A stretch of DNA of 60,507 bases, taken from positions 1 through 60,507 of the IMG/VR virus record IMGVR_UViG_3300030090_004814. One strand, written 5' to 3'. Position numbers and translations under genes: made by a program. The notes beneath the pieces are model-generated. The model was not told the origin of the DNA. It saw only the letters and a program-made list of their open reading frames with translations, and did not search any database. This DNA comes from a virus (lineage: Duplodnaviria; Caudoviricetes). Every line of letters begins with the position of its first letter. Within the stretch, counting starts at the first letter, position 1. This document shows positions 1 through 60,507 of the stretch, piece by piece.

Positions 1-87
1 GCATTTACATTATCGGCAAATCTAATTGCTTTAGATGCCCACATATATCCTGCGGAACCATCTAGTGTGAGGTAGGCAGTAACCCCT
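1..87. repeat. Terminal direct repeat, copy 1 (circular assembly overlap)
   Basis: nt 1-87 are identical to 60421-60507 and fall inside a continuous ORF. Confidence 0.97.
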
Positions 88-3000
88 CCTGATCCGTCGT
101 CGGATTGCAGTATTATATCTTTGTCATCAGCGTGATTAACAATGTATAAATCCCCGTTGGTACTGTTAATAAATGAGTCAGTGCCATCATGGTTAAAATA
201 TAAATCGGCTCCTGTGCCAATACCTAAACGACTGTTGTCAGGGAATATTGTAAATGGGTTTCCTGATGAAAGAGAACCATCTAAGTAGAAGTAGGTTTCA
301 TATCCTCCACTACCATCATCACATCTAAATATAACATCTTTATCATCTGCAAAGTTAGATATATAAAAATCGCCAGTATAATTTGTTATGCCTGAATTAG
401 TTCCATCGTGACTAATTTGTAAATCATTAGCATTACCAAAATAGGCAAAAACACTGTCTGCAAAACGAATTTGTTTAGAGGCAATGGAATAACCTGAACC
501 ACCATCTAAACGGAAATATTCAGTAAACCCTCCTGACCCGTCATCAGACATAAATATAATATCTGAATCATCAGCACTGTTGATAAAATACAACCCCCCA
601 GTTGCATTAGTGACATAAGAGTTACTGCCATCATGGTACAGTTGAAGATCGTTTCCACCGCCAAGGTTTAATTGAATGCTGTCAATTAATTTAACATTTT
701 TTGAAAAAATATTTATTCCTTCGCCACCATCTAAACGGAAGTATTGAGTTGTGCCTCCAGAGCCATTATCACATTTAAATATAATATCGGCATCATCAAC
801 AGTCTGCTGAAGGTATAAGTTACCAGTACCAGTTTGACTTATGTAACTGTGCGATCCGTCATGGTGAATATCTAAATCAAGATCAGTTCCAAACCTAATC
901 CTTCGATTATCTGGAAATACTGTAAATGTGTTCGTACCATCAGCAAAAGAACCATCAAGATAAAAGTACGTTGTTAAACCTCCAGAGCCATCATCGCTAC
1001 GGAATATTACATCTCCATCATCAGTTGCATTTTGTACATATAAATCACCAGTCTTATTATTGATGTATGAATGATTTGAGGTATGGACAATTTCTAAATC
1101 TCCAGAAGATCCTGCTTGTAGATAAACATCATCTTGCGCTCTGAAATTTCTATATGCTCGCATTACACGACCACCACCATCGAACTGTAAGTAATTTTCT
1201 ACCCCGCCCGAACCATTTTCAGTTTGAATAAGTATGTCGTCACCGTCTGATAAGTTTCTAATAGTTAAATCGCCAGTGGCATTTTCTAAATAAGTTTGAG
1301 TTCCGTTATGATAAAAAGAAGCATCACCAGAAGAACCGACTACAAAACGGCTACTATCATCGACTTGAATGCCTTGGTTAAATTGCCATCTGTTAGTTGC
1401 ATCAGTCCATTGAATAGTATAATCACTAGCACCTTTTAAAGTAAACCCACCACCATCAGCCGTTGTGTCAGATGGGCTAGATACATTACCTATGATGATG
1501 TTCTTGTCCTCAACTGTCAGATTTGCTGTGTCTAGGGTTGTTGTCGTACCACTTACTGTTAGGTTGCCGTTAACTGTAAGATCGTTGAATGTTTGGTTCG
1601 TACTACCTGAAACTGTTAGGTCACCAGTTATCGTTACACCAGCAGCAGTTGTCTCAAATTTCTTTACGTTGTTATGAAATAAACTTACTGAACCATCAGC
1701 AGTTGCTACAATCATGTCCTCACCATTTCCGCTCTCTATTTGAACAGAATTGTGTGACTGAATATATAAGCTGCCAGTTACATTATTAGTTATTTTGCTG
1801 TGCGTTCCATCGTGATAAAGCTGAAGGTCTCCACCACCACCTAATTTTAGGTAAACACTATCGTTAAGTAAAACCTCTTTTGAAAAAATTGTTTTGTGGC
1901 TTGAACCATCTATACGGAAGTATTGAGCTGTGCCTCCAGAGCCGTCATCACATTGGAATATTATATCTTTATCGTCAGCGTCGTTTCTTATTATTGAGTC
2001 ACCTGTTGTGTTTATTAATTCAAAATTTGTACCAGTGTGGCGAACATACGAATCAGCATCGTTTCCGTAATAACTTGAAATGCTATCTAAGTGTAAAAAG
2101 TTTTTGTGGATCTTAGTATATAAAGCACTTCCGTCTATTGTTATATAGGTTGCTACTCCACCAGAACCGTCATCAGACTGGAAGATAATATCCTTGTCAT
2201 CTGTACTTTGCCTTATGTAAAGGTCACCAACATTTTCTTGGATAAATGAATCAGTGCCATTGTTGATTATTTGCAGGTTCCCTTGATTACCAAACCTTAA
2301 TGATGAGTCGTTAGGGAATACAGTTGTTGGATAACCTGCTCCACCGAAACTACCATCTAAGTAGAAATAAGTTGATGTCCCTCCACTGCCATTATCACAA
2401 TGAAACTCTATGTCTTTGTCATCAGCGTAATTTCTAATAACTAAGTTTCCTACATAGTTTTGAATAAATGAATCTGTTCCGTTATGGTCAATTCTTAAAT
2501 CTCTACTGTCACCAAATGCAATCTGACTATTATCAGGGAATACTGTAAATGGATCTCCAGAAGAAGCTGAACCATCTAAGTAAAAATAAGTTTCTGTTCC
2601 GCCAGAACCGTCATCAGCTTTAAATACAATATCTTTATCAGCAGCAGCTTGACGAATATAAAAGTCACCTGTGTAATTATCTAGATATGTGTTAGCCCCA
2701 TCGTGCATAAAACGAGCATCACCACCTGTACCAATACGAAGTGGTATTGCATCATCCATACGGATTTCTTTATGTGCCTTAGTGTATCCAGAATCACCAT
2801 CTAAACGAAAATAGGTTTCTACTCCACCAGAACCATCATCAGACTGAAATATTATATCTTTATCATCAGCGTAATTAGCAATGTATAAGTCACCAGTTTG
2901 GTTTCGTATATTTGAGTTAGTTCCATCATGCCATATTGATAAATCATAACCGTTACCAAAATAATGATAAATGCCGTCTGGATTTAATATTGCTTTATGG

Positions 3001-5099
3001 AAAATATTTACTGATGACCCGCCATCTATTGTAAAGTAAGGTGTAGTCCCACCACTACCATCGTCAGATTGAAATATAATATCAGAATCATCAGCACTGT
3101 TTCTAATTTCTAAATTGCCGTTTGTGTTATTAAGAAGAGTTTTAGTGCCATCATGATACATAGCAAAATCTTTGCCTGTACCTAAAGATATCAACGAGTT
3201 GTCTGGCCAATTTGTGTAAAGTGATGTTGTAGCACTGCCATCATGTGTTGCTGAAGAACCATCTAAACGGAAGTATTCTGCTAGACCGCCACTACCGTCA
3301 TCACATTCAAATATGATGTCACCATCGTCAGCCCCATTTGTAATATTTAAGTTACCTGTGTTATTAGTTATTAATGAATTACTTCCATCATGCCTAATAT
3401 TTAAGTCCCCAGATGGGCCAAATGTTGCAGGAACATTGTCATTAAAGTTTAAAGTTTTACTAACAAACAAATAACCTAACCCACCATCTAAACGGAAGTA
3501 TTCTGCTACTCCGCCACTTCCGTCGTCACATTGGAAAATGATGTCTTTGTCGTCTGTAAGATTTTTTATTATAAGATCACCTGTACCAATATGTTGTATA
3601 AAAGAATGATCACCTGCGTGTCCTATTTGTAAGTCTAAACCATCACCAAACAAAGCGTAGTGAGTATCCTTAAACTCAAAGTGATTTTCTACTACTGTTC
3701 TACCAGTACTACCATCTAAACGGAAATAAGTTTCCGTGCCTCCACTACCGTCATCGCATTGGAAGATAATATCGTTGTCATCAGTTTGGTTTCTAATATA
3801 TAAATGACCAACATCGTTAATCATGTAAGAATGACTACCATCATGATAAATCTGTAAATCATCACCTGCGCCCAATCTTACTCTTTGGTTATCCCCTAAA
3901 TCTATATGTGAACCTACTGTAATAGCCCCACCGCCTGTGCCGTAGAATGTTGCAAGTCCTGCACTATCTATAAAGAATCTTGGTTGAGCTGAACCATACT
4001 CAAATTTAAAAGTTCTACCAGACATGGTGATTGCCTTGTAATCATTACCATGTTGTATAGAGCCAATGATAGCACCACCTGAGTTTGTATAGGATAAACC
4101 AAGACCACCTTGGTTAGTTCCATCAGCTTCTCCAGAAATTCTTACAACACTATCATTAAAGCTAGCCCCAACATCCCAAGCACTAGATGCTGTTTTTATG
4201 TCAAGCATGGCTTCAGGTGTCGAGGTTCCCAACCCTAAACGACCATTACTGTCTAGCCTCATTCTTTCCGCTGTACCTGTTACATCAATGACAAAGTTGC
4301 CATCACCAAATGTAAGGTTGTCAGAAGAGTTCATTGAGACGGCAGCTATAACTCCACCCCCTGCTGTTTCTGTTAAGAAGGATCTTGTGTTATCTACACG
4401 AACATCTCCACCTTCAAGCTGGAGCATTGCTTGCCCTGCTGTTCCGCCAATCGTTATGTTGCCGTCGGAATGAAGGCGTATTCTTTCAGTGCCTCCTGTG
4501 GTAAATGCTAAAGTGTTGGCAGTCGGTCGAAATATTCCTGTATCACTATCTAAATTAAATCTAACACTTGGGGATGAAGCAGTACCATCACCATGATAAA
4601 CAGTGTTAACTTTTAAATTACCTAACGTACCACTGAAAACTTCTGAGCTGTTTGTAGCCGAAGTTAAAAACGTAAAGGCACTTTCAGAATCATCATAACC
4701 AAAGAATCCAACTCTAGGGGTAGAACCATCATGGTAACGGAACTCAATACCCCTATCTTTATTGTCATCAGATGAAGGAGCCGTGTCACCACCTATGGTG
4801 AATACAGGGTCGTCAATGGTGACCACTGTACTGTTGAAAGAAGTCGTGGTTCCTGTTACATCCAAATCCCCCGCTATGATCAGCTTATCAGCACTCTCAT
4901 CCCATTGTAAATACTTACCACTTGTAGCTCCGAAGAACTTTACGTCGTGGCCTAAATCATTTTCCCCTACAGTTAAAGTACCTCCTAATTGTAGGTTACC
5001 TCCTATAGTGCCACCCGCTAAAAGATTAAACGAGCCATCATTGAGGCTCGCTGTTATGACGTTGGTGACTTCGGTTACTTTAACTACTTCGTTAGCCAT
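1..5099 (-). CDS. Giant repeat-rich tail fibre/adhesin, N-terminal part; continues across the junction into 60420-57852 (~2555 aa total)
   Basis: ATG at 5099 overlaps the upstream TAA and reads MANEVVKVTEVTNVITAS. It is missing from the ORF track, consistent with no stop before the edge. It is in frame with ORF 57852-60464 and has ~75-aa repeats DLxIxHDGxNSxI..GDLxI..DDKDIxFxxDDGSGG..YFxLDG. Confidence 0.9.
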   Translation of the reverse strand, partial: MANEVVKVTEVTNVITASLNDGSFNLLAGGTIGGNLQLGGTLTVGENDLGHDVKFFGATSGKYLQWDESADKLIIAGDLDVTGTTTSFNSTVVTIDDPVFTIGGDTAPSSDDNKDRGIEFRYHDGSTPRVGFFGYDDSESAFTFLTSATNSSEVFSGTLGNLKVNTVYHGDGTASSPSVRFNLDSDTGIFRPTANTLAFTTGGTERIRLHSDGNITIGGTAGQAMLQLEGGDVRVDNTRSFLTETAGGGVIAAVSMNSSDNLTFGDGNFVIDVTGTAERMRLDSNGRLGLGTSTPEAMLDIKTASSAWDVGASFNDSVVRISGEADGTNQGGLGLSYTNSGGAIIGSIQHGNDYKAITMSGRTFKFEYGSAQPRFFIDSAGLATFYGTGGGAITVGSHIDLGDNQRVRLGAGDDLQIYHDGSHSYMINDVGHLYIRNQTDDNDIIFQCDDGSGGTETYFRLDGSTGRTVVENHFEFKDTHYALFGDGLDLQIGHAGDHSFIQHIGTGDLIIKNLTDDKDIIFQCDDGSGGVAEYFRLDGGLGYLFVSKTLNFNDNVPATFGPSGDLNIRHDGSNSLITNNTGNLNITNGADDGDIIFECDDGSGGLAEYFRLDGSSATHDGSATTSLYTNWPDNSLISLGTGKDFAMYHDGTKTLLNNTNGNLEIRNSADDSDIIFQSDDGSGGTTPYFTIDGGSSVNIFHKAILNPDGIYHYFGNGYDLSIWHDGTNSNIRNQTGDLYIANYADDKDIIFQSDDGSGGVETYFRLDGDSGYTKAHKEIRMDDAIPLRIGTGGDARFMHDGANTYLDNYTGDFYIRQAAADKDIVFKADDGSGGTETYFYLDGSASSGDPFTVFPDNSQIAFGDSRDLRIDHNGTDSFIQNYVGNLVIRNYADDKDIEFHCDNGSGGTSTYFYLDGSFGGAGYPTTVFPNDSSLRFGNQGNLQIINNGTDSFIQENVGDLYIRQSTDDKDIIFQSDDGSGGVATYITIDGSALYTKIHKNFLHLDSISSYYGNDADSYVRHTGTNFELINTTGDSIIRNDADDKDIIFQCDDGSGGTAQYFRIDGSSHKTIFSKEVLLNDSVYLKLGGGGDLQLYHDGTHSKITNNVTGSLYIQSHNSVQIESGNGEDMIVATADGSVSLFHNNVKKFETTAAGVTITGDLTVSGSTNQTFNDLTVNGNLTVSGTTTTLDTANLTVEDKNIIIGNVSSPSDTTADGGGFTLKGASDYTIQWTDATNRWQFNQGIQVDDSSRFVVGSSGDASFYHNGTQTYLENATGDLTIRNLSDGDDILIQTENGSGGVENYLQFDGGGRVMRAYRNFRAQDDVYLQAGSSGDLEIVHTSNHSYINNKTGDLYVQNATDDGDVIFRSDDGSGGLTTYFYLDGSFADGTNTFTVFPDNRRIRFGTDLDLDIHHDGSHSYISQTGTGNLYLQQTVDDADIIFKCDNGSGGTTQYFRLDGGEGINIFSKNVKLIDSIQLNLGGGNDLQLYHDGSNSYVTNATGGLYFINSADDSDIIFMSDDGSGGFTEYFRLDGGSGYSIASKQIRFADSVFAYFGNANDLQISHDGTNSGITNYTGDFYISNFADDKDVIFRCDDGSGGYETYFYLDGSLSSGNPFTIFPDNSRLGIGTGADLYFNHDGTDSFINSTNGDLYIVNHADDKDIILQSDDGSGGVTAYLTLDGSAGYMWASKAIRFADNVN

Positions 5100-5737
5100 T
5101 ATATAATTTCTGCTTTGATATCAAATCTTAATCGTATTGAGTGTATTACCTCAGTAGAGGCCGTATCGGTATCTGTTATTTGTAAGTCCCCAAAGACTGT
5201 AACATCTTCATTAGGTAATTTAGTAGACTGAGCACCACTCCAATAAAGAACTATATTAGGTAAACTACTTGTGCTTCCAATATTTGGGAATCGTATCCTG
5301 CCTGTAGAGTTTTGATTACTACCACTTGTATTACTAGTCAGTGTATCTACAATAGGCCCGTTAAAAGAGTTTCCTATTTTCCTACGAATAACTAAACTAG
5401 CAGTAAACTGAGCGTCTGAGGTGTAAAAGTTTTTAGATGGAACAACAGCCGTTTCATCATCTGCAATATTTCCACTAAGGTCATTCGCACTAGAACCATC
5501 AGAAGTTAGAGTGGTTGTTCCTACAAGTGCGTCTTGTGATAAGATAATAGTAGCCCCACTTGAAAATAAAACAGTAGTAGCTGCTGGTATAAACTTATTC
5601 AAAGCATCAATCGTTACAGTATCTGCTCCTGCTGAAGCAGCTCCATTTGCAACAGGCTTTGCATCACTTGGAGCAAATGCTAAAGCTACATTAACTGATT
5701 TACCTCTCTTTAAAACTATTGGTGATATTTCAGCCAT
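5099..5737 (-). CDS. Tail/baseplate-associated protein (fibre attachment-like)
   Basis: Likely start MAEISP at 5737; beta-rich; translationally coupled to the fibre gene. Confidence 0.65.
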   Translation of the reverse strand: MAEISPIVLKRGKSVNVALAFAPSDAKPVANGAASAGADTVTIDALNKFIPAATTVLFSSGATIILSQDALVGTTTLTSDGSSANDLSGNIADDETAVVPSKNFYTSDAQFTASLVIRRKIGNSFNGPIVDTLTSNTSGSNQNSTGRIRFPNIGSTSSLPNIVLYWSGAQSTKLPNEDVTVFGDLQITDTDTASTEVIHSIRLRFDIKAEII

Positions 5738-5768
5738 AATATAATTGTTTGTTTTATTGTTAAATTGT

Positions 5769-6827
5769 TTAATACATTCCTGACATGCCCGCACCAATTC
5801 CCCCTGGGGCAACATGTAAAGTCGGCTTTGCAGACCCCCTGTATGAATCCGTATCTGTTTCTAAAAGTTGTGCTACTAAACCCCAATGATAAGAAGCCCT
5901 TTGAATGTCAGCGTTATCTTCTGAAAGTTTACCTAAAAGAGCATGTTTTAAAATTGCGTTAGAAGGCATGTGTACTAAATCAGAAGTACTATCTACATCT
6001 ACCCACTTACGTTTTAAAAGCATGTGAGCTGTTGAGGTAGAATCAGTACCGCCTACTCTAAATCTCCTGTACCTAGAAGATCCGTTATCTGTTGTTATAT
6101 CCACAAGATGTACGTCTTTACTTGCGTCTTGAGCATCTGATGACGAAGAAGCCTCACCCATGTACCTGCCTATTATCCTAACAGGGGCATCTACTTTTAT
6201 ATCTGTCCAACTAATAGATAAGACTTGATTTGCGTCTGCTGCTATAACAAAAAGGTCTGCATCAGATCCATCAGAGGGTGCTGTTTCATTTTCTAAATTA
6301 TGTATAGACTCATTATAAGAAAACCCTTCCAATACGCTATTCGCAGGTATCTCAGCTAATGAGTCAGTTTTATCTGTAAATTTTCTATACCTGTACGTAA
6401 ATCGTCCTTCATAAGGAAGAAAAAACTTAAAAGGTGCTTTCAAAGAAACTACTTTGAAATCATACTTTCCTGCGGGATCAAGATCTCTATAAGTAGGTGC
6501 GTAGCCATCATCAATGAAAGCAGACATATCGGTCTTATCATTATCATTTGTCCCAAACAATTTATAGTCATGCCATAAAGAACGGGTAGGTAATGGATTA
6601 TTATCTAATATTCCAGCTACTATAGAATCAGTGTCTTGAGGTAAAGACACATACCCTTCAGAAGCATCTTGTGTGTGTTCTACAAGCATCTCTCTCCAAT
6701 ACCCCATCTTGTAAATACGGGGCATGACCTCGTTTAAAGCATTACGGAAATCTTCTTGTTCCGAAGAAGAAGCGTCTAAATATTGAGAATGGGTAGCAAA
6801 TAATTGCTCTGTAGTTTTAGCTGGCAC
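5769..6827 (-). CDS. Putative tail tubular/adaptor (head-tail connector) protein
   Basis: ~350-aa ORF in the structural block; probable GTG start at 6827 just after a -10 box; function inferred from position. Confidence 0.6.
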   Translation of the reverse strand: MPAKTTEQLFATHSQYLDASSSEQEDFRNALNEVMPRIYKMGYWREMLVEHTQDASEGYVSLPQDTDSIVAGILDNNPLPTRSLWHDYKLFGTNDNDKTDMSAFIDDGYAPTYRDLDPAGKYDFKVVSLKAPFKFFLPYEGRFTYRYRKFTDKTDSLAEIPANSVLEGFSYNESIHNLENETAPSDGSDADLFVIAADANQVLSISWTDIKVDAPVRIIGRYMGEASSSSDAQDASKDVHLVDITTDNGSSRYRRFRVGGTDSTSTAHMLLKRKWVDVDSTSDLVHMPSNAILKHALLGKLSEDNADIQRASYHWGLVAQLLETDTDSYRGSAKPTLHVAPGGIGAGMSGMY

Positions 6828-6832
6828 ATTTA

Positions 6833-6860
6833 AATATAAGTGCTTTACAAAGCAATTCAA
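6833..6860 (-). promoter_or_regulatory. sigma70-like promoter, near-leaderless
   Basis: TTGAAT-16-TATATT, 5 nt before GTG 6827. Confidence 0.45.
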
Positions 6861-6875
6861 CCCATTGAAATGGGT

Positions 6876-7136
6876 CTAATCATCTGTGTAAAAAGATACA
6901 GGGACTATATATTCAGGTTTTCCAATCAAAACAAAGTACGCAGATCTATGTCTCCCCTCTAAAAGTTGAGAAGATCTGCCTGGTGCAATATAAACTTTAG
7001 CTGGATTCTCTTTATCCCACCCTTTATTTAGGCTGTCAATTGTCTCTTGAGGTAGGAAATCCACCTTCAAATCCCGCAAACTATGTAAAGAATTTAAAAT
7101 ACTAGCTGTTAAGTACCCTTCTCCTATCTTCTGCAT
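6876..7136 (-). CDS. Small ParB/Srx-like domain protein
   Basis: LLEGRHRS resembles the ParB-N DGxHR motif. Confidence 0.45.
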   Translation of the reverse strand: MQKIGEGYLTASILNSLHSLRDLKVDFLPQETIDSLNKGWDKENPAKVYIAPGRSSQLLEGRHRSAYFVLIGKPEYIVPVSFYTDD

Positions 7137-8246
7137 CTACACAATCCCTGTTAACCCTGTGTTTGTAGCATTTGGAGCCACTAATTGTGCGGTATCATCA
7201 GTAGCTGTATGGTCTAAAGGAGGCACCCTATCTGGGTTAGTATTACCATCAATCACATGATTACTTCGCACATAAGTAGGGCAGTCGTATCTCCACCATT
7301 CTATTATAGGGGTTGAAGGGGTTGTAGTATCATCAAAGCTTATAGACCCCCAAACAAACTTACGTGATGCATCGGTGTTCCTCCAAGAGTCATGCTTAAC
7401 TGAAAAAACATCGTCTGTGTCAGAGTCAGCTTGTTTAACAACTTTTATCTCAGGAGCTGCGTTAACAAAATAATTTCTCTCTAGCAATGGGACATATGTA
7501 TATGGAGTAAGTCCTGAACTTGATCCTGAACCAAAAGGAGCACCTATATTATCAACCATACTTATAGTTTTAGGGTCTGAAATATCATGTTGGTGGGAAG
7601 CAAAGCTAGAATCATTGCCGTTGTCTGCTGATTCTGCAACTGTTTCCATAACAGAATCATCTCCTGAACTACGAGGGCCTACTTTTAATTGAGGTATTTG
7701 AGATCTGATACCTGCATACGTACCATCTCCTGCCACACGAGCCGCTAAAGATTCATCATTTGAAAGATAATTTACCTCTAAATATATAATATGATTCTCC
7801 CCATCGGTTAATTGAAGTCTTGGTCGTCTAACTGTTGATCCTCCAAAAGCATCAGCATCATTAATTGCTCTAGCAGAGCCTCCTGAAGAATCCACCATAG
7901 TGGGTCTGAAAGGCCACGCATCATTCCAAGAGTTATGCCAAAATCCTCCTGAAGCTCTTGCTACAGGAAGAAACACCACTCCGGCGGTAGTGAACTCAAA
8001 ATAAAAGTTATTACCCTCTTGATAAACATTAGGCTGGAAAGGAAGAGTTACAGAAGCTCCTGCATCACCAGGAATACGTGGAGTCTCTGAAAAGCCTCCT
8101 TCATCATAATCATTTGTTATCTTGCTAATAGGAAGATCTTTAAAATTTGGAGTACCTACGTTTGGTGTCTCTTGATAATTACCTGGCCCAAAAGGCCCAC
8201 TGCCCTGAAAAGTGGGCTGAAAACCTGGATCTTCTTTTTTAGACAT
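7137..8246 (-). CDS. Virion structural (tail) protein
   Basis: 369 aa, G/S/D/T-rich, in the structural operon. Confidence 0.6.
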   Translation of the reverse strand: MSKKEDPGFQPTFQGSGPFGPGNYQETPNVGTPNFKDLPISKITNDYDEGGFSETPRIPGDAGASVTLPFQPNVYQEGNNFYFEFTTAGVVFLPVARASGGFWHNSWNDAWPFRPTMVDSSGGSARAINDADAFGGSTVRRPRLQLTDGENHIIYLEVNYLSNDESLAARVAGDGTYAGIRSQIPQLKVGPRSSGDDSVMETVAESADNGNDSSFASHQHDISDPKTISMVDNIGAPFGSGSSSGLTPYTYVPLLERNYFVNAAPEIKVVKQADSDTDDVFSVKHDSWRNTDASRKFVWGSISFDDTTTPSTPIIEWWRYDCPTYVRSNHVIDGNTNPDRVPPLDHTATDDTAQLVAPNATNTGLTGIV

Positions 8247-8247
8247 T

Positions 8248-9708
8248 TTAAGTGTTATGAGGAGGGAAAGCAGTAAGCCTTTCTCTTAAATAACCTCCCC
8301 TAAAGGGTTTTTGTGAATCTGAAATAACTATACTAGAAGGCCAGTCTGTATAATCTCCTGTGGATGTAAAAACTCTCGTGCTCCCAGTATATTCATATAT
8401 AGGGTGATTTGTCCCTGAAGTAGCCGTCAAAAATATATCGGGGTGTAGTGTGGGCTTTATACTTAAACTTACTATTGGAGTCTTATACTGCACAGGTCTT
8501 GGCAGCATAGGGACTAATAGCTGTAGGTTTGTAGACGTAAAAGAATCAGAGACAGGTTCCCCATAAGGTGTTGCACTCCAAAACAACTGAACCAACATTT
8601 TAGTAGGTCCTCTGTAAGTATCCCTTTTATAAACAGGATATACTACAGTATCTGCTCCCTTGTTCTCCTTTCTTTGCCAACTTTCAGCATCAACAGGACC
8701 ACCATTAGAAGTATCTAAGACAGCGGGCCAAGTATAATCTTGCGTGGTGTAATACTCTTTGACTAACCCTTCAGTAGCAGGAGAACCACTTTTTTGTGTT
8801 TTGATAACTTCTCTTTCAGCAACAGCAAACCAATTATTAGACAATTGTCTGACCTCTCTGAAGATACCAAAGTAACTCGTTCCCGCAGTATCAGCTTCCC
8901 TAAAGGTTCCCCAAATATCTGACTGAGAATGCCCCTTCTTAACTGCTTGATCCACAGTAACAGAGGGGTCTAACACACTCATTGAATCATTAGGCTCTTT
9001 AAACTCTGTAGTCTTTTTAAGAACCTCGTCTTTATAATAAATAGTTTCTTTAGAACGTAATGGAACAGAAAATTGAGGGTCAAGATCCACTCTTCTTATA
9101 GGTACTTTCTTTACATAAACTCTCTGCTCTACAACATATAAAGAGTCTAACGTTTCATCACCTGACCGAACCTGCTTCTTTTCAAAAAGTACATAATTAA
9201 AATCAGTGGAAGCCTCAATCTCCCCAACAACATTTGGGCCAACACCTTGCCCAAAAGGGTCATGGATTGTTGTAGGCATCGCTGTGTTAAGTGCAGGTGC
9301 TGTCTCTTCAAAGTAATCTGTACCAGCAACTTCTCCCGTAGCTGGAGCACCATTAGCACCAGACCCATACCTTGGTAGTACATAAGTACGGACTACGGAA
9401 TCATAACGAGCAGAACCAACGCCAGCGGCTTGATACTCCCAATTATAATCATCTTGCTTCTCCCTATCTTTTATATAATACCATAACTGAAACTGTCCTT
9501 GCGAAGTGTCAGCGTTTTTAATTAAGGCTAGTTTGAAGTTAGGGAACTTTGCACTATTAGGATGTGCTGTTCCATATGGAACATTATCAGCGCTATCCGA
9601 AGATGATACATTCCTACTAGCATCTACAGTCTCTACTACAACTAGGTCAGAAACCTTGGGAGTTGTAAATTGTATTATTCTTTGACGCTTATTAGGAGAC
9701 GTTGCCAT
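8248..9708 (-). CDS. Virion structural (tail) protein
   Basis: 486-aa beta-rich ORF in the structural operon. Confidence 0.65.
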   Translation of the reverse strand: MATSPNKRQRIIQFTTPKVSDLVVVETVDASRNVSSSDSADNVPYGTAHPNSAKFPNFKLALIKNADTSQGQFQLWYYIKDREKQDDYNWEYQAAGVGSARYDSVVRTYVLPRYGSGANGAPATGEVAGTDYFEETAPALNTAMPTTIHDPFGQGVGPNVVGEIEASTDFNYVLFEKKQVRSGDETLDSLYVVEQRVYVKKVPIRRVDLDPQFSVPLRSKETIYYKDEVLKKTTEFKEPNDSMSVLDPSVTVDQAVKKGHSQSDIWGTFREADTAGTSYFGIFREVRQLSNNWFAVAEREVIKTQKSGSPATEGLVKEYYTTQDYTWPAVLDTSNGGPVDAESWQRKENKGADTVVYPVYKRDTYRGPTKMLVQLFWSATPYGEPVSDSFTSTNLQLLVPMLPRPVQYKTPIVSLSIKPTLHPDIFLTATSGTNHPIYEYTGSTRVFTSTGDYTDWPSSIVISDSQKPFRGGYLRERLTAFPPHNT

Positions 9709-9714
9709 GTAAAA

Positions 9715-10227
9715 TTAATCTTTCGCTAAACAAACAACTGTAATAGTTGCAGCTCCTCCACAAGTAAACACCACCGCTTCACTACCTTGAATAGTGTACT
9801 GAGGGACTAACAGAGCAGATCTAGCTGCTCCATTTAAAAGTTTTATGTCACCTGTTTCATCGTTGGGGCCATTAGCTCTAACCCATTGGGAATTAGTTGA
9901 AGGGACCTCATAATATATAGAAACAACTTTAGTCATCGAAGGAAGAGCTGTTCCCGCAGCATCGAAAGTAGTACTTCCCGCTCCTTTTATAACAGCATCA
10001 CTCCCACCTGAAGTCTGTGTGACAGATCCATTTGAAAGTACCCAACTAACTTGATCATCATTACTCCCAAAAGTTATTTGGAAACTATAAATTATATCTG
10101 CATCAGTTGAGGATAAAGAATAAGCGTTAGTACCCCCCACAGGAATAGAGCTTTGAATACCACTCGTTGAACCGACTTTTGCCGACAACTGTTGGACCAA
10201 TGTTAAAGATGTTAATGATTGGGCCAT
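9715..10227 (-). CDS. Virion structural protein
   Basis: 170 aa, S/T/G-rich, coupled to upstream gene (TAATG). Confidence 0.6.
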   Translation of the reverse strand: MAQSLTSLTLVQQLSAKVGSTSGIQSSIPVGGTNAYSLSSTDADIIYSFQITFGSNDDQVSWVLSNGSVTQTSGGSDAVIKGAGSTTFDAAGTALPSMTKVVSIYYEVPSTNSQWVRANGPNDETGDIKLLNGAARSALLVPQYTIQGSEAVVFTCGGAATITVVCLAKD

Positions 10228-10523
10228 TATTCAACTTCTTCACCCCCTGCTTGCTCTTCCATATCCCTATAGAGTTTCAAAGCAAATTGAGATACAGTCA
10301 TATCTCCTGAGGCAAGTTCTTCAGAAAGACCAGGGTCTTGCTGTAATAATAAAATAATTTGCTGCATAACAGCTAAATGACCTTGATCTGCATCATTAAA
10401 CTCAGTTCCTGCAATTACTTCAAATATCTGTTCTAGTATTTCTTCACTAGGTAATTGAACTTCTGGAGTTTCTTCAACAGCTTCTTCAGCCATGACTTCT
10501 TCGTCTAAATTTTCTTCAGCCAT
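10227..10523 (-). CDS. Acidic hypothetical protein
   Basis: Likely start MAEENL at 10523; Glu-rich. Confidence 0.7.
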   Translation of the reverse strand: MAEENLDEEVMAEEAVEETPEVQLPSEEILEQIFEVIAGTEFNDADQGHLAVMQQIILLLQQDPGLSEELASGDMTVSQFALKLYRDMEEQAGGEEVE

Positions 10524-10530
10524 AATATAT

Positions 10531-10587
10531 AAATAAATAAATAAATAAATAACCCCGATCCCCTCCTTTTGCAAGAGGATCGGGGAT
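10531..10587 (-). terminator. Intrinsic terminator
   Basis: CCCCGATCC/GGATCGGGG stem (10553-10585) followed on - strand by (TTTA)5. Confidence 0.75.
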
Positions 10588-10610
10588 TATTGTGGATTGT
10601 TACTCAACTA

Positions 10611-10817
10611 CTAAGAAGTAGCGGTCAAAGTACCTGTTGTTATGGCAGCAGCTAAATCAGCTACTGTTATAGTTTTAGCTACTTGTTCAGACTGATCATA
10701 TATTTGAATCAAATCTTGAGAAGCTATTTTACTAGCATCTCCTGCATTTGCGTTCAATAAATCAGCAGTAGCTAATTTAGGAACAGACTTAGTTGGTGCA
10801 TCATCTAAAGTTGGCAT
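10611..10817 (-). CDS. Small virion protein (capsid decoration/head fibre-like)
   Basis: 68 aa directly downstream of the capsid gene; KTITVADL motif typical of fibre anchors. Confidence 0.55.
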   Translation of the reverse strand: MPTLDDAPTKSVPKLATADLLNANAGDASKIASQDLIQIYDQSEQVAKTITVADLAAAITTGTLTATS

Positions 10818-10846
10818 AATTTTTTAAAAGTTAAAATTAATATTAT

Positions 10847-10874
10847 GTGGGGTTCCTTTTTACGGGAACCCCAC
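10847..10874 (-). terminator. Terminator hairpin after capsid gene
   Basis: GTGGGGTTCC/GGAACCCCAC perfect 10-bp stem right after the stop. Confidence 0.7.
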
Positions 10875-10880
10875 TTTAGA

Positions 10881-12275
10881 TTAAACAGCAGCAGGTGTTT
10901 CTGAACCAGAGCCACTACGCTTGAAGAGAATCACGTAACCGAAGTCGGTCTTGATTGGCTTCGTAGCACTTGCTAGAACACCTCTGAAGAACCCACGATC
11001 TGAATCAGGGTTAGTGACAGCGTCTGCAATGTTAGTCCACTTAAAGTCACCTCTGTATGTCATAGGATCAAAAGTGATACCATTACCTCCACTCAGTGGG
11101 TTTGGAATCTGTGACTCACAAACGTCTGGGTGAATGATGTAAGCAACTTCATAAAGTGCTGATTCATAAGAAGAATTAAGATCTCCTGCTGAAGTGTATG
11201 GCTGCTGTCTTGTTAAAGCACCAGCACCACTAATATCAAAACGAGGAGCCATGTCATCAACTAAGTGATAGAAACCTCTGAATGATTTTTCAACACCCAA
11301 CGGAGCAATAAGATCACTTACTGCCGCATTGTTGTAACGAACATCATCACGGAATCCTGCCTCAGTCTTGAGTGTATAAGATGCCTCAGATGAAAGGACA
11401 AGTCCAAACACTGGGCGACCATTCTCACGACCATAAGCATTACTACCTGCACCCTTACGGACAAGCTGGAAATAAGCTTTATCAAGAACTGCGTTTGAGA
11501 TGTTAGCAGACGGAGTGTAATCCTCATCACCAGCTGGTGAGCTTTGGTCAAAGTTAGCTTTAACGTCAAACTGTGAAGTCTGTAAAGTGTCAAAGCTAGC
11601 TGCTACCGCACCTGCACCTGCGTCAGAATCAAAAGCAGTTGTTAAATACTGAGAACTTGAAGACAAGCAAAGAACAATGTTCTTTGCAACACGGTCAAAC
11701 TCATCACGATAACGATTCTCCCAAGTAAACCTTGTAGCATTAGTCATCTGATCCATAATCGCTCTAAGTTGCTCATTACGATGAGCAGCGAAACGTAAAT
11801 CATCTAGTGAAATACGTGGGGACTCGATAACAGCTTTTTTAAGGTTGTACTGCTTCAACTGCTTGTTGAAGTCAAAGAATGCTCTTTGGTCACCATACTC
11901 ACCTGAGTCACCTGTATCAGCATCAGCATTGAGATCATTACCTCTTGTGCCTGGGATAGCAGATGCAGCGTCTTTTAAAGACTGACCCGTAGTCGTATCA
12001 AAAGTGTTAGCTCCTAAAGTAGATCCCGCAACATCGTTCCAGTTTACTCCTACAGTAGTACCACCTGAAGTTGTACGTGGGATAACCCTATCGTAAATCA
12101 AAGTGGTAAGTGTATATCCCATTCCATCAGGGAATGCGGATTGTTTCATTAAATCCATCCAAGGAGATGTATGCAATGTTCTAGAATGAATATCCTGACC
12201 AATTCTATTAGCTTCCTCAGTCAAGATTGTATTAATGGCAGTTATTCCAGTACTGCCTAAGTCAAATGTAGACAT
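10881..12275 (-). CDS. Major capsid protein
   Basis: 464 aa, own strong promoter and terminator, downstream of portal and scaffold; capsid-like composition. Confidence 0.8.
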   Translation of the reverse strand: MSTFDLGSTGITAINTILTEEANRIGQDIHSRTLHTSPWMDLMKQSAFPDGMGYTLTTLIYDRVIPRTTSGGTTVGVNWNDVAGSTLGANTFDTTTGQSLKDAASAIPGTRGNDLNADADTGDSGEYGDQRAFFDFNKQLKQYNLKKAVIESPRISLDDLRFAAHRNEQLRAIMDQMTNATRFTWENRYRDEFDRVAKNIVLCLSSSSQYLTTAFDSDAGAGAVAASFDTLQTSQFDVKANFDQSSPAGDEDYTPSANISNAVLDKAYFQLVRKGAGSNAYGRENGRPVFGLVLSSEASYTLKTEAGFRDDVRYNNAAVSDLIAPLGVEKSFRGFYHLVDDMAPRFDISGAGALTRQQPYTSAGDLNSSYESALYEVAYIIHPDVCESQIPNPLSGGNGITFDPMTYRGDFKWTNIADAVTNPDSDRGFFRGVLASATKPIKTDFGYVILFKRSGSGSETPAAV

Positions 12276-12388
12276 AATTAATAAATAATAGTTGTGCCCT
12301 ATTGGGCGTTAATAAGGTTAAAAAGCAGACCCCTCCCCTGTCGATCAGGGAGCCGATCTTATTTCACGATTGTGAATTTTACTTCTTA

Positions 12389-12470
12389 GAACTAATTCAA
12401 AGGCTAGAGCAACCAGCAAAATTGTATGTATTTGCAACAAGAACTGAACTAATTAATGGCTAGAGCAACC
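12389..12470 (-). promoter_or_regulatory. Tandem motif in capsid 5' leader
   Basis: Two copies of GGTTGCTCTAGCC-N3/4-AATTAGTTC on - strand (12389-12414, 12446-12470). Confidence 0.6.
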
Positions 12471-12488
12471 GTACTTGTGTACCCTATT

Positions 12489-12517
12489 AGTATAACTCAA
12501 AAAAAATAACCATGCAA
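12489..12517 (-). promoter_or_regulatory. sigma70-like promoter for capsid gene
   Basis: TTGCAT-17-TATACT. Confidence 0.7.
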
Positions 12518-12649
12518 ACCACTATTTTTTAGTTAATTTAAAGGATGTTTTACAGTAACCCTTTCAACGGCATACCTATTTGGTTGATTATAAGTATGTT
12601 GATTACTTTATTAATCTTGATTCTTTAAGAAAATAGCTTATATACTCTT

Positions 12650-12841
12650 ATGATTAAGAAACTTATATTATCAATTGGAATCGTTTCACTAGGTTTTTCT
12701 TGTGTTTCTTGTAACACAACTGATGCTACAATCGGATTACCGATACCATTTACTAACCCATCAGTAAGAGTTAATCTTGAAACTCACGTAACACCATTAC
12801 CACCTAAGATCTGTGTGGGTCTTGATGTAGTTGAAGATTAA
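12650..12841 (+). CDS. Small putative lipoprotein, antisense to late operon
   Basis: Basic-hydrophobic signal then Cys (SCVSC); TTGATT..TATACT immediately upstream. Confidence 0.6.
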   Translation: MIKKLILSIGIVSLGFSCVSCNTTDATIGLPIPFTNPSVRVNLETHVTPLPPKICVGLDVVED

Positions 12842-13267
12842 TTACTTCAAAAAAGCTAAAAAGGCCACCCTCCCAAAAGGTTGGTGCACCGTTCTATGCT
12901 CTTCATCACTACTATGGATTGCTAAACTACAGTAATGCTCATCAGGAAGTATCTTCGTACCATCCCTATACTCTAGATATCCCGCCTCTTTGTTGTTCTT
13001 TAAAAGAATAGAACAACCATACTTACACCAAAGCATGTGTTTTTTACTCCCTGTATCTAAATGCCAATCGTGTGCCCTACCTAAATTTTCTAATCTAAAG
13101 TAAGCAGGGGACTCCCAAGAAGCTTTTACCTCTGAGTTTATAACATCTTTGATTTTTGTTATAATACTAGAAGGAAGTATAGGGTCTTTTCTTTTCTCTT
13201 CTTTCGCAAGCCTAGCAAGAATATCTGCTTCTTCAGGTGTAATAATATCTTTAATTAATTGTTTCAT
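12842..13267 (-). CDS. 2OG-Fe(II) oxygenase
   Basis: HxD (WHLD)...G.L.Y...H(EEHR)...R pattern of the DSBH fold. Confidence 0.7.
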   Translation of the reverse strand: MKQLIKDIITPEEADILARLAKEEKRKDPILPSSIITKIKDVINSEVKASWESPAYFRLENLGRAHDWHLDTGSKKHMLWCKYGCSILLKNNKEAGYLEYRDGTKILPDEHYCSLAIHSSDEEHRTVHQPFGRVAFLAFLK

Positions 13268-13636
13268 TTAAGCTCCCCACATTACCCTAACTCTAAACAT
13301 CTCTGATCGAATCCAATCGTAGATATTACCGTTAGAGTCTTTGTATTGTAGTCTAAACGAAATATACTCGTTAAAATTGCTACGTATAGGTACAAATGGC
13401 CTATGCCAAAGAAACTTTGGATCTATAATACCATCTTGATCTACCTGTTTCACCTCTACAATATACCAAATAGGTCGATCAAAAGTAGAGTCTGATACCC
13501 AACCAAGTGTTATCCACCCACTATAGATGTCATGTTCTATAATTATTTCAGGTACTGGAGGTACGGTTCCCCAATGATCATCTGCTTGAAGTAATGGGGA
13601 TATACTACAAAACAGGGCTGTTAACAGCCATTTCAC
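13268..13636 (-). CDS. Secreted hypothetical protein (Ig/FN3-like)
   Basis: N-terminal signal peptide; beta-strand pattern LGW...YIVEVK...FRVRV. Confidence 0.5.
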   Translation of the reverse strand: MKWLLTALFCSISPLLQADDHWGTVPPVPEIIIEHDIYSGWITLGWVSDSTFDRPIWYIVEVKQVDQDGIIDPKFLWHRPFVPIRSNFNEYISFRLQYKDSNGNIYDWIRSEMFRVRVMWGA

Positions 13637-13637
13637 A

Positions 13638-13931
13638 TCAATGATCCTTCGGCACTCCGTTATATAATTTTGACATTACTTTGTCCATATCCATTTCTAA
13701 CATACCTATCTTTAAATCTTGCCTTACATCTGATGGTAAAGATCCAGACCCCCATTTACCTGCGGGCCAAAGTTTAACAAACTCTGAGTTCTCACTAACA
13801 TCTTTAGCAATCATCTGTATTTGAAAATCATTGTGCTGAACATCTGATTGTAATTTAGAAGCCCACCAAACTATACCTGCGGCTTGTACTACAAGACCTA
13901 TTCCTAATGATAATAATGTTTTAGTATCCAC
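13638..13931 (-). CDS. Membrane-anchored hypothetical protein
   Basis: N-terminal TM helix (IVWWASKL) followed by coiled coil. Confidence 0.6.
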   Translation of the reverse strand: MDTKTLLSLGIGLVVQAAGIVWWASKLQSDVQHNDFQIQMIAKDVSENSEFVKLWPAGKWGSGSLPSDVRQDLKIGMLEMDMDKVMSKLYNGVPKDH

Positions 13932-14109
13932 TTTTCTTTTTAAGTCTAGATTCTACGGCTTCAGAAAAAGAATTACGCTTCTTTTTAGGTTTGGTATGAC
14001 CATACCCTTTCTTCTTTAACTCAAGGTGCTTTTTATAAGTACCCGCCCTAACACCTTTACCAGTCTTAGGATCATACATCATGTGTGGTTTGAAATCTTT
14101 CTTTTTCAT
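13921..14109 (-). CDS. Small basic protein
   Basis: 62 aa, Lys-rich, PHMMYDPKTGKG; C-terminal SFSEAVESRL. Confidence 0.7.
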   Translation of the reverse strand: MKKKDFKPHMMYDPKTGKGVRAGTYKKHLELKKKGYGHTKPKKKRNSFSEAVESRLKKKSGY

Positions 14110-14372
14110 TTTTTCTTTTTCTTTTTCTTTTTATAAGAAGATTTTAAGAAAGCTGCACGTTCAGCTTTAGTGTATTTAGCTCTCTGCTTACCTGAAGCAG
14201 TCGCTTTTCGTTTCCTACGAGTTCCAGCAGCATACTCAGCAGAAGATAATGATTTTATAGCAGCCTCAGGTAAATAACGCTCTCCTGTCTCAGAAGACTT
14301 CTTACCCGACTTAGTACGCCATTTCTGTTTAGTCCAAGCTTTTAATGACTTCTGAGGCTTCTTTAAAGACAT
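14106..14372 (-). CDS. Small basic protein (DUF5872-like, C-terminal half)
   Basis: QKSLKAWTKQKWRTK..GERYLP..AIKSLS. Confidence 0.65.
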   Translation of the reverse strand: MSLKKPQKSLKAWTKQKWRTKSGKKSSETGERYLPEAAIKSLSSAEYAAGTRRKRKATASGKQRAKYTKAERAAFLKSSYKKKKKKKK

Positions 14373-14557
14373 TATTTATAGCCTCCACCCCTCTTTTTAT
14401 ACTCTCTAGCAAGCATTTGAGCTTTCCGTGCAGACCATTGTCCTGGTTTGCCACCTTTAGAACCTGCCATAATCTTTTTAAACAAAGCCTTTCGCATTCC
14501 TGGCTTCGTATAATTACCTGCTTTGTTGACTGTTGATTTCTTTTTAGGCATTACCAA
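14372..14557 (-). CDS. Small basic protein (DUF5872-like, N-terminal half)
   Basis: YTKP..GSKGGKPGQWSARKAQ..YK..GGGY. Confidence 0.65.
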   Translation of the reverse strand: MVMPKKKSTVNKAGNYTKPGMRKALFKKIMAGSKGGKPGQWSARKAQMLAREYKKRGGGYK

Positions 14558-14838
14558 AGTTTCTTACAAGCCCAATAACGAGCAGTTAACTTATCTTTAG
14601 CTGTATCACAGTTATGTCTAGATCTAAAATTCTTTCTCCTCTTAGGGTCTTTGTGTTGTCTGAAATCTTTATAATCTCTATGCCCGAAACCAATCTTTTT
14701 AATCTTGTCCCCACTCTTAGCTAAAACAAAAAACTTCTTTTTGCTACCCGAAGGAGCTTTCTTTGGTTTATTGAAACCAGGGAAAGTCTCCCCTAAGTAA
14801 CTAATCTTACCTGAAGGAAGTCTTTTGAACCGTGCCAT
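14551..14838 (-). CDS. Small basic phage protein (DUF5754-like)
   Basis: FG...KDPKRRKNFRSRH.C....TARYW motif. Confidence 0.6.
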   Translation of the reverse strand: MARFKRLPSGKISYLGETFPGFNKPKKAPSGSKKKFFVLAKSGDKIKKIGFGHRDYKDFRQHKDPKRRKNFRSRHNCDTAKDKLTARYWACKKLW

Positions 14839-15860
14839 TATCTATAAAGAGCCGATAAATTTCTATCTTTTCCGATACGGGAAAAAAGATTCCCAAAGAA
14901 ACTTTTAGGTTTGGCTTTTTTTAATGTTGGCATAGGTACTGGTTTTAAAGTTTTACCATCAATAGTGATACCACCTTCCCGCTGAATTATTGGCATATTA
15001 CTCTCAAAACTACTATCTTGCTGAAGCATTGGCATAGGCACTGCCTCTATCGGCTTATCCTCCATGAAGCCTAAGAAATCAGCGGCTCTTTTACTCATCT
15101 CAGCTCGATCCATTTCTTTTTTAAGCATCTCATTCAAAGCTCTGTTCTCTGCCATGCCTTTATAAGCTTCAGCAAATTTTGGGAACCTCTCCATCATACT
15201 CTCAATAATACCTTTTGGTTTATCAGGAGCATCTTCCAAAACAGTCTGACCTGCTGAATCCATGCCCTTGAAACTTTGATTGGCTACTGGAGGAGCGGGA
15301 TACTTTTCCTTCAACTGCTCATTCAAAGCTCTGTTCTCCGCCATGCCTTTATAAGCTTCCGAAAATTTTGGGTACCTCCCCATCATACTCTCAATAATAC
15401 CTTTTGGTTTATCAGGAGCACCCTCATACACCTCTTTTGCATAATCAGGCATTTCCATAGATTCCTCTGCGGGTCCTTCATACACCTCTTTTGCATAATC
15501 AGGCATTTCCATAGACTCTTCTACAGGCTTATCTTGCAAACCTTCATACACATCTTTCGCCTCTTGGGGAATCTCCATAGCAGGTTCTGCCAACTTAGAA
15601 ACAGTAGACTCAATCTTGTCATCCATTTCTTCGGCTTTTGGAGCAGCAGACGCTTTGCTAGCTACAATAGGGGCACCCGCAGAAGCTACTGCTGCTGCTG
15701 ACCTACGGTCCCTACCTACTGGGCGACCACCTCTCGTACTCTTTGAACCAGAAAGTGCAGAAGCTTTACCCCCAAAAAAAGTATCTCTGTCTTGTTGTGA
15801 TCGTGCTGCTGAAGCAGCTAATGGAATTCTCTTTTTACGTCGTTTGATAAATCTAGCCAT
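14838..15860 (-). CDS. Low-complexity, internally repeated protein (possible internal virion protein)
   Basis: Basic N-terminus; EESMEMPDYAKEVYEG x2-3; 38-aa unit APDKPKGIIESMM.R.PKF.EAYKGMAENRALNE x2. Confidence 0.7.
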   Translation of the reverse strand: MARFIKRRKKRIPLAASAARSQQDRDTFFGGKASALSGSKSTRGGRPVGRDRRSAAAVASAGAPIVASKASAAPKAEEMDDKIESTVSKLAEPAMEIPQEAKDVYEGLQDKPVEESMEMPDYAKEVYEGPAEESMEMPDYAKEVYEGAPDKPKGIIESMMGRYPKFSEAYKGMAENRALNEQLKEKYPAPPVANQSFKGMDSAGQTVLEDAPDKPKGIIESMMERFPKFAEAYKGMAENRALNEMLKKEMDRAEMSKRAADFLGFMEDKPIEAVPMPMLQQDSSFESNMPIIQREGGITIDGKTLKPVPMPTLKKAKPKSFFGNLFSRIGKDRNLSALYR

Positions 15861-15868
15861 GACAGGCT

Positions 15869-15897
15869 AAAATAAACTATGTTTGTAAATTATGCAA
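15869..15897 (-). promoter_or_regulatory. sigma70-like promoter
   Basis: TTGCAT-17-TATTTT, 8 nt before ATG 15860. Confidence 0.5.
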
Positions 15898-17130
15898 CTA
15901 ACCTCCGAAAGCTGCCGAAACAGCCTCCTCAAAGGACATATCACCCCTAACCCCACTAGATTTTGCCTTACCATCCCCTACAGGTGCTCCTGACATTGTA
16001 GGTTCAGCCTCCTCATATTCAGCTAATTTTGACAGCAAATTCTCGTTCTCCTTCTGAAGAGTAAAAAATTCTTGGACAACCCTCGGCAACAAGTCCCCGG
16101 CTACACTCCCATAAGCGAAATCAACTGGATGTACAACAGCAGGATCTAATGAAGATGCCTTCTCTTGTATCCCATCTAAATCTACTCCCTCTAGTCCTGT
16201 GATAAAAGGCAACTTCTCCTTCACACGCTGCACCACATTCTTTGAAACAGACTGACGTACACGCACTTTTTCAGCCAACTCATTGTTCATTTTCTCTTCT
16301 TCCAAAGCTTTTGCCTCGTTCAACGCCACATCCACATTCTCATACATCTCCTGCCTCTGCGACAAAATAGGCTCAATGTCCTCAATCATTCTATACACCT
16401 TCGCCTTATCCCTTGCTGACATATTAGGGAAATGTTGATCCAAAGCTTCATCCTGCAATTCAGGATTGTCTAAGGACATTATATCAATAATAACATCCCC
16501 CTCTACATCATAATGATCAGAAATCGCTATTGCCTGATCAAGGATGTTGTTCAAAGGTTCAGAGATCACCTCTTTATACGCCTCAGTTGATTCAAGATCT
16601 GTGAAGGCTTGTTGTTCCTCATACTTTGCCACCTTATCCTTCAAAGCGTCTATATCACGATCCTCAACCAAACTAGCCATCTCCATCAATTGAGATGTCT
16701 GCTCCTTAGTCAACTGCTTCAACTCCTCTAACTCAGAACGATTGTTTTTAAGTTCAGATTTCAACTCCTTAAAGCGATTAGCCGCTTTAGGTGTCCAATC
16801 CTGTAAATTTTCAGTCAGGCTCTCAACAGGCTCTTCGCCTTCGGAAGAAGAATCCTCTGCAACCTCTTGCTTAACTTCTTCGGTGACTTCTTTAACATTT
16901 TTTGCAGCAGCTTGTTCCTCCGCTTGTACTTCAGGCTGCGCCTCCTGTTTTGGCGGCTCCTCTGATACTGGTTCAGGTGTCGGCTCTGGCTTTGGGTTAA
17001 ACGCATTTTCTATTGCATCCATAAAAGATACATTAGATTCTGATGACTGCTCTGGTAAAGATTCCAAAGCATCGGTTGGCTGTTCAGCTACAGGGGCTTC
17101 TACTGTTGCGGTTTCTGAATGTGCATCCAT
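15898..17130 (-). CDS. Capsid scaffolding protein
   Basis: 410 aa, very acidic, coiled-coil, between portal and capsid genes. Confidence 0.75.
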   Translation of the reverse strand: MDAHSETATVEAPVAEQPTDALESLPEQSSESNVSFMDAIENAFNPKPEPTPEPVSEEPPKQEAQPEVQAEEQAAAKNVKEVTEEVKQEVAEDSSSEGEEPVESLTENLQDWTPKAANRFKELKSELKNNRSELEELKQLTKEQTSQLMEMASLVEDRDIDALKDKVAKYEEQQAFTDLESTEAYKEVISEPLNNILDQAIAISDHYDVEGDVIIDIMSLDNPELQDEALDQHFPNMSARDKAKVYRMIEDIEPILSQRQEMYENVDVALNEAKALEEEKMNNELAEKVRVRQSVSKNVVQRVKEKLPFITGLEGVDLDGIQEKASSLDPAVVHPVDFAYGSVAGDLLPRVVQEFFTLQKENENLLSKLAEYEEAEPTMSGAPVGDGKAKSSGVRGDMSFEEAVSAAFGG

Positions 17131-17411
17131 TCTTCTGCTATTTGGTTGTTTGTTGTGTTTGTACTTCTGACTTTTGTCAGTTTATGTAAATCACTGAAAG
17201 CATCACGATACCCAGCGTACCATGCGTGACGGTTGCTGTTAACTCCTGTATCGGTTGAGACTCCTCCATAAGTTGGTCCTGCTGACTCTTTAAGAGTTGC
17301 TGCTGCCGTCTGGAAAGCCTCAGATTCCAGGACAGTTCGCAGTTCTTCAATTCTTTGGACATCTTTAAACCACCTATCCAAAGGAATAGGCAAGGATATT
17401 TTTTTTGGCAT
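17100..17411 (-). CDS. Hypothetical protein (portal-adjacent head assembly)
   Basis: 103-aa helical ORF between portal and scaffold. Confidence 0.6.
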   Translation of the reverse strand: MPKKISLPIPLDRWFKDVQRIEELRTVLESEAFQTAAATLKESAGPTYGGVSTDTGVNSNRHAWYAGYRDAFSDLHKLTKVRSTNTTNNQIAEEWMHIQKPQQ

Positions 17412-17413
17412 AT

Positions 17414-19630
17414 TTAACTCTGTTCACTTAGCTCTCTCGCATTTTTTGCGTCTCTAATGGCTAAGTCCTGCTCAAACTCGGCTTGCTTTATTTCCATGTC
17501 AAGTTTTGCTTTGTCTAAAGCTATCTTATTTTTCACTTCAGCCTCTCGCATTTTCGCTGCCATAGCAGCATCACCCGACTGCTCCTGACCTCCCGCTTCA
17601 GCTTGCTCACGCTTCATCTTCTCAATCTTCTGAGAAGTATTGTAAATCATCTCCTGAGTAAAGTTCAATACCTGCTTCGCTTCACCAACTAACAACTTCT
17701 GCATCGGATCTCCCGCCAATGCCTGAACCGTCTGACTCACATGATCATAAAACGCCTGTAAAGCAGGGAATGCTTGCACTGGGTCAGCAACACCCTCATC
17801 CAACTGCTGCAATAACTGATTCAATGTCGGTAAATGCACCTGCAAATGCGTCGCATGTAACTCATTAGGTACAACAGGTACTGGCTTACCTTCCATCATA
17901 TCCTGATTCTCAAAGTAAGCGATCTTCAAATCAATAGTAGGTCGCTCCTGCTCCTGCTGTGGCATATACCTGTCAGCCAAATCATGACCAACACGAGTTG
18001 CCACAATGTCACGAGTCAAATTCTTACGACCCGTCTCATCAAACTGACCAGACACCGCTTGCAACTCTCGCAATGCAGTAAACCTATTCGCTTGTGAACC
18101 ACTACCAATTGATCTAACGGCTTTAGTCCGACTAATATCCAACGTCTTGATAAATGATTCCTGAACTCCTCGCACTGCACACCGATCATAAAACTCTTTA
18201 ACCGCACCATCCCTACGCTTGTTCTCAACAACCCTACGGACAATCTCCTTCATCAACCTGGTCCAACTCGCATAAAATAAATTCAACGAAGCTCCAGACA
18301 GTCTAGTAGCCACATCCATGTCAGCCACCACCTGCATCTTGTTACGATACGGAGAACTTTGTTGCGAACCATACGTGCTCACTGTATCAGTGTTCAGGGC
18401 TAACTGATTCGTAATATCATTTAAGGCAGGTTGCACTGCCGTGCTCAAATTAGGCACTGCCTTCTCAATAATGTTCACGTTTGGCGACAGCACCGCATAT
18501 GCTCCGTAATACGTGAAACTGAGTTCATCCAATGCCCTTTGGTTCTCAGGCTGTATCATCACAGCCGATCCCAACATCGCACCGTCTATCATCTGACAGC
18601 GCAACCTGTTACTTGTTTGGATGTGATTAAATATACGATGCCCTAATCCTCGAATAGAGTGATAAGTGCCATTCGAGCCAACACCATACGTGAACATCAC
18701 AAACGCTTGTTCAGGCTTCTCATACCTTGAAATCTTCTCGTACATGAACTTCTTAGGCTTGTCCTCCGCACATATAAAATGCGAAACAGACCCATCCATC
18801 TCACGTACCCAAAAATGTAAAACAGATACTGTAGGGTTTTGATAACTGTGATAAAGATCATTGTTCTTTAACTCAGCCTGATAAGACTCCCAATCAGAAG
18901 TGTAGTTCATTCCTGTTCTACCCTGCGTAGTCACATTTTCCATGATTACACGCTTAACTTCCGCAATATCCCAACCAACACTCTTCGCAGCCTTCTCATT
19001 TTTTATGAAGCCAAACAACTCATGCAAATGATACTGCCTACGACCAATCGCTATATCCACAAAGTTTTCATCAGCGGGAGTCTGCCTAGGTATCAAAATA
19101 TCCGCAAAACTACCTACCCTAAACTTCCAGTCATCGGGGGTGTCAAAATAAGCCACTCCCGTACCGTGCTTCACAAAAGTCGTGCACAAACGCAAATAAC
19201 TATTGTGAAACTCAGGCCAACTCCGCAACATATGGGTCAACTCTTCAGAAACAATATCCTCTTGAGTCTTGATCTCTGATCTCTGACCCTGTGTTCCTCT
19301 AACTTCAACAAGTGTTTCTAGTGAAGAATATAAATCCACATAGGCAGATAACGAAATATCCAACAATCTTTGAGCTTCTCCAAAATTCAGATTGGTTTTT
19401 AGACCCTGACCACTAGCATTTAAGCGTTTAGAATCATAGGGACTAGCTCCATCAAACATAGAATCTACCCTCGACCTGTTAATCGAAGAAGCTTCATCCG
19501 CTTTTTGAAGGCTTCTAAAAATGCTTAGAGCACTATTGACATCTTTTAAGCGGCTCTTTTCTGGCTTCCCCTTTTCATCGAGATTTCCTAATTCACTAAG
19601 AGCGTCTATCGAATATTTTTCTGTTGACAT
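17414..19630 (-). CDS. Portal protein
   Basis: 738 aa, helical with C-terminal coiled coil, first gene of the head module. Confidence 0.75.
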   Translation of the reverse strand: MSTEKYSIDALSELGNLDEKGKPEKSRLKDVNSALSIFRSLQKADEASSINRSRVDSMFDGASPYDSKRLNASGQGLKTNLNFGEAQRLLDISLSAYVDLYSSLETLVEVRGTQGQRSEIKTQEDIVSEELTHMLRSWPEFHNSYLRLCTTFVKHGTGVAYFDTPDDWKFRVGSFADILIPRQTPADENFVDIAIGRRQYHLHELFGFIKNEKAAKSVGWDIAEVKRVIMENVTTQGRTGMNYTSDWESYQAELKNNDLYHSYQNPTVSVLHFWVREMDGSVSHFICAEDKPKKFMYEKISRYEKPEQAFVMFTYGVGSNGTYHSIRGLGHRIFNHIQTSNRLRCQMIDGAMLGSAVMIQPENQRALDELSFTYYGAYAVLSPNVNIIEKAVPNLSTAVQPALNDITNQLALNTDTVSTYGSQQSSPYRNKMQVVADMDVATRLSGASLNLFYASWTRLMKEIVRRVVENKRRDGAVKEFYDRCAVRGVQESFIKTLDISRTKAVRSIGSGSQANRFTALRELQAVSGQFDETGRKNLTRDIVATRVGHDLADRYMPQQEQERPTIDLKIAYFENQDMMEGKPVPVVPNELHATHLQVHLPTLNQLLQQLDEGVADPVQAFPALQAFYDHVSQTVQALAGDPMQKLLVGEAKQVLNFTQEMIYNTSQKIEKMKREQAEAGGQEQSGDAAMAAKMREAEVKNKIALDKAKLDMEIKQAEFEQDLAIRDAKNARELSEQS

Positions 19631-19658
19631 GTACCTTTAAATTTAAGCCTTTTTTCAA

Positions 19659-20171
19659 CTACAGCAAGGCGGAATCTTCACCCCACACCTCCTCTACCAA
19701 AGTAGCCACTCTCTTGTTCCTTCTCGTCCCATCAGAATGGTACAAAGTTACATAGGGGTGACCACCACTCATCAAAAACTCACGTAACAAAAAACACTTA
19801 CCAGCATTCCTACCTCTCTTTGGAGGGTCTACACAGTAAATGGCTCCATAAGGCGTGATTACATATCTCGCCCATTCAGGGATCATCCGCACATCAAATT
19901 TCTCAAACACATCTTCTTTGGTGAAATGAGTCTTAGGTTTATTGAACATGGATTCGGCTAGGCGTTCAGAGTCAAATGTCCAAACCCGCCCTTTGTCATT
20001 TCGGATCGTTGCGTACCAGCGAGAGCAAATATATCGCTGTTTCATCTTCTTTAACTTCCCTTGTGGTGATCTTCTGTAAACAAAGCCATTTTTATCTATC
20101 TCGAATGGCGCAGCTTTGGCGATCTTCTTGGTTTCTATATTTTCTGTTACAATTTCAGTAATGTTTTCCAT
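19659..20171 (-). CDS. NUMOD4-like DNA-binding protein (no HNH catalytic motif seen)
   Basis: IPEWARYVITPYGAIY...GHPYVTLY..G.RRNKRVATLV pattern. Confidence 0.5.
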   Translation of the reverse strand: MENITEIVTENIETKKIAKAAPFEIDKNGFVYRRSPQGKLKKMKQRYICSRWYATIRNDKGRVWTFDSERLAESMFNKPKTHFTKEDVFEKFDVRMIPEWARYVITPYGAIYCVDPPKRGRNAGKCFLLREFLMSGGHPYVTLYHSDGTRRNKRVATLVEEVWGEDSALL

Positions 20172-20215
20172 GAGGTGCTTTTTCTTAGTTATTTTCTTAT
20201 TTTCTTATTTATTAT

Positions 20216-20310
20216 CCCCTACCTAAAAACTTCCTTAGAATAGGTTAAGCATATTATTTCATATTGTTGTAAAATGCTAAAGTAACTTATAGAAAGTTTT
20301 TGAGGTGGGG
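20216..20310. repeat. Bipartite conserved element, copy 1, in a hairpin
   Basis: CCCCTACCTAAAAACTT-N12-TTAAGCATATTATTTCATATTGTTGTAAAATGCT; second copy at 42953-43015. Confidence 0.85.
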
Positions 20311-20499
20311 TCAAGAGAAAGTGATTACTTATTTTTGTAAAAACTACCATTTCTGAGCCACAAAATAACCATTCTGAAAAAAGAGCCATTTAGAGCCATT
20401 TTAATTAATTGTTTGTTTTTTGAGCTAATTCCAGCCCTCTCATATGACGAAAATTTTTTCATATAAGGTATATATGTATAGCGAGCTTCGCAGAAAAAT

Positions 20500-20532
20500 C
20501 CTGGCCTCCAGGGTGGGGGTACCCCCTGGCCG
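20500..20532. other. GC-rich palindrome at strand switch (candidate pac/terminus site)
   Basis: GGGGGTACCCCC at 20515-20526 in AT-rich DNA between divergent late and early blocks. Confidence 0.4.
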
Positions 20533-20908
20533 TGCTAAGTTGATTCCTGGTCCATGATCCCCTAACACTTTACTACACTAACACTTGTCAAATGGATCAA
20601 GACTCAATGCTCAATGGCTATAATTTCACAAATTAAATAAATCGATCTTTTTTTATGGATTTGAGAAATTGCTTTTTTGATTGCAAGCTAATAATAAAAA
20701 AAGTGAAATAATGATAATATAATTATAAAAGGCTATTTTCTCAATATGCCTATAATGGCCCATATTTAGCTTATATGACCTTTGAACTATGATTCAGTGG
20801 TTTTATACCCTCTGAGCATTTAAAGAAAAAACCCTATTTTTATAGGGTGAAAATAGTATAAAATTAGTGCTTTTAATTTAGGGTATATGTGCTTTAATTG
20901 TAGGTATC

Positions 20909-21343
20909 ATGTTAAATCCTGATATAAAAACAGTCGGTGTCTCAATTGGGGCAAAAACCATAATTAAAAATGCTAACGATAAGAAAGAAGCTATTGATGC
21001 AATTACAGAGGCATTAAAAGAAAATACTTTTTTCTTACCAAACATTAACTCAAAAAATAGAGCTTATACGCAAGCTATATCACCCGATATTCAAAGCAAA
21101 ATTAACGATGCTAGATCTACAATTCTTGATCTCCAAACACAGTTTGGATCTGTTAAGTTTGGTAGATCATTACGTAAAGGTGAGCAAGATTTTATGAATC
21201 TTGAAATGTACAAAGCATGCAAAGCCTATGCATCTGATGATCAGATGGAGCAAGTTAATTTGTACTATGCTTGTGTTCCACTTGTAGAGGCAACAGCAAT
21301 AGACATTAAAGCATTAGCTTTGGCTATCTATAACGAGAAATAA
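20909..21343 (+). CDS. First early gene, hypothetical
   Basis: 144-aa ORF followed by terminator. Confidence 0.75.
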   Translation: MLNPDIKTVGVSIGAKTIIKNANDKKEAIDAITEALKENTFFLPNINSKNRAYTQAISPDIQSKINDARSTILDLQTQFGSVKFGRSLRKGEQDFMNLEMYKACKAYASDDQMEQVNLYYACVPLVEATAIDIKALALAIYNEK

Positions 21344-21368
21344 ACCCTTAAACCATATTAAAGCAATC

Positions 21369-21400
21369 GCCTCTAGGATTGATTTCCTAGGGGCTTTTGT
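21369..21400 (+). terminator. Intrinsic terminator
   Basis: GCCTCTAGGA/TCCTAGGGGC stem plus TTTTG. Confidence 0.65.
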
Positions 21401-22213
21401 GGTGTAAATGATAAGCGATTCAATAGCTTTTAGCGATAAGCCCTTAAAGGTTTCATATGGAGCTTTTAGGGGTTTATTTTGCTTTGTATCGTCAAAAGGA
21501 CTAATGCCTCGCAAGGGGTTTATTTGTGAAAATATGGACGGAATTTTGACAATGATATTCAAAGCATTAAGCCACAAAAGGCATTCAATATTGCTTTTAA
21601 AGGTTTCCTATATGGGGGCTTTTAGGGGTTTTAGGATCGTTAATTTGCCCTTACTAAATGAGGCTTATTTTAGGTCATTAAATCATTTAGAGGCTTTTAG
21701 GGGTAATAATTATTTAAATGTTTTTTATATAGTAGGGGTTTAAGTCATTCCTTTTGATTACTTGCCTAATGAGATAGCTATCTCATTACAGGATTTTTAC
21801 GTCCTGTAATCTCTGACAATTCTATTCAATAGCTATTGGTGCAAATCCTTAACTCGTTAATGATATATCAGATCCTTAGCAAGATTTGTAGCGCAAGACC
21901 TACGCCAAATGAGCGAACAAAATATATGGTAGAAGATTACACCATTGCATTAGAACGCATAATGCAATGCCTTAATCAGTAAAATTGGAAAAGGGAACAT
22001 ATGAGCATTGAAGTGTGAACTATGATCTATGATTCATGAGCTAATGAATCATGACGTTGTCCTACGTTCACATCGCTAAATGTACGACCTTATGAGAGTG
22101 TACTGTAATCAGTACAGAGCAGGACATTATTTTCACATAACCTGCACATCTCTTGAAATCATCACGACGATGGAGATGTGCAGTCATGTGGACGTAAACC
22201 ACAACGAAAGCAA

Positions 22214-22489
22214 ATGAGTATGTTAAAAGTTACATCGTACCCTGACAGGTATGATCATGCGACTACGTATAATATGAAGTCGATCACAGATCACCACCCC
22301 TATGCTGGTGATCATCACGCCAAGCACTCCCGCATTCATGCAGGGACTTATGGATTGGTTAGAATAAGAAAGAAGCCATCAGGCGATCTAAGTATATTCC
22401 CTACGAGCATCACTAGCACGGAGAGGAAAGAGGGACGCAGGTTCACAAGTAAGAAGAAACTAAAAGCAAGAGGGAGGAGAAAGAGATGA
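22214..22489 (+). CDS. Possible basic hypothetical protein overlapping the structured region
   Basis: ATG at 22214; stop overlaps an ATG (ATGA) for a 26-aa ORF at 22486-22566. Confidence 0.35.
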   Translation: MSMLKVTSYPDRYDHATTYNMKSITDHHPYAGDHHAKHSRIHAGTYGLVRIRKKPSGDLSIFPTSITSTERKEGRRFTSKKKLKARGRRKR

Positions 22490-22809
22490 GCAGGACAATA
22501 TCAGACAGGCTGGACGAAGGCGAAGAGGTAAGAGAGATTGAATTTACCAGTATAGATTTAACCTGAACAGCTTGGTGCATTGTTCAGAAATGCTAACGCA
22601 CCCACCCAATTCTAGAGGGATAACATTCTAGAGAACAGAAAGGCAAGCCATGAGATACGAATAAGACAGCCTCCTGGGCAAGAGATTAAACTGCCCTATA
22701 TTTTAAGTCTTCTATACTTCAATATTCAAGCTAAAGGTACAGGGATGCGTTGAATATTGAAGTATAGAGCATTTAAAAACGGCTCTATTTAACCTTAACC
22801 CATAAACAA

Positions 22810-23022
22810 ATGGATAGAGAAAGTATAAGAAAGTTTGAAAACACGACTAAGTTTTCAAGTGGAATCTTCAATAGAGGTATTGAAGTATTAAAGGAACACC
22901 ACGCCATGCACGGTAATTTTAAGTTACACAAGAAGCATGAGGATTCATTACGTTGGTGCATTGCCGACATGCGGAATGCCATCGCAAAAATAGAAGTGGA
23001 GATAGATGAACTCGCATCATAG
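22810..23022 (+). CDS. Early hypothetical protein
   Basis: 70 aa with A-rich leader. Confidence 0.65.
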   Translation: MDRESIRKFENTTKFSSGIFNRGIEVLKEHHAMHGNFKLHKKHEDSLRWCIADMRNAIAKIEVEIDELAS

Positions 23023-23036
23023 AGCAGTATAGATTT

Positions 23037-23213
23037 ATGTATAAAAATAAAAGGACTGTGCCTTTACACAGAAGACCAGTGCTTGATCTTATCAACAGTA
23101 AGACACCAAGCAACCAGGCAGATATATTATCTGCAAAGCAGGGGGATGAAAATCCCAGGAACAGCGGAAGTATTAACACCATGCGTAAAGCATTAAACTT
23201 GATAGGTGCATGA
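23037..23213 (+). CDS. Early hypothetical protein (58 aa)
   Basis: MYKNKRTVPL...; ATGA-coupled to next gene. Confidence 0.5.
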   Translation: MYKNKRTVPLHRRPVLDLINSKTPSNQADILSAKQGDENPRNSGSINTMRKALNLIGA

Positions 23214-23452
23214 AGAGATTACTAAGCGACACGTTCACCGTGTACTTACGCATGACGCTGATCAGTTTTGCATCAGCATTGTTTGTAGTGATGGGAGCTT
23301 TCATGCTAGGATTATCTGATAAGTTAATCCACAGATTGAGTTACTTCACGAATGAGGAGTTCCTAATCATATTCGTGATAGCTCCTATATCACTCACAAT
23401 ATTCTGGACATTCATGTGCAGGGTAAAGATCACAATAACTTTAAGAAAATAA
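23210..23452 (+). CDS. Early membrane protein (2 TM)
   Basis: Two hydrophobic segments. Confidence 0.6.
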   Translation: MKRLLSDTFTVYLRMTLISFASALFVVMGAFMLGLSDKLIHRLSYFTNEEFLIIFVIAPISLTIFWTFMCRVKITITLRK

Positions 23453-23490
23453 TTAACCATACCAAGACCTCGCAAGAGGCATTCATACAT

Positions 23491-23718
23491 ATGAAGAAAG
23501 CAACTGAAGGGACTCGTTCCCAGATTAAGAAAGCAACGTCCGTCAAGGACATCAAGCGGTTATACAATACTGCTAGAAGGAAAGAAGAGAATGGCGAATA
23601 TGATTTCGCTAGACCTGGCTACATTGACAGGCTGAAGGGATTAGCGGATAGACACATTGCCAAGCTGGTTGAAATCGAAGTGAAGCAGTTGAATATGAAA
23701 ACAAGGAGTGAGAAATGA
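23491..23718 (+). CDS. Early hypothetical protein
   Basis: Likely start MKKATEG; coupled to a 44-aa ORF at 23715-23849. Confidence 0.6.
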   Translation: MKKATEGTRSQIKKATSVKDIKRLYNTARRKEENGEYDFARPGYIDRLKGLADRHIAKLVEIEVKQLNMKTRSEK

Positions 23719-23836
23719 GTAGACATTATTCAGAGGTAAATGAGGAGGCAGAACACCTTGAGGATGTGAAGAAAACATTATGGCGTAAGTACCTTAACAG
23801 GGAACTGTATGTCAAGAAAGGTAAGAGGTTTGTAAG

Positions 23837-24058
23837 ATGGGAAGGGTAGAGTATAAGAGGATTGAGGGCTATGAAAGACTAGCAGATGAGTTCGTTGACT
23901 ACCTGATTGAGTACTACCATTTTCAGAGTACTCCATCAGAGCATCTGTATTACAGATTAGTTGATGAACTAATTGAAAGAGGCATCATCAAAAGAGAAAC
24001 TTATGATGAGAAGAATGGCAGGGTTTTCTATGTTAGGATGCCCGCCCCACTAAAATAA
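23837..24058 (+). CDS. Early hypothetical protein (wHTH-like)
   Basis: LVDELIERGIIKR..GRVFY resembles a winged-helix wing. Confidence 0.55.
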   Translation: MGRVEYKRIEGYERLADEFVDYLIEYYHFQSTPSEHLYYRLVDELIERGIIKRETYDEKNGRVFYVRMPAPLK

Positions 24059-24070
24059 ACTAAACAATAG

Positions 24071-24120
24071 CAAGGCAACCTGATCCATGAACTCTGAATC
24101 ATGGACGGGTTGCCTTGTTT
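24071..24120 (+). terminator. Intergenic hairpin (terminator or processing site)
   Basis: CAAGGCAACC..TCCATGA/TCATGGA..GGTTGCCTTG followed by TTT. Confidence 0.6.
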
Positions 24121-24147
24121 CATTTAAACAAAGAAATAAAAAGTAAA

Positions 24148-24522
24148 ATGATTGCAGCAAATGAATGGCGTAAGAATCGCAAAGTAGGTTTTGAAATAAC
24201 CGATAGGTTAGAAGAACCTGGCTTTTATATGAAGTTTGAGAATGGCTTCATGGTATCCGTGCAGTGGAGTTCAATTAATTATGGGGACCACTATGCTACA
24301 GGAAAGAAGTTACCTGAAGAGGTGAGTTATTCACTTGAAGTAGAGATAGCTATCATCAATCCAGAAGGTGAGCTTATGGAAATCAATGCCGTAGATGATT
24401 CAGTAGTGGCTTACATAGGAGCAGATGAAGTAGCGGAGTACATGCACAGGGTATCTAATTTGAGGTATCACCGTGTAACAGGAAAGGTTATAGATCCGAC
24501 TAATCTTTTTTCCAAACAGTAA
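24148..24522 (+). CDS. Early hypothetical protein
   Basis: F.M.FENG..VSVQW...Y...EIAI motif seen in phage early proteins. Confidence 0.65.
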   Translation: MIAANEWRKNRKVGFEITDRLEEPGFYMKFENGFMVSVQWSSINYGDHYATGKKLPEEVSYSLEVEIAIINPEGELMEINAVDDSVVAYIGADEVAEYMHRVSNLRYHRVTGKVIDPTNLFSKQ

Positions 24523-24533
24523 TAAAAAATAAG

Positions 24534-24671
24534 ATGAGCCAAAAAATATATAAGATCACTTGCAAAGTTTGTGGTCATCATGATTACGTCGGGCACTTAG
24601 ATTGGCATGCCATTAAATGCCAAGGTTGTCTTCAATACATTGAACAAAAAAAGTTCAAGATAGATAAGTAA
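24534..24671 (+). CDS. Small zinc-ribbon protein (45 aa)
   Basis: MSQKIYKITCKVCG...CQGC; below the ORF-track cutoff. Confidence 0.55.
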   Translation: MSQKIYKITCKVCGHHDYVGHLDWHAIKCQGCLQYIEQKKFKIDK

Positions 24672-24679
24672 CAAATTAC

Positions 24680-24708
24680 TAGACAAATAATAGTAATTAA
24701 AGTATAAC
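24680..24708 (+). promoter_or_regulatory. sigma70-like promoter
   Basis: TAGACA-17-TATAAC. Confidence 0.5.
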
Positions 24709-24769
24709 AATTTCCCTGGTGTACGTTTCACCAGACGAAAGCATAACTAAAACAGAAGAAAATAATACT

Positions 24770-25897
24770 ATGGTAACACCAAGTAATGTATCATCAGATG
24801 ATACACAAGTAGTAGAGCCTGATACAGGCTATCACACACTCGACAGAGTGAATGTAAAAGGAGCTAAAGAAGATTACGTACATAGGTTACGTGACTTATC
24901 CTTTGGCTATAATCACGACGCTAAGTCGTATATGATAATCCTACCTAATAATGGTAGACCTGTTATAAGTAACAAGCGGTTCACGACTGATCTTCTCACG
25001 GAGATTGGTGGCAATGGACTCGTCCGTTATGGTAGAATGCTACACTCAACAGGTCAGCTTGATCTCCTCTTGAGGAATGTCCATGAGCAATTGGACAGGA
25101 CCGACAAGAAGATGTTAATCAGGACTAAGCAAAGGACTGACATCGAGAGTGTACTGCCAACCTTTGAAGCCAGGGCACTGCTGTCTACAAAGTACAAGCG
25201 GTTAGATAACGATGTGTTATTCCCACTTATTGATGGTGTGCTTGAACAGCTGGACTTCAAGATGAAGTTCTTAGGTGGACGTAATGACGGTGTCATTACT
25301 CATGCTAGGTTCATCAGTGAAGAGGCTGTGTATGAGAAAGGTGATCGTAAGATGTACTTAGGCTTTCAAGTCAGGACATCAGAAGTCGGTGCATCAGGAT
25401 TGTACATTGAGTTCTTTATCTGCGATGCATACTGTGACAATGGTATGGTCTTCGGCAGACAGGACTTAGAACTAGGAGAGTTCTACATGAAGCACTTGGG
25501 CAGGGCTGTCATAGGGACAGGGCTAAAGCCTCAACGTGAACCACGTTATGAGGATATCCGAAACGTACAGAATCATTTGGTTAGGATGTTCCAATTCGAT
25601 AACATCCAAATGATTCGTAACATGTTGGAGCTTTCATTCGAGAGAACCTTTGACGGGGATGCTGATGATATCATCGACAAGTTTGGTAGACATTACAGCC
25701 TCAGTAAAGAGGAGATTGATCTCGCCAAAGAGGAGTTCAAACCACATGAGCGTCATGCTTATGGTATACAAGCTGCATTCACAGCAGCAGCACAAAGGGT
25801 AGAAACCTTTGACAGGAGAGCAGAGCTTGACCGCATTGGTGGTAGGATTGTCGAGCAGACAGAGGATCAGTGGAACAAGTTAGTATTGGCTGCATAA
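24770..25897 (+). CDS. DUF932-like protein
   Basis: RALLSTKYKRLDN...SEVG...C.NGMV...H.G pattern. Confidence 0.7.
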   Translation: MVTPSNVSSDDTQVVEPDTGYHTLDRVNVKGAKEDYVHRLRDLSFGYNHDAKSYMIILPNNGRPVISNKRFTTDLLTEIGGNGLVRYGRMLHSTGQLDLLLRNVHEQLDRTDKKMLIRTKQRTDIESVLPTFEARALLSTKYKRLDNDVLFPLIDGVLEQLDFKMKFLGGRNDGVITHARFISEEAVYEKGDRKMYLGFQVRTSEVGASGLYIEFFICDAYCDNGMVFGRQDLELGEFYMKHLGRAVIGTGLKPQREPRYEDIRNVQNHLVRMFQFDNIQMIRNMLELSFERTFDGDADDIIDKFGRHYSLSKEEIDLAKEEFKPHERHAYGIQAAFTAAAQRVETFDRRAELDRIGGRIVEQTEDQWNKLVLAA

Positions 25898-25915
25898 CTA
25901 GAAGCAAACAAACTT

Positions 25916-25954
25916 ACACAGAACCCTATGCAGTCTAGGGTTCTGTGTTTTTTA
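25916..25954 (+). terminator. Intrinsic terminator
   Basis: ACACAGAACCCTA/TAGGGTTCTGTGT plus T tract. Confidence 0.8.
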
Positions 25955-25956
25955 TT

Positions 25957-26151
25957 ATGATAGACATAGATAGAATAGATGTCGCAATCCGTGCATTGGG
26001 AGATCTAGAATCACAAATAAGATACATGCAAGTAGTTCCAGCTGAAAGGCTAGAAAGAAAACTTGCTATTGAAAACATAAGAGAAGTACAAGACATCTTG
26101 TGCAAAGTAAAAATAGGAGCAAAGAAACATGCCAAATCACACACAAATTAA
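25957..26151 (+). CDS. Hypothetical protein
   Basis: MIDIDRID...; overlaps next gene. Confidence 0.55.
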   Translation: MIDIDRIDVAIRALGDLESQIRYMQVVPAERLERKLAIENIREVQDILCKVKIGAKKHAKSHTN

Positions 26152-26752
26152 ACTAAGTGTAAAGAAGAAAGGAAGCGGTAAGTACGCTAACTCAAAGAAG
26201 ATAGACGTACTTGACGCACCACCTGCTATGGCAGGAGATAGGATGGCAGCCTTGTTATCAAGGTTTACCTTCCAAAAGATAGTACCAATGCCTGACTACC
26301 ATGAAGACTATGGTGGCAGGTTGGATACAACTAAGCCTACTTCAGCCAGGCTGAGTGATGAGCCTAGTAGTAATGACTGGTACAGTTGGAGGTTAGACCA
26401 TTGGGATACTAAATGGGATGCCTATGATGTATACAGTGGTGTTGATACTTATAATGAAGATGAAACTATCAACCTGTACAAATCAGGCGGGCATTTTACA
26501 ACTGCCTGGGCACCTCCATACAGAGTCATCCACAAGATGCAGATGCTTTTCCCAGACTTTGAGATAAGTATGAAGTACCTTGATGAGGGTTACATGTTCG
26601 CAGGACAAATGTTCTCGAATGGTGAAGTAGTTGAGGCATCAGATAGAAGTAGCACACTGTTTGAAGTTATTGAGAAAGCCTACACCTTAGACTTTATCAG
26701 TGACGAGGAGAGGCACGAGATGCACAAAGAGAATGAGGAGGTAGGCGGATGA
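26129..26752 (+). CDS. YubB/DUF1281-like ferredoxin-fold protein
   Basis: WY.WR...W.TKWDA and F.TAWAPP...Y.DEG..FAG. Confidence 0.75.
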   Translation: MPNHTQIKLSVKKKGSGKYANSKKIDVLDAPPAMAGDRMAALLSRFTFQKIVPMPDYHEDYGGRLDTTKPTSARLSDEPSSNDWYSWRLDHWDTKWDAYDVYSGVDTYNEDETINLYKSGGHFTTAWAPPYRVIHKMQMLFPDFEISMKYLDEGYMFAGQMFSNGEVVEASDRSSTLFEVIEKAYTLDFISDEERHEMHKENEEVGG

Positions 26753-26988
26753 AAGCTGAAGACCCTTTAGAAGTTAGCAAGCGACTAGTTAAAGTAGTTA
26801 ATGATCCAGAAAAACAAAAGTTGATGGATGATGCTTACGAGCTAGTCACTGATCTTATTGACACTCGCCTCTCTGACTTAGGTGCAAGACCTGACGAAGA
26901 ACGAGACGAAGGCACGGAATATGAAGAGCAACTATTAGAAGTTGCTTTGAACATTCTTTCACAGAAATCAATCACTGTCATACTATGA
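26749..26988 (+). CDS. Hypothetical protein
   Basis: ATGA-coupled ORF. Confidence 0.6.
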   Translation: MKAEDPLEVSKRLVKVVNDPEKQKLMDDAYELVTDLIDTRLSDLGARPDEERDEGTEYEEQLLEVALNILSQKSITVIL

Positions 26989-27096
26989 CAATAAAACAGA
27001 TTCATGAACTCATGGACGATGGTCCACGAGCTTATGCTACATGGAAGCTAGAAGATCTAAAGAGACTTCTAGATAAACTAAAAGAACAAGAAGAAA

Positions 27097-27618
27097 ATGA
27101 AAGTAGAGCTGAAGAGCATACAATACTGCGAGGCGTTAAGCCAAGAAACACCTGCCTTTAGTGGCAAGGTATATGTCAACGGAAGACATGTCGGTCAAGC
27201 TGAGAATGCTGGACACGGAGGACCTACAGATGTGCGAGTCGCATGGAAAGGTAAACGAGATCCTGAAACTGACTATCCTGTTTGCGAGGACAAGGACAAG
27301 AAAGTTATAAAGGATCTGCACAAGTGGGCAAAGAAGCACCACCAATTCGGAATCGAAGAACTAATAGAAGATCTCCTGTATGATGAGTTACATTGGAGAG
27401 ACTTCCAAAAGCTAAAGAGAAATAAGTTGGTGTACCTTCAGGATGGTAAGATATGGTCTGCCACCAAAGGCAGTTTAACTTCTGAACACATCAAGTCTGG
27501 TAAAGCAGAGGAAGTACTGAAGGCAGCAAGTTGGTGGAAGGACAGCAATGTTTTTCTTAACAACATTACAAGATCTGAGTTCTTGGAGAAGTATCTAACA
27601 GCTTACAAGGGGGAGTAG
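27097..27618 (+). CDS. Conserved phage hypothetical protein
   Basis: S.ET..F...YVNG......N.G.GG motif. Confidence 0.7.
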   Translation: MKVELKSIQYCEALSQETPAFSGKVYVNGRHVGQAENAGHGGPTDVRVAWKGKRDPETDYPVCEDKDKKVIKDLHKWAKKHHQFGIEELIEDLLYDELHWRDFQKLKRNKLVYLQDGKIWSATKGSLTSEHIKSGKAEEVLKAASWWKDSNVFLNNITRSEFLEKYLTAYKGE

Positions 27619-27620
27619 TT

Positions 27621-27800
27621 ATGAAATATGATTACAAGATATTTGTAGAAACGAACGGATGTTGTTCCCGTGAAACCATTAATTATTTATTTGAGTGGTA
27701 TAACGGAACAGAGGAAACAACTATTGCTGTTTCCTTACACGCTGCAATAAAACTTGCTGAAACCTTTGAAGGTTTTGGCTACAAAAGAAAGGAAAAATAA
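27621..27800 (+). CDS. Hypothetical protein (59 aa)
   Basis: MKYDYKIF...; fills the gap between neighbours. Confidence 0.5.
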   Translation: MKYDYKIFVETNGCCSRETINYLFEWYNGTEETTIAVSLHAAIKLAETFEGFGYKRKEK

Positions 27801-27801
27801 A

Positions 27802-28461
27802 ATGGGATATACACACTATTGGTATACCAAAAAAGAGATACCCGCTGATAAGTGGGATGCATTCACCAATGACTGTAAAGAGTTGTTGGATTCAGATGCT
27901 GCTGAAGGCATAGTCTGGAGTAGGAAAGATAAGATCTTCCCTTACATTACAGATGAGTACTGTACCTTTGACGGCATAGGTAACAATGGACATGAGACTT
28001 TTTCCATGTCTAGAAATCGTGGACGACGAGAGTCTGATGGCGAGAGCTTTGACTGCTGTAAGACAGCACAGAAACCATATGATAAGTATGTGGTTGACGT
28101 TCTGATACTCGCAGAAAAACACTTCGGTGATTTGATACGGGTAAAGAGTGACGGTCACTGGCCTGATGTAAAGAGGGATAGAGAGCATGAGAAGTTACAG
28201 AATCACATGTTCGATGTAGCCTTTACAGTTGAGTCAACTAACAAGGCTGAAGATGTAACGAACGAGGAGATACTCAAAGCATTAGCAAAGCGATGGGCTT
28301 CTCTTTGCCAAGAGTTTAAAGATGACTTACACAAACCATATGGTGAAGCCTTTGGTTACAGTGATTCATATGATGTTAGAGAGGATAAAACAGAACCTGC
28401 ACTCAACCACATGTTTGGTGATGTGCCTAAAGACCTTGATAAATTAAGGATTAAGAAATAA
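27802..28461 (+). CDS. Conserved phage hypothetical protein
   Basis: MGYTHYW...HETF...CKT..KPYD...SDG. Confidence 0.7.
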   Translation: MGYTHYWYTKKEIPADKWDAFTNDCKELLDSDAAEGIVWSRKDKIFPYITDEYCTFDGIGNNGHETFSMSRNRGRRESDGESFDCCKTAQKPYDKYVVDVLILAEKHFGDLIRVKSDGHWPDVKRDREHEKLQNHMFDVAFTVESTNKAEDVTNEEILKALAKRWASLCQEFKDDLHKPYGEAFGYSDSYDVREDKTEPALNHMFGDVPKDLDKLRIKK

Positions 28462-28465
28462 TCTT

Positions 28466-29305
28466 ATGAACAGAAAGCAACTAATGCAGTTTGCACAGAT
28501 GGTGCAGACTGAAAAGAAAGCCTGGCGATTACAACAATGGCTAGACGAAAACGTCCTTGGGGACATCACAAAGGTTGGAACGTGGGCTTATCACGCCCAC
28601 AAGTTTCAACGCTTTTTAGATACAGGTAAACCAGAGTTCTCTGTGTTTGCAGATGGTAACAAGAAGTTATCCTTCAAAGCATGGTCAGTGCTTCCACTAG
28701 TCACTTGTCCTGGTGCAGGAGCATGTGCTAAGTTTTGTTACTCATTCAAAGCATGGCGGTATCCAGCTGCATTCTTCAGACAGGCACAGAACTTATGGCT
28801 CCTGAACTATGAACCCTGCACAGGGATCATTGAAGAGGAATGGATGAAACTTCCTCAAGGCATTACAGTTCGACTGTATGTTGATGGGGACATTCATGAT
28901 CTCAATACTCTAGCCTTTTGGTTCCTGATGTTAGAACAAAGACCTGACATCAAGGCGTATGGGTATAGCAAGAGTTGGGACTTGTTTCTTAGGTGGCATG
29001 AGTTGGGTCAGCCATTCCCACCTAACTACAAACTCAACCTGTCTAGTGACAGTCGCTATAGTGAAGGTAAGCGTAGGCAGATGAAGGAGTTGCCTTGTAC
29101 AAGAGGAGACTTCCTTACTGTAGCTATCGACAAGCTTGCTGCAAAAGCAGGGTTCAAGACAAGAGAATACAAGAAAGCAGTGCGTAATGCAGTAGGCAAG
29201 CGAGTGTTTGTCTGCCCAGGCACATGTGACACATGCACCCCGCAAGGCCATGCCTGTGGATTGGATTCATTTAAGAACGTGCCAATAGCAATTGGCCTCC
29301 ATTAA
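28466..29305 (+). CDS. GP88-like Fe-S (radical-SAM-related) protein
   Basis: TCPGAGACAKFCY, RLYVDGD, YGYSK, C-terminal CPG.C..C....C. Confidence 0.7.
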   Translation: MNRKQLMQFAQMVQTEKKAWRLQQWLDENVLGDITKVGTWAYHAHKFQRFLDTGKPEFSVFADGNKKLSFKAWSVLPLVTCPGAGACAKFCYSFKAWRYPAAFFRQAQNLWLLNYEPCTGIIEEEWMKLPQGITVRLYVDGDIHDLNTLAFWFLMLEQRPDIKAYGYSKSWDLFLRWHELGQPFPPNYKLNLSSDSRYSEGKRRQMKELPCTRGDFLTVAIDKLAAKAGFKTREYKKAVRNAVGKRVFVCPGTCDTCTPQGHACGLDSFKNVPIAIGLH

Positions 29306-29306
29306 C

Positions 29307-29597
29307 ATGACAAAGAAACGAAACTTAAAACAGATCCTTGATGACTTCGTCCAAGCGTTCCCACAACACGGAGAAACGTATGAGGATATCACCGCCTTAC
29401 TAGTTAAGCTAGATGAGGAATTGAGTAAGCCTGATGACACACAGAGAATGATTACTAGCACCTTAGGTCAAGTGATCATTCTTCTAACTGGATTCATCAC
29501 AGAACATCCGAACTTCTTGGAAGCAACCACTGATGTGGATGTTGCGAGGAGTATATTACAAACCTTAAAAGATAAGTTGGAAGCTAGTAATAGTTGA
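29307..29597 (+). CDS. Hypothetical protein
   Basis: Helical ORF. Confidence 0.6.
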   Translation: MTKKRNLKQILDDFVQAFPQHGETYEDITALLVKLDEELSKPDDTQRMITSTLGQVIILLTGFITEHPNFLEATTDVDVARSILQTLKDKLEASNS

Positions 29598-29622
29598 CAA
29601 ATAGTATAAAATTAATAATAAT
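29594..29622 (+). promoter_or_regulatory. sigma70-like promoter
   Basis: TTGACA then a TAATAAT-like -10 region just before ATG 29628. Confidence 0.5.
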
Positions 29623-29627
29623 AAATT

Positions 29628-29909
29628 ATGAGACTAGTAAATAGTAAAAGGATAGAAGCAATAAAGAAAGCGATTGTGGATGTCTCAGGTAAATCTATGA
29701 TTGAACTTGAGACAAGTCGCAAGCACACTGTCACCTCTTGGGCTACGTTAGGCATGTACCTGATGACCAAAGAAGGAGAGACAGCAGAGAGTGCTGCCAA
29801 ACATTATGGCAGGAAGCAAGGTATTGTATACCGCAAGGTCAAAGAGATCGAAGACAAGTTAGATCATTACCAGCCTGTCATTGATAAGATATTAGAAAGA
29901 GTAGAATAA
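29628..29909 (+). CDS. DnaA domain IV-like HTH protein
   Basis: SRK..V.....GMYL.......A...GRK...V...V..IE resembles Bac_DnaA_C. Confidence 0.55.
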   Translation: MRLVNSKRIEAIKKAIVDVSGKSMIELETSRKHTVTSWATLGMYLMTKEGETAESAAKHYGRKQGIVYRKVKEIEDKLDHYQPVIDKILERVE

Positions 29910-30127
29910 TGTGGCTAGCAATCATTATATTTTATTTCATCTTACTGTTTTTAGTATGCAGATTTTTCTCTGTATCAAAGGAGATAAAACAAAGGCCAAA
30001 GAAACGTGAACTCTCTGCCCATCAAAAGCAGTTATTGAACATCATGACAGGAAGAGATAAGAACCAAGACCTCACCGAAAGTGAACTCGAATCTTTAAAA
30101 GAGGATGGCGACAAATGTCAACGATAA
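29909..30127 (+). CDS. Membrane-anchored hypothetical protein
   Basis: N-terminal TM. Confidence 0.6.
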   Translation: MWLAIIIFYFILLFLVCRFFSVSKEIKQRPKKRELSAHQKQLLNIMTGRDKNQDLTESELESLKEDGDKCQR

Positions 30128-30309
30128 TAAGACAAAAACCAGTTGAGTTCTACAGTTATAAAACCGTAACACTTCTTTACGATAGTATTGAAGAGGTATG
30201 GAAAGTTGTAGGAGTTAAAGAAAACGAACCAAACACAGTCATCTACAAAGGAGAGAGTCAAGATCTTGCAGTTAAGTTCTTCGACACAATCATTTTGAAT
30301 GACAAATAA
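30115..30309 (+). CDS. Hypothetical protein
   Basis: 64-aa ORF in operon. Confidence 0.55.
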   Translation: MSTIIRQKPVEFYSYKTVTLLYDSIEEVWKVVGVKENEPNTVIYKGESQDLAVKFFDTIILNDK

Positions 30310-30332
30310 ACCTAAAAAATAGAAAGCAAATA

Positions 30333-31487
30333 ATGTGGATAATCCCAAAGAATATATCAGACACCTATCCCTCTGTAGTGGTTACGAGGGAATCGGAAGT
30401 GGACTCAGAAGAGTTCTCCCTAATGTGCGAGAAATCGCTCATGTTGAAATCGAAACCTTCGCTATCTGCAACCTGGTTGCGAAGATGGAAGCGAACCAAA
30501 TTCATCCAGCACCTGTGTTCACGGACCTTAAAGAATTCCCATTCAGAAAGTTTCGTGGATGCGTTGACATCCTGTCTGGTGGATTCCCCTGCCAACCTTT
30601 CTCAGGAGCAGGACTCAAGAAAGCAACAGAAGATCCAAGACACTTGTTCCCCTACATCCTTGAAGGAATCAAAGAGTGTAGACCCACTGTCTTGTTCCTC
30701 GAAAACGTCGAAGGGATCATCAGTTGCAAGACAGCCGATGGAGAATCAGTTCTCCACTATGTCCTCAGATCGTTGGAAGAAGTGGGTTACATCGCAGAGG
30801 CAGGAGTATTCTCAGCGTCTGAAGTCGGAGCGACTCATCAGAGAAAGCGAGTCTTCATCTTGGCCTACTCCAGCAGCGAGGGATTGGAAAGGATACTACA
30901 ATGTAGAGAGCCAAAAGAAGCGGTTCAGAAACTTACTACCAGACGCAGTGGAAGCACAGGAGATGTTGAGTTGGCCTACAGCGAGGACATCGGATGCAGA
31001 GGGGGGAAGGATCGAGACGGAGATAACAGACAAAGGATTCAGGAGCAAGAGGAAGAAGAGCGACCAATGGTTTGGAGCGAAGCTAAGAGACGCAGTGGAG
31101 ACGCACGAGAATTGGCCGACACCAACAGTAGCAGAGGGAGGGAAGATTGGGAACAACCCGAACTATGGACAGCTAGGACTGAGCAACCATCCCGAAGTAC
31201 ATGGGCAGAAAGTGCAGAGGGAGAAGCTTCACAAGGACAGGAAAGGATTATCCAAAGCTGGCCTTCACGACCAGGCGAAGCTCAACAAGAGTGGGAAGAG
31301 CCGAGAGTTATTGTGGGGAACCCCAAAGGAGGTAGACAGCAGAGCAGCACACACAGACAGGGGCAAGAGCAACTTGGGGGAGCAAGTACAGCACAATACA
31401 GGGAAGAAGCTCAATGCGAATTGGGTGGAGCAATTAATGGGGCTGCCAGTGGGGTGGACCCAATTGCCAACAGAGTGGATCGACTAA
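30333..31487 (+). CDS. Overlapping-frame methyltransferase beta polypeptide (W[PG]T[PA] repeats plus motif IX)
   Basis: 384-codon ORF in the +1 frame; four W[PG]T[PA] units; ends LNANWVEQLMGLPVGWT (motif IX-like); true start uncertain. Confidence 0.75.
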   Translation: MWIIPKNISDTYPSVVVTRESEVDSEEFSLMCEKSLMLKSKPSLSATWLRRWKRTKFIQHLCSRTLKNSHSESFVDALTSCLVDSPANLSQEQDSRKQQKIQDTCSPTSLKESKSVDPLSCSSKTSKGSSVARQPMENQFSTMSSDRWKKWVTSQRQEYSQRLKSERLIRESESSSWPTPAARDWKGYYNVESQKKRFRNLLPDAVEAQEMLSWPTARTSDAEGGRIETEITDKGFRSKRKKSDQWFGAKLRDAVETHENWPTPTVAEGGKIGNNPNYGQLGLSNHPEVHGQKVQREKLHKDRKGLSKAGLHDQAKLNKSGKSRELLWGTPKEVDSRAAHTDRGKSNLGEQVQHNTGKKLNANWVEQLMGLPVGWTQLPTEWID

Positions 31488-31564
31488 GATTGTTAGGCAA
31501 CGGTGTTGTACCACAGGTTGCAGAAAAAGCATTTGTAACTTTACTAAGGAGGTTTAATGCCTAG
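30335..31564 (+). CDS. dcm: C5 cytosine DNA methyltransferase, catalytic (alpha) polypeptide
   Basis: Motifs I (LSLCSGYEGI), IV (GFPCQPFS), VI (ENV), VIII (QRKRVF), X (LGNGVVPQVA); motif IX absent. Confidence 0.9.
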   Translation: MDNPKEYIRHLSLCSGYEGIGSGLRRVLPNVREIAHVEIETFAICNLVAKMEANQIHPAPVFTDLKEFPFRKFRGCVDILSGGFPCQPFSGAGLKKATEDPRHLFPYILEGIKECRPTVLFLENVEGIISCKTADGESVLHYVLRSLEEVGYIAEAGVFSASEVGATHQRKRVFILAYSSSEGLERILQCREPKEAVQKLTTRRSGSTGDVELAYSEDIGCRGGKDRDGDNRQRIQEQEEEERPMVWSEAKRRSGDARELADTNSSRGREDWEQPELWTARTEQPSRSTWAESAEGEASQGQERIIQSWPSRPGEAQQEWEEPRVIVGNPKGGRQQSSTHRQGQEQLGGASTAQYREEAQCELGGAINGAASGVDPIANRVDRLRLLGNGVVPQVAEKAFVTLLRRFNA

Positions 31565-31736
31565 ACGCAAAACATTACCTGCTGTATTATACGAAGAATC
31601 TGATGGCACTTATACTTTGTACTTTGTGGAGAACCCTAATTGGGTGGCGAGAGATTTGCCCTCAAAAGAAATGGCTAGACAAGTAGCTTCTCTACATAAT
31701 TACAGAATAGATATGACCGTCAAACGTAAGAAATAA
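31557..31736 (+). CDS. Hypothetical protein (59 aa)
   Basis: MPRRKTLPAV...; overlaps MTase stop. Confidence 0.5.
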   Translation: MPRRKTLPAVLYEESDGTYTLYFVENPNWVARDLPSKEMARQVASLHNYRIDMTVKRKK

Positions 31737-31762
31737 TTTGCCATATCGGCATTGTGAGGGGA

Positions 31763-31810
31763 GCCTCGTCATCTGTTTGTAGGGATCAGGTGGCGAGGCA
31801 TTTAATTTTA
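31763..31810 (+). terminator. Hairpin/terminator
   Basis: GCCTCGTCATCTG/CAGGTGGCGAGGC with G-U pairs, then T-rich. Confidence 0.6.
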
Positions 31811-31823
31811 AAGTAAAACAAAT

Positions 31824-32069
31824 ATGATAATAAAAAAAGAAGCCAAAGGTGTATACAAAGTAAAAGATGAATTCAATACTGTTTACTATGTAGAAGACAC
31901 AAGATCTCCAAATGCACGGAACCTACCTAAAGATGTCAAAGGATCTATTGAAGGGTATTGGGGAGTGTGGCAAGAAGAGGAACATCATTTATCATTTATA
32001 AACAATTGTAAAACTCTTGCAGAGTGTTTAACTTGTATCGCCTTATGGGAAGACGCTGAACACGTCTAA
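31824..32069 (+). CDS. Hypothetical protein
   Basis: 81 aa, last early gene. Confidence 0.65.
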   Translation: MIIKKEAKGVYKVKDEFNTVYYVEDTRSPNARNLPKDVKGSIEGYWGVWQEEEHHLSFINNCKTLAECLTCIALWEDAEHV

Positions 32070-32075
32070 CAATTT

Positions 32076-32163
32076 GGATCACATGGATGTAGAGTGCAGG
32101 GAGATCCTGCAACGAGGGGGTTTGTCCTTCTGTTCGCCTCCTACATTGATCACCATGTGATCC
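32076..32163. terminator. Branched hairpin at convergent gene ends
   Basis: GGATCACATGG/CCATGTGATCC outer stem with inner stems. Confidence 0.5.
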
Positions 32164-32165
32164 CT

Positions 32166-35100
32166 TTACTCAAGAGAAATAAACCCATTCTCTGTTTGTT
32201 CCAAAAGAAAGCTAGCAGCTTTAGAAAGTCTTGCCCTTACTTCTGGGTTAGAGCTATTCTTAAATACTTCTTTCATCCTGTTACTGAAGAACAAAGCAGG
32301 TACATAATTGTTTAACATTATGTTCTTATAACCTTCTTTAGTAAATAACTCTCCACCAATCTTCCTGACTTGTTCAGGAGTAGCTCCTAGTTTAGGGAAA
32401 GCAGGAGCATGTCTCTTAAATGTTTTCGCTGATCTCTTATAACTATTAACAAGATTCTGTAATGTATCTCTAAGTTCGTCATCAGACACTGGCTTTGACG
32501 TAGCAAGTTTGTTAAGTGCTTTACGCATAGCTAGTTTATCCTGCTCGATTGGTCTGGTAAAATTATATAAGGCAGTCTGTGGTTTTATCTCATAAGGTTT
32601 TAAAGGGGAAAATTCATCCCTTAATAACTTAGACATAGTGTACGTAGGGTCATCACTTAGCATACCTTTTATGTTTTCACTAAGCCTCATGAAAGTTGGA
32701 GCACCGTAAGCTTCTTTAGCAAAGCTAGCTAAACCTTTAGCAGCTTTAGTTCCTAAGTCATCATGCTCAAAAAAGATAGCCTCATCTTTTGAATTCTTAT
32801 TGTTCAGCATGTTGTAGAAAGCTTTAGTAGCTATCTGACCTTCGAGGAAAGGAGCTGAAAAAAGAATATGCATTCCGTGACCCATAGCCTCTAAAGGACT
32901 CTCCCCTCTTCCTAACGATCTTTGTATCGCAGGGAAAGCATCCAAGTAAGTAGAGTAAGGATTCAAGTAAGTTAAATCCCAAGAGTAATACTTACCATTC
33001 TTCTTGGTATATAAGAATGTATGGTTACGTAAATAAGAAGGCACACTAAGTTGTAAAGCTTCCTTCTCTTCATCTCCTAAATCATCAGCAGGTCTGTGCC
33101 CTAACCCATAAACAAATATTAGTAGTGCAGCTTCCGCAGCAAACGTAGCCACTGTAGAAACAGCTCCAACAGTAGCAGCTCCAGCAGCTCTTTGTAATCC
33201 TCTTTTCCTTATGACAGGATTTTTTGACTTAATTTCTTGAGCAGCTAACATGGTATTGTTAACCATTATCCTGCCTACTTCTGCTCTGAATCGATAATAA
33301 GGAGCCACTAAAGCACCCGCAGTAGATCTACTGAAAGCTTCTGTACCAGGCATGTTTTGAGAAAAGTATTGAGCAGTCTTCTTTAACTTATCAATTGCCA
33401 TTAGCTCAAGCTCTCTATCAGACTTGCCTTTGAATCCAGTATCTATTCCACTCTCATCATCATATGCTCTAGCTTCTTGAAGATTGTTTAACTCATATTC
33501 GTACACAGCTATTTTGTAGAATGAGTCTGAAGCTAATGAAAGTTTCTGTAGTTTGTTCTCAAGCTTCTTAGAAATCTTATACCCTTTCTTCCCTACTTGT
33601 TTTAAAGTATCTAATAAAGACTTATCACTATCTGCTTCAATAGGAGGAAGACCATTCTCTTTCTGTAATTCATTTAACAGATCAGAAGTTTGTTCTCTCA
33701 AACTTTCCTCAGTGATAAGTCCGTTGACCATGTCCTCATAAAGAGCAACAGAAAATTCTCTTTCAATAACCCCATCCTTAACAAGTTTATTCACATACTC
33801 ATTAACTTCTTTAGGGCTTGTGATAGCTCGTGCTAACTCTCCTTTGATCTTAGTTATCCCTGTGCCTGGTGGTAATCCTAAAGACAATGCGAAGTATGTT
33901 GTGTTACCTACTATGTTTCTAATGTAGTAGGTAGTACTAGTAAGTGTCTTTATACCTAGCGAGTATCCTATACTTTTCCTGACTATACCATTTATAGATT
34001 TAGTTAACTTGTCAGTAAGCCTTGTTCCTTCTTGAACAAAGGTTCTTGCTTCTTGTATGTCATTAATTAATTCAGGTGGTGCGTAATAACCTTTACCAAT
34101 TAGAGGACTAAAAACATCGTCCTTGTCTGTCTTTAAAGCAGTATCTATTAGTTGGTAATCATCTAACCCTAGTTCATTCCTTTGTTCTCTAGTCACTAAC
34201 CATCTCTGATCAGGCTCTCCAGCTGTCCCAAGTCTTTCTAAGTTAGCATCAACGGCAAGCCTGTTGACTAAATAACTAACATTCTCATAAGTTTTTACAA
34301 CATTCCAAGTGCCGTCAGGTATTTCTCCTAATGCTTCCCTCACAGCTTTTGGGAGATCTTGTTTCTTTTTAAGAACATCTGCATCTAAATCTTCTCCATA
34401 CTTAGAAAAGTTATTCTTGAAAGTAGCTTCTAAAAAAGCTTCTTCACTTTGACCCTCAGTTTCTAAAGCTTGAGCTAAAGTTTTAGCTAGCCCACTAAAC
34501 TCTGCTCTCTTAGCTGACTCAGATTTAGTTATCCAGTCTACATCATTGTTTGCGTAAGCTTCTTTATCTTTTTTGATGACCTCTGCTGAGATTTCATTTT
34601 CTTGATTTTGTTTAAAAATTTCTCTAGCTGCATTCAACCTAAGTGCTTTTGCTTTAGGATTATCTTTAGAAAATATAAACTCTTTCCAAGAAGCGTCTTG
34701 GAAGATCCTATACGAACGAGTTAAGTAAAAACCTTCTTGAGCACTGAACCGTGCTTCTATGTCCGTGTACTCATCTTTATCTATCTTTGATAACTGTTCT
34801 GAAATGTATCGTGAGGATGCAGTTATTTTAAATCTCAGTCCTCTAAGTGTTTCAGCTAACTCAGGAGATTTCTCACTGATCTTATTTAAAGCTTGATCTA
34901 CTCTAGCAAGGGTTTCTTGTCGTATCCTTTGCTTTTCCTTTATCACTGCTGACTCATAATCACGGTCTGCTTTTTTAACAGCCTCTATAACATCTTTAGG
35001 ATTTTCTAAATCTCTAGCAGCTAACTTAGCAGCGTCTCTTTCAGCAATAAAGACCGCATCAACTTCTTCACTTACGTTGATATTGTTTCTTTCTCCAGTA

Positions 35101-38100
35101 GCTTGTTCTAATAAAGTATTTATTTCTGCGGTAAACCCACCCCATCCTTCATTAACAAGTCTTTCTATCTGCCCTATATAAGATTCAACTTCTGTACGGA
35201 TACCATTCATGAAGCTTTCTCTCCGCTCCATTTCTCTCTTCCATCTAGGATCTTTTAAGCCTGTGAACCAGGACCAAAAAGTTTTGATCCAATTAGGTTT
35301 ACCCTCAACAGGGCTAGTGTAACTACCTAACTGACCTATAGGTACTTCAATCAAAGTTCTAAATTCTTTTTCAATGTCTGTCAAAGCTTGCGGGTCATCA
35401 GCTTTAGTTATTACATTTCTTATTTGTTCCAGCCCTGCTTCAGCAGTAGCACCCCCATTGTACACAATCATTTTTTCAGGGTTAAAAACATAACCCTTTC
35501 TTAGATGTGTCCTAGCAGTGCCTAAAGAATCTAACTTCAAAGCTAACTCTTTACTTACGTCAGATGCTAAATCCTTATCAAGACTTTGTGAGATTAAGTC
35601 AATAGAGTTATCTAATGACTGCATTGCTATTTCTTTTAGCTTTGGAAATGAATTTAATATGGTTAAAGAATCTCTATAATCTTTACCACTTACTGCTTCA
35701 GCGGTTAGCTTTTTGATAGCATTGATTGCAATACTTTTAACAACTTCATCCCCTTGAGCTTCAATGTCCTCTTCAGAAAAAATTCCTGTATCAAATAATA
35801 AATCATTTTCTGAAGAAATAAAAGATAAGAACTTATCATCAATCCCTAAATCAGCAAAAGATTCAACGCTTAGATTATCATTTAAAAAAGTATCTTCAAT
35901 AGATTTAATTGTAAACTCAGATTCAAGGTACCCATTTAAAGAAGCCTCTTCTCCTTTTGTTTTTCTATAAGATGACAAGGCATCTATTAAAGCAACTTTG
36001 TTGAACTCAAGAACACCCTCATCAACAGTCACCGCTGCTAAGTTTGGTGAGTTTGTTGTTCTTACTATATATTTTTTTGTTATATTATTTCTGACATGAA
36101 CAGCAGCATCTACTAGTAATTCATTAGCCCCCTCAGTAGTCTCTGTGGTGAAGTCAGTCTCTTGGCTGTTTGCTGAAAGAGCAGGTCCCTCATCAAGGTA
36201 TATTGCAGAAGGTGGGTTGTTATCTATAATGGTTTCAACAGCTTGTGTTTCTGTAGCTACGTTAGTCCCAAACTCATTAAGTACTTTTATTAAGAAAGTA
36301 TCTACTGTGTCACCACTTACTTTAGAAGTAACCATGATATCTTTAATTCTACCAACTGTTACTCCTTCAACATAGTTTTCGCTACCCCTTTGACTTATCT
36401 CAGGAAAAGTTATTTTTTCTTTTCTAGTAGAGACACTCTCTAAAAAGTCTACGTATTTATCCCTAATTACATCTAGTTTAGCACGGTTGAAATTTGGTAT
36501 GCTCTGTTGTACTTCAGGATCAGAAAGCAAGTAGGCTTCTACTTTTTCTATGTTAGCTTGCTGAACTTTCTCTGCTGTTTCTTCTTGGTTGCGTACCCCT
36601 TTATTTGTAATCTTTCTTTTAGAAACTTCATTTGCTTTAAGCCAAAGAGAATCTTCAGTTGTTATAGGTGTTTCTTCTGGCTCAACAGATAGCTCAACAT
36701 CTTCAACTTCTAACTTTTCTTTTGAAGCTTTTTCAAAATCAACGAACCTCCCCCTGATAGAACTAGCTAATGTATTTGTGTAAGCTGCTTCTATATCATT
36801 CAAATACTTCGCTACACTCTTGTTGATAAATGAATACTGATCCTTGCTCTCTTGAACATTTGGATCTAAGAATCCTCTAACATGTTGAACGAGGTCTTGT
36901 AAGAACTCTAAGAATCCTTTGTCTTTAGTTATGTCAGTCAGCTTAGTTTCGCTCTCAATAAATTGTCTAGTAAACTCTGAAACAATTTCATCAGCCTCCA
37001 TTGTAGGGCTTTGTTCTGAGTTTGGTTCTAATTCACCAGGCAGTATTACATCATCAACCTCCATGCCTTTGTAAACGGCAACGGAGTTTCTTAGCTTATC
37101 TATCCCCTCTCCTTTAGCTAACGACTCATATACTTCAGTAAGTTTCTTTTTAGAGAACTGAAGGAAGTTTAAACCTTCTTCCTGAGAAGATCTCTTCCTC
37201 CACATATCTTTAAGCAAAGAGCTTTCACTAACGTGCACAAACTCGTGTGCGAGCATTGTATCTAAAGCTTTTTTCCTGGCTTCTTTTCCTTTTAAATCTT
37301 TTAACTGCGCTGTGATTTTATCGGTGTCAATTTGTAGTACAATGTTTGGGTTGTCCGTTGTACCAGCATTGATACCAACTCTCATTGGGTTATTATCAGG
37401 GAGCTTGCCATCAACATACTGTATGAATATGTCTTCTTTAGTGTTGGTAGGAACCCAACCACTGATGTAATCAGCTACATCTTCTTTAGTAAGTTTACTT
37501 CCGAAGTTTGTCAGGATAGTTCTGCTAGTTGGTTTCTCAGCTAATGTTTCTTCAAACTCTTCAACGGCTCCTTCTATCTCTGCATCCCCCACAACAGTAA
37601 CATCTTCGGCAACAGGAGCCTCTGCACCTGCTTCTTTAGTTTCAATTGGGTTAGTAACTTTTAAAGATTCTTGTAACTGTTCAGCACTGATAACTAAACC
37701 TGCTTCATCTAAAGCCTGAGAGGCTTGGGCAAGAGCGGTGTTCAGAGCGACTGTTTTCTTGTTCTCTTCGCTTTTTACATTGGTAGATTTCAATAACCTA
37801 TCTGGGCCAAAGAAAGTTTCTGACCCAACAGTCATAGTACCACCTAGAATACTTCCCAACCCACCCGCATAAAGACCTTGAGATATGCGCTCCTTCATGG
37901 GAACAAACTCATTCAATACAGCACTGTCTACAAAAGATCCTATGAATTCATCAAGACCTTCTTCAGCACCTTCAGCAGCAGCACTGCCTAATGCTTTTTT
38001 AATTAAGGTAGAGTTTGCTTCCTTCTTGTATAACTCAGCAGCTTGTTTAGCAATAGTATTTCTTAAAAGAGCTTTAGTTGTTTCCTCATTCGCTTTAAAA

Positions 38101-40115
38101 GCAACATTAGGCACATTGTTTATAGCATTCTTAAATTGTCTAAATGATGCTCCTTTGGCTACAATGTTTTCTAAACCACCTGCACCAAAAGCAGAAAATC
38201 CAGAAGTTATAACACCAGTCAAAGTACCTCTTGCAAAAGCAGCTCCTAAAGCTTTGTCATGTTTTTCTTCATGACTCATATCTTCTGGCAAAGAGTTATA
38301 GATAGAAGCGTAGGTAGCTCCTGCTGATCTGTTAGCAGAAGTTAAAAACAAAGAAGAAGTAATACCAAACTTCTGTGCTGTTTGCTCATTGAAACGACCT
38401 ATAGCTAATGGAGTTTTCTTAGGGTCAATAGCAGCTTCATTTGCAATTCTTTTGATTGCTTGTTCTTTAGAAGCAACGTTATCTAATTTTCTACCAACCC
38501 CTAAAGCTTTAGCCCCTTTAGTTAATGGACCTGCTAAGAAGTAAGTAGAAGCTAAGTCTGCTCCGACAGCTGGAAGTATAGTAGCTAAGTCATAGCCTAC
38601 TCCAAACTCCCCACCGAAAAGACCATCTAGTTCTCTCCTTTGTGACTGTTTCTTTTGAGATTCTTTTAAGTAATTAGCAGAAGCGTCGTTGCCTAGTAAG
38701 GCTCCAATAGAAGCACCAATCCCTACGATTGCTTCAGGGACAGATGCACGGACACCACCCCACCAGTTCTTTGAAGCATCATAGTTTTTCTCATTAGAAA
38801 GAAACTCATCAACAAAGGCAACTCTATCCTCTTTCCATTTCTGTGGGTTCTCAGCTTTTGCTCTAGCCCACTTGTCTCCAACCGCTGATTCTAAATGATC
38901 ACTACTAAGTACATCATCAATGTGATAAGATCTAGAATACATATAGTTTCTTCTAGATTCACTAAGTGCTTTTCTCTGACTAGGAGTAAGTCTGTCATCT
39001 TTTAAAAGCTCATTAAAAGCTTTTGGGTTCTCCATTACAGTTGGGTGTGCAATAGGCACTCCCATTGGAGTAAGTCTTAAATTGTTTTCAGGTTTGTCTT
39101 CATCATACTTAAAAGCACCCTGGTTGTTTGTGTGGACAATAGATAGTTCTTTAATTAAGTTAGCTATTCTCTCATTGGAAAACCTGTAAGAGTTATCAAC
39201 AGAAATACCAGCTGCTTCTGCATCTCCCCATCCTTTTCGTTTAGCAAACTCATTGAGAAAAATTGGAGTAAGGTCTTCTATTTCTTCAGGTAATTCTTCT
39301 GATAAAATTTGTGTTATCTTTTCAGGTCTGTCTGCAAAGATTTGCTGTAACCAATTTCCTTTTGTTCTATAAGTCTCAAGATCAATTGAGTTAACAATGG
39401 CATCGTTAATTGTTTTAGCATAAGGTGAGTCTTTATCACCAAGCATCTCACGTAAAATACCTAAGTCTTCTTCATCTAAATCTGATTCAAAATTAGTTTT
39501 ACCAGGCACCCTTGTAGATTCTAACCCCTCAGAAACTTGCCATAGATCTCTAGGATCAACAGCACCTAGAGTCACTGCACTCAATGCTCTTTGACTAGCT
39601 AACTTCTTTTTATCAGGAGAGGTTCCTAAAACATCATAATCTCCTACTTGTACAGTTCCTCGACCACCTTCTAAAATAGTAGCAAAAGGTAGTTCACCAC
39701 TTGCCATTAAAGATTTTTTAGCCCTATTAAGATATTCATTTTGTTTGGCTGTATCAATTGCAGCAAAATCTACGTTAGGGAAAACTCTATTTACAATACG
39801 CTCATCATTTAAACTACCTGATTGGTAAGCGGTTGATTGATTAGCTAGTGCTGCATAATCTTCATCAGATACTTCCTCCCCATTAGAAGCCCAATTAACA
39901 TAGTAGTTCTGAATATCCGCTTCTTTCTCTCTAGTTAACTCGCCTCGTTTAAAGAGTTCTGTCCGGTAGTAATCTAAATACTGGGGTAGATCCTGATCTG
40001 TTGTTAAATCCTCATCACTGTTGATTTGTTTCCATTGAGGATATGAATATAAAGAACCTAATTCATTATTAATTGGTGTTTCAGCAGTCGCTAAATTTGA
40101 TCTGTTAAGTGCCAC
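32166..40115 (-). CDS. Giant internal virion/ejection (polyvalent) protein
   Basis: 2649 aa; HExxH zincin motif (AHEFVH); Gly/Ala hydrophobic segments; third of three large core genes. Confidence 0.75.
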   Translation of the reverse strand: MALNRSNLATAETPINNELGSLYSYPQWKQINSDEDLTTDQDLPQYLDYYRTELFKRGELTREKEADIQNYYVNWASNGEEVSDEDYAALANQSTAYQSGSLNDERIVNRVFPNVDFAAIDTAKQNEYLNRAKKSLMASGELPFATILEGGRGTVQVGDYDVLGTSPDKKKLASQRALSAVTLGAVDPRDLWQVSEGLESTRVPGKTNFESDLDEEDLGILREMLGDKDSPYAKTINDAIVNSIDLETYRTKGNWLQQIFADRPEKITQILSEELPEEIEDLTPIFLNEFAKRKGWGDAEAAGISVDNSYRFSNERIANLIKELSIVHTNNQGAFKYDEDKPENNLRLTPMGVPIAHPTVMENPKAFNELLKDDRLTPSQRKALSESRRNYMYSRSYHIDDVLSSDHLESAVGDKWARAKAENPQKWKEDRVAFVDEFLSNEKNYDASKNWWGGVRASVPEAIVGIGASIGALLGNDASANYLKESQKKQSQRRELDGLFGGEFGVGYDLATILPAVGADLASTYFLAGPLTKGAKALGVGRKLDNVASKEQAIKRIANEAAIDPKKTPLAIGRFNEQTAQKFGITSSLFLTSANRSAGATYASIYNSLPEDMSHEEKHDKALGAAFARGTLTGVITSGFSAFGAGGLENIVAKGASFRQFKNAINNVPNVAFKANEETTKALLRNTIAKQAAELYKKEANSTLIKKALGSAAAEGAEEGLDEFIGSFVDSAVLNEFVPMKERISQGLYAGGLGSILGGTMTVGSETFFGPDRLLKSTNVKSEENKKTVALNTALAQASQALDEAGLVISAEQLQESLKVTNPIETKEAGAEAPVAEDVTVVGDAEIEGAVEEFEETLAEKPTSRTILTNFGSKLTKEDVADYISGWVPTNTKEDIFIQYVDGKLPDNNPMRVGINAGTTDNPNIVLQIDTDKITAQLKDLKGKEARKKALDTMLAHEFVHVSESSLLKDMWRKRSSQEEGLNFLQFSKKKLTEVYESLAKGEGIDKLRNSVAVYKGMEVDDVILPGELEPNSEQSPTMEADEIVSEFTRQFIESETKLTDITKDKGFLEFLQDLVQHVRGFLDPNVQESKDQYSFINKSVAKYLNDIEAAYTNTLASSIRGRFVDFEKASKEKLEVEDVELSVEPEETPITTEDSLWLKANEVSKRKITNKGVRNQEETAEKVQQANIEKVEAYLLSDPEVQQSIPNFNRAKLDVIRDKYVDFLESVSTRKEKITFPEISQRGSENYVEGVTVGRIKDIMVTSKVSGDTVDTFLIKVLNEFGTNVATETQAVETIIDNNPPSAIYLDEGPALSANSQETDFTTETTEGANELLVDAAVHVRNNITKKYIVRTTNSPNLAAVTVDEGVLEFNKVALIDALSSYRKTKGEEASLNGYLESEFTIKSIEDTFLNDNLSVESFADLGIDDKFLSFISSENDLLFDTGIFSEEDIEAQGDEVVKSIAINAIKKLTAEAVSGKDYRDSLTILNSFPKLKEIAMQSLDNSIDLISQSLDKDLASDVSKELALKLDSLGTARTHLRKGYVFNPEKMIVYNGGATAEAGLEQIRNVITKADDPQALTDIEKEFRTLIEVPIGQLGSYTSPVEGKPNWIKTFWSWFTGLKDPRWKREMERRESFMNGIRTEVESYIGQIERLVNEGWGGFTAEINTLLEQATGERNNINVSEEVDAVFIAERDAAKLAARDLENPKDVIEAVKKADRDYESAVIKEKQRIRQETLARVDQALNKISEKSPELAETLRGLRFKITASSRYISEQLSKIDKDEYTDIEARFSAQEGFYLTRSYRIFQDASWKEFIFSKDNPKAKALRLNAAREIFKQNQENEISAEVIKKDKEAYANNDVDWITKSESAKRAEFSGLAKTLAQALETEGQSEEAFLEATFKNNFSKYGEDLDADVLKKKQDLPKAVREALGEIPDGTWNVVKTYENVSYLVNRLAVDANLERLGTAGEPDQRWLVTREQRNELGLDDYQLIDTALKTDKDDVFSPLIGKGYYAPPELINDIQEARTFVQEGTRLTDKLTKSINGIVRKSIGYSLGIKTLTSTTYYIRNIVGNTTYFALSLGLPPGTGITKIKGELARAITSPKEVNEYVNKLVKDGVIEREFSVALYEDMVNGLITEESLREQTSDLLNELQKENGLPPIEADSDKSLLDTLKQVGKKGYKISKKLENKLQKLSLASDSFYKIAVYEYELNNLQEARAYDDESGIDTGFKGKSDRELELMAIDKLKKTAQYFSQNMPGTEAFSRSTAGALVAPYYRFRAEVGRIMVNNTMLAAQEIKSKNPVIRKRGLQRAAGAATVGAVSTVATFAAEAALLIFVYGLGHRPADDLGDEEKEALQLSVPSYLRNHTFLYTKKNGKYYSWDLTYLNPYSTYLDAFPAIQRSLGRGESPLEAMGHGMHILFSAPFLEGQIATKAFYNMLNNKNSKDEAIFFEHDDLGTKAAKGLASFAKEAYGAPTFMRLSENIKGMLSDDPTYTMSKLLRDEFSPLKPYEIKPQTALYNFTRPIEQDKLAMRKALNKLATSKPVSDDELRDTLQNLVNSYKRSAKTFKRHAPAFPKLGATPEQVRKIGGELFTKEGYKNIMLNNYVPALFFSNRMKEVFKNSSNPEVRARLSKAASFLLEQTENGFISLE

Positions 40116-40137
40116 GACAAAGTATTAAATGTTAAAA

Positions 40138-41226
40138 TTATATTCTAGGTGGGATTCCTAATCCTCCTAATCCAGATGATGTTCCTGGAATACCTCTAGA
40201 GCTAGGGTCAAACCTATTTAGTTTTCTTACGCCTGTTATAGGTTGAGTGCTGACTCTATAAAGTAAAGATTGTAACAAGCTTTTTGGTTCTGCAAAAAGA
40301 GCACCACCAATTAAACCTGCCGTACCATCGTCGGTAGGTTTAGGCTGTTGAGTCCAATCAAAAAGTTTTTTATAAGCTTCAGAACCCATAAGTCCCATCG
40401 AAGCAGCTTCTGCTAAGACCATATCAGAAGCATTTTTAAGAGAGTCCCAACTAGCATCATCCCCTACAGAACTTTCAACGAAGCTCTTTAAAGCTGTGAT
40501 CCTGTCTTTTGATAACTCATCTTGTTTCTCTCTTTGTTCTTTTTTGATAGACCCTTTGATAGCTTCTTTAGCTCCTTTAACAATAGGACTAGTAGGTGCC
40601 ATCCCAATTGATTTAGCAGCTTCTTCAACAGCTTCAGGAGACTGAGTAGCTATAGCATCAGAAAATAATTTTACTCCTAAGTTAGATACATTAGGGTCCG
40701 TTGAATTCTTAATAGCCGATGTAGTTATATCTAATAATTTTTTACCTTGGTCTGTTTGTAAAAGAGTAGGATCTGAAAACAACTGCCTATATGCAAAGTT
40801 TGCTTGTTCAGAAGGTGTTGCATCAGATGCAAAGACAGGGCTAAGTCTTTCAGACATGATTGCAAACCTTTGCTCTATCTCTCTATCTTTTTTTAGAGTC
40901 TCTGCTTCACGTTTAATCTTTGCGTTTTGTTGCCTAAGGGCTAATTCTTTCTGAGCAGTATCAAGTTTTCTATAAGAATCACTATATTCTTCTGATTCTA
41001 ATTTATCAAAAGCAGGACCATAATCTTTTCTTATCTGCGATCCATGTTGACTTCCTAAGGACATACTAAATATGTCACTCTTCAAAGCCTGAATATCTTC
41101 TACCCCAAACGAATCTTGTGGATTCGCTGATCTAGCTTGTGCATCTGCTAGAAGAAAATCTGCTTGACGATTTATGTTGTCGTAAGAAGCTTTTTGCCTA
41201 GCACTAAGTGTATCCCTGTACGACAT
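40138..41226 (-). CDS. Putative internal virion/ejection protein
   Basis: 362 aa, helical, upstream of the giant protein. Confidence 0.6.
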   Translation of the reverse strand: MSYRDTLSARQKASYDNINRQADFLLADAQARSANPQDSFGVEDIQALKSDIFSMSLGSQHGSQIRKDYGPAFDKLESEEYSDSYRKLDTAQKELALRQQNAKIKREAETLKKDREIEQRFAIMSERLSPVFASDATPSEQANFAYRQLFSDPTLLQTDQGKKLLDITTSAIKNSTDPNVSNLGVKLFSDAIATQSPEAVEEAAKSIGMAPTSPIVKGAKEAIKGSIKKEQREKQDELSKDRITALKSFVESSVGDDASWDSLKNASDMVLAEAASMGLMGSEAYKKLFDWTQQPKPTDDGTAGLIGGALFAEPKSLLQSLLYRVSTQPITGVRKLNRFDPSSRGIPGTSSGLGGLGIPPRI

Positions 41227-41227
41227 C

Positions 41228-42829
41228 TTAGCGTCTTCTACCTCCTCCGATTAAGAAATCTTTAAGATCCGATAATCCCTCACCAACTGGATCTAAAGCT
41301 TCTTCTTTAATAGCTGTCGCAACACTACGTTTTTTCTTTCTTTCAGCGGCTTCTTTTTGGAAAAGCCTATCTAACTCCGCATCTTCAGCTTCTTCTCTTT
41401 TCTTAGCTTCTTCTGCTCTCCTCTCTTCTTCTTCTTTAACTTTTTCATCCACTTCAGCTAGTTTCTTTTGGTATTCTTCTTGATCTTTTTCATACCTCTC
41501 TTGCTCTTCTGCTTGTAGCATATCAAACTCTGCCTTTTCTGCTTCAATTGCTTTTAACTCATCGGCAGCAGATAATGGTTTTTGTTCTATTGTAGCATTT
41601 TTAGTAGCATCAAAAGCAGCAAGTTTGTCATCCGGTAACTTCTTTTCAGCAGGTTTTCCTTGTTTAGGAGGCTCTCCTTGTGCGGGTGATTTCCTATTCA
41701 TTATGTCTCTAAAGAGTGCAATATCTTGAGGGCCTAAATTTTCACCCATCGCTATCTTTCTTTCTAATATCTTACTCTGTGTAAAATCTAACCCTTTCCG
41801 ACTTTGTTCAGCATCTCCTTTTTTAAAGACTTCTGCTTTATAATCTTTTATTTGTTGCTGTTTAGCTCTGCCTTTTGTGTTACGGACAACCCTATCAAAA
41901 TCTCTCTCATCAAAAGATGAATCCCCTAGTTTTCTACCTTCTCTCAAAATCCTAGCTTTTTCCTCAGGGTTTTTACTGAAGTACATGGGATCTGCTGCAC
42001 CTTCTCTAGTCATTCTAGAAATGATCTGATTACCTAACTCTCTTCGTCTATCTACATTAGATAAAGTCTCAGCCTGACTGTCTTCAAAGGCTCTCGTCCT
42101 CGCATCTTCTAAGATCTTTTCCATATAATCTTTACGAGCTTGAGACATTTCTTCAGGAGCTTCAGGTTCAACAAGACCCTCCATCTGCTGCGATCTAAAA
42201 GCTTTTAAATCTAAAGGCTCTGCTGAAGGAATACCTAAAGCTGAAGCATCTTCAGATACTTTAGGTAAAGGCTCTCCTCCTTGCAAAAGAGTCGCACCTA
42301 TTCTTGTTCTAGGACGAGTTCTACTTCCGCTTCTAAGCATTTCCGTAAACCTATTTAATCTAGTTGGAGCTGCTTTAGGTGCAGAAGAAGCAACACGATC
42401 TATCGGGGTGTCTCTTCTAGCCCCTAAAAGTTGATTGTCAGTTCTACCTCTGCCAGATGTTTGTCTAGATCTAGGTAATCGTTGTCTTGGAGGTCTTGTG
42501 GTAGCTCCTGCTCGACCAAAAGCTCCTTCCCCCATTTTGCCAAAGCTTCCTTTTTGGTTTCTAACAGCAGTATCTACCCCTTCTCCTGCAAGTTTCCCAG
42601 TCCCTTTGGTTGTGCCTTTAGCTGCTCCTGTAGCAGCAGTTTTACCTAATTTTCCTAGGGTTACTGCTTGACCTATGCCAGGTAAAGCTGCTGAAGCTCT
42701 TAAAACACCTGAGGCAACATCACCTCTTTGAAAAGAAATACCTGCATTTATTAAGTCAACAAAGTTGCCAACTATGGGAGTCATACCCGCTACGTCTAAA
42801 CCTGTTTGTAATTTGTCAAGCCAAGCCAT
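41228..42829 (-). CDS. Putative ejection protein with N-terminal pre-toxin TG-like domain
   Basis: LDVAGMTPIVGNFVDLINAGI...GD.......AALPGIG; charged coiled-coil C-terminus. Confidence 0.6.
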   Translation of the reverse strand: MAWLDKLQTGLDVAGMTPIVGNFVDLINAGISFQRGDVASGVLRASAALPGIGQAVTLGKLGKTAATGAAKGTTKGTGKLAGEGVDTAVRNQKGSFGKMGEGAFGRAGATTRPPRQRLPRSRQTSGRGRTDNQLLGARRDTPIDRVASSAPKAAPTRLNRFTEMLRSGSRTRPRTRIGATLLQGGEPLPKVSEDASALGIPSAEPLDLKAFRSQQMEGLVEPEAPEEMSQARKDYMEKILEDARTRAFEDSQAETLSNVDRRRELGNQIISRMTREGAADPMYFSKNPEEKARILREGRKLGDSSFDERDFDRVVRNTKGRAKQQQIKDYKAEVFKKGDAEQSRKGLDFTQSKILERKIAMGENLGPQDIALFRDIMNRKSPAQGEPPKQGKPAEKKLPDDKLAAFDATKNATIEQKPLSAADELKAIEAEKAEFDMLQAEEQERYEKDQEEYQKKLAEVDEKVKEEEERRAEEAKKREEAEDAELDRLFQKEAAERKKKRSVATAIKEEALDPVGEGLSDLKDFLIGGGRRR

Positions 42830-42876
42830 TTATATAAAAATTGTTAAGTTCATGAATAAGAAAAGAAGAATGTATA

Positions 42877-42904
42877 AATTTAAGGTTTATTAGTGGTAAG
42901 TCAA
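42877..42904 (-). promoter_or_regulatory. sigma70-like promoter
   Basis: TTGACT-16-TAAATT. Confidence 0.5.
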
Positions 42905-42952
42905 CCAATCGGCTAGCACACTCTGCATAAGAAAGGTGTGCACAAAAATACC

Positions 42953-43044
42953 CCCCTATCTAAAAACTTTATAAAACCCTATTAAGCATATTATTACATA
43001 TTGTTGTAAAATGCTTTTCTTGTGTTAGGGATTTTTTTAAAGTT
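42953..43044. repeat. Bipartite conserved element, copy 2, in a hairpin
   Basis: CCCCTATCTAAAAACTT-N12-TTAAGCATATTATTACATATTGTTGTAAAATGCT. Confidence 0.85.
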
Positions 43045-44806
43045 GATCTGTTGCTAAAATAGTAGAAAGTTTCTTCAAACTTCTTCCTTTTGAAAAAGTT
43101 CCATCTGAATTTTTCGTAGGAGGGTCAACTGCAACCAATCCGTGCCTCTGCCTGGCTAAATCTAAACACAAAAAAGCAGCATCCGCTAAGTCTGGTGATT
43201 GCCCAAAACGAGCTTTATAGTCAGGTTTTGACTCTAATTTCATGCGTAGCGTAGTGCTTTTTACCAAATCATAGTTCCTGCTAGTTATTTCTTTAGCTAA
43301 ATCACTTGATATACCAAACAATTGCTTTGTCCTACATAACTCTTTGCCAACAAACCAAAGCTCACTTACTCTGTTAAAGTAAAGCTCATACCCTGTTAGC
43401 TTACTTTTAGAACTAACCTTCTTATCTGATGCCTTCCCACCAAAAGAAACACGAAGAATCCCCTCACCAAACTCTGCCGCTAGTATGTCAGCCAAAGGAG
43501 AACCCGCACCTGTCGAGTCAATTGCAAGATCATATGGTTGAACCCCCCTCTTTTGACACGCCTCTTTCACCTGCTGAACAATCTGATAAGATCGGGGGAC
43601 GGCTTTGTTGGTGGCATCGTCAGTAAGTTGAACAGATTCTCCCAACTCACAAACAAATTGACCTGTTATATCTACTCCAACTTTACCAAAGTATAAGATA
43701 GATCTGTCACCATTGTTAGTAAATGCAGGGTCAAATCCCGCAATCGACGTAGGTTTGCTTTTCCATTTAACCTGATTCATGGACCCTGATCTTATGATCT
43801 CTGATTCACTGTACACAGTTTCAGCTTCATCTGAGTCAAAGAATACTGCTCTGACCATTCGCATGTACCCTCTACTCTCAGGACCTAGCAACTCAGCATC
43901 CTCTTCAATTTTTTGTGCAGTAGGTAGCCAAGGGTATAAGTCTTCTCCTGCTAAGACATTAGGAGATCTTTCTCCATCGAGTCTTATATACGTCCCTCCC
44001 CATTTAGTTTCCCATGTATCATCTGTTTCTACGTTAACAGATTCCCAACCTCCACCTTCTTTAGGAGTACTCCACACACCGAAAGCATCGAACCTACTTG
44101 ATGGGTTACTCATACCAACTAGCGAGAAGTAAGGGTTTTTTGACAAGTTTGATAGCCCTGCTTGTAGAATAGCTTCGCTTAATTCACTAAGCTCGTCTGC
44201 AATCAAGAAGACTTTTTTCTGCTTAATACCTATAAACTTACCAACCGCTTCTCTTGTTTTTGATTTTTCAGCAGCAATCAAAGATAATCCAGCTCTTTCT
44301 ACTAAGTTCCCTTGTTCATTTATATAAGCGACATTACCGATTGAATCTCTAATCTTAAAAGGAGCACCTTCTAAAACAGAGAGTAAACTGATCACTGAAC
44401 CCCAAATCCTTTTCCGTGCTTCTCTGAGCGTGGTAGAAGTGAGTAGGATTAATGTTTCATGTGGAGCAGCCATCCAATTGATAATACCCCACGCTGCCAT
44501 TGTATGTGACTTACCACTAGATGCAGCACCTCCTACAGCAACATATTTATTTTTGAGACAAGTCCTTACTATTTCTTCTGCCCAAGGATGTCTTACCATT
44601 AAAGGTTCAGGAACATCAGAGTTATTCCAAAGCTCGTCACAAAGTCTCCAAAAATAATATTCTCTAGCAGAGTCTTTTTTATGTTTAGAAAAACCGTACA
44701 GGAGTGCAGAGATCAGATTACATGGCGGTATTTTCATACCACCGACATCCATCATTTTTGTTTTAGCATCTATAGTCGGCTCATAAATAATTTTAGTTGG
44801 AGTCAT
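43037..44806 (-). CDS. terL: Terminase large subunit
   Basis: Walker A GAASSGKS, Walker B LIADE, coupling motif MSNP, RNase H-like GFDPA...D and SPDLADA. Confidence 0.9.
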   Translation of the reverse strand: MTPTKIIYEPTIDAKTKMMDVGGMKIPPCNLISALLYGFSKHKKDSAREYYFWRLCDELWNNSDVPEPLMVRHPWAEEIVRTCLKNKYVAVGGAASSGKSHTMAAWGIINWMAAPHETLILLTSTTLREARKRIWGSVISLLSVLEGAPFKIRDSIGNVAYINEQGNLVERAGLSLIAAEKSKTREAVGKFIGIKQKKVFLIADELSELSEAILQAGLSNLSKNPYFSLVGMSNPSSRFDAFGVWSTPKEGGGWESVNVETDDTWETKWGGTYIRLDGERSPNVLAGEDLYPWLPTAQKIEEDAELLGPESRGYMRMVRAVFFDSDEAETVYSESEIIRSGSMNQVKWKSKPTSIAGFDPAFTNNGDRSILYFGKVGVDITGQFVCELGESVQLTDDATNKAVPRSYQIVQQVKEACQKRGVQPYDLAIDSTGAGSPLADILAAEFGEGILRVSFGGKASDKKVSSKSKLTGYELYFNRVSELWFVGKELCRTKQLFGISSDLAKEITSRNYDLVKSTTLRMKLESKPDYKARFGQSPDLADAAFLCLDLARQRHGLVAVDPPTKNSDGTFSKGRSLKKLSTILATDQL

Positions 44807-44846
44807 GAGATACTTGAAATATAGCAGTTATAATAGTATATGTTAA
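44807..44846. promoter_or_regulatory. Overlapping divergent promoters terL/terS
   Basis: - strand TTAACA-17-TATATT; + strand TATAAT at 44829-44834, 5 nt before ATG. Confidence 0.5.
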
Positions 44847-45370
44847 GTGGTTTGGCTAAAGATAATAAAGAAGAGTTAATTCAAAGAGCAGTTGATTTAT
44901 ACCATCAAGGTTTAAAACCTGCTAGTATTGCTAGAGAATTAGACATACCTGGCACAACAATTAGAAGGTGGTTAAAAAACCATGCGGGAAGAAAACCTAA
45001 AGATGTTAGGGCAAAGGATCATGTTGAAGAAACTTTAACTAAACATGATACCCATATTGAAGAGAAAAAAACTATTGAGCAAATTGCAGATGCTCAAGCT
45101 ACTCCTGCTGAACAGTATAAAGCTTTCATGGCAGGGCTGTCTCTTAAAAAACTAAGAGACGCTGATAAGTTAGGGACGTTAGGTCCAATTAGAACAGCGA
45201 GGGATGCAGAGATTTGGAATAAAATCGCTAGGGAGAACTTAGGATTAACAGATCAAAAAGGAGGTCCTAATGGTAAAATTCAAATTGATTTGTCAATTCT
45301 TAGGGAAGACTGGAAAAAGAAAGGGAAGATTATAGATGCGGAGGAAAGTGAACCTGAAGATAAAAAATAA
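44840..45370 (+). CDS. Putative terminase small subunit (N-terminal HTH)
   Basis: IARELDIPGTTIRRW HTH; helical oligomerisation region; adjacent to terL. Confidence 0.6.
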   Translation: MLSGLAKDNKEELIQRAVDLYHQGLKPASIARELDIPGTTIRRWLKNHAGRKPKDVRAKDHVEETLTKHDTHIEEKKTIEQIADAQATPAEQYKAFMAGLSLKKLRDADKLGTLGPIRTARDAEIWNKIARENLGLTDQKGGPNGKIQIDLSILREDWKKKGKIIDAEESEPEDKK

Positions 45371-45643
45371 ATGTCAACACACGAAGATGGAGATACCGCT
45401 CTGTTATTATATGAAGGATTACAAAATGCTTTTATTGGTAGTATAGAAAGATATGGGCAACCACCAATAGCCTGTTATAGTAAACGATTAGTAATCAAAG
45501 TACTAAAAGAAGAATATGATTTAACAGATAAACAAGCGAGAGACAGGTATGAATTTGAATATTTACTTAGCAATCATGGAGAAGCTACCCCTTGTTTTTT
45601 AAATGATGACCCACCAAATGTTTCAGGATCGTTCAAGGATTAA
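45371..45643 (+). CDS. Conserved phage hypothetical protein
   Basis: G...AFIG......ACYS......L...A......GEATP.F. Confidence 0.65.
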   Translation: MSTHEDGDTALLLYEGLQNAFIGSIERYGQPPIACYSKRLVIKVLKEEYDLTDKQARDRYEFEYLLSNHGEATPCFLNDDPPNVSGSFKD

Positions 45644-45866
45644 TAATCCAACAATAGTTATTAGGAAAAATTTACCTAATGACGACTTTCAATTTGTCAC
45701 TGAAAAAAGAGTTGGCACATACTATTTGGTAATACCAAAAACAGCTAAAGAAATATTCTATATTCAGATGTTAGTAAAAAATGTAGAAGTCATGATACCT
45801 TTTGAAGGGGATGGTTTAATCCTTAGTTGTAAAGTTGTAGATAGATTTTTTGTTTCACCTGACTAA
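45612..45866 (+). CDS. Hypothetical protein
   Basis: ORF coupled to ruvC-like gene; start uncertain. Confidence 0.55.
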   Translation, partial: HQMFQDRSRINNPTIVIRKNLPNDDFQFVTEKRVGTYYLVIPKTAKEIFYIQMLVKNVEVMIPFEGDGLILSCKVVDRFFVSPD

Positions 45867-46351
45867 TGATAATAGGAATTGATAATGGTCTTGATGGTGG
45901 GTTAGCTGCTATTTCTAAAACGACAGGAGACTTAATAAATAAAACGGTTATGCCTACCCTAAAAAGAGGTAACAAAAGAGAAGTAGATGCCTATAGATTG
46001 TACCAGTGGATTTTAGGTTTAGACGAAATGCCAAGCAATTTTGTAATTGCAATAGAAGAACCTTTACACCATGCAAAATCTTCACAAGCAGTAAGATCAA
46101 TGGCATTGTCTTTTGGAAAAATAAAAGGGTTATGTGAAGTAAAAGGGTGGGAGCACTGTTGTGTTTCAGTACATAAATGGCAAAAGAAAATGTTAGGGCA
46201 CGTTCCTAAAGGTATGACAAAAGAGGCAGCAGCTTGGAAAGCAGAATGTTTAGCTCCTGACGAATGTTGGCAAAAAAGCAAAAGGGCTAGCAAGGCACAT
46301 GATGGGATGATTGATGCTTTTTTAATAGCTAGATACATTAGAGGGAAATAG
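45866..46351 (+). CDS. RuvC-like Holliday junction resolvase
   Basis: IIGIDNG.DGG, IEE, W.K, DG..DA.LIA. Confidence 0.85.
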   Translation: MIIGIDNGLDGGLAAISKTTGDLINKTVMPTLKRGNKREVDAYRLYQWILGLDEMPSNFVIAIEEPLHHAKSSQAVRSMALSFGKIKGLCEVKGWEHCCVSVHKWQKKMLGHVPKGMTKEAAAWKAECLAPDECWQKSKRASKAHDGMIDAFLIARYIRGK

Positions 46352-46390
46352 TTCTAGCTTTTTTATTTTAGGTGTGCTAATTAAAAACTA

Positions 46391-47683
46391 ATGAAAGCAC
46401 TCTACCCAAAGCAAGGCACCGCTGCCGACTTTTTTATTAACACCCTTAGTAATGGTAAATCAACTATTGATACTTCTAGTGTAGGTACAGGTAAAACTGT
46501 AGTCGCTAGCCACATATCAAAAGAGTTAGGAAGACCAGTTGCTGTTATTTGCCCAAAAGCTGTCATCCCATCATGGGAAAGAGAGTTAGAAGAATTTGGT
46601 GTAAAACCTTTATTTGTATTGAATTACGAAAAGATAAGGACTGGTAATACAGAGTTTATGACTAAGCGAGGTAAGAAGATAATGACCTGGCATTTACCTG
46701 AAGACACTATCATCTTAATGGACGAGATACATAAAGCAAAAGGTCCTTATACTCAAAATGCACAACTATTAATATCTTTGATTACGCAAAAGTTTTTGGT
46801 GCACGGCATGAGTGCTACTGCATGTGAAGACCCTACAGAAATGAGAGCTATAGGGTACATGTTAGGTCTACATAGTTTGAATAAATCTGTTTCTCCAAAA
46901 AGGAGTTGGTACTCATGGATGTTATCTAATGGTTGTCTACAAGACCAATGGAAGACTTGGAAGTTAGCTAGTAGAAAAAAGTTAAAATCTGTTAAAGAAA
47001 CAATTTATGGGGTTACTGGTTTTAAGTTAACTATTGAAGACTTCCCTGATTCATTTAGAGATAACCGAGTTTTTGTAGAGCCAATACAATTCAATGCTCC
47101 TAATAAAATTATAAAAGCTTACGAGGACTTAGGGGTTACTCCAGACATTGTACAACAATTTATTGAGCACGGTAGTGTTGAGAACAGTGACTTTGATATT
47201 GTGAATATCCTACGTGCTAGAATGCTCGCTGAGAGCTACAAGGTTTTAGATCTAGCGGATATGTCAACTGATCTGTACCACCAAGGTAACTCTGTTGTGA
47301 TCTTTGTGAACTTCAAAGAAACGATTGATACCCTTTGCCAAAAACTAGATTGTGGCAGGATTGATGGTGGGCAAACTGCTCAAGAAAGACAGAAAGAGAT
47401 TGATGATTTTCAATCTGATAAAAGAAGAATACTTGCTGTTAATACAGCAGCAGGAGGCACAGGACTGTCTCTGCATGATGTGAAAGGCAAACACCCTAGA
47501 GTTAGTTTGATTAGCCCTTCTTTCTCTGCTAAAAACCATCTACAAGTCCTAGGAAGAATACACAGGAACGGAGCAAAGTCAGATGCTGTACAAAAGATAT
47601 TAGTGGCTGCGGGATCTATAGAAGAGAACGTAATGAAAGCCATAGAAAGAAAACTTAAAAACTTAGAAACATTACATGGATAA
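46391..47683 (+). CDS. SF2 (SNF2-like) helicase
   Basis: GTGKT, DEIH, SAT, GGTGLSL, Q.LGRIHR. Confidence 0.9.
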   Translation: MKALYPKQGTAADFFINTLSNGKSTIDTSSVGTGKTVVASHISKELGRPVAVICPKAVIPSWERELEEFGVKPLFVLNYEKIRTGNTEFMTKRGKKIMTWHLPEDTIILMDEIHKAKGPYTQNAQLLISLITQKFLVHGMSATACEDPTEMRAIGYMLGLHSLNKSVSPKRSWYSWMLSNGCLQDQWKTWKLASRKKLKSVKETIYGVTGFKLTIEDFPDSFRDNRVFVEPIQFNAPNKIIKAYEDLGVTPDIVQQFIEHGSVENSDFDIVNILRARMLAESYKVLDLADMSTDLYHQGNSVVIFVNFKETIDTLCQKLDCGRIDGGQTAQERQKEIDDFQSDKRRILAVNTAAGGTGLSLHDVKGKHPRVSLISPSFSAKNHLQVLGRIHRNGAKSDAVQKILVAAGSIEENVMKAIERKLKNLETLHG

Positions 47684-48794
47684 CCAACCAGATCATGGAA
47701 GTAGAGGACACGCAGAGTTTTCACCATCTAGTCTTAAATATGTAGCCACTTGTCCTGGCTTCAAAGGGCGAAGTGGTACTAACGCTGCTGCTGAAAAAGG
47801 AACACGGATACATGAAGCATTAGAGATTAGAGATCCTTCAGCATTACACGATGAAGAGGAGCTTGAGATTTATGAGCAGATTGTAAAAGATGAAGCTGAG
47901 TTCATGCAGGAAATTATTGGGGATGAGGAATATGAAGAGCACAATGAAATGCTCACTCACGTACAGTTAAATGGGACTAGTACATGGGGGACTTGTGATC
48001 GTTTAATACTGTATGCGGATAAAGCGATTATGGGCGATTACAAAACTGGTATATCAGTTATTGATTCACCTAGAGACAATTGGCAAGCTAAAGCATATGC
48101 TTTGGGAGCTTTTCAAAAGTTTAAACAAATTAAGGAAATTACTTTCGTATTTTATGTTCCTGTTAGGAATGAAGTTCTACATGATGTATTTAAGCGTGAA
48201 GAAATGGAGGAGATGACCCATGAACTTTCTTTAGTTATCTTACAAGGCGAAAAAATTAGACCACAGTGGGAGTATGGTAAACCTGCTATAGCCGATGTTA
48301 ACCCAACTGTTAATTGCAGATTCTGTGCTTTTGAAGCTAAGTGCCCTGCTTTAGGTGCGATAGCTATACAAGTAGCTAAAAAGGTAGCCGACCATTCTAT
48401 TCCTGATACAGACATATCTGATCCTGATGATCCAAAGACTCTTGAAGAACTTTGGGCAATCGCAAAGATAGTAACTAACTGGGCAACACGTATAAAAGCC
48501 AAAGCTATTACTATGGCTAAAGAAGGGCATGAGTTTCCTTCATTGAGATTGAAGTCAATGGGGGCTACAAAAAAATGTAACGACAATAAAAAATTAGCTG
48601 AAATTGCTAAGAAGCATAACTTGTCGGATGAAGAATTACTCACACTTGCAACTTTTCCTTTGCAAAAGATTGCAACTGCTGTAAGTAAACAAGCCCCTGA
48701 TGGGGAGAAAGGACAAGCAAAACAGGATTTTTTGAATGAATTGCTTGAAGAAAAAATTGTCGATGTCTCCGAAACAAGGTACACATTGACGTAA
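47676..48794 (+). CDS. Cas4-like PD-(D/E)XK exonuclease (DUF2800-like)
   Basis: SPSS..CP, GT..H, GTCD, DYKTG, Q...Y, CRFC.....C. Confidence 0.85.
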   Translation: MDNQPDHGSRGHAEFSPSSLKYVATCPGFKGRSGTNAAAEKGTRIHEALEIRDPSALHDEEELEIYEQIVKDEAEFMQEIIGDEEYEEHNEMLTHVQLNGTSTWGTCDRLILYADKAIMGDYKTGISVIDSPRDNWQAKAYALGAFQKFKQIKEITFVFYVPVRNEVLHDVFKREEMEEMTHELSLVILQGEKIRPQWEYGKPAIADVNPTVNCRFCAFEAKCPALGAIAIQVAKKVADHSIPDTDISDPDDPKTLEELWAIAKIVTNWATRIKAKAITMAKEGHEFPSLRLKSMGATKKCNDNKKLAEIAKKHNLSDEELLTLATFPLQKIATAVSKQAPDGEKGQAKQDFLNELLEEKIVDVSETRYTLT

Positions 48795-48813
48795 ATTAAA
48801 ATAAAATATAAAA

Positions 48814-49491
48814 ATGAGTAAAACGAAAAAACCGCCTAAAGCGGAAATTGTAAAGCCTGAAAAGGCAGAGTTAGCAGCAGATACTGAATCAGCAAGATTC
48901 ACTATATCAAGAGACGATATTAACGTATCAAAGTTTAATGTTAAACAAAACTCTTCAGGGTACGAAGCAGGATCTTCTGGATCGTTAGTCTACAACATGG
49001 AAACCGAAGTGGTTCCCCCAAACACAACTAGTGATATTATCTTTGTAGATATTAAAAAATATTGGATGGAAGATGTAGGTTATGAAAATGACATTAAACC
49101 ACGCACTGCCCATACAGAAGAAGAAGCAAAAATTCTTGAAGAAGAGTCTGAGTTTGTGGTCCGTAAGTGTGCTGACCTTACCTTCTTAGTTCCGCAGCCT
49201 GATGATTGTGAAGATGATTCTCCATTCACATATGCTCTAGGAGATAAGAACTATGCTTTTGGCAAGATGTTTGTATGGAAAGGAGCTTATAGGGGGACCT
49301 ATGAAAAGATAGCTACCTTTCTTGTTACCAACCTCAATGCTGAATGTGAAGACATGTGCTGGACATTTAGAACAGTTGAACAAGAGTTCAAAAGAAATCG
49401 TTGGATGGAGCCTCGTGTGGACCCTTGTAATAAGCCAGTACCACAAGAAGCTAAAGATCTTGCAGTCAGAATGAGAGCCATACTCGCATGA
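48814..49491 (+). CDS. Putative ssDNA-binding protein
   Basis: Position between exonuclease and PolA; beta-rich. Confidence 0.5.
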   Translation: MSKTKKPPKAEIVKPEKAELAADTESARFTISRDDINVSKFNVKQNSSGYEAGSSGSLVYNMETEVVPPNTTSDIIFVDIKKYWMEDVGYENDIKPRTAHTEEEAKILEEESEFVVRKCADLTFLVPQPDDCEDDSPFTYALGDKNYAFGKMFVWKGAYRGTYEKIATFLVTNLNAECEDMCWTFRTVEQEFKRNRWMEPRVDPCNKPVPQEAKDLAVRMRAILA

Positions 49492-49682
49492 CCGAAAGAG
49501 AAATATTACAGAAAGAACTCGAAGCTGTGCAAGAGAGTATAGTTGAGGTCAGAAAGAACCTCGAAGATCTCACGCAAATGCTAGGAAGAATGAATCTACT
49601 TAGCAATATCTTCAGCAAAGAGTTAGAATCAATGGGTGGTCCAGACCCAAAAGAAGAAAAAGATTCTAGCGTGGACAGCTAG
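49488..49682 (+). CDS. Small coiled-coil protein
   Basis: ATGA-coupled. Confidence 0.6.
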   Translation: MTEREILQKELEAVQESIVEVRKNLEDLTQMLGRMNLLSNIFSKELESMGGPDPKEEKDSSVDS

Positions 49683-49714
49683 TTAGCCCAAGGAGTTGAG
49701 GGACTCCTTCCTTA

Positions 49715-49766
49715 CCCTAGTGGTCTTGGTTTTTCTTGCTTTCTACCAAGATCACTAGGGACTTTT
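49715..49766 (+). terminator. Hairpin upstream of polymerase
   Basis: CCCTAGTGGTCTTGGT/ACCAAGATCACTAGGG 16-bp stem then ACTTTT. Confidence 0.6.
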
Positions 49767-49772
49767 ACCCCT

Positions 49773-51533
49773 ATGAATACCTTTGCCCTTGATTACGAAA
49801 CTTATTATGATAAGAACTGCTCTATTAAGACTCTTGGTCCTTTAGGGTATTTCAGCCACCCTGAGTTTGATGCTTATCGAGTTTCTGTTTGGGGAGATGA
49901 GGGGACAAAGTTTGTAGGGCACCCAAAAGATTTTGATTGGGATTTATTAGAAGGCAATCGTGTTCTCAGTCACAATGCTTCCTTTGATGAGACGCTATAT
50001 CTGTATGGTATAAAACAAGACTGGTGGCCTGGTGTAAAGTATGCAGAGTGGCATTGCACGGCTGACTTAGCAGTCTACTGCGGTTTGCCTAGATCACTTA
50101 AAGGATCAACTGGCGTTGTTTTTGATTTAGAGGTTAGTAAAGAAACTAGAGATAATATGTCAGGCAAGAAGTGGGAGGATATGCTCGAAGGTTTTCAGGA
50201 AGAAGTCGATGAGTATGCTTTGAAAGATTCTGAGCTTTGCTTACAGCTTTGGGAAGAGTTATCACCAAAATGGCCTGAACACGAAAGAGATATTAGCAGA
50301 ACCAATAGGACAATAGTACAAAGAGGCATCCCTATTGATTATGACCTTCTAACAAAGAACAAGAATGTTATAGCCAATAAACTTTTTGAAACTGAAAAGA
50401 ATATTCCTTGGTTCGGAGAAGCTCCAACATTGTCCAGGAAATCATTCAATGAAGAGTGCCGTAAAGTTGGTATTGATCCCCCAGCTAGTTTAGCTCTTAG
50501 TAGTGAAGAAGCTAATGAGTGGATAGATGATCATAAAGAGAGTCATCCTTTTACGGAAGCTGTTAGGGACTACAGAAGAATTAATGCTCTTAAAAAGAAA
50601 CTAGATAGTTTTGAATATGCTACCCTTGATGACTCAAGATACTATGGGGGCTGTTTTTATTTTGGAGCACATACTGGAAGATACTCAGGAAGTGGAGGTA
50701 ACTTGAATATGCAGAACCTTCCTAGGGCAGAACATTTCGGTATAAACCTGAGACACATGATCTCTGCACCTGTGAACAAGAAACTCATTATTGCTGACTT
50801 ATCTCAAATCGAAGTTAGGACTCTTTGTTACTTGGCAGGAGATTTTGATATCATGGAAGATATTAAAGAAGCAGATGACATCTATGAAGTCTTTGCTAGA
50901 GAATTAGGTTTTTGGAGTGGGGACGGTTCTTTTAAAGAAGCTGATGAAGGAAAACTCAGGCATAAAGTAAAACAAATTGTTTTAGGATGTGGGTATGGGG
51001 TATCAGGTAAGAAGTTCGCAATGATATCAGGATTTCCTATTGAGCAAGCAATTGACTACGTAAGAATTTACAGAGATAAAATGAACAAAGTTGTAAAGCT
51101 TTGGAATAAATACCAAAGAAGTTTGGTTGTTGCTAACCATTTACAAAAAGATTTTACAATAGAACTTCCCTCTAAAAGAGTTCTTAATTATGGGAGCATA
51201 AAGAAAAGTGCAGGGGAGTTTAGAACTAATTATGTGTCCCATCATTATAAAGGTAACAAACAAGTACCTATTCGCCTATGGGGAGGTCTTCTCGCAGAGA
51301 ATGCCTCACAAGCTCTTAGTAGAGATATCTTTTCAGATATGATGCTTCGTCTTGAGGAAGAAGGCATCAAAACAATTTTTCATGTCCATGATGAATTTAT
51401 CATTGAGGTCGATGAAAATAAAGCAGACGCAACTCTTGAGAAAGTTTTGCAAGTCATGTCCACGCCCCCTAAATGGATACCTGAAATCCCTTTAGAGGCA
51501 GAAGGTAAAATAGTAGATAGATACGAAAAATGA
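49773..51533 (+). CDS. polA: DNA polymerase family A with 3'-5' exonuclease
   Basis: Exo DYET/HNASFD/YALKD; motif A DLSQIE.R; motif B RHKVKQIVLGCGYG; motif C VHDE. Confidence 0.95.
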   Translation: MNTFALDYETYYDKNCSIKTLGPLGYFSHPEFDAYRVSVWGDEGTKFVGHPKDFDWDLLEGNRVLSHNASFDETLYLYGIKQDWWPGVKYAEWHCTADLAVYCGLPRSLKGSTGVVFDLEVSKETRDNMSGKKWEDMLEGFQEEVDEYALKDSELCLQLWEELSPKWPEHERDISRTNRTIVQRGIPIDYDLLTKNKNVIANKLFETEKNIPWFGEAPTLSRKSFNEECRKVGIDPPASLALSSEEANEWIDDHKESHPFTEAVRDYRRINALKKKLDSFEYATLDDSRYYGGCFYFGAHTGRYSGSGGNLNMQNLPRAEHFGINLRHMISAPVNKKLIIADLSQIEVRTLCYLAGDFDIMEDIKEADDIYEVFARELGFWSGDGSFKEADEGKLRHKVKQIVLGCGYGVSGKKFAMISGFPIEQAIDYVRIYRDKMNKVVKLWNKYQRSLVVANHLQKDFTIELPSKRVLNYGSIKKSAGEFRTNYVSHHYKGNKQVPIRLWGGLLAENASQALSRDIFSDMMLRLEEEGIKTIFHVHDEFIIEVDENKADATLEKVLQVMSTPPKWIPEIPLEAEGKIVDRYEK

Positions 51534-53713
51534 GTTACAGATATATTAAGAACCTATTAGATAAAAAAGCAGTCAAGTGTCCTGATTTAACAGCACTTAA
51601 AAAGAAAAGACCCTCACTTAAAGGTAAACTAGCATATAGGAAATGGTGCAAAGATAAAGACACAGAACATGTATTCTATTCTCTTTGTGAAGGTGACAAT
51701 GCAAACCTTAGAATAGATGGTCAAAACCCTTTATATGCGGTAAGTGGTATAGTTGCAGACTATGATGCAAATGTGGATTGGGATACAGTGGATGATCAAA
51801 TCAGGATAGGATGTAAAGATTTATTGCCTACATGGAGGACTAAAACATTTTCAAATTATATTAGACTGATATGGGAGTTTGAAGAAAAGATACCAGTATC
51901 TTCTGATATGTATTCAGCTTTCTGTAAAAGGATATCTACTAAGATTGGAGTTGAAAGAGTATTACCTGGGTTTGATCAAAGCTCTTTTAAGAGTAGCCAA
52001 TACTTTGAGCTTGGAGAAGATTGGCAAAGACTAGGGGATGCCTTGAGTAAATCAATTGCAACTACAGCATTGTTGCAAGCTGCAAAAGACAACCCACCAA
52101 CAACATCTGATGTATCCATCCCAATGGATATTCTAGAAAAAGAAATAAAAGAAAGATGGCCTAACAGATGGGAAGGAGATTTTTATGAAGGAGCTAGAGG
52201 TCCTTTATTTTGGATAGATGATGGGATTGAAAGAGAAGGTTGTCAGGTAGCAGAGCACGGAATCATTTGCTACAGCGACAGAGGGCATAGCCCTTTCTTA
52301 AACTGGAGAGAGTTATTAGGGTCTAAGTTTGTAGAGGAATATGAGGGTAAAAAATTACAGAGTGTACTAGACCAGTATTGGTTCAATGGTAATAATTATT
52401 TTAAGTTGATGTACAATAGGGCCGTTAAGATTCCTGATAAGCAACTTAACTTAGAACTTAGAAAGTTAGGTTTTTCTCCTAAACCCAGGAAGAAAGAACC
52501 TGTATCAGAACTTGAGGATGCTGTGGATGCTATTAATAACCAAAACAGAATTGATGCTATAGCTCCTGTAGTATTTTCTAAAGAAAGAGTACTCACTTAT
52601 CACGGCAAAAGGATTCTAAATGAATCTAATAACATGCCTATTGAACCTGCTGAAACTGGATCATTCGACAAGTGGCCTTGGCTATATAAATTTTTAAACC
52701 AATTCTTAGCAAGAGATTCTTCAGAAGATCAATTACCTTACCTTTTGTCTTGGGCTAAAAGAGCTTATGAAGCTTTGAGAGAAGGAGTCCTTTCACAAGG
52801 ACAAGCTTTGATATTAGTAGGTCCTGCTGGAAGAGGTAAGACACTTTTATCGGGGGGTATACTAGCTCCTTTGTTTGGAGGATGTGCTAATGCTTCAGAT
52901 TACTTGTCAGGAAAAACATCTTTTAATAAAGACTTAGGAAACTTCCCTTTATGGGCAGTAGACGATACTGTTTCAGCAGCTAGTTTCCAAGATCAAAGAA
53001 GAGCTACTGAACTTATTAAAAGGGGTGTTGCTAATCCTAATATTGAGTACCATGCAAAATATGCGGATTCAATATCAATTCCAATGGCTCCTAGAATATT
53101 GCTTACATTAAACATGGACCCCAATAGTTTATCGGTAATCCCTTCTTTAGATCAAAGTAATAGAGATAAAATAATTGCTCTTAGAATATCTATGGATGCT
53201 TCAGAGGATTTCCCATCAAACGCAGACATTAAGAAGATCTTAGATGAAGAACTTCCTTACTTTGCAGCTTTTCTTCTTGAATACGATATACCTAAAAAGA
53301 TAGCTGGTAACAATAGGTTTGGAGTTAAATCATACATTGATGATATGATAGCTAATGCAGCTTATGACAATTCTAGGAGGTCCCATGTTGCTGAGTTAGT
53401 GGAGTACTTTGTTGTCAAAGCACGTTCTTGGTTTCAAGATGGTAAACCTGTTTGGACTGGTACTCTTACAGAGATGCAGTCTTTTATATTAGAGTTCTCA
53501 GGAGGTCGTCACATAGGCGTTTCAAATAATCTCGATGCGGTTCGCAGGGGTATGCTGACCTTAGAGGATCATAGTAAGAACAACAAAAATGCTAGACCTA
53601 TCAGATCTAGTGGAGCAGGGGCAGGTAAAGTTTGGGAAATTTCATTAGAGGAAAAATTTGATTTAGACAGAGAACCAATTATAAATAAAGAAACAGTTGA
53701 AGAAAAAGTATGA
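51530..53713 (+). CDS. Primase-polymerase/SF3-like helicase (DUF5906-like)
   Basis: N-terminal DYD primase motif; Walker A GPAGRGKT; Walker B VDD. Confidence 0.8.
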   Translation: MSYRYIKNLLDKKAVKCPDLTALKKKRPSLKGKLAYRKWCKDKDTEHVFYSLCEGDNANLRIDGQNPLYAVSGIVADYDANVDWDTVDDQIRIGCKDLLPTWRTKTFSNYIRLIWEFEEKIPVSSDMYSAFCKRISTKIGVERVLPGFDQSSFKSSQYFELGEDWQRLGDALSKSIATTALLQAAKDNPPTTSDVSIPMDILEKEIKERWPNRWEGDFYEGARGPLFWIDDGIEREGCQVAEHGIICYSDRGHSPFLNWRELLGSKFVEEYEGKKLQSVLDQYWFNGNNYFKLMYNRAVKIPDKQLNLELRKLGFSPKPRKKEPVSELEDAVDAINNQNRIDAIAPVVFSKERVLTYHGKRILNESNNMPIEPAETGSFDKWPWLYKFLNQFLARDSSEDQLPYLLSWAKRAYEALREGVLSQGQALILVGPAGRGKTLLSGGILAPLFGGCANASDYLSGKTSFNKDLGNFPLWAVDDTVSAASFQDQRRATELIKRGVANPNIEYHAKYADSISIPMAPRILLTLNMDPNSLSVIPSLDQSNRDKIIALRISMDASEDFPSNADIKKILDEELPYFAAFLLEYDIPKKIAGNNRFGVKSYIDDMIANAAYDNSRRSHVAELVEYFVVKARSWFQDGKPVWTGTLTEMQSFILEFSGGRHIGVSNNLDAVRRGMLTLEDHSKNNKNARPIRSSGAGAGKVWEISLEEKFDLDREPIINKETVEEKV

Positions 53714-53979
53714 TTGAAGATATAAATGATTTTTTACAAGAGATTGTTCCTGGTGAAGCCGATCAGGTATACACCATTGATAACCTTTCTTATGGTTTTA
53801 TTGGGGTAACAGATGATTTGCGAGCTATTTATAGTCTTGAAAAATGTGTTGAGAAGTATCACCCAAAAGAAAATAAAGACTCAGCAGAAGGGTTAGTTTG
53901 GGAAGAGTTTACACAACACATTGATCAAGCTATTTCTGAGGGGTTTGACCCACCTCTTTTAATAAACACTATAGCTTGA
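53710..53979 (+). CDS. Hypothetical protein, probable paralog of 45371-45643
   Basis: GFIG.....AIYS..KC...P.LI pattern. Confidence 0.55.
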   Translation: MIEDINDFLQEIVPGEADQVYTIDNLSYGFIGVTDDLRAIYSLEKCVEKYHPKENKDSAEGLVWEEFTQHIDQAISEGFDPPLLINTIA

Positions 53980-54502
53980 GTATATCTTTTGGTTTGTTTA
54001 AAGAACTTATTTCTAAATGCAATCCTGAAGATTTAAACTTAAATCCATCATTATCCGTATCCCCTCTGTTTACGTAGTGGGCAGTGCTCAAGAGTTTTTT
54101 AGTAGGTAGCCAACCAACTAACCAGGCATACATGAGATCCCTTCTAACTCGTGTAAAAAAGTAAATGTCGTTTTGAAACTTAAAGTTTTTAGAGCAATTT
54201 ACAAAAGCACTATAGTTTGGTTGTGGCTCTGAGCTACATGTTTTAGACTTCACCTCAATTTCTTTTTTCCGGAATCTTATATCATATGTGTATGAAGTGT
54301 CTCCTGTGTATTTACTTCTAGGTAAATACTTGTTAACTACAACCTCTCCTAAACAACCTACCATCCTACCTAATCCTCGTGTATATGAATTAGGCAAAAC
54401 ACCCATATCTTTAGCTCTTTGATGTGCTAAAGAGATATCTTCGCTTGTCGGTTCATATCCTATAAAATCACCAACCTCTATAAATTTTTTACTTTTGCTC
54501 AT
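53969..54502 (-). CDS. Putative PD-(D/E)XK nuclease-like protein
   Basis: G.LGE...YD......IEVKSK. Confidence 0.55.
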   Translation of the reverse strand: MSKSKKFIEVGDFIGYEPTSEDISLAHQRAKDMGVLPNSYTRGLGRMVGCLGEVVVNKYLPRSKYTGDTSYTYDIRFRKKEIEVKSKTCSSEPQPNYSAFVNCSKNFKFQNDIYFFTRVRRDLMYAWLVGWLPTKKLLSTAHYVNRGDTDNDGFKFKSSGLHLEISSLNKPKDILKL

Positions 54503-55028
54503 CTAGTAAGCGGATTCTTTCAGAAGCTGCTTCGTCGAAAGGCATCTTCAATGTTTTGGCGTTGCCTAAATCAACCCAAGGTTTTATGTTCCTTTCCATT
54601 CTTGGAGCGATCCCTGTTCCTTGTTTTAAGGATTTTCTATAATCGTCATTATTAAGAAGTTCTTTAGCTGCTGCATAATACTTACCCTCTTTAAATAACC
54701 CAATAGCTTTAGGTGATTGTCTGTAATCCCCTCTAAAATCTAAATCTATTAAAGATATTTTAATAGGGTTTGGAAAAGCATCAAAAGCACCTTTACCTAA
54801 ATCTTTATCTATATCATTTTTGACATAGTCTATCTTCTCTTTAATATCCACATTGAAAAGTTGTTTCGCTTTAGCTTCTGTTATCTCATTTAATTTTTCC
54901 CCCTTCTTTATCAAATGACCGATGCCAATAGTTGGGTTGCCTTCTGAATCCTTATACTTTTTCAAACGAAGTCCCTCGTTAGCTTTTATATATGAATAAT
55001 AATCAGGCTGTTTGTTTTCTTCACTCAT
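54489..55028 (-). CDS. Phage lysozyme (GH24-like)
   Basis: EGLRLKKYKD..G.PTIGIGHL catalytic E-D-T motif. Confidence 0.85.
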   Translation of the reverse strand: MSEENKQPDYYSYIKANEGLRLKKYKDSEGNPTIGIGHLIKKGEKLNEITEAKAKQLFNVDIKEKIDYVKNDIDKDLGKGAFDAFPNPIKISLIDLDFRGDYRQSPKAIGLFKEGKYYAAAKELLNNDDYRKSLKQGTGIAPRMERNIKPWVDLGNAKTLKMPFDEAASERIRLLDEQK

Positions 55029-55323
55029 CTTTATATTTTTTTAAAAAGGTTTCCCAGGCAGGGAAGAATATTTCTTCCATACAACGTACAACAGCCTCTT
55101 GATCATAATTCTCAAGCCATCCTACTCCACTTATAAGTAAGCTAGCCTCCATCATTTCGTGACGGATAGTGTTTAAAAGAGTTTTACCTTTAAGGTTTTT
55201 GTTTATCTCAATTGTTTTTTTATCGTGCAGGTATAACCCAAAATCGGGACTGTCCCCATTAAAAGGAACTACAACAAGTTTTATCCTTTGTCCTGCAATC
55301 GATATAGATTTTGGAAGTTGCAC
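55021..55323 (-). CDS. Zincin-like small protein
   Basis: TI.IN.......T..HEMMEA...E (HExxE variant); probable GTG start. Confidence 0.6.
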   Translation of the reverse strand: MQLPKSISIAGQRIKLVVVPFNGDSPDFGLYLHDKKTIEINKNLKGKTLLNTIRHEMMEASLLISGVGWLENYDQEAVVRCMEEIFFPAWETFLKKYKDE

Positions 55324-55324
55324 A

Positions 55325-55879
55325 TTACCACCTCTCTGAAAGGTCTTTATAAAGTTCAATTCCCGCTGCCATTGCCGTAGCAATACCCTCCATATTTTTT
55401 AGAGCAAGATCCCAATCCTCCTCATTACTACCAAAAAAAGGCTCTGCGATTAATGCTGGACAATGAGTTAACCTTAAAAATCCTGCTCCTCTGCTCCCTT
55501 TCCGCCTGGGCCGAATACCTCTGCTCCTTAATTGTGGGAAGCAGTCTTCAAATGAATCTCTTAAAGCACGGGCAAATAGCCTTCCTTTCTCTGAAGTGGT
55601 CCAATACAGCCACTCATGCCCTGTGGCTGATGGAGTAGCTGCATTAAAATGTAGTTCTATGGCTGCTTCTACTCCGTCATTACGCAGAGTCTTTGCTAGC
55701 CACTTCATCGCACTCCAATAACTGTTTCCTTTATAGGTTGAGTAGATTTTGTGCTTTACCTTTAACCTATCGCTGATCATATCAGCTAGTTGGGAATTAT
55801 AATCCCATTCAGTAACTCCAGTTACAGAGGCTGCTCCTGAGTTATTTGGTCGTGAGTGTCCTACGCATATTGCTATCAT
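55325..55879 (-). CDS. N-acetylmuramoyl-L-alanine amidase (Amidase_3 endolysin)
   Basis: GH, E, ELHFNA, G.E, P.LI.EPFF.SN. Confidence 0.9.
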   Translation of the reverse strand: MIAICVGHSRPNNSGAASVTGVTEWDYNSQLADMISDRLKVKHKIYSTYKGNSYWSAMKWLAKTLRNDGVEAAIELHFNAATPSATGHEWLYWTTSEKGRLFARALRDSFEDCFPQLRSRGIRPRRKGSRGAGFLRLTHCPALIAEPFFGSNEEDWDLALKNMEGIATAMAAGIELYKDLSERW

Positions 55880-55891
55880 TTTTACTGGGCA

Positions 55892-56509
55892 CTACTTTTT
55901 GTCTTTTCTTTTCTTGTCTCTAAAAGACATCCTTATCTTCTTTAATCTTACTGGGTCTGATATATTACTCGTATAACTATCTATTGCGGAACCATCCTCA
56001 TTCAAAATTAATCTCCCTTCCGTTCCCATCGTTGGATCACCTTCAGACAATATCTCCTGGCCAATTATATTTAGTCTAGTTCTTCCTGTATTATCTTTCC
56101 CTTTAAAAGAAATATCATCTAAAGGAGTAGCTTCATCTCTAAACCCACTTAAATCTTTACCACTCCTCTCAGCACCCCTAAGACCACTAAAATCTTTTTC
56201 ACTAGTAATTGAGTCTAACCCCTCTTCAACGGCTTCTTCAAAAGACAAAGGTGTTATATAAAGAGGTTTTTCTTTTTTAGAAGGAAAAGATCCAGAATTA
56301 GATGTAGTTTTTTCTTCAGTGACCTGAATAATACCTCGTCTAACAAGGTCTTTTTCCGCATCGTCAAACTCCTTAATCTGTTTACGGATGGCTTCTCTAG
56401 TACCTTTATCAAGTTTATCTAGAGAGCTTTGAGAAAGACCTTTAATATAATCTATTTTCTTTTTATTACTCGCATAGATTTTTTTAATTTCTTCTAATTC
56501 GTTAGGCAT
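55892..56509 (-). CDS. Hypothetical protein with SFEEAV motif
   Basis: 205-aa charged protein; KDFSGLR/KDLSGFR repeat. Confidence 0.65.
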   Translation of the reverse strand: MPNELEEIKKIYASNKKKIDYIKGLSQSSLDKLDKGTREAIRKQIKEFDDAEKDLVRRGIIQVTEEKTTSNSGSFPSKKEKPLYITPLSFEEAVEEGLDSITSEKDFSGLRGAERSGKDLSGFRDEATPLDDISFKGKDNTGRTRLNIIGQEILSEGDPTMGTEGRLILNEDGSAIDSYTSNISDPVRLKKIRMSFRDKKRKDKK

Positions 56510-56513
56510 ATAA

Positions 56514-56744
56514 TTATTTTTGATTACCTATAATTATAGCACGTCTGTAGGAATAATCACTGTGAAACTTCTGCCCACGACCCATGAGGTTGCCTTCTTT
56601 GAAAGGATAGTCATACCCTTTTATAAGGGTTATTGTAGCAGGATCATAAAGATTGCTTTCGTTCAAGCTGGAGTCTCCTGCTAAGTCTCTCAAGGCGCAG
56701 CTTGGCAGCAGGGCTACCATCAGCAGCAAGGCGATCAGCTTCAT
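56514..56744 (-). CDS. Lipoprotein, putative o-spanin (Rz1-like)
   Basis: MKLIALLLMVALLPSC lipobox; overlaps upstream ORF in another frame. Confidence 0.6.
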   Translation of the reverse strand: MKLIALLLMVALLPSCALRDLAGDSSLNESNLYDPATITLIKGYDYPFKEGNLMGRGQKFHSDYSYRRAIIIGNQK

Positions 56745-56835
56745 CTTCAAGGTCATAAATATGTTTCCTATGTTTATATTTAGTGTATGCAGCGTATGAA
56801 CTCAAAGCTGACTTTATAATACTTATGAAGGTCAC
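56644..56835 (-). CDS. Putative i-spanin (Rz-like)
   Basis: Weakly hydrophobic N-terminus plus coiled coil, overlapping lipoprotein gene. Confidence 0.45.
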   Translation of the reverse strand: MTFISIIKSALSSYAAYTKYKHRKHIYDLEDEADRLAADGSPAAKLRLERLSRRLQLERKQSL

Positions 56836-56939
56836 TTCTTATTCTTTTTATTTCTATAAGCTTTTCTTAGGACAGAATTTTTAGAATTCTTTTTTTTAGA
56901 AGCCTTCTTTTCTTTTCCGTAAGATTTCCCGTACTTCAT
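56832..56939 (-). CDS. 35-aa Lys-rich peptide
   Basis: MKYGKSYGKEKKASKKK...; coupled at both ends (ATGA, GTGA). Confidence 0.5.
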   Translation of the reverse strand: MKYGKSYGKEKKASKKKNSKNSVLRKAYRNKKNKK

Positions 56940-57100
56940 TTCTTTTTAGATAAAATTGACCATATAACACCCACGAGAGTGACTGCTGCTGATACGCCCG
57001 TAGTTACTTCTTCACCAGAAGCTAACCCATTCTGAGTCATGAATCCTCCCCCGAAAGTAAGGATATGACGTATGATTCCTAAGATTGCTTGTTTATTCAT
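56936..57100 (-). CDS. Putative holin (54 aa, 2 TM)
   Basis: MNKQAILGIIRHILTFGGG...VGVIWSILSKKK; in lysis cluster. Confidence 0.7.
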   Translation of the reverse strand: MNKQAILGIIRHILTFGGGFMTQNGLASGEEVTTGVSAAVTLVGVIWSILSKKK

Positions 57101-57270
57101 TTTTTCTTTTTTATTAAATTATATAAGGTAATGATAGCTACCGTAATACCTAAGAGTCCTCCAACGACTTGTATACCCCATTGGATGACCTCTGCGTATG
57201 GTATTGTAACTGCTATTAAAGAGCCAGTTACCCCTGTAACTCCTTTAGCTATTATTTCACTATTGCTCAT
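57097..57270 (-). CDS. Small 2-TM protein (holin/antiholin-like)
   Basis: Start MSNSEII; two hydrophobic helices with a basic tail. Confidence 0.6.
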   Translation of the reverse strand: MSNSEIIAKGVTGVTGSLIAVTIPYAEVIQWGIQVVGGLLGITVAIITLYNLIKKKK

Positions 57271-57279
57271 GAAGCTAAA

Positions 57280-57307
57280 AATATAGCATATTTGTAGCCT
57301 CAATCAA
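57280..57307 (-). promoter_or_regulatory. sigma70-like promoter for lysis cluster
   Basis: TTGATT-16-TATATT. Confidence 0.5.
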
Positions 57308-57323
57308 GGTGCTGAAAACCCTA

Positions 57324-57605
57324 TTAATCAGGCAAAACTATGTCTTCGGTAGGCTCTTCTACCTTCATAGTTTCTTGGAACTCAGTAAGACCTTCCTTCT
57401 CTGTAGGTACTGTGTGGCTATCATTTACATCACTGATAGTCCACCAGCCCTTTTCTCGAAGTTTTAGGTAGTCCCCATACTCATGACAAACTCTTTTGTC
57501 AGTATGCTCAGTAGCATACCCATTTGCATCAGTACTTCGTTGAGGCACTGGATTATACATCCAGTGCGACTTGAAGTCCTCTTCGGATAGATCTAAGTCA
57601 GGCAT
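57324..57605 (-). CDS. Hypothetical protein
   Basis: 93 aa; HWMYNP...H..Y.KL.EKGW echoes HMMYDP...H.ELKKKGY of 13921-14109. Confidence 0.6.
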   Translation of the reverse strand: MPDLDLSEEDFKSHWMYNPVPQRSTDANGYATEHTDKRVCHEYGDYLKLREKGWWTISDVNDSHTVPTEKEGLTEFQETMKVEEPTEDIVLPD

Positions 57606-57805
57606 TACTCTGACTCTTCTTCTTCTTTAGCCTCTTCAGGAGCAGGTTTAGGTGGCTCTTCTCCAGTTTGTTTAGCAATTTCTTTTGCTACAACGACAAG
57701 AGCTTCTGCACCATTCAACCCGACTTGCTTAGTAGTAATATCGAGTGCTTGATAGATTACTTGTATGAATCCTTTGGGAATTTCTAATGTAACTTTTTCT
57801 TCCAT
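57605..57805 (-). CDS. Small protein downstream of fibre (possible chaperone)
   Basis: ALD...K..GL..AE pattern; own promoter TTGAAC-16-TATTCT at 57815-57842. Confidence 0.55.
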   Translation of the reverse strand: MEEKVTLEIPKGFIQVIYQALDITTKQVGLNGAEALVVVAKEIAKQTGEEPPKPAPEEAKEEEESE

Positions 57806-57851
57806 AATACTGTTAGAATAGCTAGTTTAGGGAGCTGTTCAAGTATTTTAT

Positions 57852-60507
57852 TTAAATAGTAGACCAATTAGTTCCATCACAAACAAGGGTTACTGAACCA
57901 TATCCTGAGTTAATAACTTTAGTAGCTGCTCCATCAATAGTCTGAGATCCTTGTGTAGCTATAGTAATGTTATGCATCGCTGCTTGACCATCTCTGTCTT
58001 TAATAATTAAGACTCGTCCAAGGTTACACTCAGAAGTGGCTATAGTCACTGTCCTTCCTGCACTCATGTTGTGCATCAAAATTATATGGTTAGCTGTGCC
58101 AACTGTGTAATCAGAATTGTTTGAAAGAACTGTATTATATTCAACACCTCTATGATGATGTACAATTTCACGGCCTCCATCCAAGGAAAGCATCATTGTA
58201 CTTGCTGCATAGAAAGTAAGATCAGAAGCAGATCCAAGAGCTTTGAATTGTATATCACCTGTCTGAGCTTGGATAGTTCCTATTGTACCATTATGCCCAA
58301 CAAGTAAATCATTGTCATCTCCGAAATAAGCATTGACGCCATCAACGTGTCGGGTATGTTTTAAAAATTTAGTTAAAACAAGTCCACCATCTAAACCAAA
58401 ATATTTGGTTGGACTTCCACTGCCGTCATCCGCATAAAATTCCAAATCAGCATCGGTTGCTGTTGCTTTAATAGCAAGATCTCCAGTTGCGTTTTGGATT
58501 GTACCAGTCGCACCGTTATGCGTTACCTGCATATCATTGTCAGTACCCAACTGAATCTGAACGCCATCAATCAGCCTTAACTCTTTACCAAAAAGAATAT
58601 TCCCTACGCTTCCGTCTAAGTAAAAGTACTCAGTTGTTCCACCAGACCCATCGTCACACTTAAAGACAATATCTTTATCGTTGGCATTTTGTTCGATAAC
58701 AAGATTGCCAGTCTGATTACGGATCTTTGAGTCCGTTCCATCGTGGTGCAGAGTCATGTCTGCGTCAGGACCGAAAGCTAAATATGAATCATCTGGGAAT
58801 ACTGTAAAAGGATCTCCTCCAGATAATGATCCGTCTAAGAAGAAATAGGTTTCTAAACCACCGCTGCCGTCATCGCATTGGAAAATGAGGTCTTTGTCAG
58901 TAGTGGCTTGCTGGATATAAAGATCTCCTGTTTGGTTGTAGAAGAAAGAGTTTGTTCCACTGTGGTAAATCTGCATATCAACACCATTACCAAAACCAAT
59001 TTTAGAATTGTCATACCAAAGAGTTAGTAAAGAAGTAGTAGCACTACCATCGTGAGTCGCCAATGATCCTTGCATATCAAAATATGCAGCAGTACCTCCT
59101 GCCCCATTATCACCAACAAATCTTATACGTTTATCATCAGCACTATTTTGAATATAAAGATCACCTGAAGTGTTTTCAATATAACTATTTGTTCCATTGT
59201 GATATAACCGCAAATCACTTCCAGTACCTAATTCAACACGGTCATTATCTGTCCATGTTGCTGTTCTATTAAAGACTGTTCCTCCGTAACTTCCATCTAA
59301 GTAGAAGTACGTAGTAACTCCGCCAGACCCATCATCGCATTTAAAATGAATGTCTTTATCATCCGAAGTATTTATAATTGCTAAATCACCTGTATTATTT
59401 TGGATGTTAGAATTAGTACCATCATGCCAAATTTGTAAGTCATGTCCTGCACCAAAAGCGGCATAAGCTCCATCATTAAAATGTGCAGTTGTAGAAAAGT
59501 TTACATTATTAGCACCTCCGTCTACACGGAAATACTCAGATACACCACCAGAACCGTCATCGCTTCTGAAAACAATGTCTGAATCATCGGCTGTATTTGT
59601 AATGTACAAATGACCTGTAATGTTTTCGATATATGAATTATCTGATACGTGTTTGATTATTAAATCCTCCCCATCGCCAAAAGTAGCGTGAATGTCATCA
59701 TCCCATTTTACCTTCCGCTTCATCCGAATAGAAGACTGACTGCTATCTAGTATTATATAGTCAACCGCAGTAGAGTTAGTTTCAGTAGAGGCTTGCAACC
59801 TAACATCAGCATTATCAACACTGTGGCTTATAATTAAAGCACCTGTTCCTACTTGTTGTATGTGGCTGTTTGAACCATCGTGATATAGTCGAAGGTCATT
59901 GGAATCTCCAAGCATTACATGACCACTATCGGCAAACTTTACTTGCCCTCCGCCCATAACAAGATTTCCAGTTAATGTGGCTCCTGTTGAAGATGTCTGG
60001 AACTTAGTAGCCCCATCGTACATTAAGAAGCAAGCACCGCCATCAGTAAACTGTGCTAGCGCATTACCATCAATGTCTTGAAAATAAATAGCAGGGCCAT
60101 TTGTTCTAAGATATAAACCACCATCACCGTTGTCATCTATCCTGCTACTACCACCACCGTGATAAATTTGAAGGTCACCACTATTACCAAAAGTAGCTTT
60201 TATAGTATCTGTAAATTTAACATCCTTATCAAATTGAGTTAATCCTGCCGAACCATCTATAGCAATGTATTGGGCTGAACCACCGCTTCCGTCATCGCAT
60301 GAGAAAATTATGTCACTATCATCTGCGTGTTGCTTAATCTCTAAATTACCAGTGTAGTTTTCAACGTAAGATACCGTACCATTATGTCTTAGCACCAAAT
60401 CTGCACTAGCACCCCACTGAGCATTTACATTATCGGCAAATCTAATTGCTTTAGATGCCCACATATATCCTGCGGAACCATCTAGTGTGAGGTAGGCAGT
60501 AACCCCT
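57852..60507 (-). CDS. Giant tail fibre/adhesin, C-terminal part
   Basis: Same DDGSGG repeats; C-terminal GR.LIIKD..G.A..NITI....SQTIDG.....YGSVTLVCDGTNW domain. Confidence 0.9.
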   Translation of the reverse strand, partial: GVTAYLTLDGSAGYMWASKAIRFADNVNAQWGASADLVLRHNGTVSYVENYTGNLEIKQHADDSDIIFSCDDGSGGSAQYIAIDGSAGLTQFDKDVKFTDTIKATFGNSGDLQIYHGGGSSRIDDNGDGGLYLRTNGPAIYFQDIDGNALAQFTDGGACFLMYDGATKFQTSSTGATLTGNLVMGGGQVKFADSGHVMLGDSNDLRLYHDGSNSHIQQVGTGALIISHSVDNADVRLQASTETNSTAVDYIILDSSQSSIRMKRKVKWDDDIHATFGDGEDLIIKHVSDNSYIENITGHLYITNTADDSDIVFRSDDGSGGVSEYFRVDGGANNVNFSTTAHFNDGAYAAFGAGHDLQIWHDGTNSNIQNNTGDLAIINTSDDKDIHFKCDDGSGGVTTYFYLDGSYGGTVFNRTATWTDNDRVELGTGSDLRLYHNGTNSYIENTSGDLYIQNSADDKRIRFVGDNGAGGTAAYFDMQGSLATHDGSATTSLLTLWYDNSKIGFGNGVDMQIYHSGTNSFFYNQTGDLYIQQATTDKDLIFQCDDGSGGLETYFFLDGSLSGGDPFTVFPDDSYLAFGPDADMTLHHDGTDSKIRNQTGNLVIEQNANDKDIVFKCDDGSGGTTEYFYLDGSVGNILFGKELRLIDGVQIQLGTDNDMQVTHNGATGTIQNATGDLAIKATATDADLEFYADDGSGSPTKYFGLDGGLVLTKFLKHTRHVDGVNAYFGDDNDLLVGHNGTIGTIQAQTGDIQFKALGSASDLTFYAASTMMLSLDGGREIVHHHRGVEYNTVLSNNSDYTVGTANHIILMHNMSAGRTVTIATSECNLGRVLIIKDRDGQAAMHNITIATQGSQTIDGAATKVINSGYGSVTLVCDGTNWSTI
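60421..60507. repeat. Terminal direct repeat, copy 2
   Basis: Identical to 1-87. Confidence 0.97.

Follow-up and report, generated by a model that had tools for sequence, protein, structure and literature searches.

A short motif common to both ends of a scaffold-like protein and to unrelated proteins of uncultured marine phages: a possible procapsid-docking tag

Encapsulins take up cargo enzymes by means of a short C-terminal peptide which, at the end of a flexible linker, docks on the inside of an HK97-fold shell. In phage 80alpha the last 16 residues of the scaffold protein (SP) form an 11-residue amphipathic helix and a hook, which lie beside the N-arm helix of the capsid protein, and SaPI1 CpmB, an unrelated protein that ends in the same helix-and-hook, competes with the scaffold for its site on the capsid (PMC5644958). 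For the capsid targeting sequence of the T4 internal proteins and for the N-terminal signal of P1 DarB it was reported that a short terminal peptide suffices for packaging into the head and delivery into the host, foreign proteins included (PMC9024508). In engineered P22, cargo fused to the coat-binding part of the scaffold fills the capsids with enzymes (PMC9962691).

The DNA analysed here (60,507 nucleotides, called the window) is the complete 60.5 kb genome of an uncultured marine phage with portal, terminase, DNA polymerase and lysis genes. The lineage whose proteins carry the motif described below is abundant, uncultured and marine. The gene set of the window (80 ORFs, 19,395 aa) was compared with the records of 17 relatives (18 genomes, 333,942 aa) and, separately, with 35 head-module loci. 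The capsid gene named in the earlier note (10881..12275, minus strand) codes for a 464-aa major capsid protein, the presumed docking partner of the motif, and its HK97 fold was supported by structure prediction. The AlphaFold2 model, based on 129 sequences, had a pLDDT of 83.7, and its best Foldseek matches were capsids of N4 and N4-like phages (E 1.8e-10; TM 0.46-0.55 for N4, DEV, B2 and Moo19). The predicted N4-type capsid fold and the order of the head genes are shared with the Schitoviridae (N4-like phages), but sequence similarity to the core proteins of that family was not found: capsid, portal, scaffold and terminase gave no tblastn match in 50,697 phage records, and the portal showed no similarity to N4 gp59 (BLASTP E 1.3). 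A giant virion-type protein of 2649 aa (2335-4775 aa in the relatives), considered as a candidate counterpart of the giant virion RNA polymerase of the Schitoviridae, is encoded next to the terminase gene; it matched no family or PDB sequence and contained no copy of the motif.

The gene of an acidic, scaffold-like protein of 410 aa (15898..17130, minus strand) is flanked by the portal (17414-19630) and capsid genes. Its product had no Pfam, PHROG or PDB-sequence match, and a weak lead to Phage-scaffold clusters was obtained from the Atlas (score 0.90, with 106 features in common; 37% of one cluster has PF09306). Position, composition and synteny suggest that this protein is likely to be the head scaffold. 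The location between portal and capsid genes and a conserved, putatively helical C-terminus agree with the P22 gp8/80alpha SP type of scaffold, whereas a match to a described scaffold family was not obtained. In the alignment the protein consists of a motif near the N-terminus, a P/E-rich linker, a conserved core, a variable linker and a C-terminal motif, and the tethers around both motif copies vary freely. The N-terminal copy, SFMDAIENAF, occupies residues 35-44 (16999..17028) and the C-terminal copy, SFEEAVSAAF, residues 399-408 (15907..15936); in the family the latter stops 1-4 residues short of the protein end. The family was present in all 18 compared genomes and in 32 of the 35 loci, the remaining three loci being incomplete. 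Both copies were found in 33/33 scaffolds read, and every complete homologue examined was twin-ended. When 120 homologues from databases were scanned with a regular expression, the N-terminal copy was detected in 118 and the C-terminal copy in 116; the undetected copies belonged to a truncated ORF, lay beyond the scanned range or had A/G at position 1, the last being noted for the C-terminal misses.

The motif comprises about ten residues with the consensus [STD]-F-x-[ED]-[ASR]-[ILV]-x-x-[AR]-[LFM] and is borne on flexible linkers. Position 7 is often acidic but variable (E, D, N, S, A or T). The residue pattern predicts an N-capped amphipathic helix with S/T/D as N-cap at position 1 and with positions 2, 5, 6, 9 and 10 forming the hydrophobic face. 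Five copies had been listed in the earlier note, the two of the scaffold and SFSEAVESRL, PFDEAASERI and SFEEAVEEGL in three other proteins, and translation confirmed all five, letter by letter and at the same coordinates, on the minus strand. The regular expression of that note, [SP]F-x-[ED]-A-[VIA]-xxx-[FLI], matched five times in the 80 ORFs against a mean of 0.03 (maximum 1) in 300 within-protein shuffles, and SF.[ED]A[VI] matched four times against 0.06, although both patterns are post hoc fits to the motif copies. The shorter core [SP]F.[ED]A also matches the DNA polymerase, twice.

Enrichment was also measured, independently of these patterns, with a profile HMM trained only on the scaffold ends of the relatives (39 unique 11-mers, window rows excluded). 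In the window the top two non-scaffold matches were a 205-aa protein (6.8 bits) and a 62-aa protein (6.6 bits); among 200 shuffles of the non-scaffold proteome one contained a match of at least 6.5 bits, and none contained two. The 18 genomes gave 11 non-scaffold matches of at least 5.5 bits, as compared with four altogether in six control sets, where the null maximum was 7.3 bits. With the 35 head-module loci 20 matches were obtained in 14 loci, versus 3, 0 and 5 in three shuffles.

Outside the scaffold the motif is located 1-15 residues before the C-terminus or internally; N-terminal copies were found only in an acidic capsid-adjacent family and in the lysozymes of two distant genomes (G036/37, see below). 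Most common among the carriers are very small proteins whose genes lie in the scaffold-capsid interval. One of the small carriers is the basic 62-aa protein (13921..14109, minus strand), in which a conserved N-terminal FKPHMMY... domain is followed by a lysine-rich linker and then by the motif SFSEAVESRL (13942-13971), five residues from the end. The motif was present in 93 of 120 database homologues of this protein, with linkers of varying length, and in the 18 genomes it was carried by six of the 11 members and absent from the other five. A DNA-condensing role, suggested by composition, would be only a guess. The motif was also found in both members of an 84-aa family in the 18 genomes and in acidic proteins encoded beside the capsid gene, one of which has 2-3 copies. 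The 205-aa protein of the lysis region (55892..56509, minus strand) contains an internal copy, SFEEAVEEGL (56216-56245). Its sole homologue in the relatives' records, a 172-aa protein, keeps SFQESVERGL, and by eye the motif is the only recognisable conserved stretch in a region where these two carriers otherwise differ. In all, at least six unrelated carrier families retain the motif while the remaining sequence diverges. In some relatives the cassette of small proteins lies on the strand opposite to the head genes, so the two need not be co-expressed.

Wall hydrolases of two folds carry the motif. The window encodes a GH24 phage lysozyme of 179 aa (54489..55028, minus strand; Pfam PF00959, E 3.3e-12; 47.3 bits, cut-off 22.3). 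About 25 aa extend it at the C-terminus and contain the degenerate copy PFDEAASERI (54513..54542). This copy was not detected by the scaffold-only HMM, and we accepted it only because homologues have clear copies at the equivalent place (SFKEAVEERI, SYKEAVEERI, TYNEAVEERF, SFAERVEQRV). The motif was found in 4/4 lysozymes of the genomes, in five full-length close database homologues and in one 125-aa fragment. Four distant homologues terminate without the extension, which bears out the earlier description of this segment as an addition to the lysozyme. Conservation in homologues, which that note had proposed to examine, thus holds for the scaffold and for the close relatives of the lysozyme. 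Since only 3/35 relatives have a GH24 lysozyme, any role of the enzyme must be accessory. A VgrG3-like muramidase, with or without LysM, carries the motif at its extreme C-terminus in 2/2 cases. Unlike these accessory hydrolases, the Amidase_3 endolysin, which is universal (18/18 genomes), is untagged, its best motif score being at most 2.1 bits.

The earlier note had placed the motif in late proteins only, and this was not established. Structural or lysis neighbourhoods house 19 of the 21 non-scaffold carriers, but two homologues of a replication protein, the exonuclease, also score as carriers, with the tails RDFMDAVEAAD (10.4 bits) and RSFLDAVENNG (5.8 bits). In the window the exonuclease (47676-48794) has the motif-like sequence DFLNELLEEK in its C-terminal tail (48726..48755, plus strand), past the DUF2800 match that ends at residue 339; it is either a counter-example or a chance resemblance. 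Covariation between scaffold and cargo was inconsistent: in one genome (G018) both have R at position 5, whereas in two others (G009, G032) scaffold and cargo differ. The same note had listed a weaker variant, KF[SA]EAYKGM, twice in a 340-aa protein (14838..15860, minus strand). Both copies exist, but each lies in one of two copies of an internal repeat and scores below -1 bit with the HMM, and they were rejected as members of the motif. This repeat protein, which was not accepted as a carrier, lacked homologues in the records of the 17 relatives (a family of one in the 18 genomes).

Twin-ended scaffolds were also found in more distant phages, in the lineages G036/37 and G039/40 and in N4, where the protein is gp57. 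G036 and G037 were identified by a pattern scan of the capsid gene, and their capsid protein is far more divergent. Their best HMM match was N-terminal in a GH24 lysozyme whose gene directly follows that of the giant virion-type protein; scores of at least 5.8 bits arose in 4/100 shuffles. N4 gp57 resembles the scaffold in being encoded in the order gp60-portal-gp58-gp57-capsid, which matches the head genes of the window, and in its architecture (405 aa, acidic linker, one motif copy near each end). It differs in having its own motif, MSDE[ED][IF][LM].[ML]P, and there was no sequence similarity between the two proteins (hhalign probability 0.3). The gp57 motif was present in no other N4 ORF, indicating that sharing of the tag is not general to the twin-ended design.

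These results show that the motif is real, enriched, conserved and modular, that it is located at protein ends and that it is common to scaffold-like and unrelated proteins. To this extent the interpretation in the earlier note stands, without its restriction to late proteins and without the KF[SA]EAYKGM copies. As to function, we consider that the chances are about even that the motif serves scaffold and cargo alike as a procapsid-docking tag. In favour of this are the conservation of both scaffold copies, the enrichment, the variety of carrier families, the contrast with the Amidase_3 endolysin, the GH24 lysozyme of the distant lineage, the recurrence of twin-ended scaffolds, the 80alpha precedent and the negative peptidase search. 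Against it count the exonuclease tail, the inconsistent covariation, the rejected KF[SA]EAYKGM copies, the five untagged 62-aa proteins, the rarity of the lysozyme, the opposite strand of some cassettes, the restriction of the N4 motif to gp57 and the untagged giant protein. The scaffold, with one tethered helix at each end, would most probably use them to hold capsid-protein subunits, or the scaffold core, during procapsid assembly. Unrelated accessory proteins (the 62-aa and 84-aa proteins, two kinds of peptidoglycan hydrolase, the 205-aa protein and the capsid-adjacent acidic proteins) would have gained a single terminal copy and, in taking the site of the scaffold ends, would become part of the procapsid. 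The head would retain them and might deliver them along with the DNA, as in the case of a wall-cutting enzyme for entry. The identity of the 410-aa protein as the scaffold, binding of the motif to the capsid protein, packaging of the tagged proteins and their later roles are all inferred.

Alternatively, the helix might bind a partner other than the shell, such as the portal, a host chaperone or hub, or a conserved 103-aa protein, and serve recruitment or regulation without packaging. The gene of the 103-aa protein (17100..17411, minus strand) lies in the portal-scaffold interval, at the position of N4 gp58, and adjoins the scaffold gene; the protein was found in 34/35 loci and in 17/18 genomes, had no family match and is a possible motif partner. 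The exonuclease tails are easier to reconcile with a general interaction motif than with a head tag, and the opposite strand of some cassettes points in the same direction. On the other hand, two copies per scaffold would suit the abundance of the capsid protein better than the 12 subunits of a portal, and the capsid N-arm (residues 18-42) is almost invariant across the lineage, as expected for a docking site. The solved precedent (PMC5644958) is also a scaffold-to-capsid contact. We regard a non-shell partner as unlikely.

Docking on the capsid could also serve another end, if the small tagged proteins were not cargo but modulators of, or competitors in, assembly, acting on its timing, on head size or in the exclusion of rival phages. 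CpmB, which competes for the capsid site of the 80alpha scaffold by means of the same helix-and-hook (PMC5644958), is a model for such a role, and the location of the commonest, very small carriers between the scaffold and capsid genes would fit it. The carriers found here are, however, encoded by the phage and not by a satellite, and three tagged peptidoglycan hydrolases are hard to explain by assembly control. We hold this possibility to be improbable. It is still less probable that there is no shared function and that easily arising amphipathic acidic helices resemble the scaffold ends by chance. The exonuclease tail, a similar helix integral to another family, and the weak copy of the window lysozyme would be explained in this way, but not the enrichment over shuffles, the conservation amid diverging flanks in at least six families and the terminal placement after variable linkers.

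A protease cleavage consensus common to the scaffold and the internal proteins is a feature of T4 and phiKZ-type phages. That a head-maturation protease recognises or cuts the motif has the smallest chance of all, for in spite of its recurrence in scaffold and putative internal proteins and of its often acidic position 7, that position is not fixed, cleavage of a C-terminal copy 1-4 residues from the scaffold end would remove almost nothing, two sites in 410 residues are too few to break up the scaffold, and a family search found no peptidase among the 80 ORFs of the window (a very divergent protease being possible).

If the motif is a docking tag, the lineage might possess a natural plug-and-play system of head loading, an extension that we propose tentatively and hold to be somewhat less probable than the tag itself. 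Any protein gaining a ten-residue copy of the scaffold end would enter the procapsid and travel to the next host, and this route would have been used repeatedly, both to ship enzymes that cut the wall, of two folds or more, and for small lysine-rich proteins that may help DNA packing. The twin-ended scaffold design would reach as far as N4, a phage without a named scaffold.

As in the published description of 80alpha SP and CpmB, a short amphipathic helix of the scaffold C-terminus recurs on an unrelated small protein. The present case differs in that the phage itself encodes the copies, which are spread over at least six families, enzymes among them, in that the RIIK hook is lacking and in that the scaffold has a second copy at its N-terminus; capsid binding is putative here. 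The T4 and P1 DarB signals are N-terminal, whereas those described here are mostly C-terminal and copy the scaffold's own ends. In T4 the head protease cleaves off the capsid targeting signal; no peptidase family that could provide such a protease was seen in the 80 ORFs. The encapsulin arrangement is similar in that the cargo has a short C-terminal peptide after a flexible linker (here variable, lysine-rich or other), but the sequence of the motif differs and the setting is a tailed phage genome, not a DNA-free HK97-fold compartment encoded beside its cargo. In contrast to engineered P22, the fusions appear to be natural and involve only about ten residues. A tag shared by scaffold and cargo is, in these terms, a variant of known devices, namely the T4 capsid targeting sequence, the 80alpha SP/CpmB helix and the encapsulin peptides.

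All five stretches that the earlier note had reported for the pattern [SP]F-x-[ED]-A-[VIA]-xxx-[FLI] were found to translate exactly as written. They lie near both ends of a 410-aa scaffold-like protein (15898-17130), in a 62-aa basic protein (13921-14109), in a GH24 lysozyme (54489-55028) and in a 205-aa protein (55892-56509). The gene set used for the analysis consisted of 80 non-overlapping ORFs (19,395 aa). In this set the regular expression matched 5 times, where 300 within-protein shuffles gave an expectation of 0.03, and SF.[ED]A[VI] matched 4 times against 0.06. Since both expressions had been fitted to the data, an independent test was made with an HMM built only from the relatives' scaffold ends (39 unique 11-mers, no window rows). 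With this scaffold-only HMM the two scaffold copies scored 13.8 and 11.9 bits, followed by the 205-aa protein (6.8 bits) and the 62-aa protein (6.6 bits), and all other proteins of the window stayed at or below 3.0 bits. In 200 shuffles of the non-scaffold proteome 6.5 bits was reached once in a single shuffle and twice in none. The lysozyme copy (PFDEAASERI) was too degenerate to be detected by this HMM. The motif is very probably a real shared element. A KF[SA]EAYKGM pair, which had been put forward as a weaker form of the motif, had to be dropped: it scored below -1 bit, and its members fall in an internal repeat that is present twice in a 340-aa protein (14838-15860, minus strand). This protein was found in this genome alone among 18; its N-terminus is basic, PDYAKEVYEG-like units occur three times in it, and a unit of about 63 aa occurs twice. 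Tandem Repeats Finder, run on 13500-17500, detected a TTTCTT run alone.

A portal search yielded 35 virus records of relatives with portal identities of 65-79%. The scaffold gene was reached in 32 of these loci; the remaining three end directly after the portal. Both copies of the motif were present in 33 of 33 scaffolds (32 loci plus the window), one of them about 30-45 residues into the protein and the other 1-4 residues short of the C-terminal end. When the best 120 of 385 database homologues were scanned with the regular expression, the N-terminal copy was recognized in 118 and the C-terminal copy in 116. The misses were one truncated ORF, one copy beyond the scan range and four copies whose first position is A or G. 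In the scaffold consensus, [STD]-F-x-[ED]-[ASR]-[ILV]-x-x-A-[LF], an N-cap residue comes first, and positions 2, 5, 6, 9 and 10 make up a hydrophobic stripe. In the scaffold alignment (A2) a well conserved core is flanked by variable, P/E-rich or otherwise unconserved linkers, which bear the two copies. A box, AEYExAEPxMSG, at scaffold residues ~371-397 (15940-16020, minus strand) is conserved in all 17 aligned scaffolds and directly precedes the variable linker leading to the C-terminal tag. Profile searches with the scaffold and capsid alignments against PDB sequences gave nothing meaningful.

Other carriers were sought in 17 relatives' records, which were taken whole, and the proteins called from them were clustered (1,325 proteins including those of the window, 333,942 aa). 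In these 18 genomes the scaffold-only HMM gave 11 non-scaffold matches of at least 5.5 bits, against 4 in total in six control sets, of which five were shuffles and one was a reversal (null maximum 7.3 bits). When every ORF in the 35 head-module loci was scanned, 20 such matches turned up, distributed over 14 loci; three shuffles gave 3, 0 and 5. The carriers are unrelated families. Members of the 62-aa family begin with a conserved domain; after it come a lysine-rich linker, whose length varies widely, then the tag and a short tail. The tag was present in 6 of the 11 members in the 18 genomes (it is absent from those of relatives G008, G012, G016, G018 and G031) and in all 7 homologues in the loci, one of which has two copies. 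Among the best 120 of 983 database homologues, 93 matched the regular expression and 78 scored at least 5.5 bits with the scaffold-only HMM. Most of these proteins (P0283-P0402), including untagged ones, end in G-Y or S-G-Y, and their linker, a K/A-rich run of variable length, is reminiscent of DNA-binding tails. An 84-86-aa family, whose N-terminal domain is unlike that of the 62-aa family, carried the tag in 2 of 2 members in the genomes and in more in the loci. In the 205-aa family (tag in 2/2) the two members differ in the region around the motif, which by eye is the only part of it that is recognisably conserved. Acidic proteins adjoining the capsid gene in three relatives (G012, G028 and G032) have the tag in a disordered-looking N-terminal part, and one more acidic carrier was found in locus L027. 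The capsid-adjacent acidic protein of G012 (285 aa, C1:34623-35480) has tag-like copies in tandem, two or three of them (DSFSDIVEKRA, DSFEARVRDGM and DIFKARVRDGM), as if raising valency.

Two further carrier families are wall hydrolases. The GH24 lysozyme was found in just 3 of the 35 relatives, and conservation in homologous lysozymes, which the earlier note had proposed to check, was borne out: all three copies have a clear C-terminal tag, down to 34% identity. The tag was also found in five full-length close database homologues and in one 125-aa fragment, whereas four more distant lysozymes end directly after the enzyme domain. This indicates that the lysozyme tag is an added extension. The other family (277-374 aa) contains a T6SS VgrG3-like C-terminal wall hydrolase domain, accompanied by two LysM domains in one member, and in 2 of 2 members the tag forms the last residues. 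No match above 2.1 bits was obtained with the scaffold-only HMM for the Amidase_3 endolysin, which is present in 18 of 18 genomes.

More distant lineages were reached with a degenerate DNA pattern matching a conserved peptide of the capsid protein; it gave 25 virus loci, 20 of them encoding capsid homologues; four records were taken. A locus search with two distant single proteins found nothing. In two of the four records (G036 and G037) the portal is followed by a protein of 427-430 aa, which has SLGEALN[SA]AL close to its N-terminus and carries GFLEALEKS[MI] at its C-terminus; the other two (G039 and G040) encode a 358-aa protein with comparable end helices. The twin-ended design is thus retained in distant lineages, as is the motif in its general form. 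The best HMM matches in G036 and G037 were the first residues of a GH24 lysozyme of 309 or 340 aa (Pfam E 1e-36 and 5e-39), whose gene lies directly after that of a 3,000-aa virion-type protein and beside that of a DUF5754-like small basic protein. The score was modest (5.8 bits, equalled by 4 of 100 shuffles), and the two lysozymes, being orthologues, count as one event. This lysozyme is nevertheless a third, independent wall hydrolase with the helix, here at the opposite end of the protein.

The window record has direct terminal repeats and is rated 100% complete (60,507 bases). The window capsid, portal, scaffold and terminase gave zero tblastn matches in 50,697 cultured-phage records. In marine data the lineage is common, as seen from the 385 scaffold, 555 capsid and 983 62-aa-protein homologues. 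Matches to Pfam and PHROGs were confined to a few of the 80 ORFs: the large terminase (43037-44806), the Amidase_3 endolysin (55325-55879, minus strand), the GH24 lysozyme (minus strand), a Pam3 gp28-type holin (56936-57100), a family A DNA polymerase, a helicase, a PD-(D/E)XK/DUF2800 exonuclease, a primase-like DUF5906 protein and a C5 DNA methylase. No peptidase family was detectable among the 80 ORFs. The minus-strand ORFs 3-5099 and 57852-60506 are both open towards the record ends, and probably join across the terminal repeat to encode one tail-fibre/depolymerase-like protein of ~2,583 aa. The segment 53969-55879 (minus strand) contains two wall-lytic enzymes, the untagged Amidase_3 and the tagged lysozyme, with a 120-aa ORF between them. 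A 177-aa protein downstream of this pair is kept in 18 of 18 genomes, and a homologue of it looks PD-(D/E)xK nuclease-like by eye. A cassette of very basic small proteins (13921-14838, minus strand) encodes the 62-aa protein, an 88-aa protein (phrog_14910) and a 95-aa protein (DUF5754); its location and orientation vary among the relatives. The tagged lysozyme adjoins an 88-aa homologue in G018 and a DUF5754-like protein in G036 and G037.

For the capsid protein (10881-12275), a model built from 129 diverse homologues of the 555 found had a pLDDT of 83.7 and an HK97-type fold, in which a spine helix and a long helix of the N-arm (residues 9-33) are predicted. An earlier model from 18 close sequences (pLDDT 45.8) was unusable. 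The best solved matches of the model were the N4, DEV, B2 and Moo19 capsids (E 1.8e-10, TM 0.46-0.55). The N-arm is almost invariant across the lineage. A PHROGs search with 24 distant capsid homologues matched no capsid family; one of these homologues (P0214) has an inserted domain matching Ig-like/virion-structural PHROGs, a common capsid decoration.

In the best-supported reading, which we give about an even chance, the helix is a head-loading tag. The 410-aa protein would be the scaffold and the helix its docking device, presumably on the capsid protein, and accessory proteins with one copy of the helix would be co-assembled into the procapsid, to be used later. Of this reading, the analysis bears out that the motif exists, that it is enriched, conserved and modular and lies at protein ends, as well as the capsid fold and the lack of a detectable protease. 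A complex prediction for the capsid (A3) and the 62-aa protein (A4), made without controls, gave 0.00 against a mark of 0.32 and speaks neither for nor against binding. Several observations do not favour this reading. The most obvious packaging candidate, a 2649-aa protein (32166-40115, minus strand), has no copy of the motif, and few members of the lineage have the lysozyme. Consistent covariation between scaffold and cargo variants was sought and not found, and in several relatives the small basic gene cassette is on the strand opposite to the head genes. By neighbourhood, 11 non-scaffold carriers are structural, 8 lie in the lysis region and 2 in replication regions, against residue backgrounds of 76%, 5% and 19%, a distribution that is not decisive for 'late genes only'. 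The C-terminal tail of the exonuclease family, beyond the DUF2800 match, is motif-like (10.4 and 5.8 bits in two relatives; DFLNELLEEK, 48726-48755, in the window). The helix may have a part in some broader interaction, or the likeness of this tail may be due to chance; the motif-like stretch in it is conserved as part of its own family, with its own downstream residues.

The gene order of the window, 170 aa-portal-103 aa-410 aa-capsid, mirrors gp60-gp59-gp58-gp57-gp56 of phage N4, and sequence comparisons of the window proteins with N4 were negative. N4 gp57 (L097, the N4 locus: 15084-16301) shares the design: it has the scaffold position, an acidic linker and one motif copy near each end. 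The motif itself differs, MSDE[ED][IF][LM].[ML]P at residues 15-24 and 391-400. The linkers between the end motifs and the core of gp57 are acidic or P/T-rich. A regular expression for this motif matched nothing outside gp57 among the N4 ORFs (2 observed against 0.01 expected), and no cargo carrier was found in N4. According to a 2024 paper on DEV, an N4-like phage, capsid assembly in N4-like phages is poorly understood and the scaffold of N4 has not been identified (PMC11445570). A term search in a 2026 N4 paper did not return gp57 (PMC13434306), and our literature search found no paper linking gp57 to scaffold function. With its two end motifs, gp57 is a concrete candidate for the missing N4 scaffold. 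The 2649-aa protein of the window is encoded downstream of the terminase gene, after two mid-sized proteins (40138-41226 and 41228-42829); in size and surroundings this arrangement brings to mind the virion RNA polymerase of N4 with its two ejection proteins. The counterparts of the 2649-aa protein in the relatives have 2335-4775 aa, and it gave zero matches in Pfam, PHROGs and PDB sequences.

To our knowledge, few routes are understood by which extra proteins enter tailed-phage heads. They are those of T4 and P1, nested protease-scaffold genes, and satellite mimicry in 80alpha/SaPI1. Our literature search, which covered papers exclusive of supplements, found none describing scaffold-end tags on lysozymes or such a system. 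Should this proposal hold, the engineered P22 and encapsulin loading tags would have a counterpart in nature, and wall hydrolases that travel in virions would emerge as a class that can be spotted by sequence alone. The tag is defined by about 10 residues, and three cloned genes would be enough to test it. Short terminal signals are described as loading the heads of T4 (internal proteins) and P1 (DarB), foreign proteins included (PMC9024508). The wrong end of the proteins, together with the lack of a detectable protease, ruled out a T4-type targeting signal, and the different motif and the true phage nature of the genome ruled out an encapsulin-type tag. The closest known case is the scaffold (SP) of 80alpha and CpmB. 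As reported, the last 16 residues of the 80alpha scaffold form an 11-residue amphipathic helix and a hook beside the N-arm helix of the capsid, and CpmB, unrelated to that scaffold, binds likewise (PMC5644958). Unlike in that case, it is here the phage itself that uses the helix, across many families, enzymes among them, and the scaffold is twin-ended; in its proposed working the system resembles a capsid targeting signal.

Follow-up and report, generated by a model that had tools for sequence, protein, structure and literature searches.

A conserved folded element as candidate RNA leader of a small early operon in an uncultured marine tailed phage

Comparison of the early region of an uncultured tailed phage with its few detectable relatives revealed a non-coding element of about 260 nt (positions 21930-22189, plus strand), in which helices with changes on both sides of their pairs alternate with single-stranded linkers that hardly vary. 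Judged from these comparisons, the element may be a structured RNA peculiar to its lineage and serve as the 5' leader of a small early operon, with hairpins of the RNase III type, a reading to which we give about an even chance of being right.

The window, i.e. the whole stretch of DNA that was analysed, comprises all 60,507 bp of an IMG/VR virus record (IMGVR_UViG_3300030090_004814), which is complete and has terminal repeats. It belongs to a tailed phage from marine and estuarine metagenomes, in which genes for DNA polymerase, helicase, terminase and tail fibres could be recognised. The site is located just 3' of the switch from a long minus-strand structural block to a plus-strand block of small genes, and its non-coding stretch covers positions 21344-22213. 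Searches against PHROG and Pfam identified, among the neighbouring proteins, only an HNH endonuclease and a few families of unknown function. Elsewhere in the genome, two long ORFs (384 and 409 aa) occupy different frames of nearly the same 1.2 kb (30333-31564, plus strand), while at 44806-44840 a divergent terminase gene (minus strand) and an HTH/terminase-small-like gene (plus strand) stand 33 nt apart, a gap that leaves no room for two ordinary promoters.

A blastn search of positions 20200-23100 against 50,697 phage records returned no match, and translation of the same interval with alternative genetic codes (TGA=W, TAG=Q) opened no convincing frame. Relatives were collected with a 738-aa neighbour protein, which yielded 35 related viral loci; by blastn only three of them (L004, L005 and L015) have DNA in common with 21300-23100, and in patches only. 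Exact-pattern scans added no viral contig and returned 27 metagenome stretches, 8 of which were true relatives by blastn; the scan of genome contigs gave 9 stretches, in MAGs of unrelated phyla, from which no host was drawn. With identical copies dropped (L004 = L060; L015 = L044 = L065), 9 distinct variants from 3 viral and 8 metagenome contigs were kept, representing only about 4-5 independent lineages, and two variants (L057 and L066) were shortened by contig ends. No description of the 21930-22189 element was found in the literature searched, the candidate tables of PMC10690425 lying outside that search.

The first-pass annotation had read positions 21767-22770 as one large candidate ncRNA of about 1 kb. 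The span is instead a patchwork, in which about 260 bases of conserved and folded non-coding sequence are found alongside two small protein genes and a single hairpin of great length, and the suggestion of a novel structured RNA or processed leader fits the stretch 21930-22189 and the hairpin at 22701-22778, both of which would be RNA. Several of the underlying observations were borne out. The perfect 22-bp palindrome at 21767-21788 is present and unique in the genome, and sequence, repeat scan and MFE fold all recovered the stems at 21785-21810, 21943-21969, 22013-22073 (nested), 22099-22116, 22142-22183 and 22563-22587, as well as the long stem claimed at 22711-22768, which is part of the hairpin 22701-22778; the stems that it listed at 22234-22313 fall within a protein gene and are at chance level. 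The remark that the first ~450 nt lack any ORF was right in substance, this part holding only frames of 40-48 aa that are not kept in relatives. The T-loop-like GGTGCAAATCC (21838-21848), on the other hand, is not conserved in relatives, and ARAGORN found no tRNA in the window. The annotation had matched the span to no known class, GOLLD and ROOL included, and at gathering thresholds no Rfam 15 family matched anywhere in the window. At E values up to 10, positions 21300-22900 gave 10 Rfam matches, the best with 22.3 bits against a threshold of 108; eight of the ten were miRNA-precursor models on plain hairpins, and none fell in 21930-22189.

Folding against dinucleotide shuffles, the check that the annotation had proposed, showed an excess for the whole 1004 nt (z of -3.8 on the plus strand and -4.0 on the minus strand; 30 shuffles), but this excess is not spread over the 1 kb. 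When segments were folded separately (plus strand, 100 shuffles per segment), it was confined to three islands, 21767-21815 (z -5.3), 21930-22189 (z -4.1) and 22701-22778 (z -9.6), whereas 21816-21929 (z +1.1), 22214-22489 (z -0.55), 22486-22566 (z -0.6) and 22567-22700 (z -0.6) folded at chance level. The genome baseline, determined from 61 control windows of 260 nt, had a mean z of -0.7 (sd 1.6), and z was -4 or lower in 4 of these 61, so folding energy alone is weak evidence. These four control windows (plus strand: 24001-24260, z -5.5; 26001-26260, z -4.3; 14001-14260, z -4.9; 21001-21260, z -5.0) fold as strongly as the 21930-22189 element, or more.

The conserved element has five helical units (P0, P1-P3, H3 and H4), with near-invariant single-stranded linkers between them:

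21935-21977, plus strand: P0, two-part hairpin (outer stem 21935-21939/21973-21977, inner stem 21943-21952/21960-21969)
21978-21990, plus strand: near-invariant single-stranded linker AGTAAA.TTGG...
21991-22091, plus strand: P1-P3, one long irregular stem-loop
21991-21994 with 22088-22091, plus strand: P1a
21997-22000 with 22080-22083, plus strand: P1b
22014-22020 with 22066-22072, plus strand: P2, in a register that differs from that of relatives
22029-22037 with 22044-22052, plus strand: P3, invariant
22099-22116, plus strand: H3, hairpin of 6-7 bp
22117-22141, plus strand: conserved linker ..AGCAGGACA.TAT..
22142-22183, plus strand: H4, 11-bp outer stem with a variable inner hairpin

In the inner stem of P0, both sides have changed in 6 of 9 pairs among the variants. 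Its outer stem, of the GUCUA/UAGAC type, covaries better than the P0a pairing considered at the outset (with GTAAACTT), which it replaced; the two P0a pairings are mutually exclusive, and both are possible. P1a and P1b together make a long-range helix closing the central domain, and in relatives P1b shows swaps from C-G to U-A (three variants) and from A-U to C-G (one variant). Relatives keep 10-11 pairs of P2, which the window forms from different bases. Both-side changes also affect 3 of the 6 pairs of H3 (9 variants) and 7 of the 11 positions of the outer stem of H4, where an end-anchored comparison found 76 of 77 cells paired, while the inner hairpin of H4 is different in each lineage. RNAalifold run on the alignment predicted 47 pairs, 12 of them changed on both sides. 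Of 377 cells in the MAFFT alignment, 95.8% are paired; both sides have changed in 11 of 42 pairs, compared with a shuffled mean of 5.8, and none of 500 shuffles, in a control that ignores relatedness, reached this count. With the better P0 outer stem, a second alignment (A6), itself fitted to the model, gave 96.3% paired cells and 11 of 40 pairs, a count reached in 1 of 500 such shuffles. Slid controls, with the 3' partner shifted by 1-3 columns, retained at most 4 both-side pairs and 28-38% pairing.

An open frame over P3 (beginning 'MIHELMNH') was considered as a gene and discarded: a 1-nt deletion shifts it in L004 and a 5-nt insert cuts it to 16 codons in the window, and because the frame is not kept it is not a gene. 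Downstream of H4, neither the terminator scan nor inspection of the variant 3' flanks found a terminator or U-tail in 7 variants; the 3' flanks of H4 and of the hairpin 22701-22778 are A-rich (TTTAAAAACGG) in the window and its relatives alike. As a side observation, positions 22117-22130 in the leader linker and 22488-22501 in the first codons of ORF2 form a 14-nt repeat (13/14 identical), and the linker of relatives is similar to the 'ATGAAAGCA' with which ORF1 and ORF2 start; this likeness could reflect chance, duplication or a shared binding site.

Minimum free energies of the element are lower on the plus than on the minus strand in six of the seven variants (in L015, for instance, -74.7 against -58.3), the exception being the window itself, whose minus strand folds slightly better (-75.1 against -73.2). 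Moreover, G.U pairs occur in P0b in 8-9 of the 9 variants, and together with the plus-strand bias they favour an RNA read from the plus strand over an element of duplex DNA. Closer variants came from contigs of four other marine or estuary DNA runs. In one of these (run X7), differences from the window amount to 5 of 246 positions over 21919-22164, as against 35 of 333 over 22219-22551 and 30 of 463 over 21300-21762, and run X8 shows the same trend, the contigs not necessarily sharing one strain. Judged by these differences, constraint on the non-coding element looks no weaker than on the adjoining protein gene.

A covariance model built from P0-P3 found all 9 variants with E values of 3e-19 or lower. 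Beyond these it returned only opposite-strand palindromic echoes and, in the remaining 32 sources, matches with E > 2, and nothing was found in the 30 more distant relatives (L006-L038). The ORF1 profile matched the same three viral loci only; since RNA model and protein profile share their loci, element and ORF1 make up one module confined to a subclade.

Downstream of H4 the following features were recognised:

22214-22489, plus strand: ORF1, small basic protein of 91 aa, without Shine-Dalgarno sequence
22486-22566, plus strand: ORF2, encoding a 26-aa peptide; its start overlaps ORF1 (ATGA) and is preceded by a strong GGGAGGAG ribosome-binding site
22567-22700, plus strand: strain-specific insert, absent in L004, L005 and L015, with no excess folding overall
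22701-22778, plus strand: long hairpin, 27-35 bp, without U-tail
22773-22816, plus strand: 44 nt identical to the L004 lineage, extending into the start of ORF 22810-23022

A counterpart of ORF1 (63-69 aa) follows H4 directly, at a distance of 13-45 nt, in all 7 variants that reach that far, so that the element is upstream of the same gene family and on the same strand in 7 of 7. The ORF1 proteins have the blocks SIT..H and DLSIFP in common. Between L015 and L067, 12 of the 14 nucleotide differences in ORF1 are in third codon positions, with 12 synonymous against 1 non-synonymous codon changes; on this substitution pattern, ORF1 is evidently a real gene. ORF2 is a small protein gene as well: 21-aa peptides resembling it occupy the same slot in L004, L005, L045 and L015, while L067 has a different 34-aa frame there and L059 none.

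A hairpin of 27-35 bp is present after ORF2 in all six lineages examined. The sequences differ, 2-5 G.U pairs are included, and the plus strand gives the more stable fold in 6 of 6 (e.g. -46.4 against -28.9 kcal/mol); it is the structure, not the sequence, that is conserved, relatives preserving the pairs by compensatory substitutions. Rfam offered for it only miRNA-precursor models, far below threshold. Neither this hairpin nor H4 has the features of an intrinsic terminator or was called in the terminator scan. The 27-35 predicted pairs of the long hairpin in 6 of 6 lineages are in keeping with an RNase III substrate, i.e. about 20 bp or more, mostly continuous and on the mRNA strand. In what would be a common transcript, the long hairpin is placed between ORF2 and ORF 22810-23022, and H4 before ORF1. 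A smaller hairpin, 22563-22587, begins at the ORF2 stop codon; in a loose-end consensus from run X3 it recurs with one compensatory change (A-U to G-C).

The cassette around the long hairpin varies among close relatives. In a contig of run X9, position 22544 is joined directly to 23025, with 2 other letters between, so that the end of ORF2, the insert, the long hairpin and ORF 22810-23022 are all missing; a 13-nt direct repeat, CAGTATAGATTTA, bounds the missing 480 nt (22545-23024), with copies at 22548 and 23025, and suggests gain or loss of the cassette by recombination. Loose contig ends from runs X7 and X8 continue after 22551 with hairpin sequence of the L004 type and rejoin the window at 22773; therefore the hairpin cassette in the window's close relatives is a different one. 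The hairpins thus appear to have been swapped between lineages.

Upstream of the element, the region comprises:

19659-20171, minus strand: HNH endonuclease gene at the end of the structural block (PHROG/Pfam scan)
20909-21343, plus strand: first plus-strand gene, 144 aa, no family match
21369-21402, plus strand: intrinsic terminator T1, a 10-bp stem followed by TTTTGTGG (terminator scan)
21435-21488 and 21506-21529, plus strand: terminator-like hairpins T2 and T3 with T-rich tails
21459-21706, plus strand: three local copies of GGCTTTTAGGGGT as duplicated T2-like units, absent elsewhere in the genome
21767-21810, no strand: perfect 22-bp palindrome overlapping a 9-bp hairpin

In relatives, the slot of the first plus-strand gene is taken by a non-homologous gene of 116-117 aa. 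T1, T2 and T3 all combine a G+C-rich hairpin with a U-run, the stem of T1 is kept in relatives through compensatory changes, and the segment 21360-21530 folds with a z of -5.6 on the plus strand against -2.9 on the minus strand. For the palindrome, a genome search allowing up to 3 mismatches gave 1 match, and 0 in 100 shuffles. It is absent from L004, L005 and L015 but lies in the stretch that is covered by the closer metagenomic variants, whose similarity to the window starts at about 21756; it is a candidate operator for a dimeric DNA-binding protein. A sigma-70 scan upstream of the element found no convincing promoter at a position common to the variants. A further motif, ATTCAATAGCT(T/A)TT..., occurs in two copies (21418-21442 and 21824-21848; 19/25 identical), one after terminator T1 and the other about 100 nt upstream of P0, where relatives have ATCAATAGC- or ATCACTCGC-like motifs; it is possibly a promoter or a binding site. 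For the motifs TATTTAACCTTAAC and ATTCAATAGCTWTT, counts in the genome do not exceed those in shuffled sequence.

In the arrangement that we propose, the upstream gene would be closed off by up to three tandem intrinsic terminators (21369-21529), and a new transcript would start somewhere between about 21530 and 21930. Because a -10-like ATAAT box lies inside P0, part of P0 might precede the true start. The transcript would fold into P0, the long P1-P3 stem-loop, H3 and H4, and continue as an operon through ORF1, ORF2 and onward. H4, directly upstream of an ORF1 that has no Shine-Dalgarno sequence, could set the stability, processing and translation start of ORF1, and the hairpin 22701-22778 may serve between cistrons as a processing or stabilising site of the RNase III type, comparable to the R sites of phage T7. 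We infer, in other words, that the element is transcribed, acts in cis and is cut by RNase III. A plain processing or stability leader does not explain the invariant linkers, which suggest a specific binding partner.

These same linkers make a free-standing RNA the main rival: an early phage ncRNA of about 260 nt acting in trans on a host or phage target, for instance as a protein sponge or antisense regulator. Covarying helices separated by near-invariant linkers typify RNAs that have a specific partner, the architecture is multi-domain, and in metagenomic variants the element has changed less than the protein gene next to it; yet the absence of a terminator or U-tail after H4 in 7 of 7 variants, the start of ORF1 within 13-45 nt in every case and the lack of a promoter in the scan make such a molecule unlikely. 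Its boldest form, a new class of multi-domain phage ncRNA that is made at the start of infection, binds a specific partner through the linkers AGTAAA.TTGG..AAGGGAA and AGCAGGACA.TAT, is more constrained than the adjoining early proteins and takes over a host function, is likewise doubtful. An element acting as DNA, be it a replication origin, a single-strand initiation signal or a hairpin promoter or operator between divergent modules, would account for the setting, some 2 kb of DNA with few genes (20172-22213) that separate the divergent late and early modules and contain local repeats and the palindrome, for the ATAAT box inside P0 and for the nearly equal folding of both strands in the window's own copy. 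It is made less likely by the strand asymmetry, since G.U pairs kept on the plus strand become A.C mismatches on the other and the plus strand has the more stable fold in six of seven variants, with a margin of up to 16 kcal/mol (L015); the window has no iterons in common with relatives, and the P1 pairing spans 100 nt and would be hard to extrude from duplex DNA. Taken together, we regard it as quite improbable.

Functionless inverted repeats that arose by chance in AT-rich spacer DNA are very improbable: compensatory changes are found in every helix class, divergence is below that of flanking coding DNA, and the linkers are invariant across lineages whose flanks do not align. What speaks for chance repeats is the equally strong folding of 4 of 61 control windows and the confinement of the element to one subclade. 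Hardly credible, finally, is one structured ncRNA of about 1 kb across 21767-22770. It could appeal to the z of about -3.8 over the whole span and to the lack of an Rfam match explaining it otherwise, but some 350 nt of it (22214-22566) are protein-coding, 4 of 7 segments fold at chance level, as do some of its stems, the L004, L005 and L015 lineages have neither the palindrome nor 22567-22700, and 22545-23024 is wholly missing from one metagenomic variant. With about one third coding, parts strain-specific and one natural variant devoid of 22545-23024, this proposal was rejected.

For a leader of an early operon, the closest analogue may be the early region of phage T7, which contains the RNase III processing hairpins R0.3, R0.5, R1 and others. 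In both phages long irregular sense-strand hairpins lie in an early polycistronic region (here in a presumed transcript), before the first small early gene (here H4 and P1-P3) and between cistrons (22701-22778), and lack a U-tail. The T7 R sites differ in that they have no sequence relation to the hairpins described here, for which RNase III cleavage is a prediction, and need neither near-invariant linkers nor a long-range helix such as P1. The processive antitermination leader RNAs HK022 put (two stems of ~70 nt) and EAR are also stem-loops in the leader of a phage early operon, with an action in cis that is presumed for our element; in the present case, however, the terminators are upstream, no plus-strand terminator-like site was found downstream up to 24000, and the architecture is different. 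A hairpin early promoter of the N4 type has a 5-7-bp stem and a 3-nt loop and needs a virion RNA polymerase, whereas in the conserved hairpins here the loops measure 4-15 nt and the stems 6-11 bp, and no such polymerase was identified, since the 2649-aa ORF at 32166-40115 (minus strand) had no Pfam or PHROG match. GOLLD and ROOL are large ornate multi-helix non-coding RNAs that are sometimes carried by phages; compared with them, the element is much smaller (~260 nt), lies directly upstream of a gene, belongs to one phage subclade and has no Rfam match at either threshold. According to PMC10690425, 8,495 structured RNA candidates with a mean length of 67 nt (range 29-151) were derived from IMG/VR. 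The element resembles these candidates as a covarying non-coding motif on IMG/VR phage contigs, upstream of a gene and absent from Rfam, and differs from them in its ~260 nt and five helical units.

Early regions of uncultured marine phages are mostly unannotated, and the present analysis separates real small genes from non-coding RNA in one of them and provides a testable, covariation-supported RNA structure with exact helices. Its general impact is moderate, because the element is restricted to one subclade and thousands of phage RNA candidates have already been catalogued. If the element has a partner of its own, it would represent a new phage RNA class. If it is a leader, it would illustrate in compact form how the first genes expressed are controlled at the RNA level, among them an ORF that has no Shine-Dalgarno sequence, although strong ribosome-binding sites are otherwise the rule in this phage.
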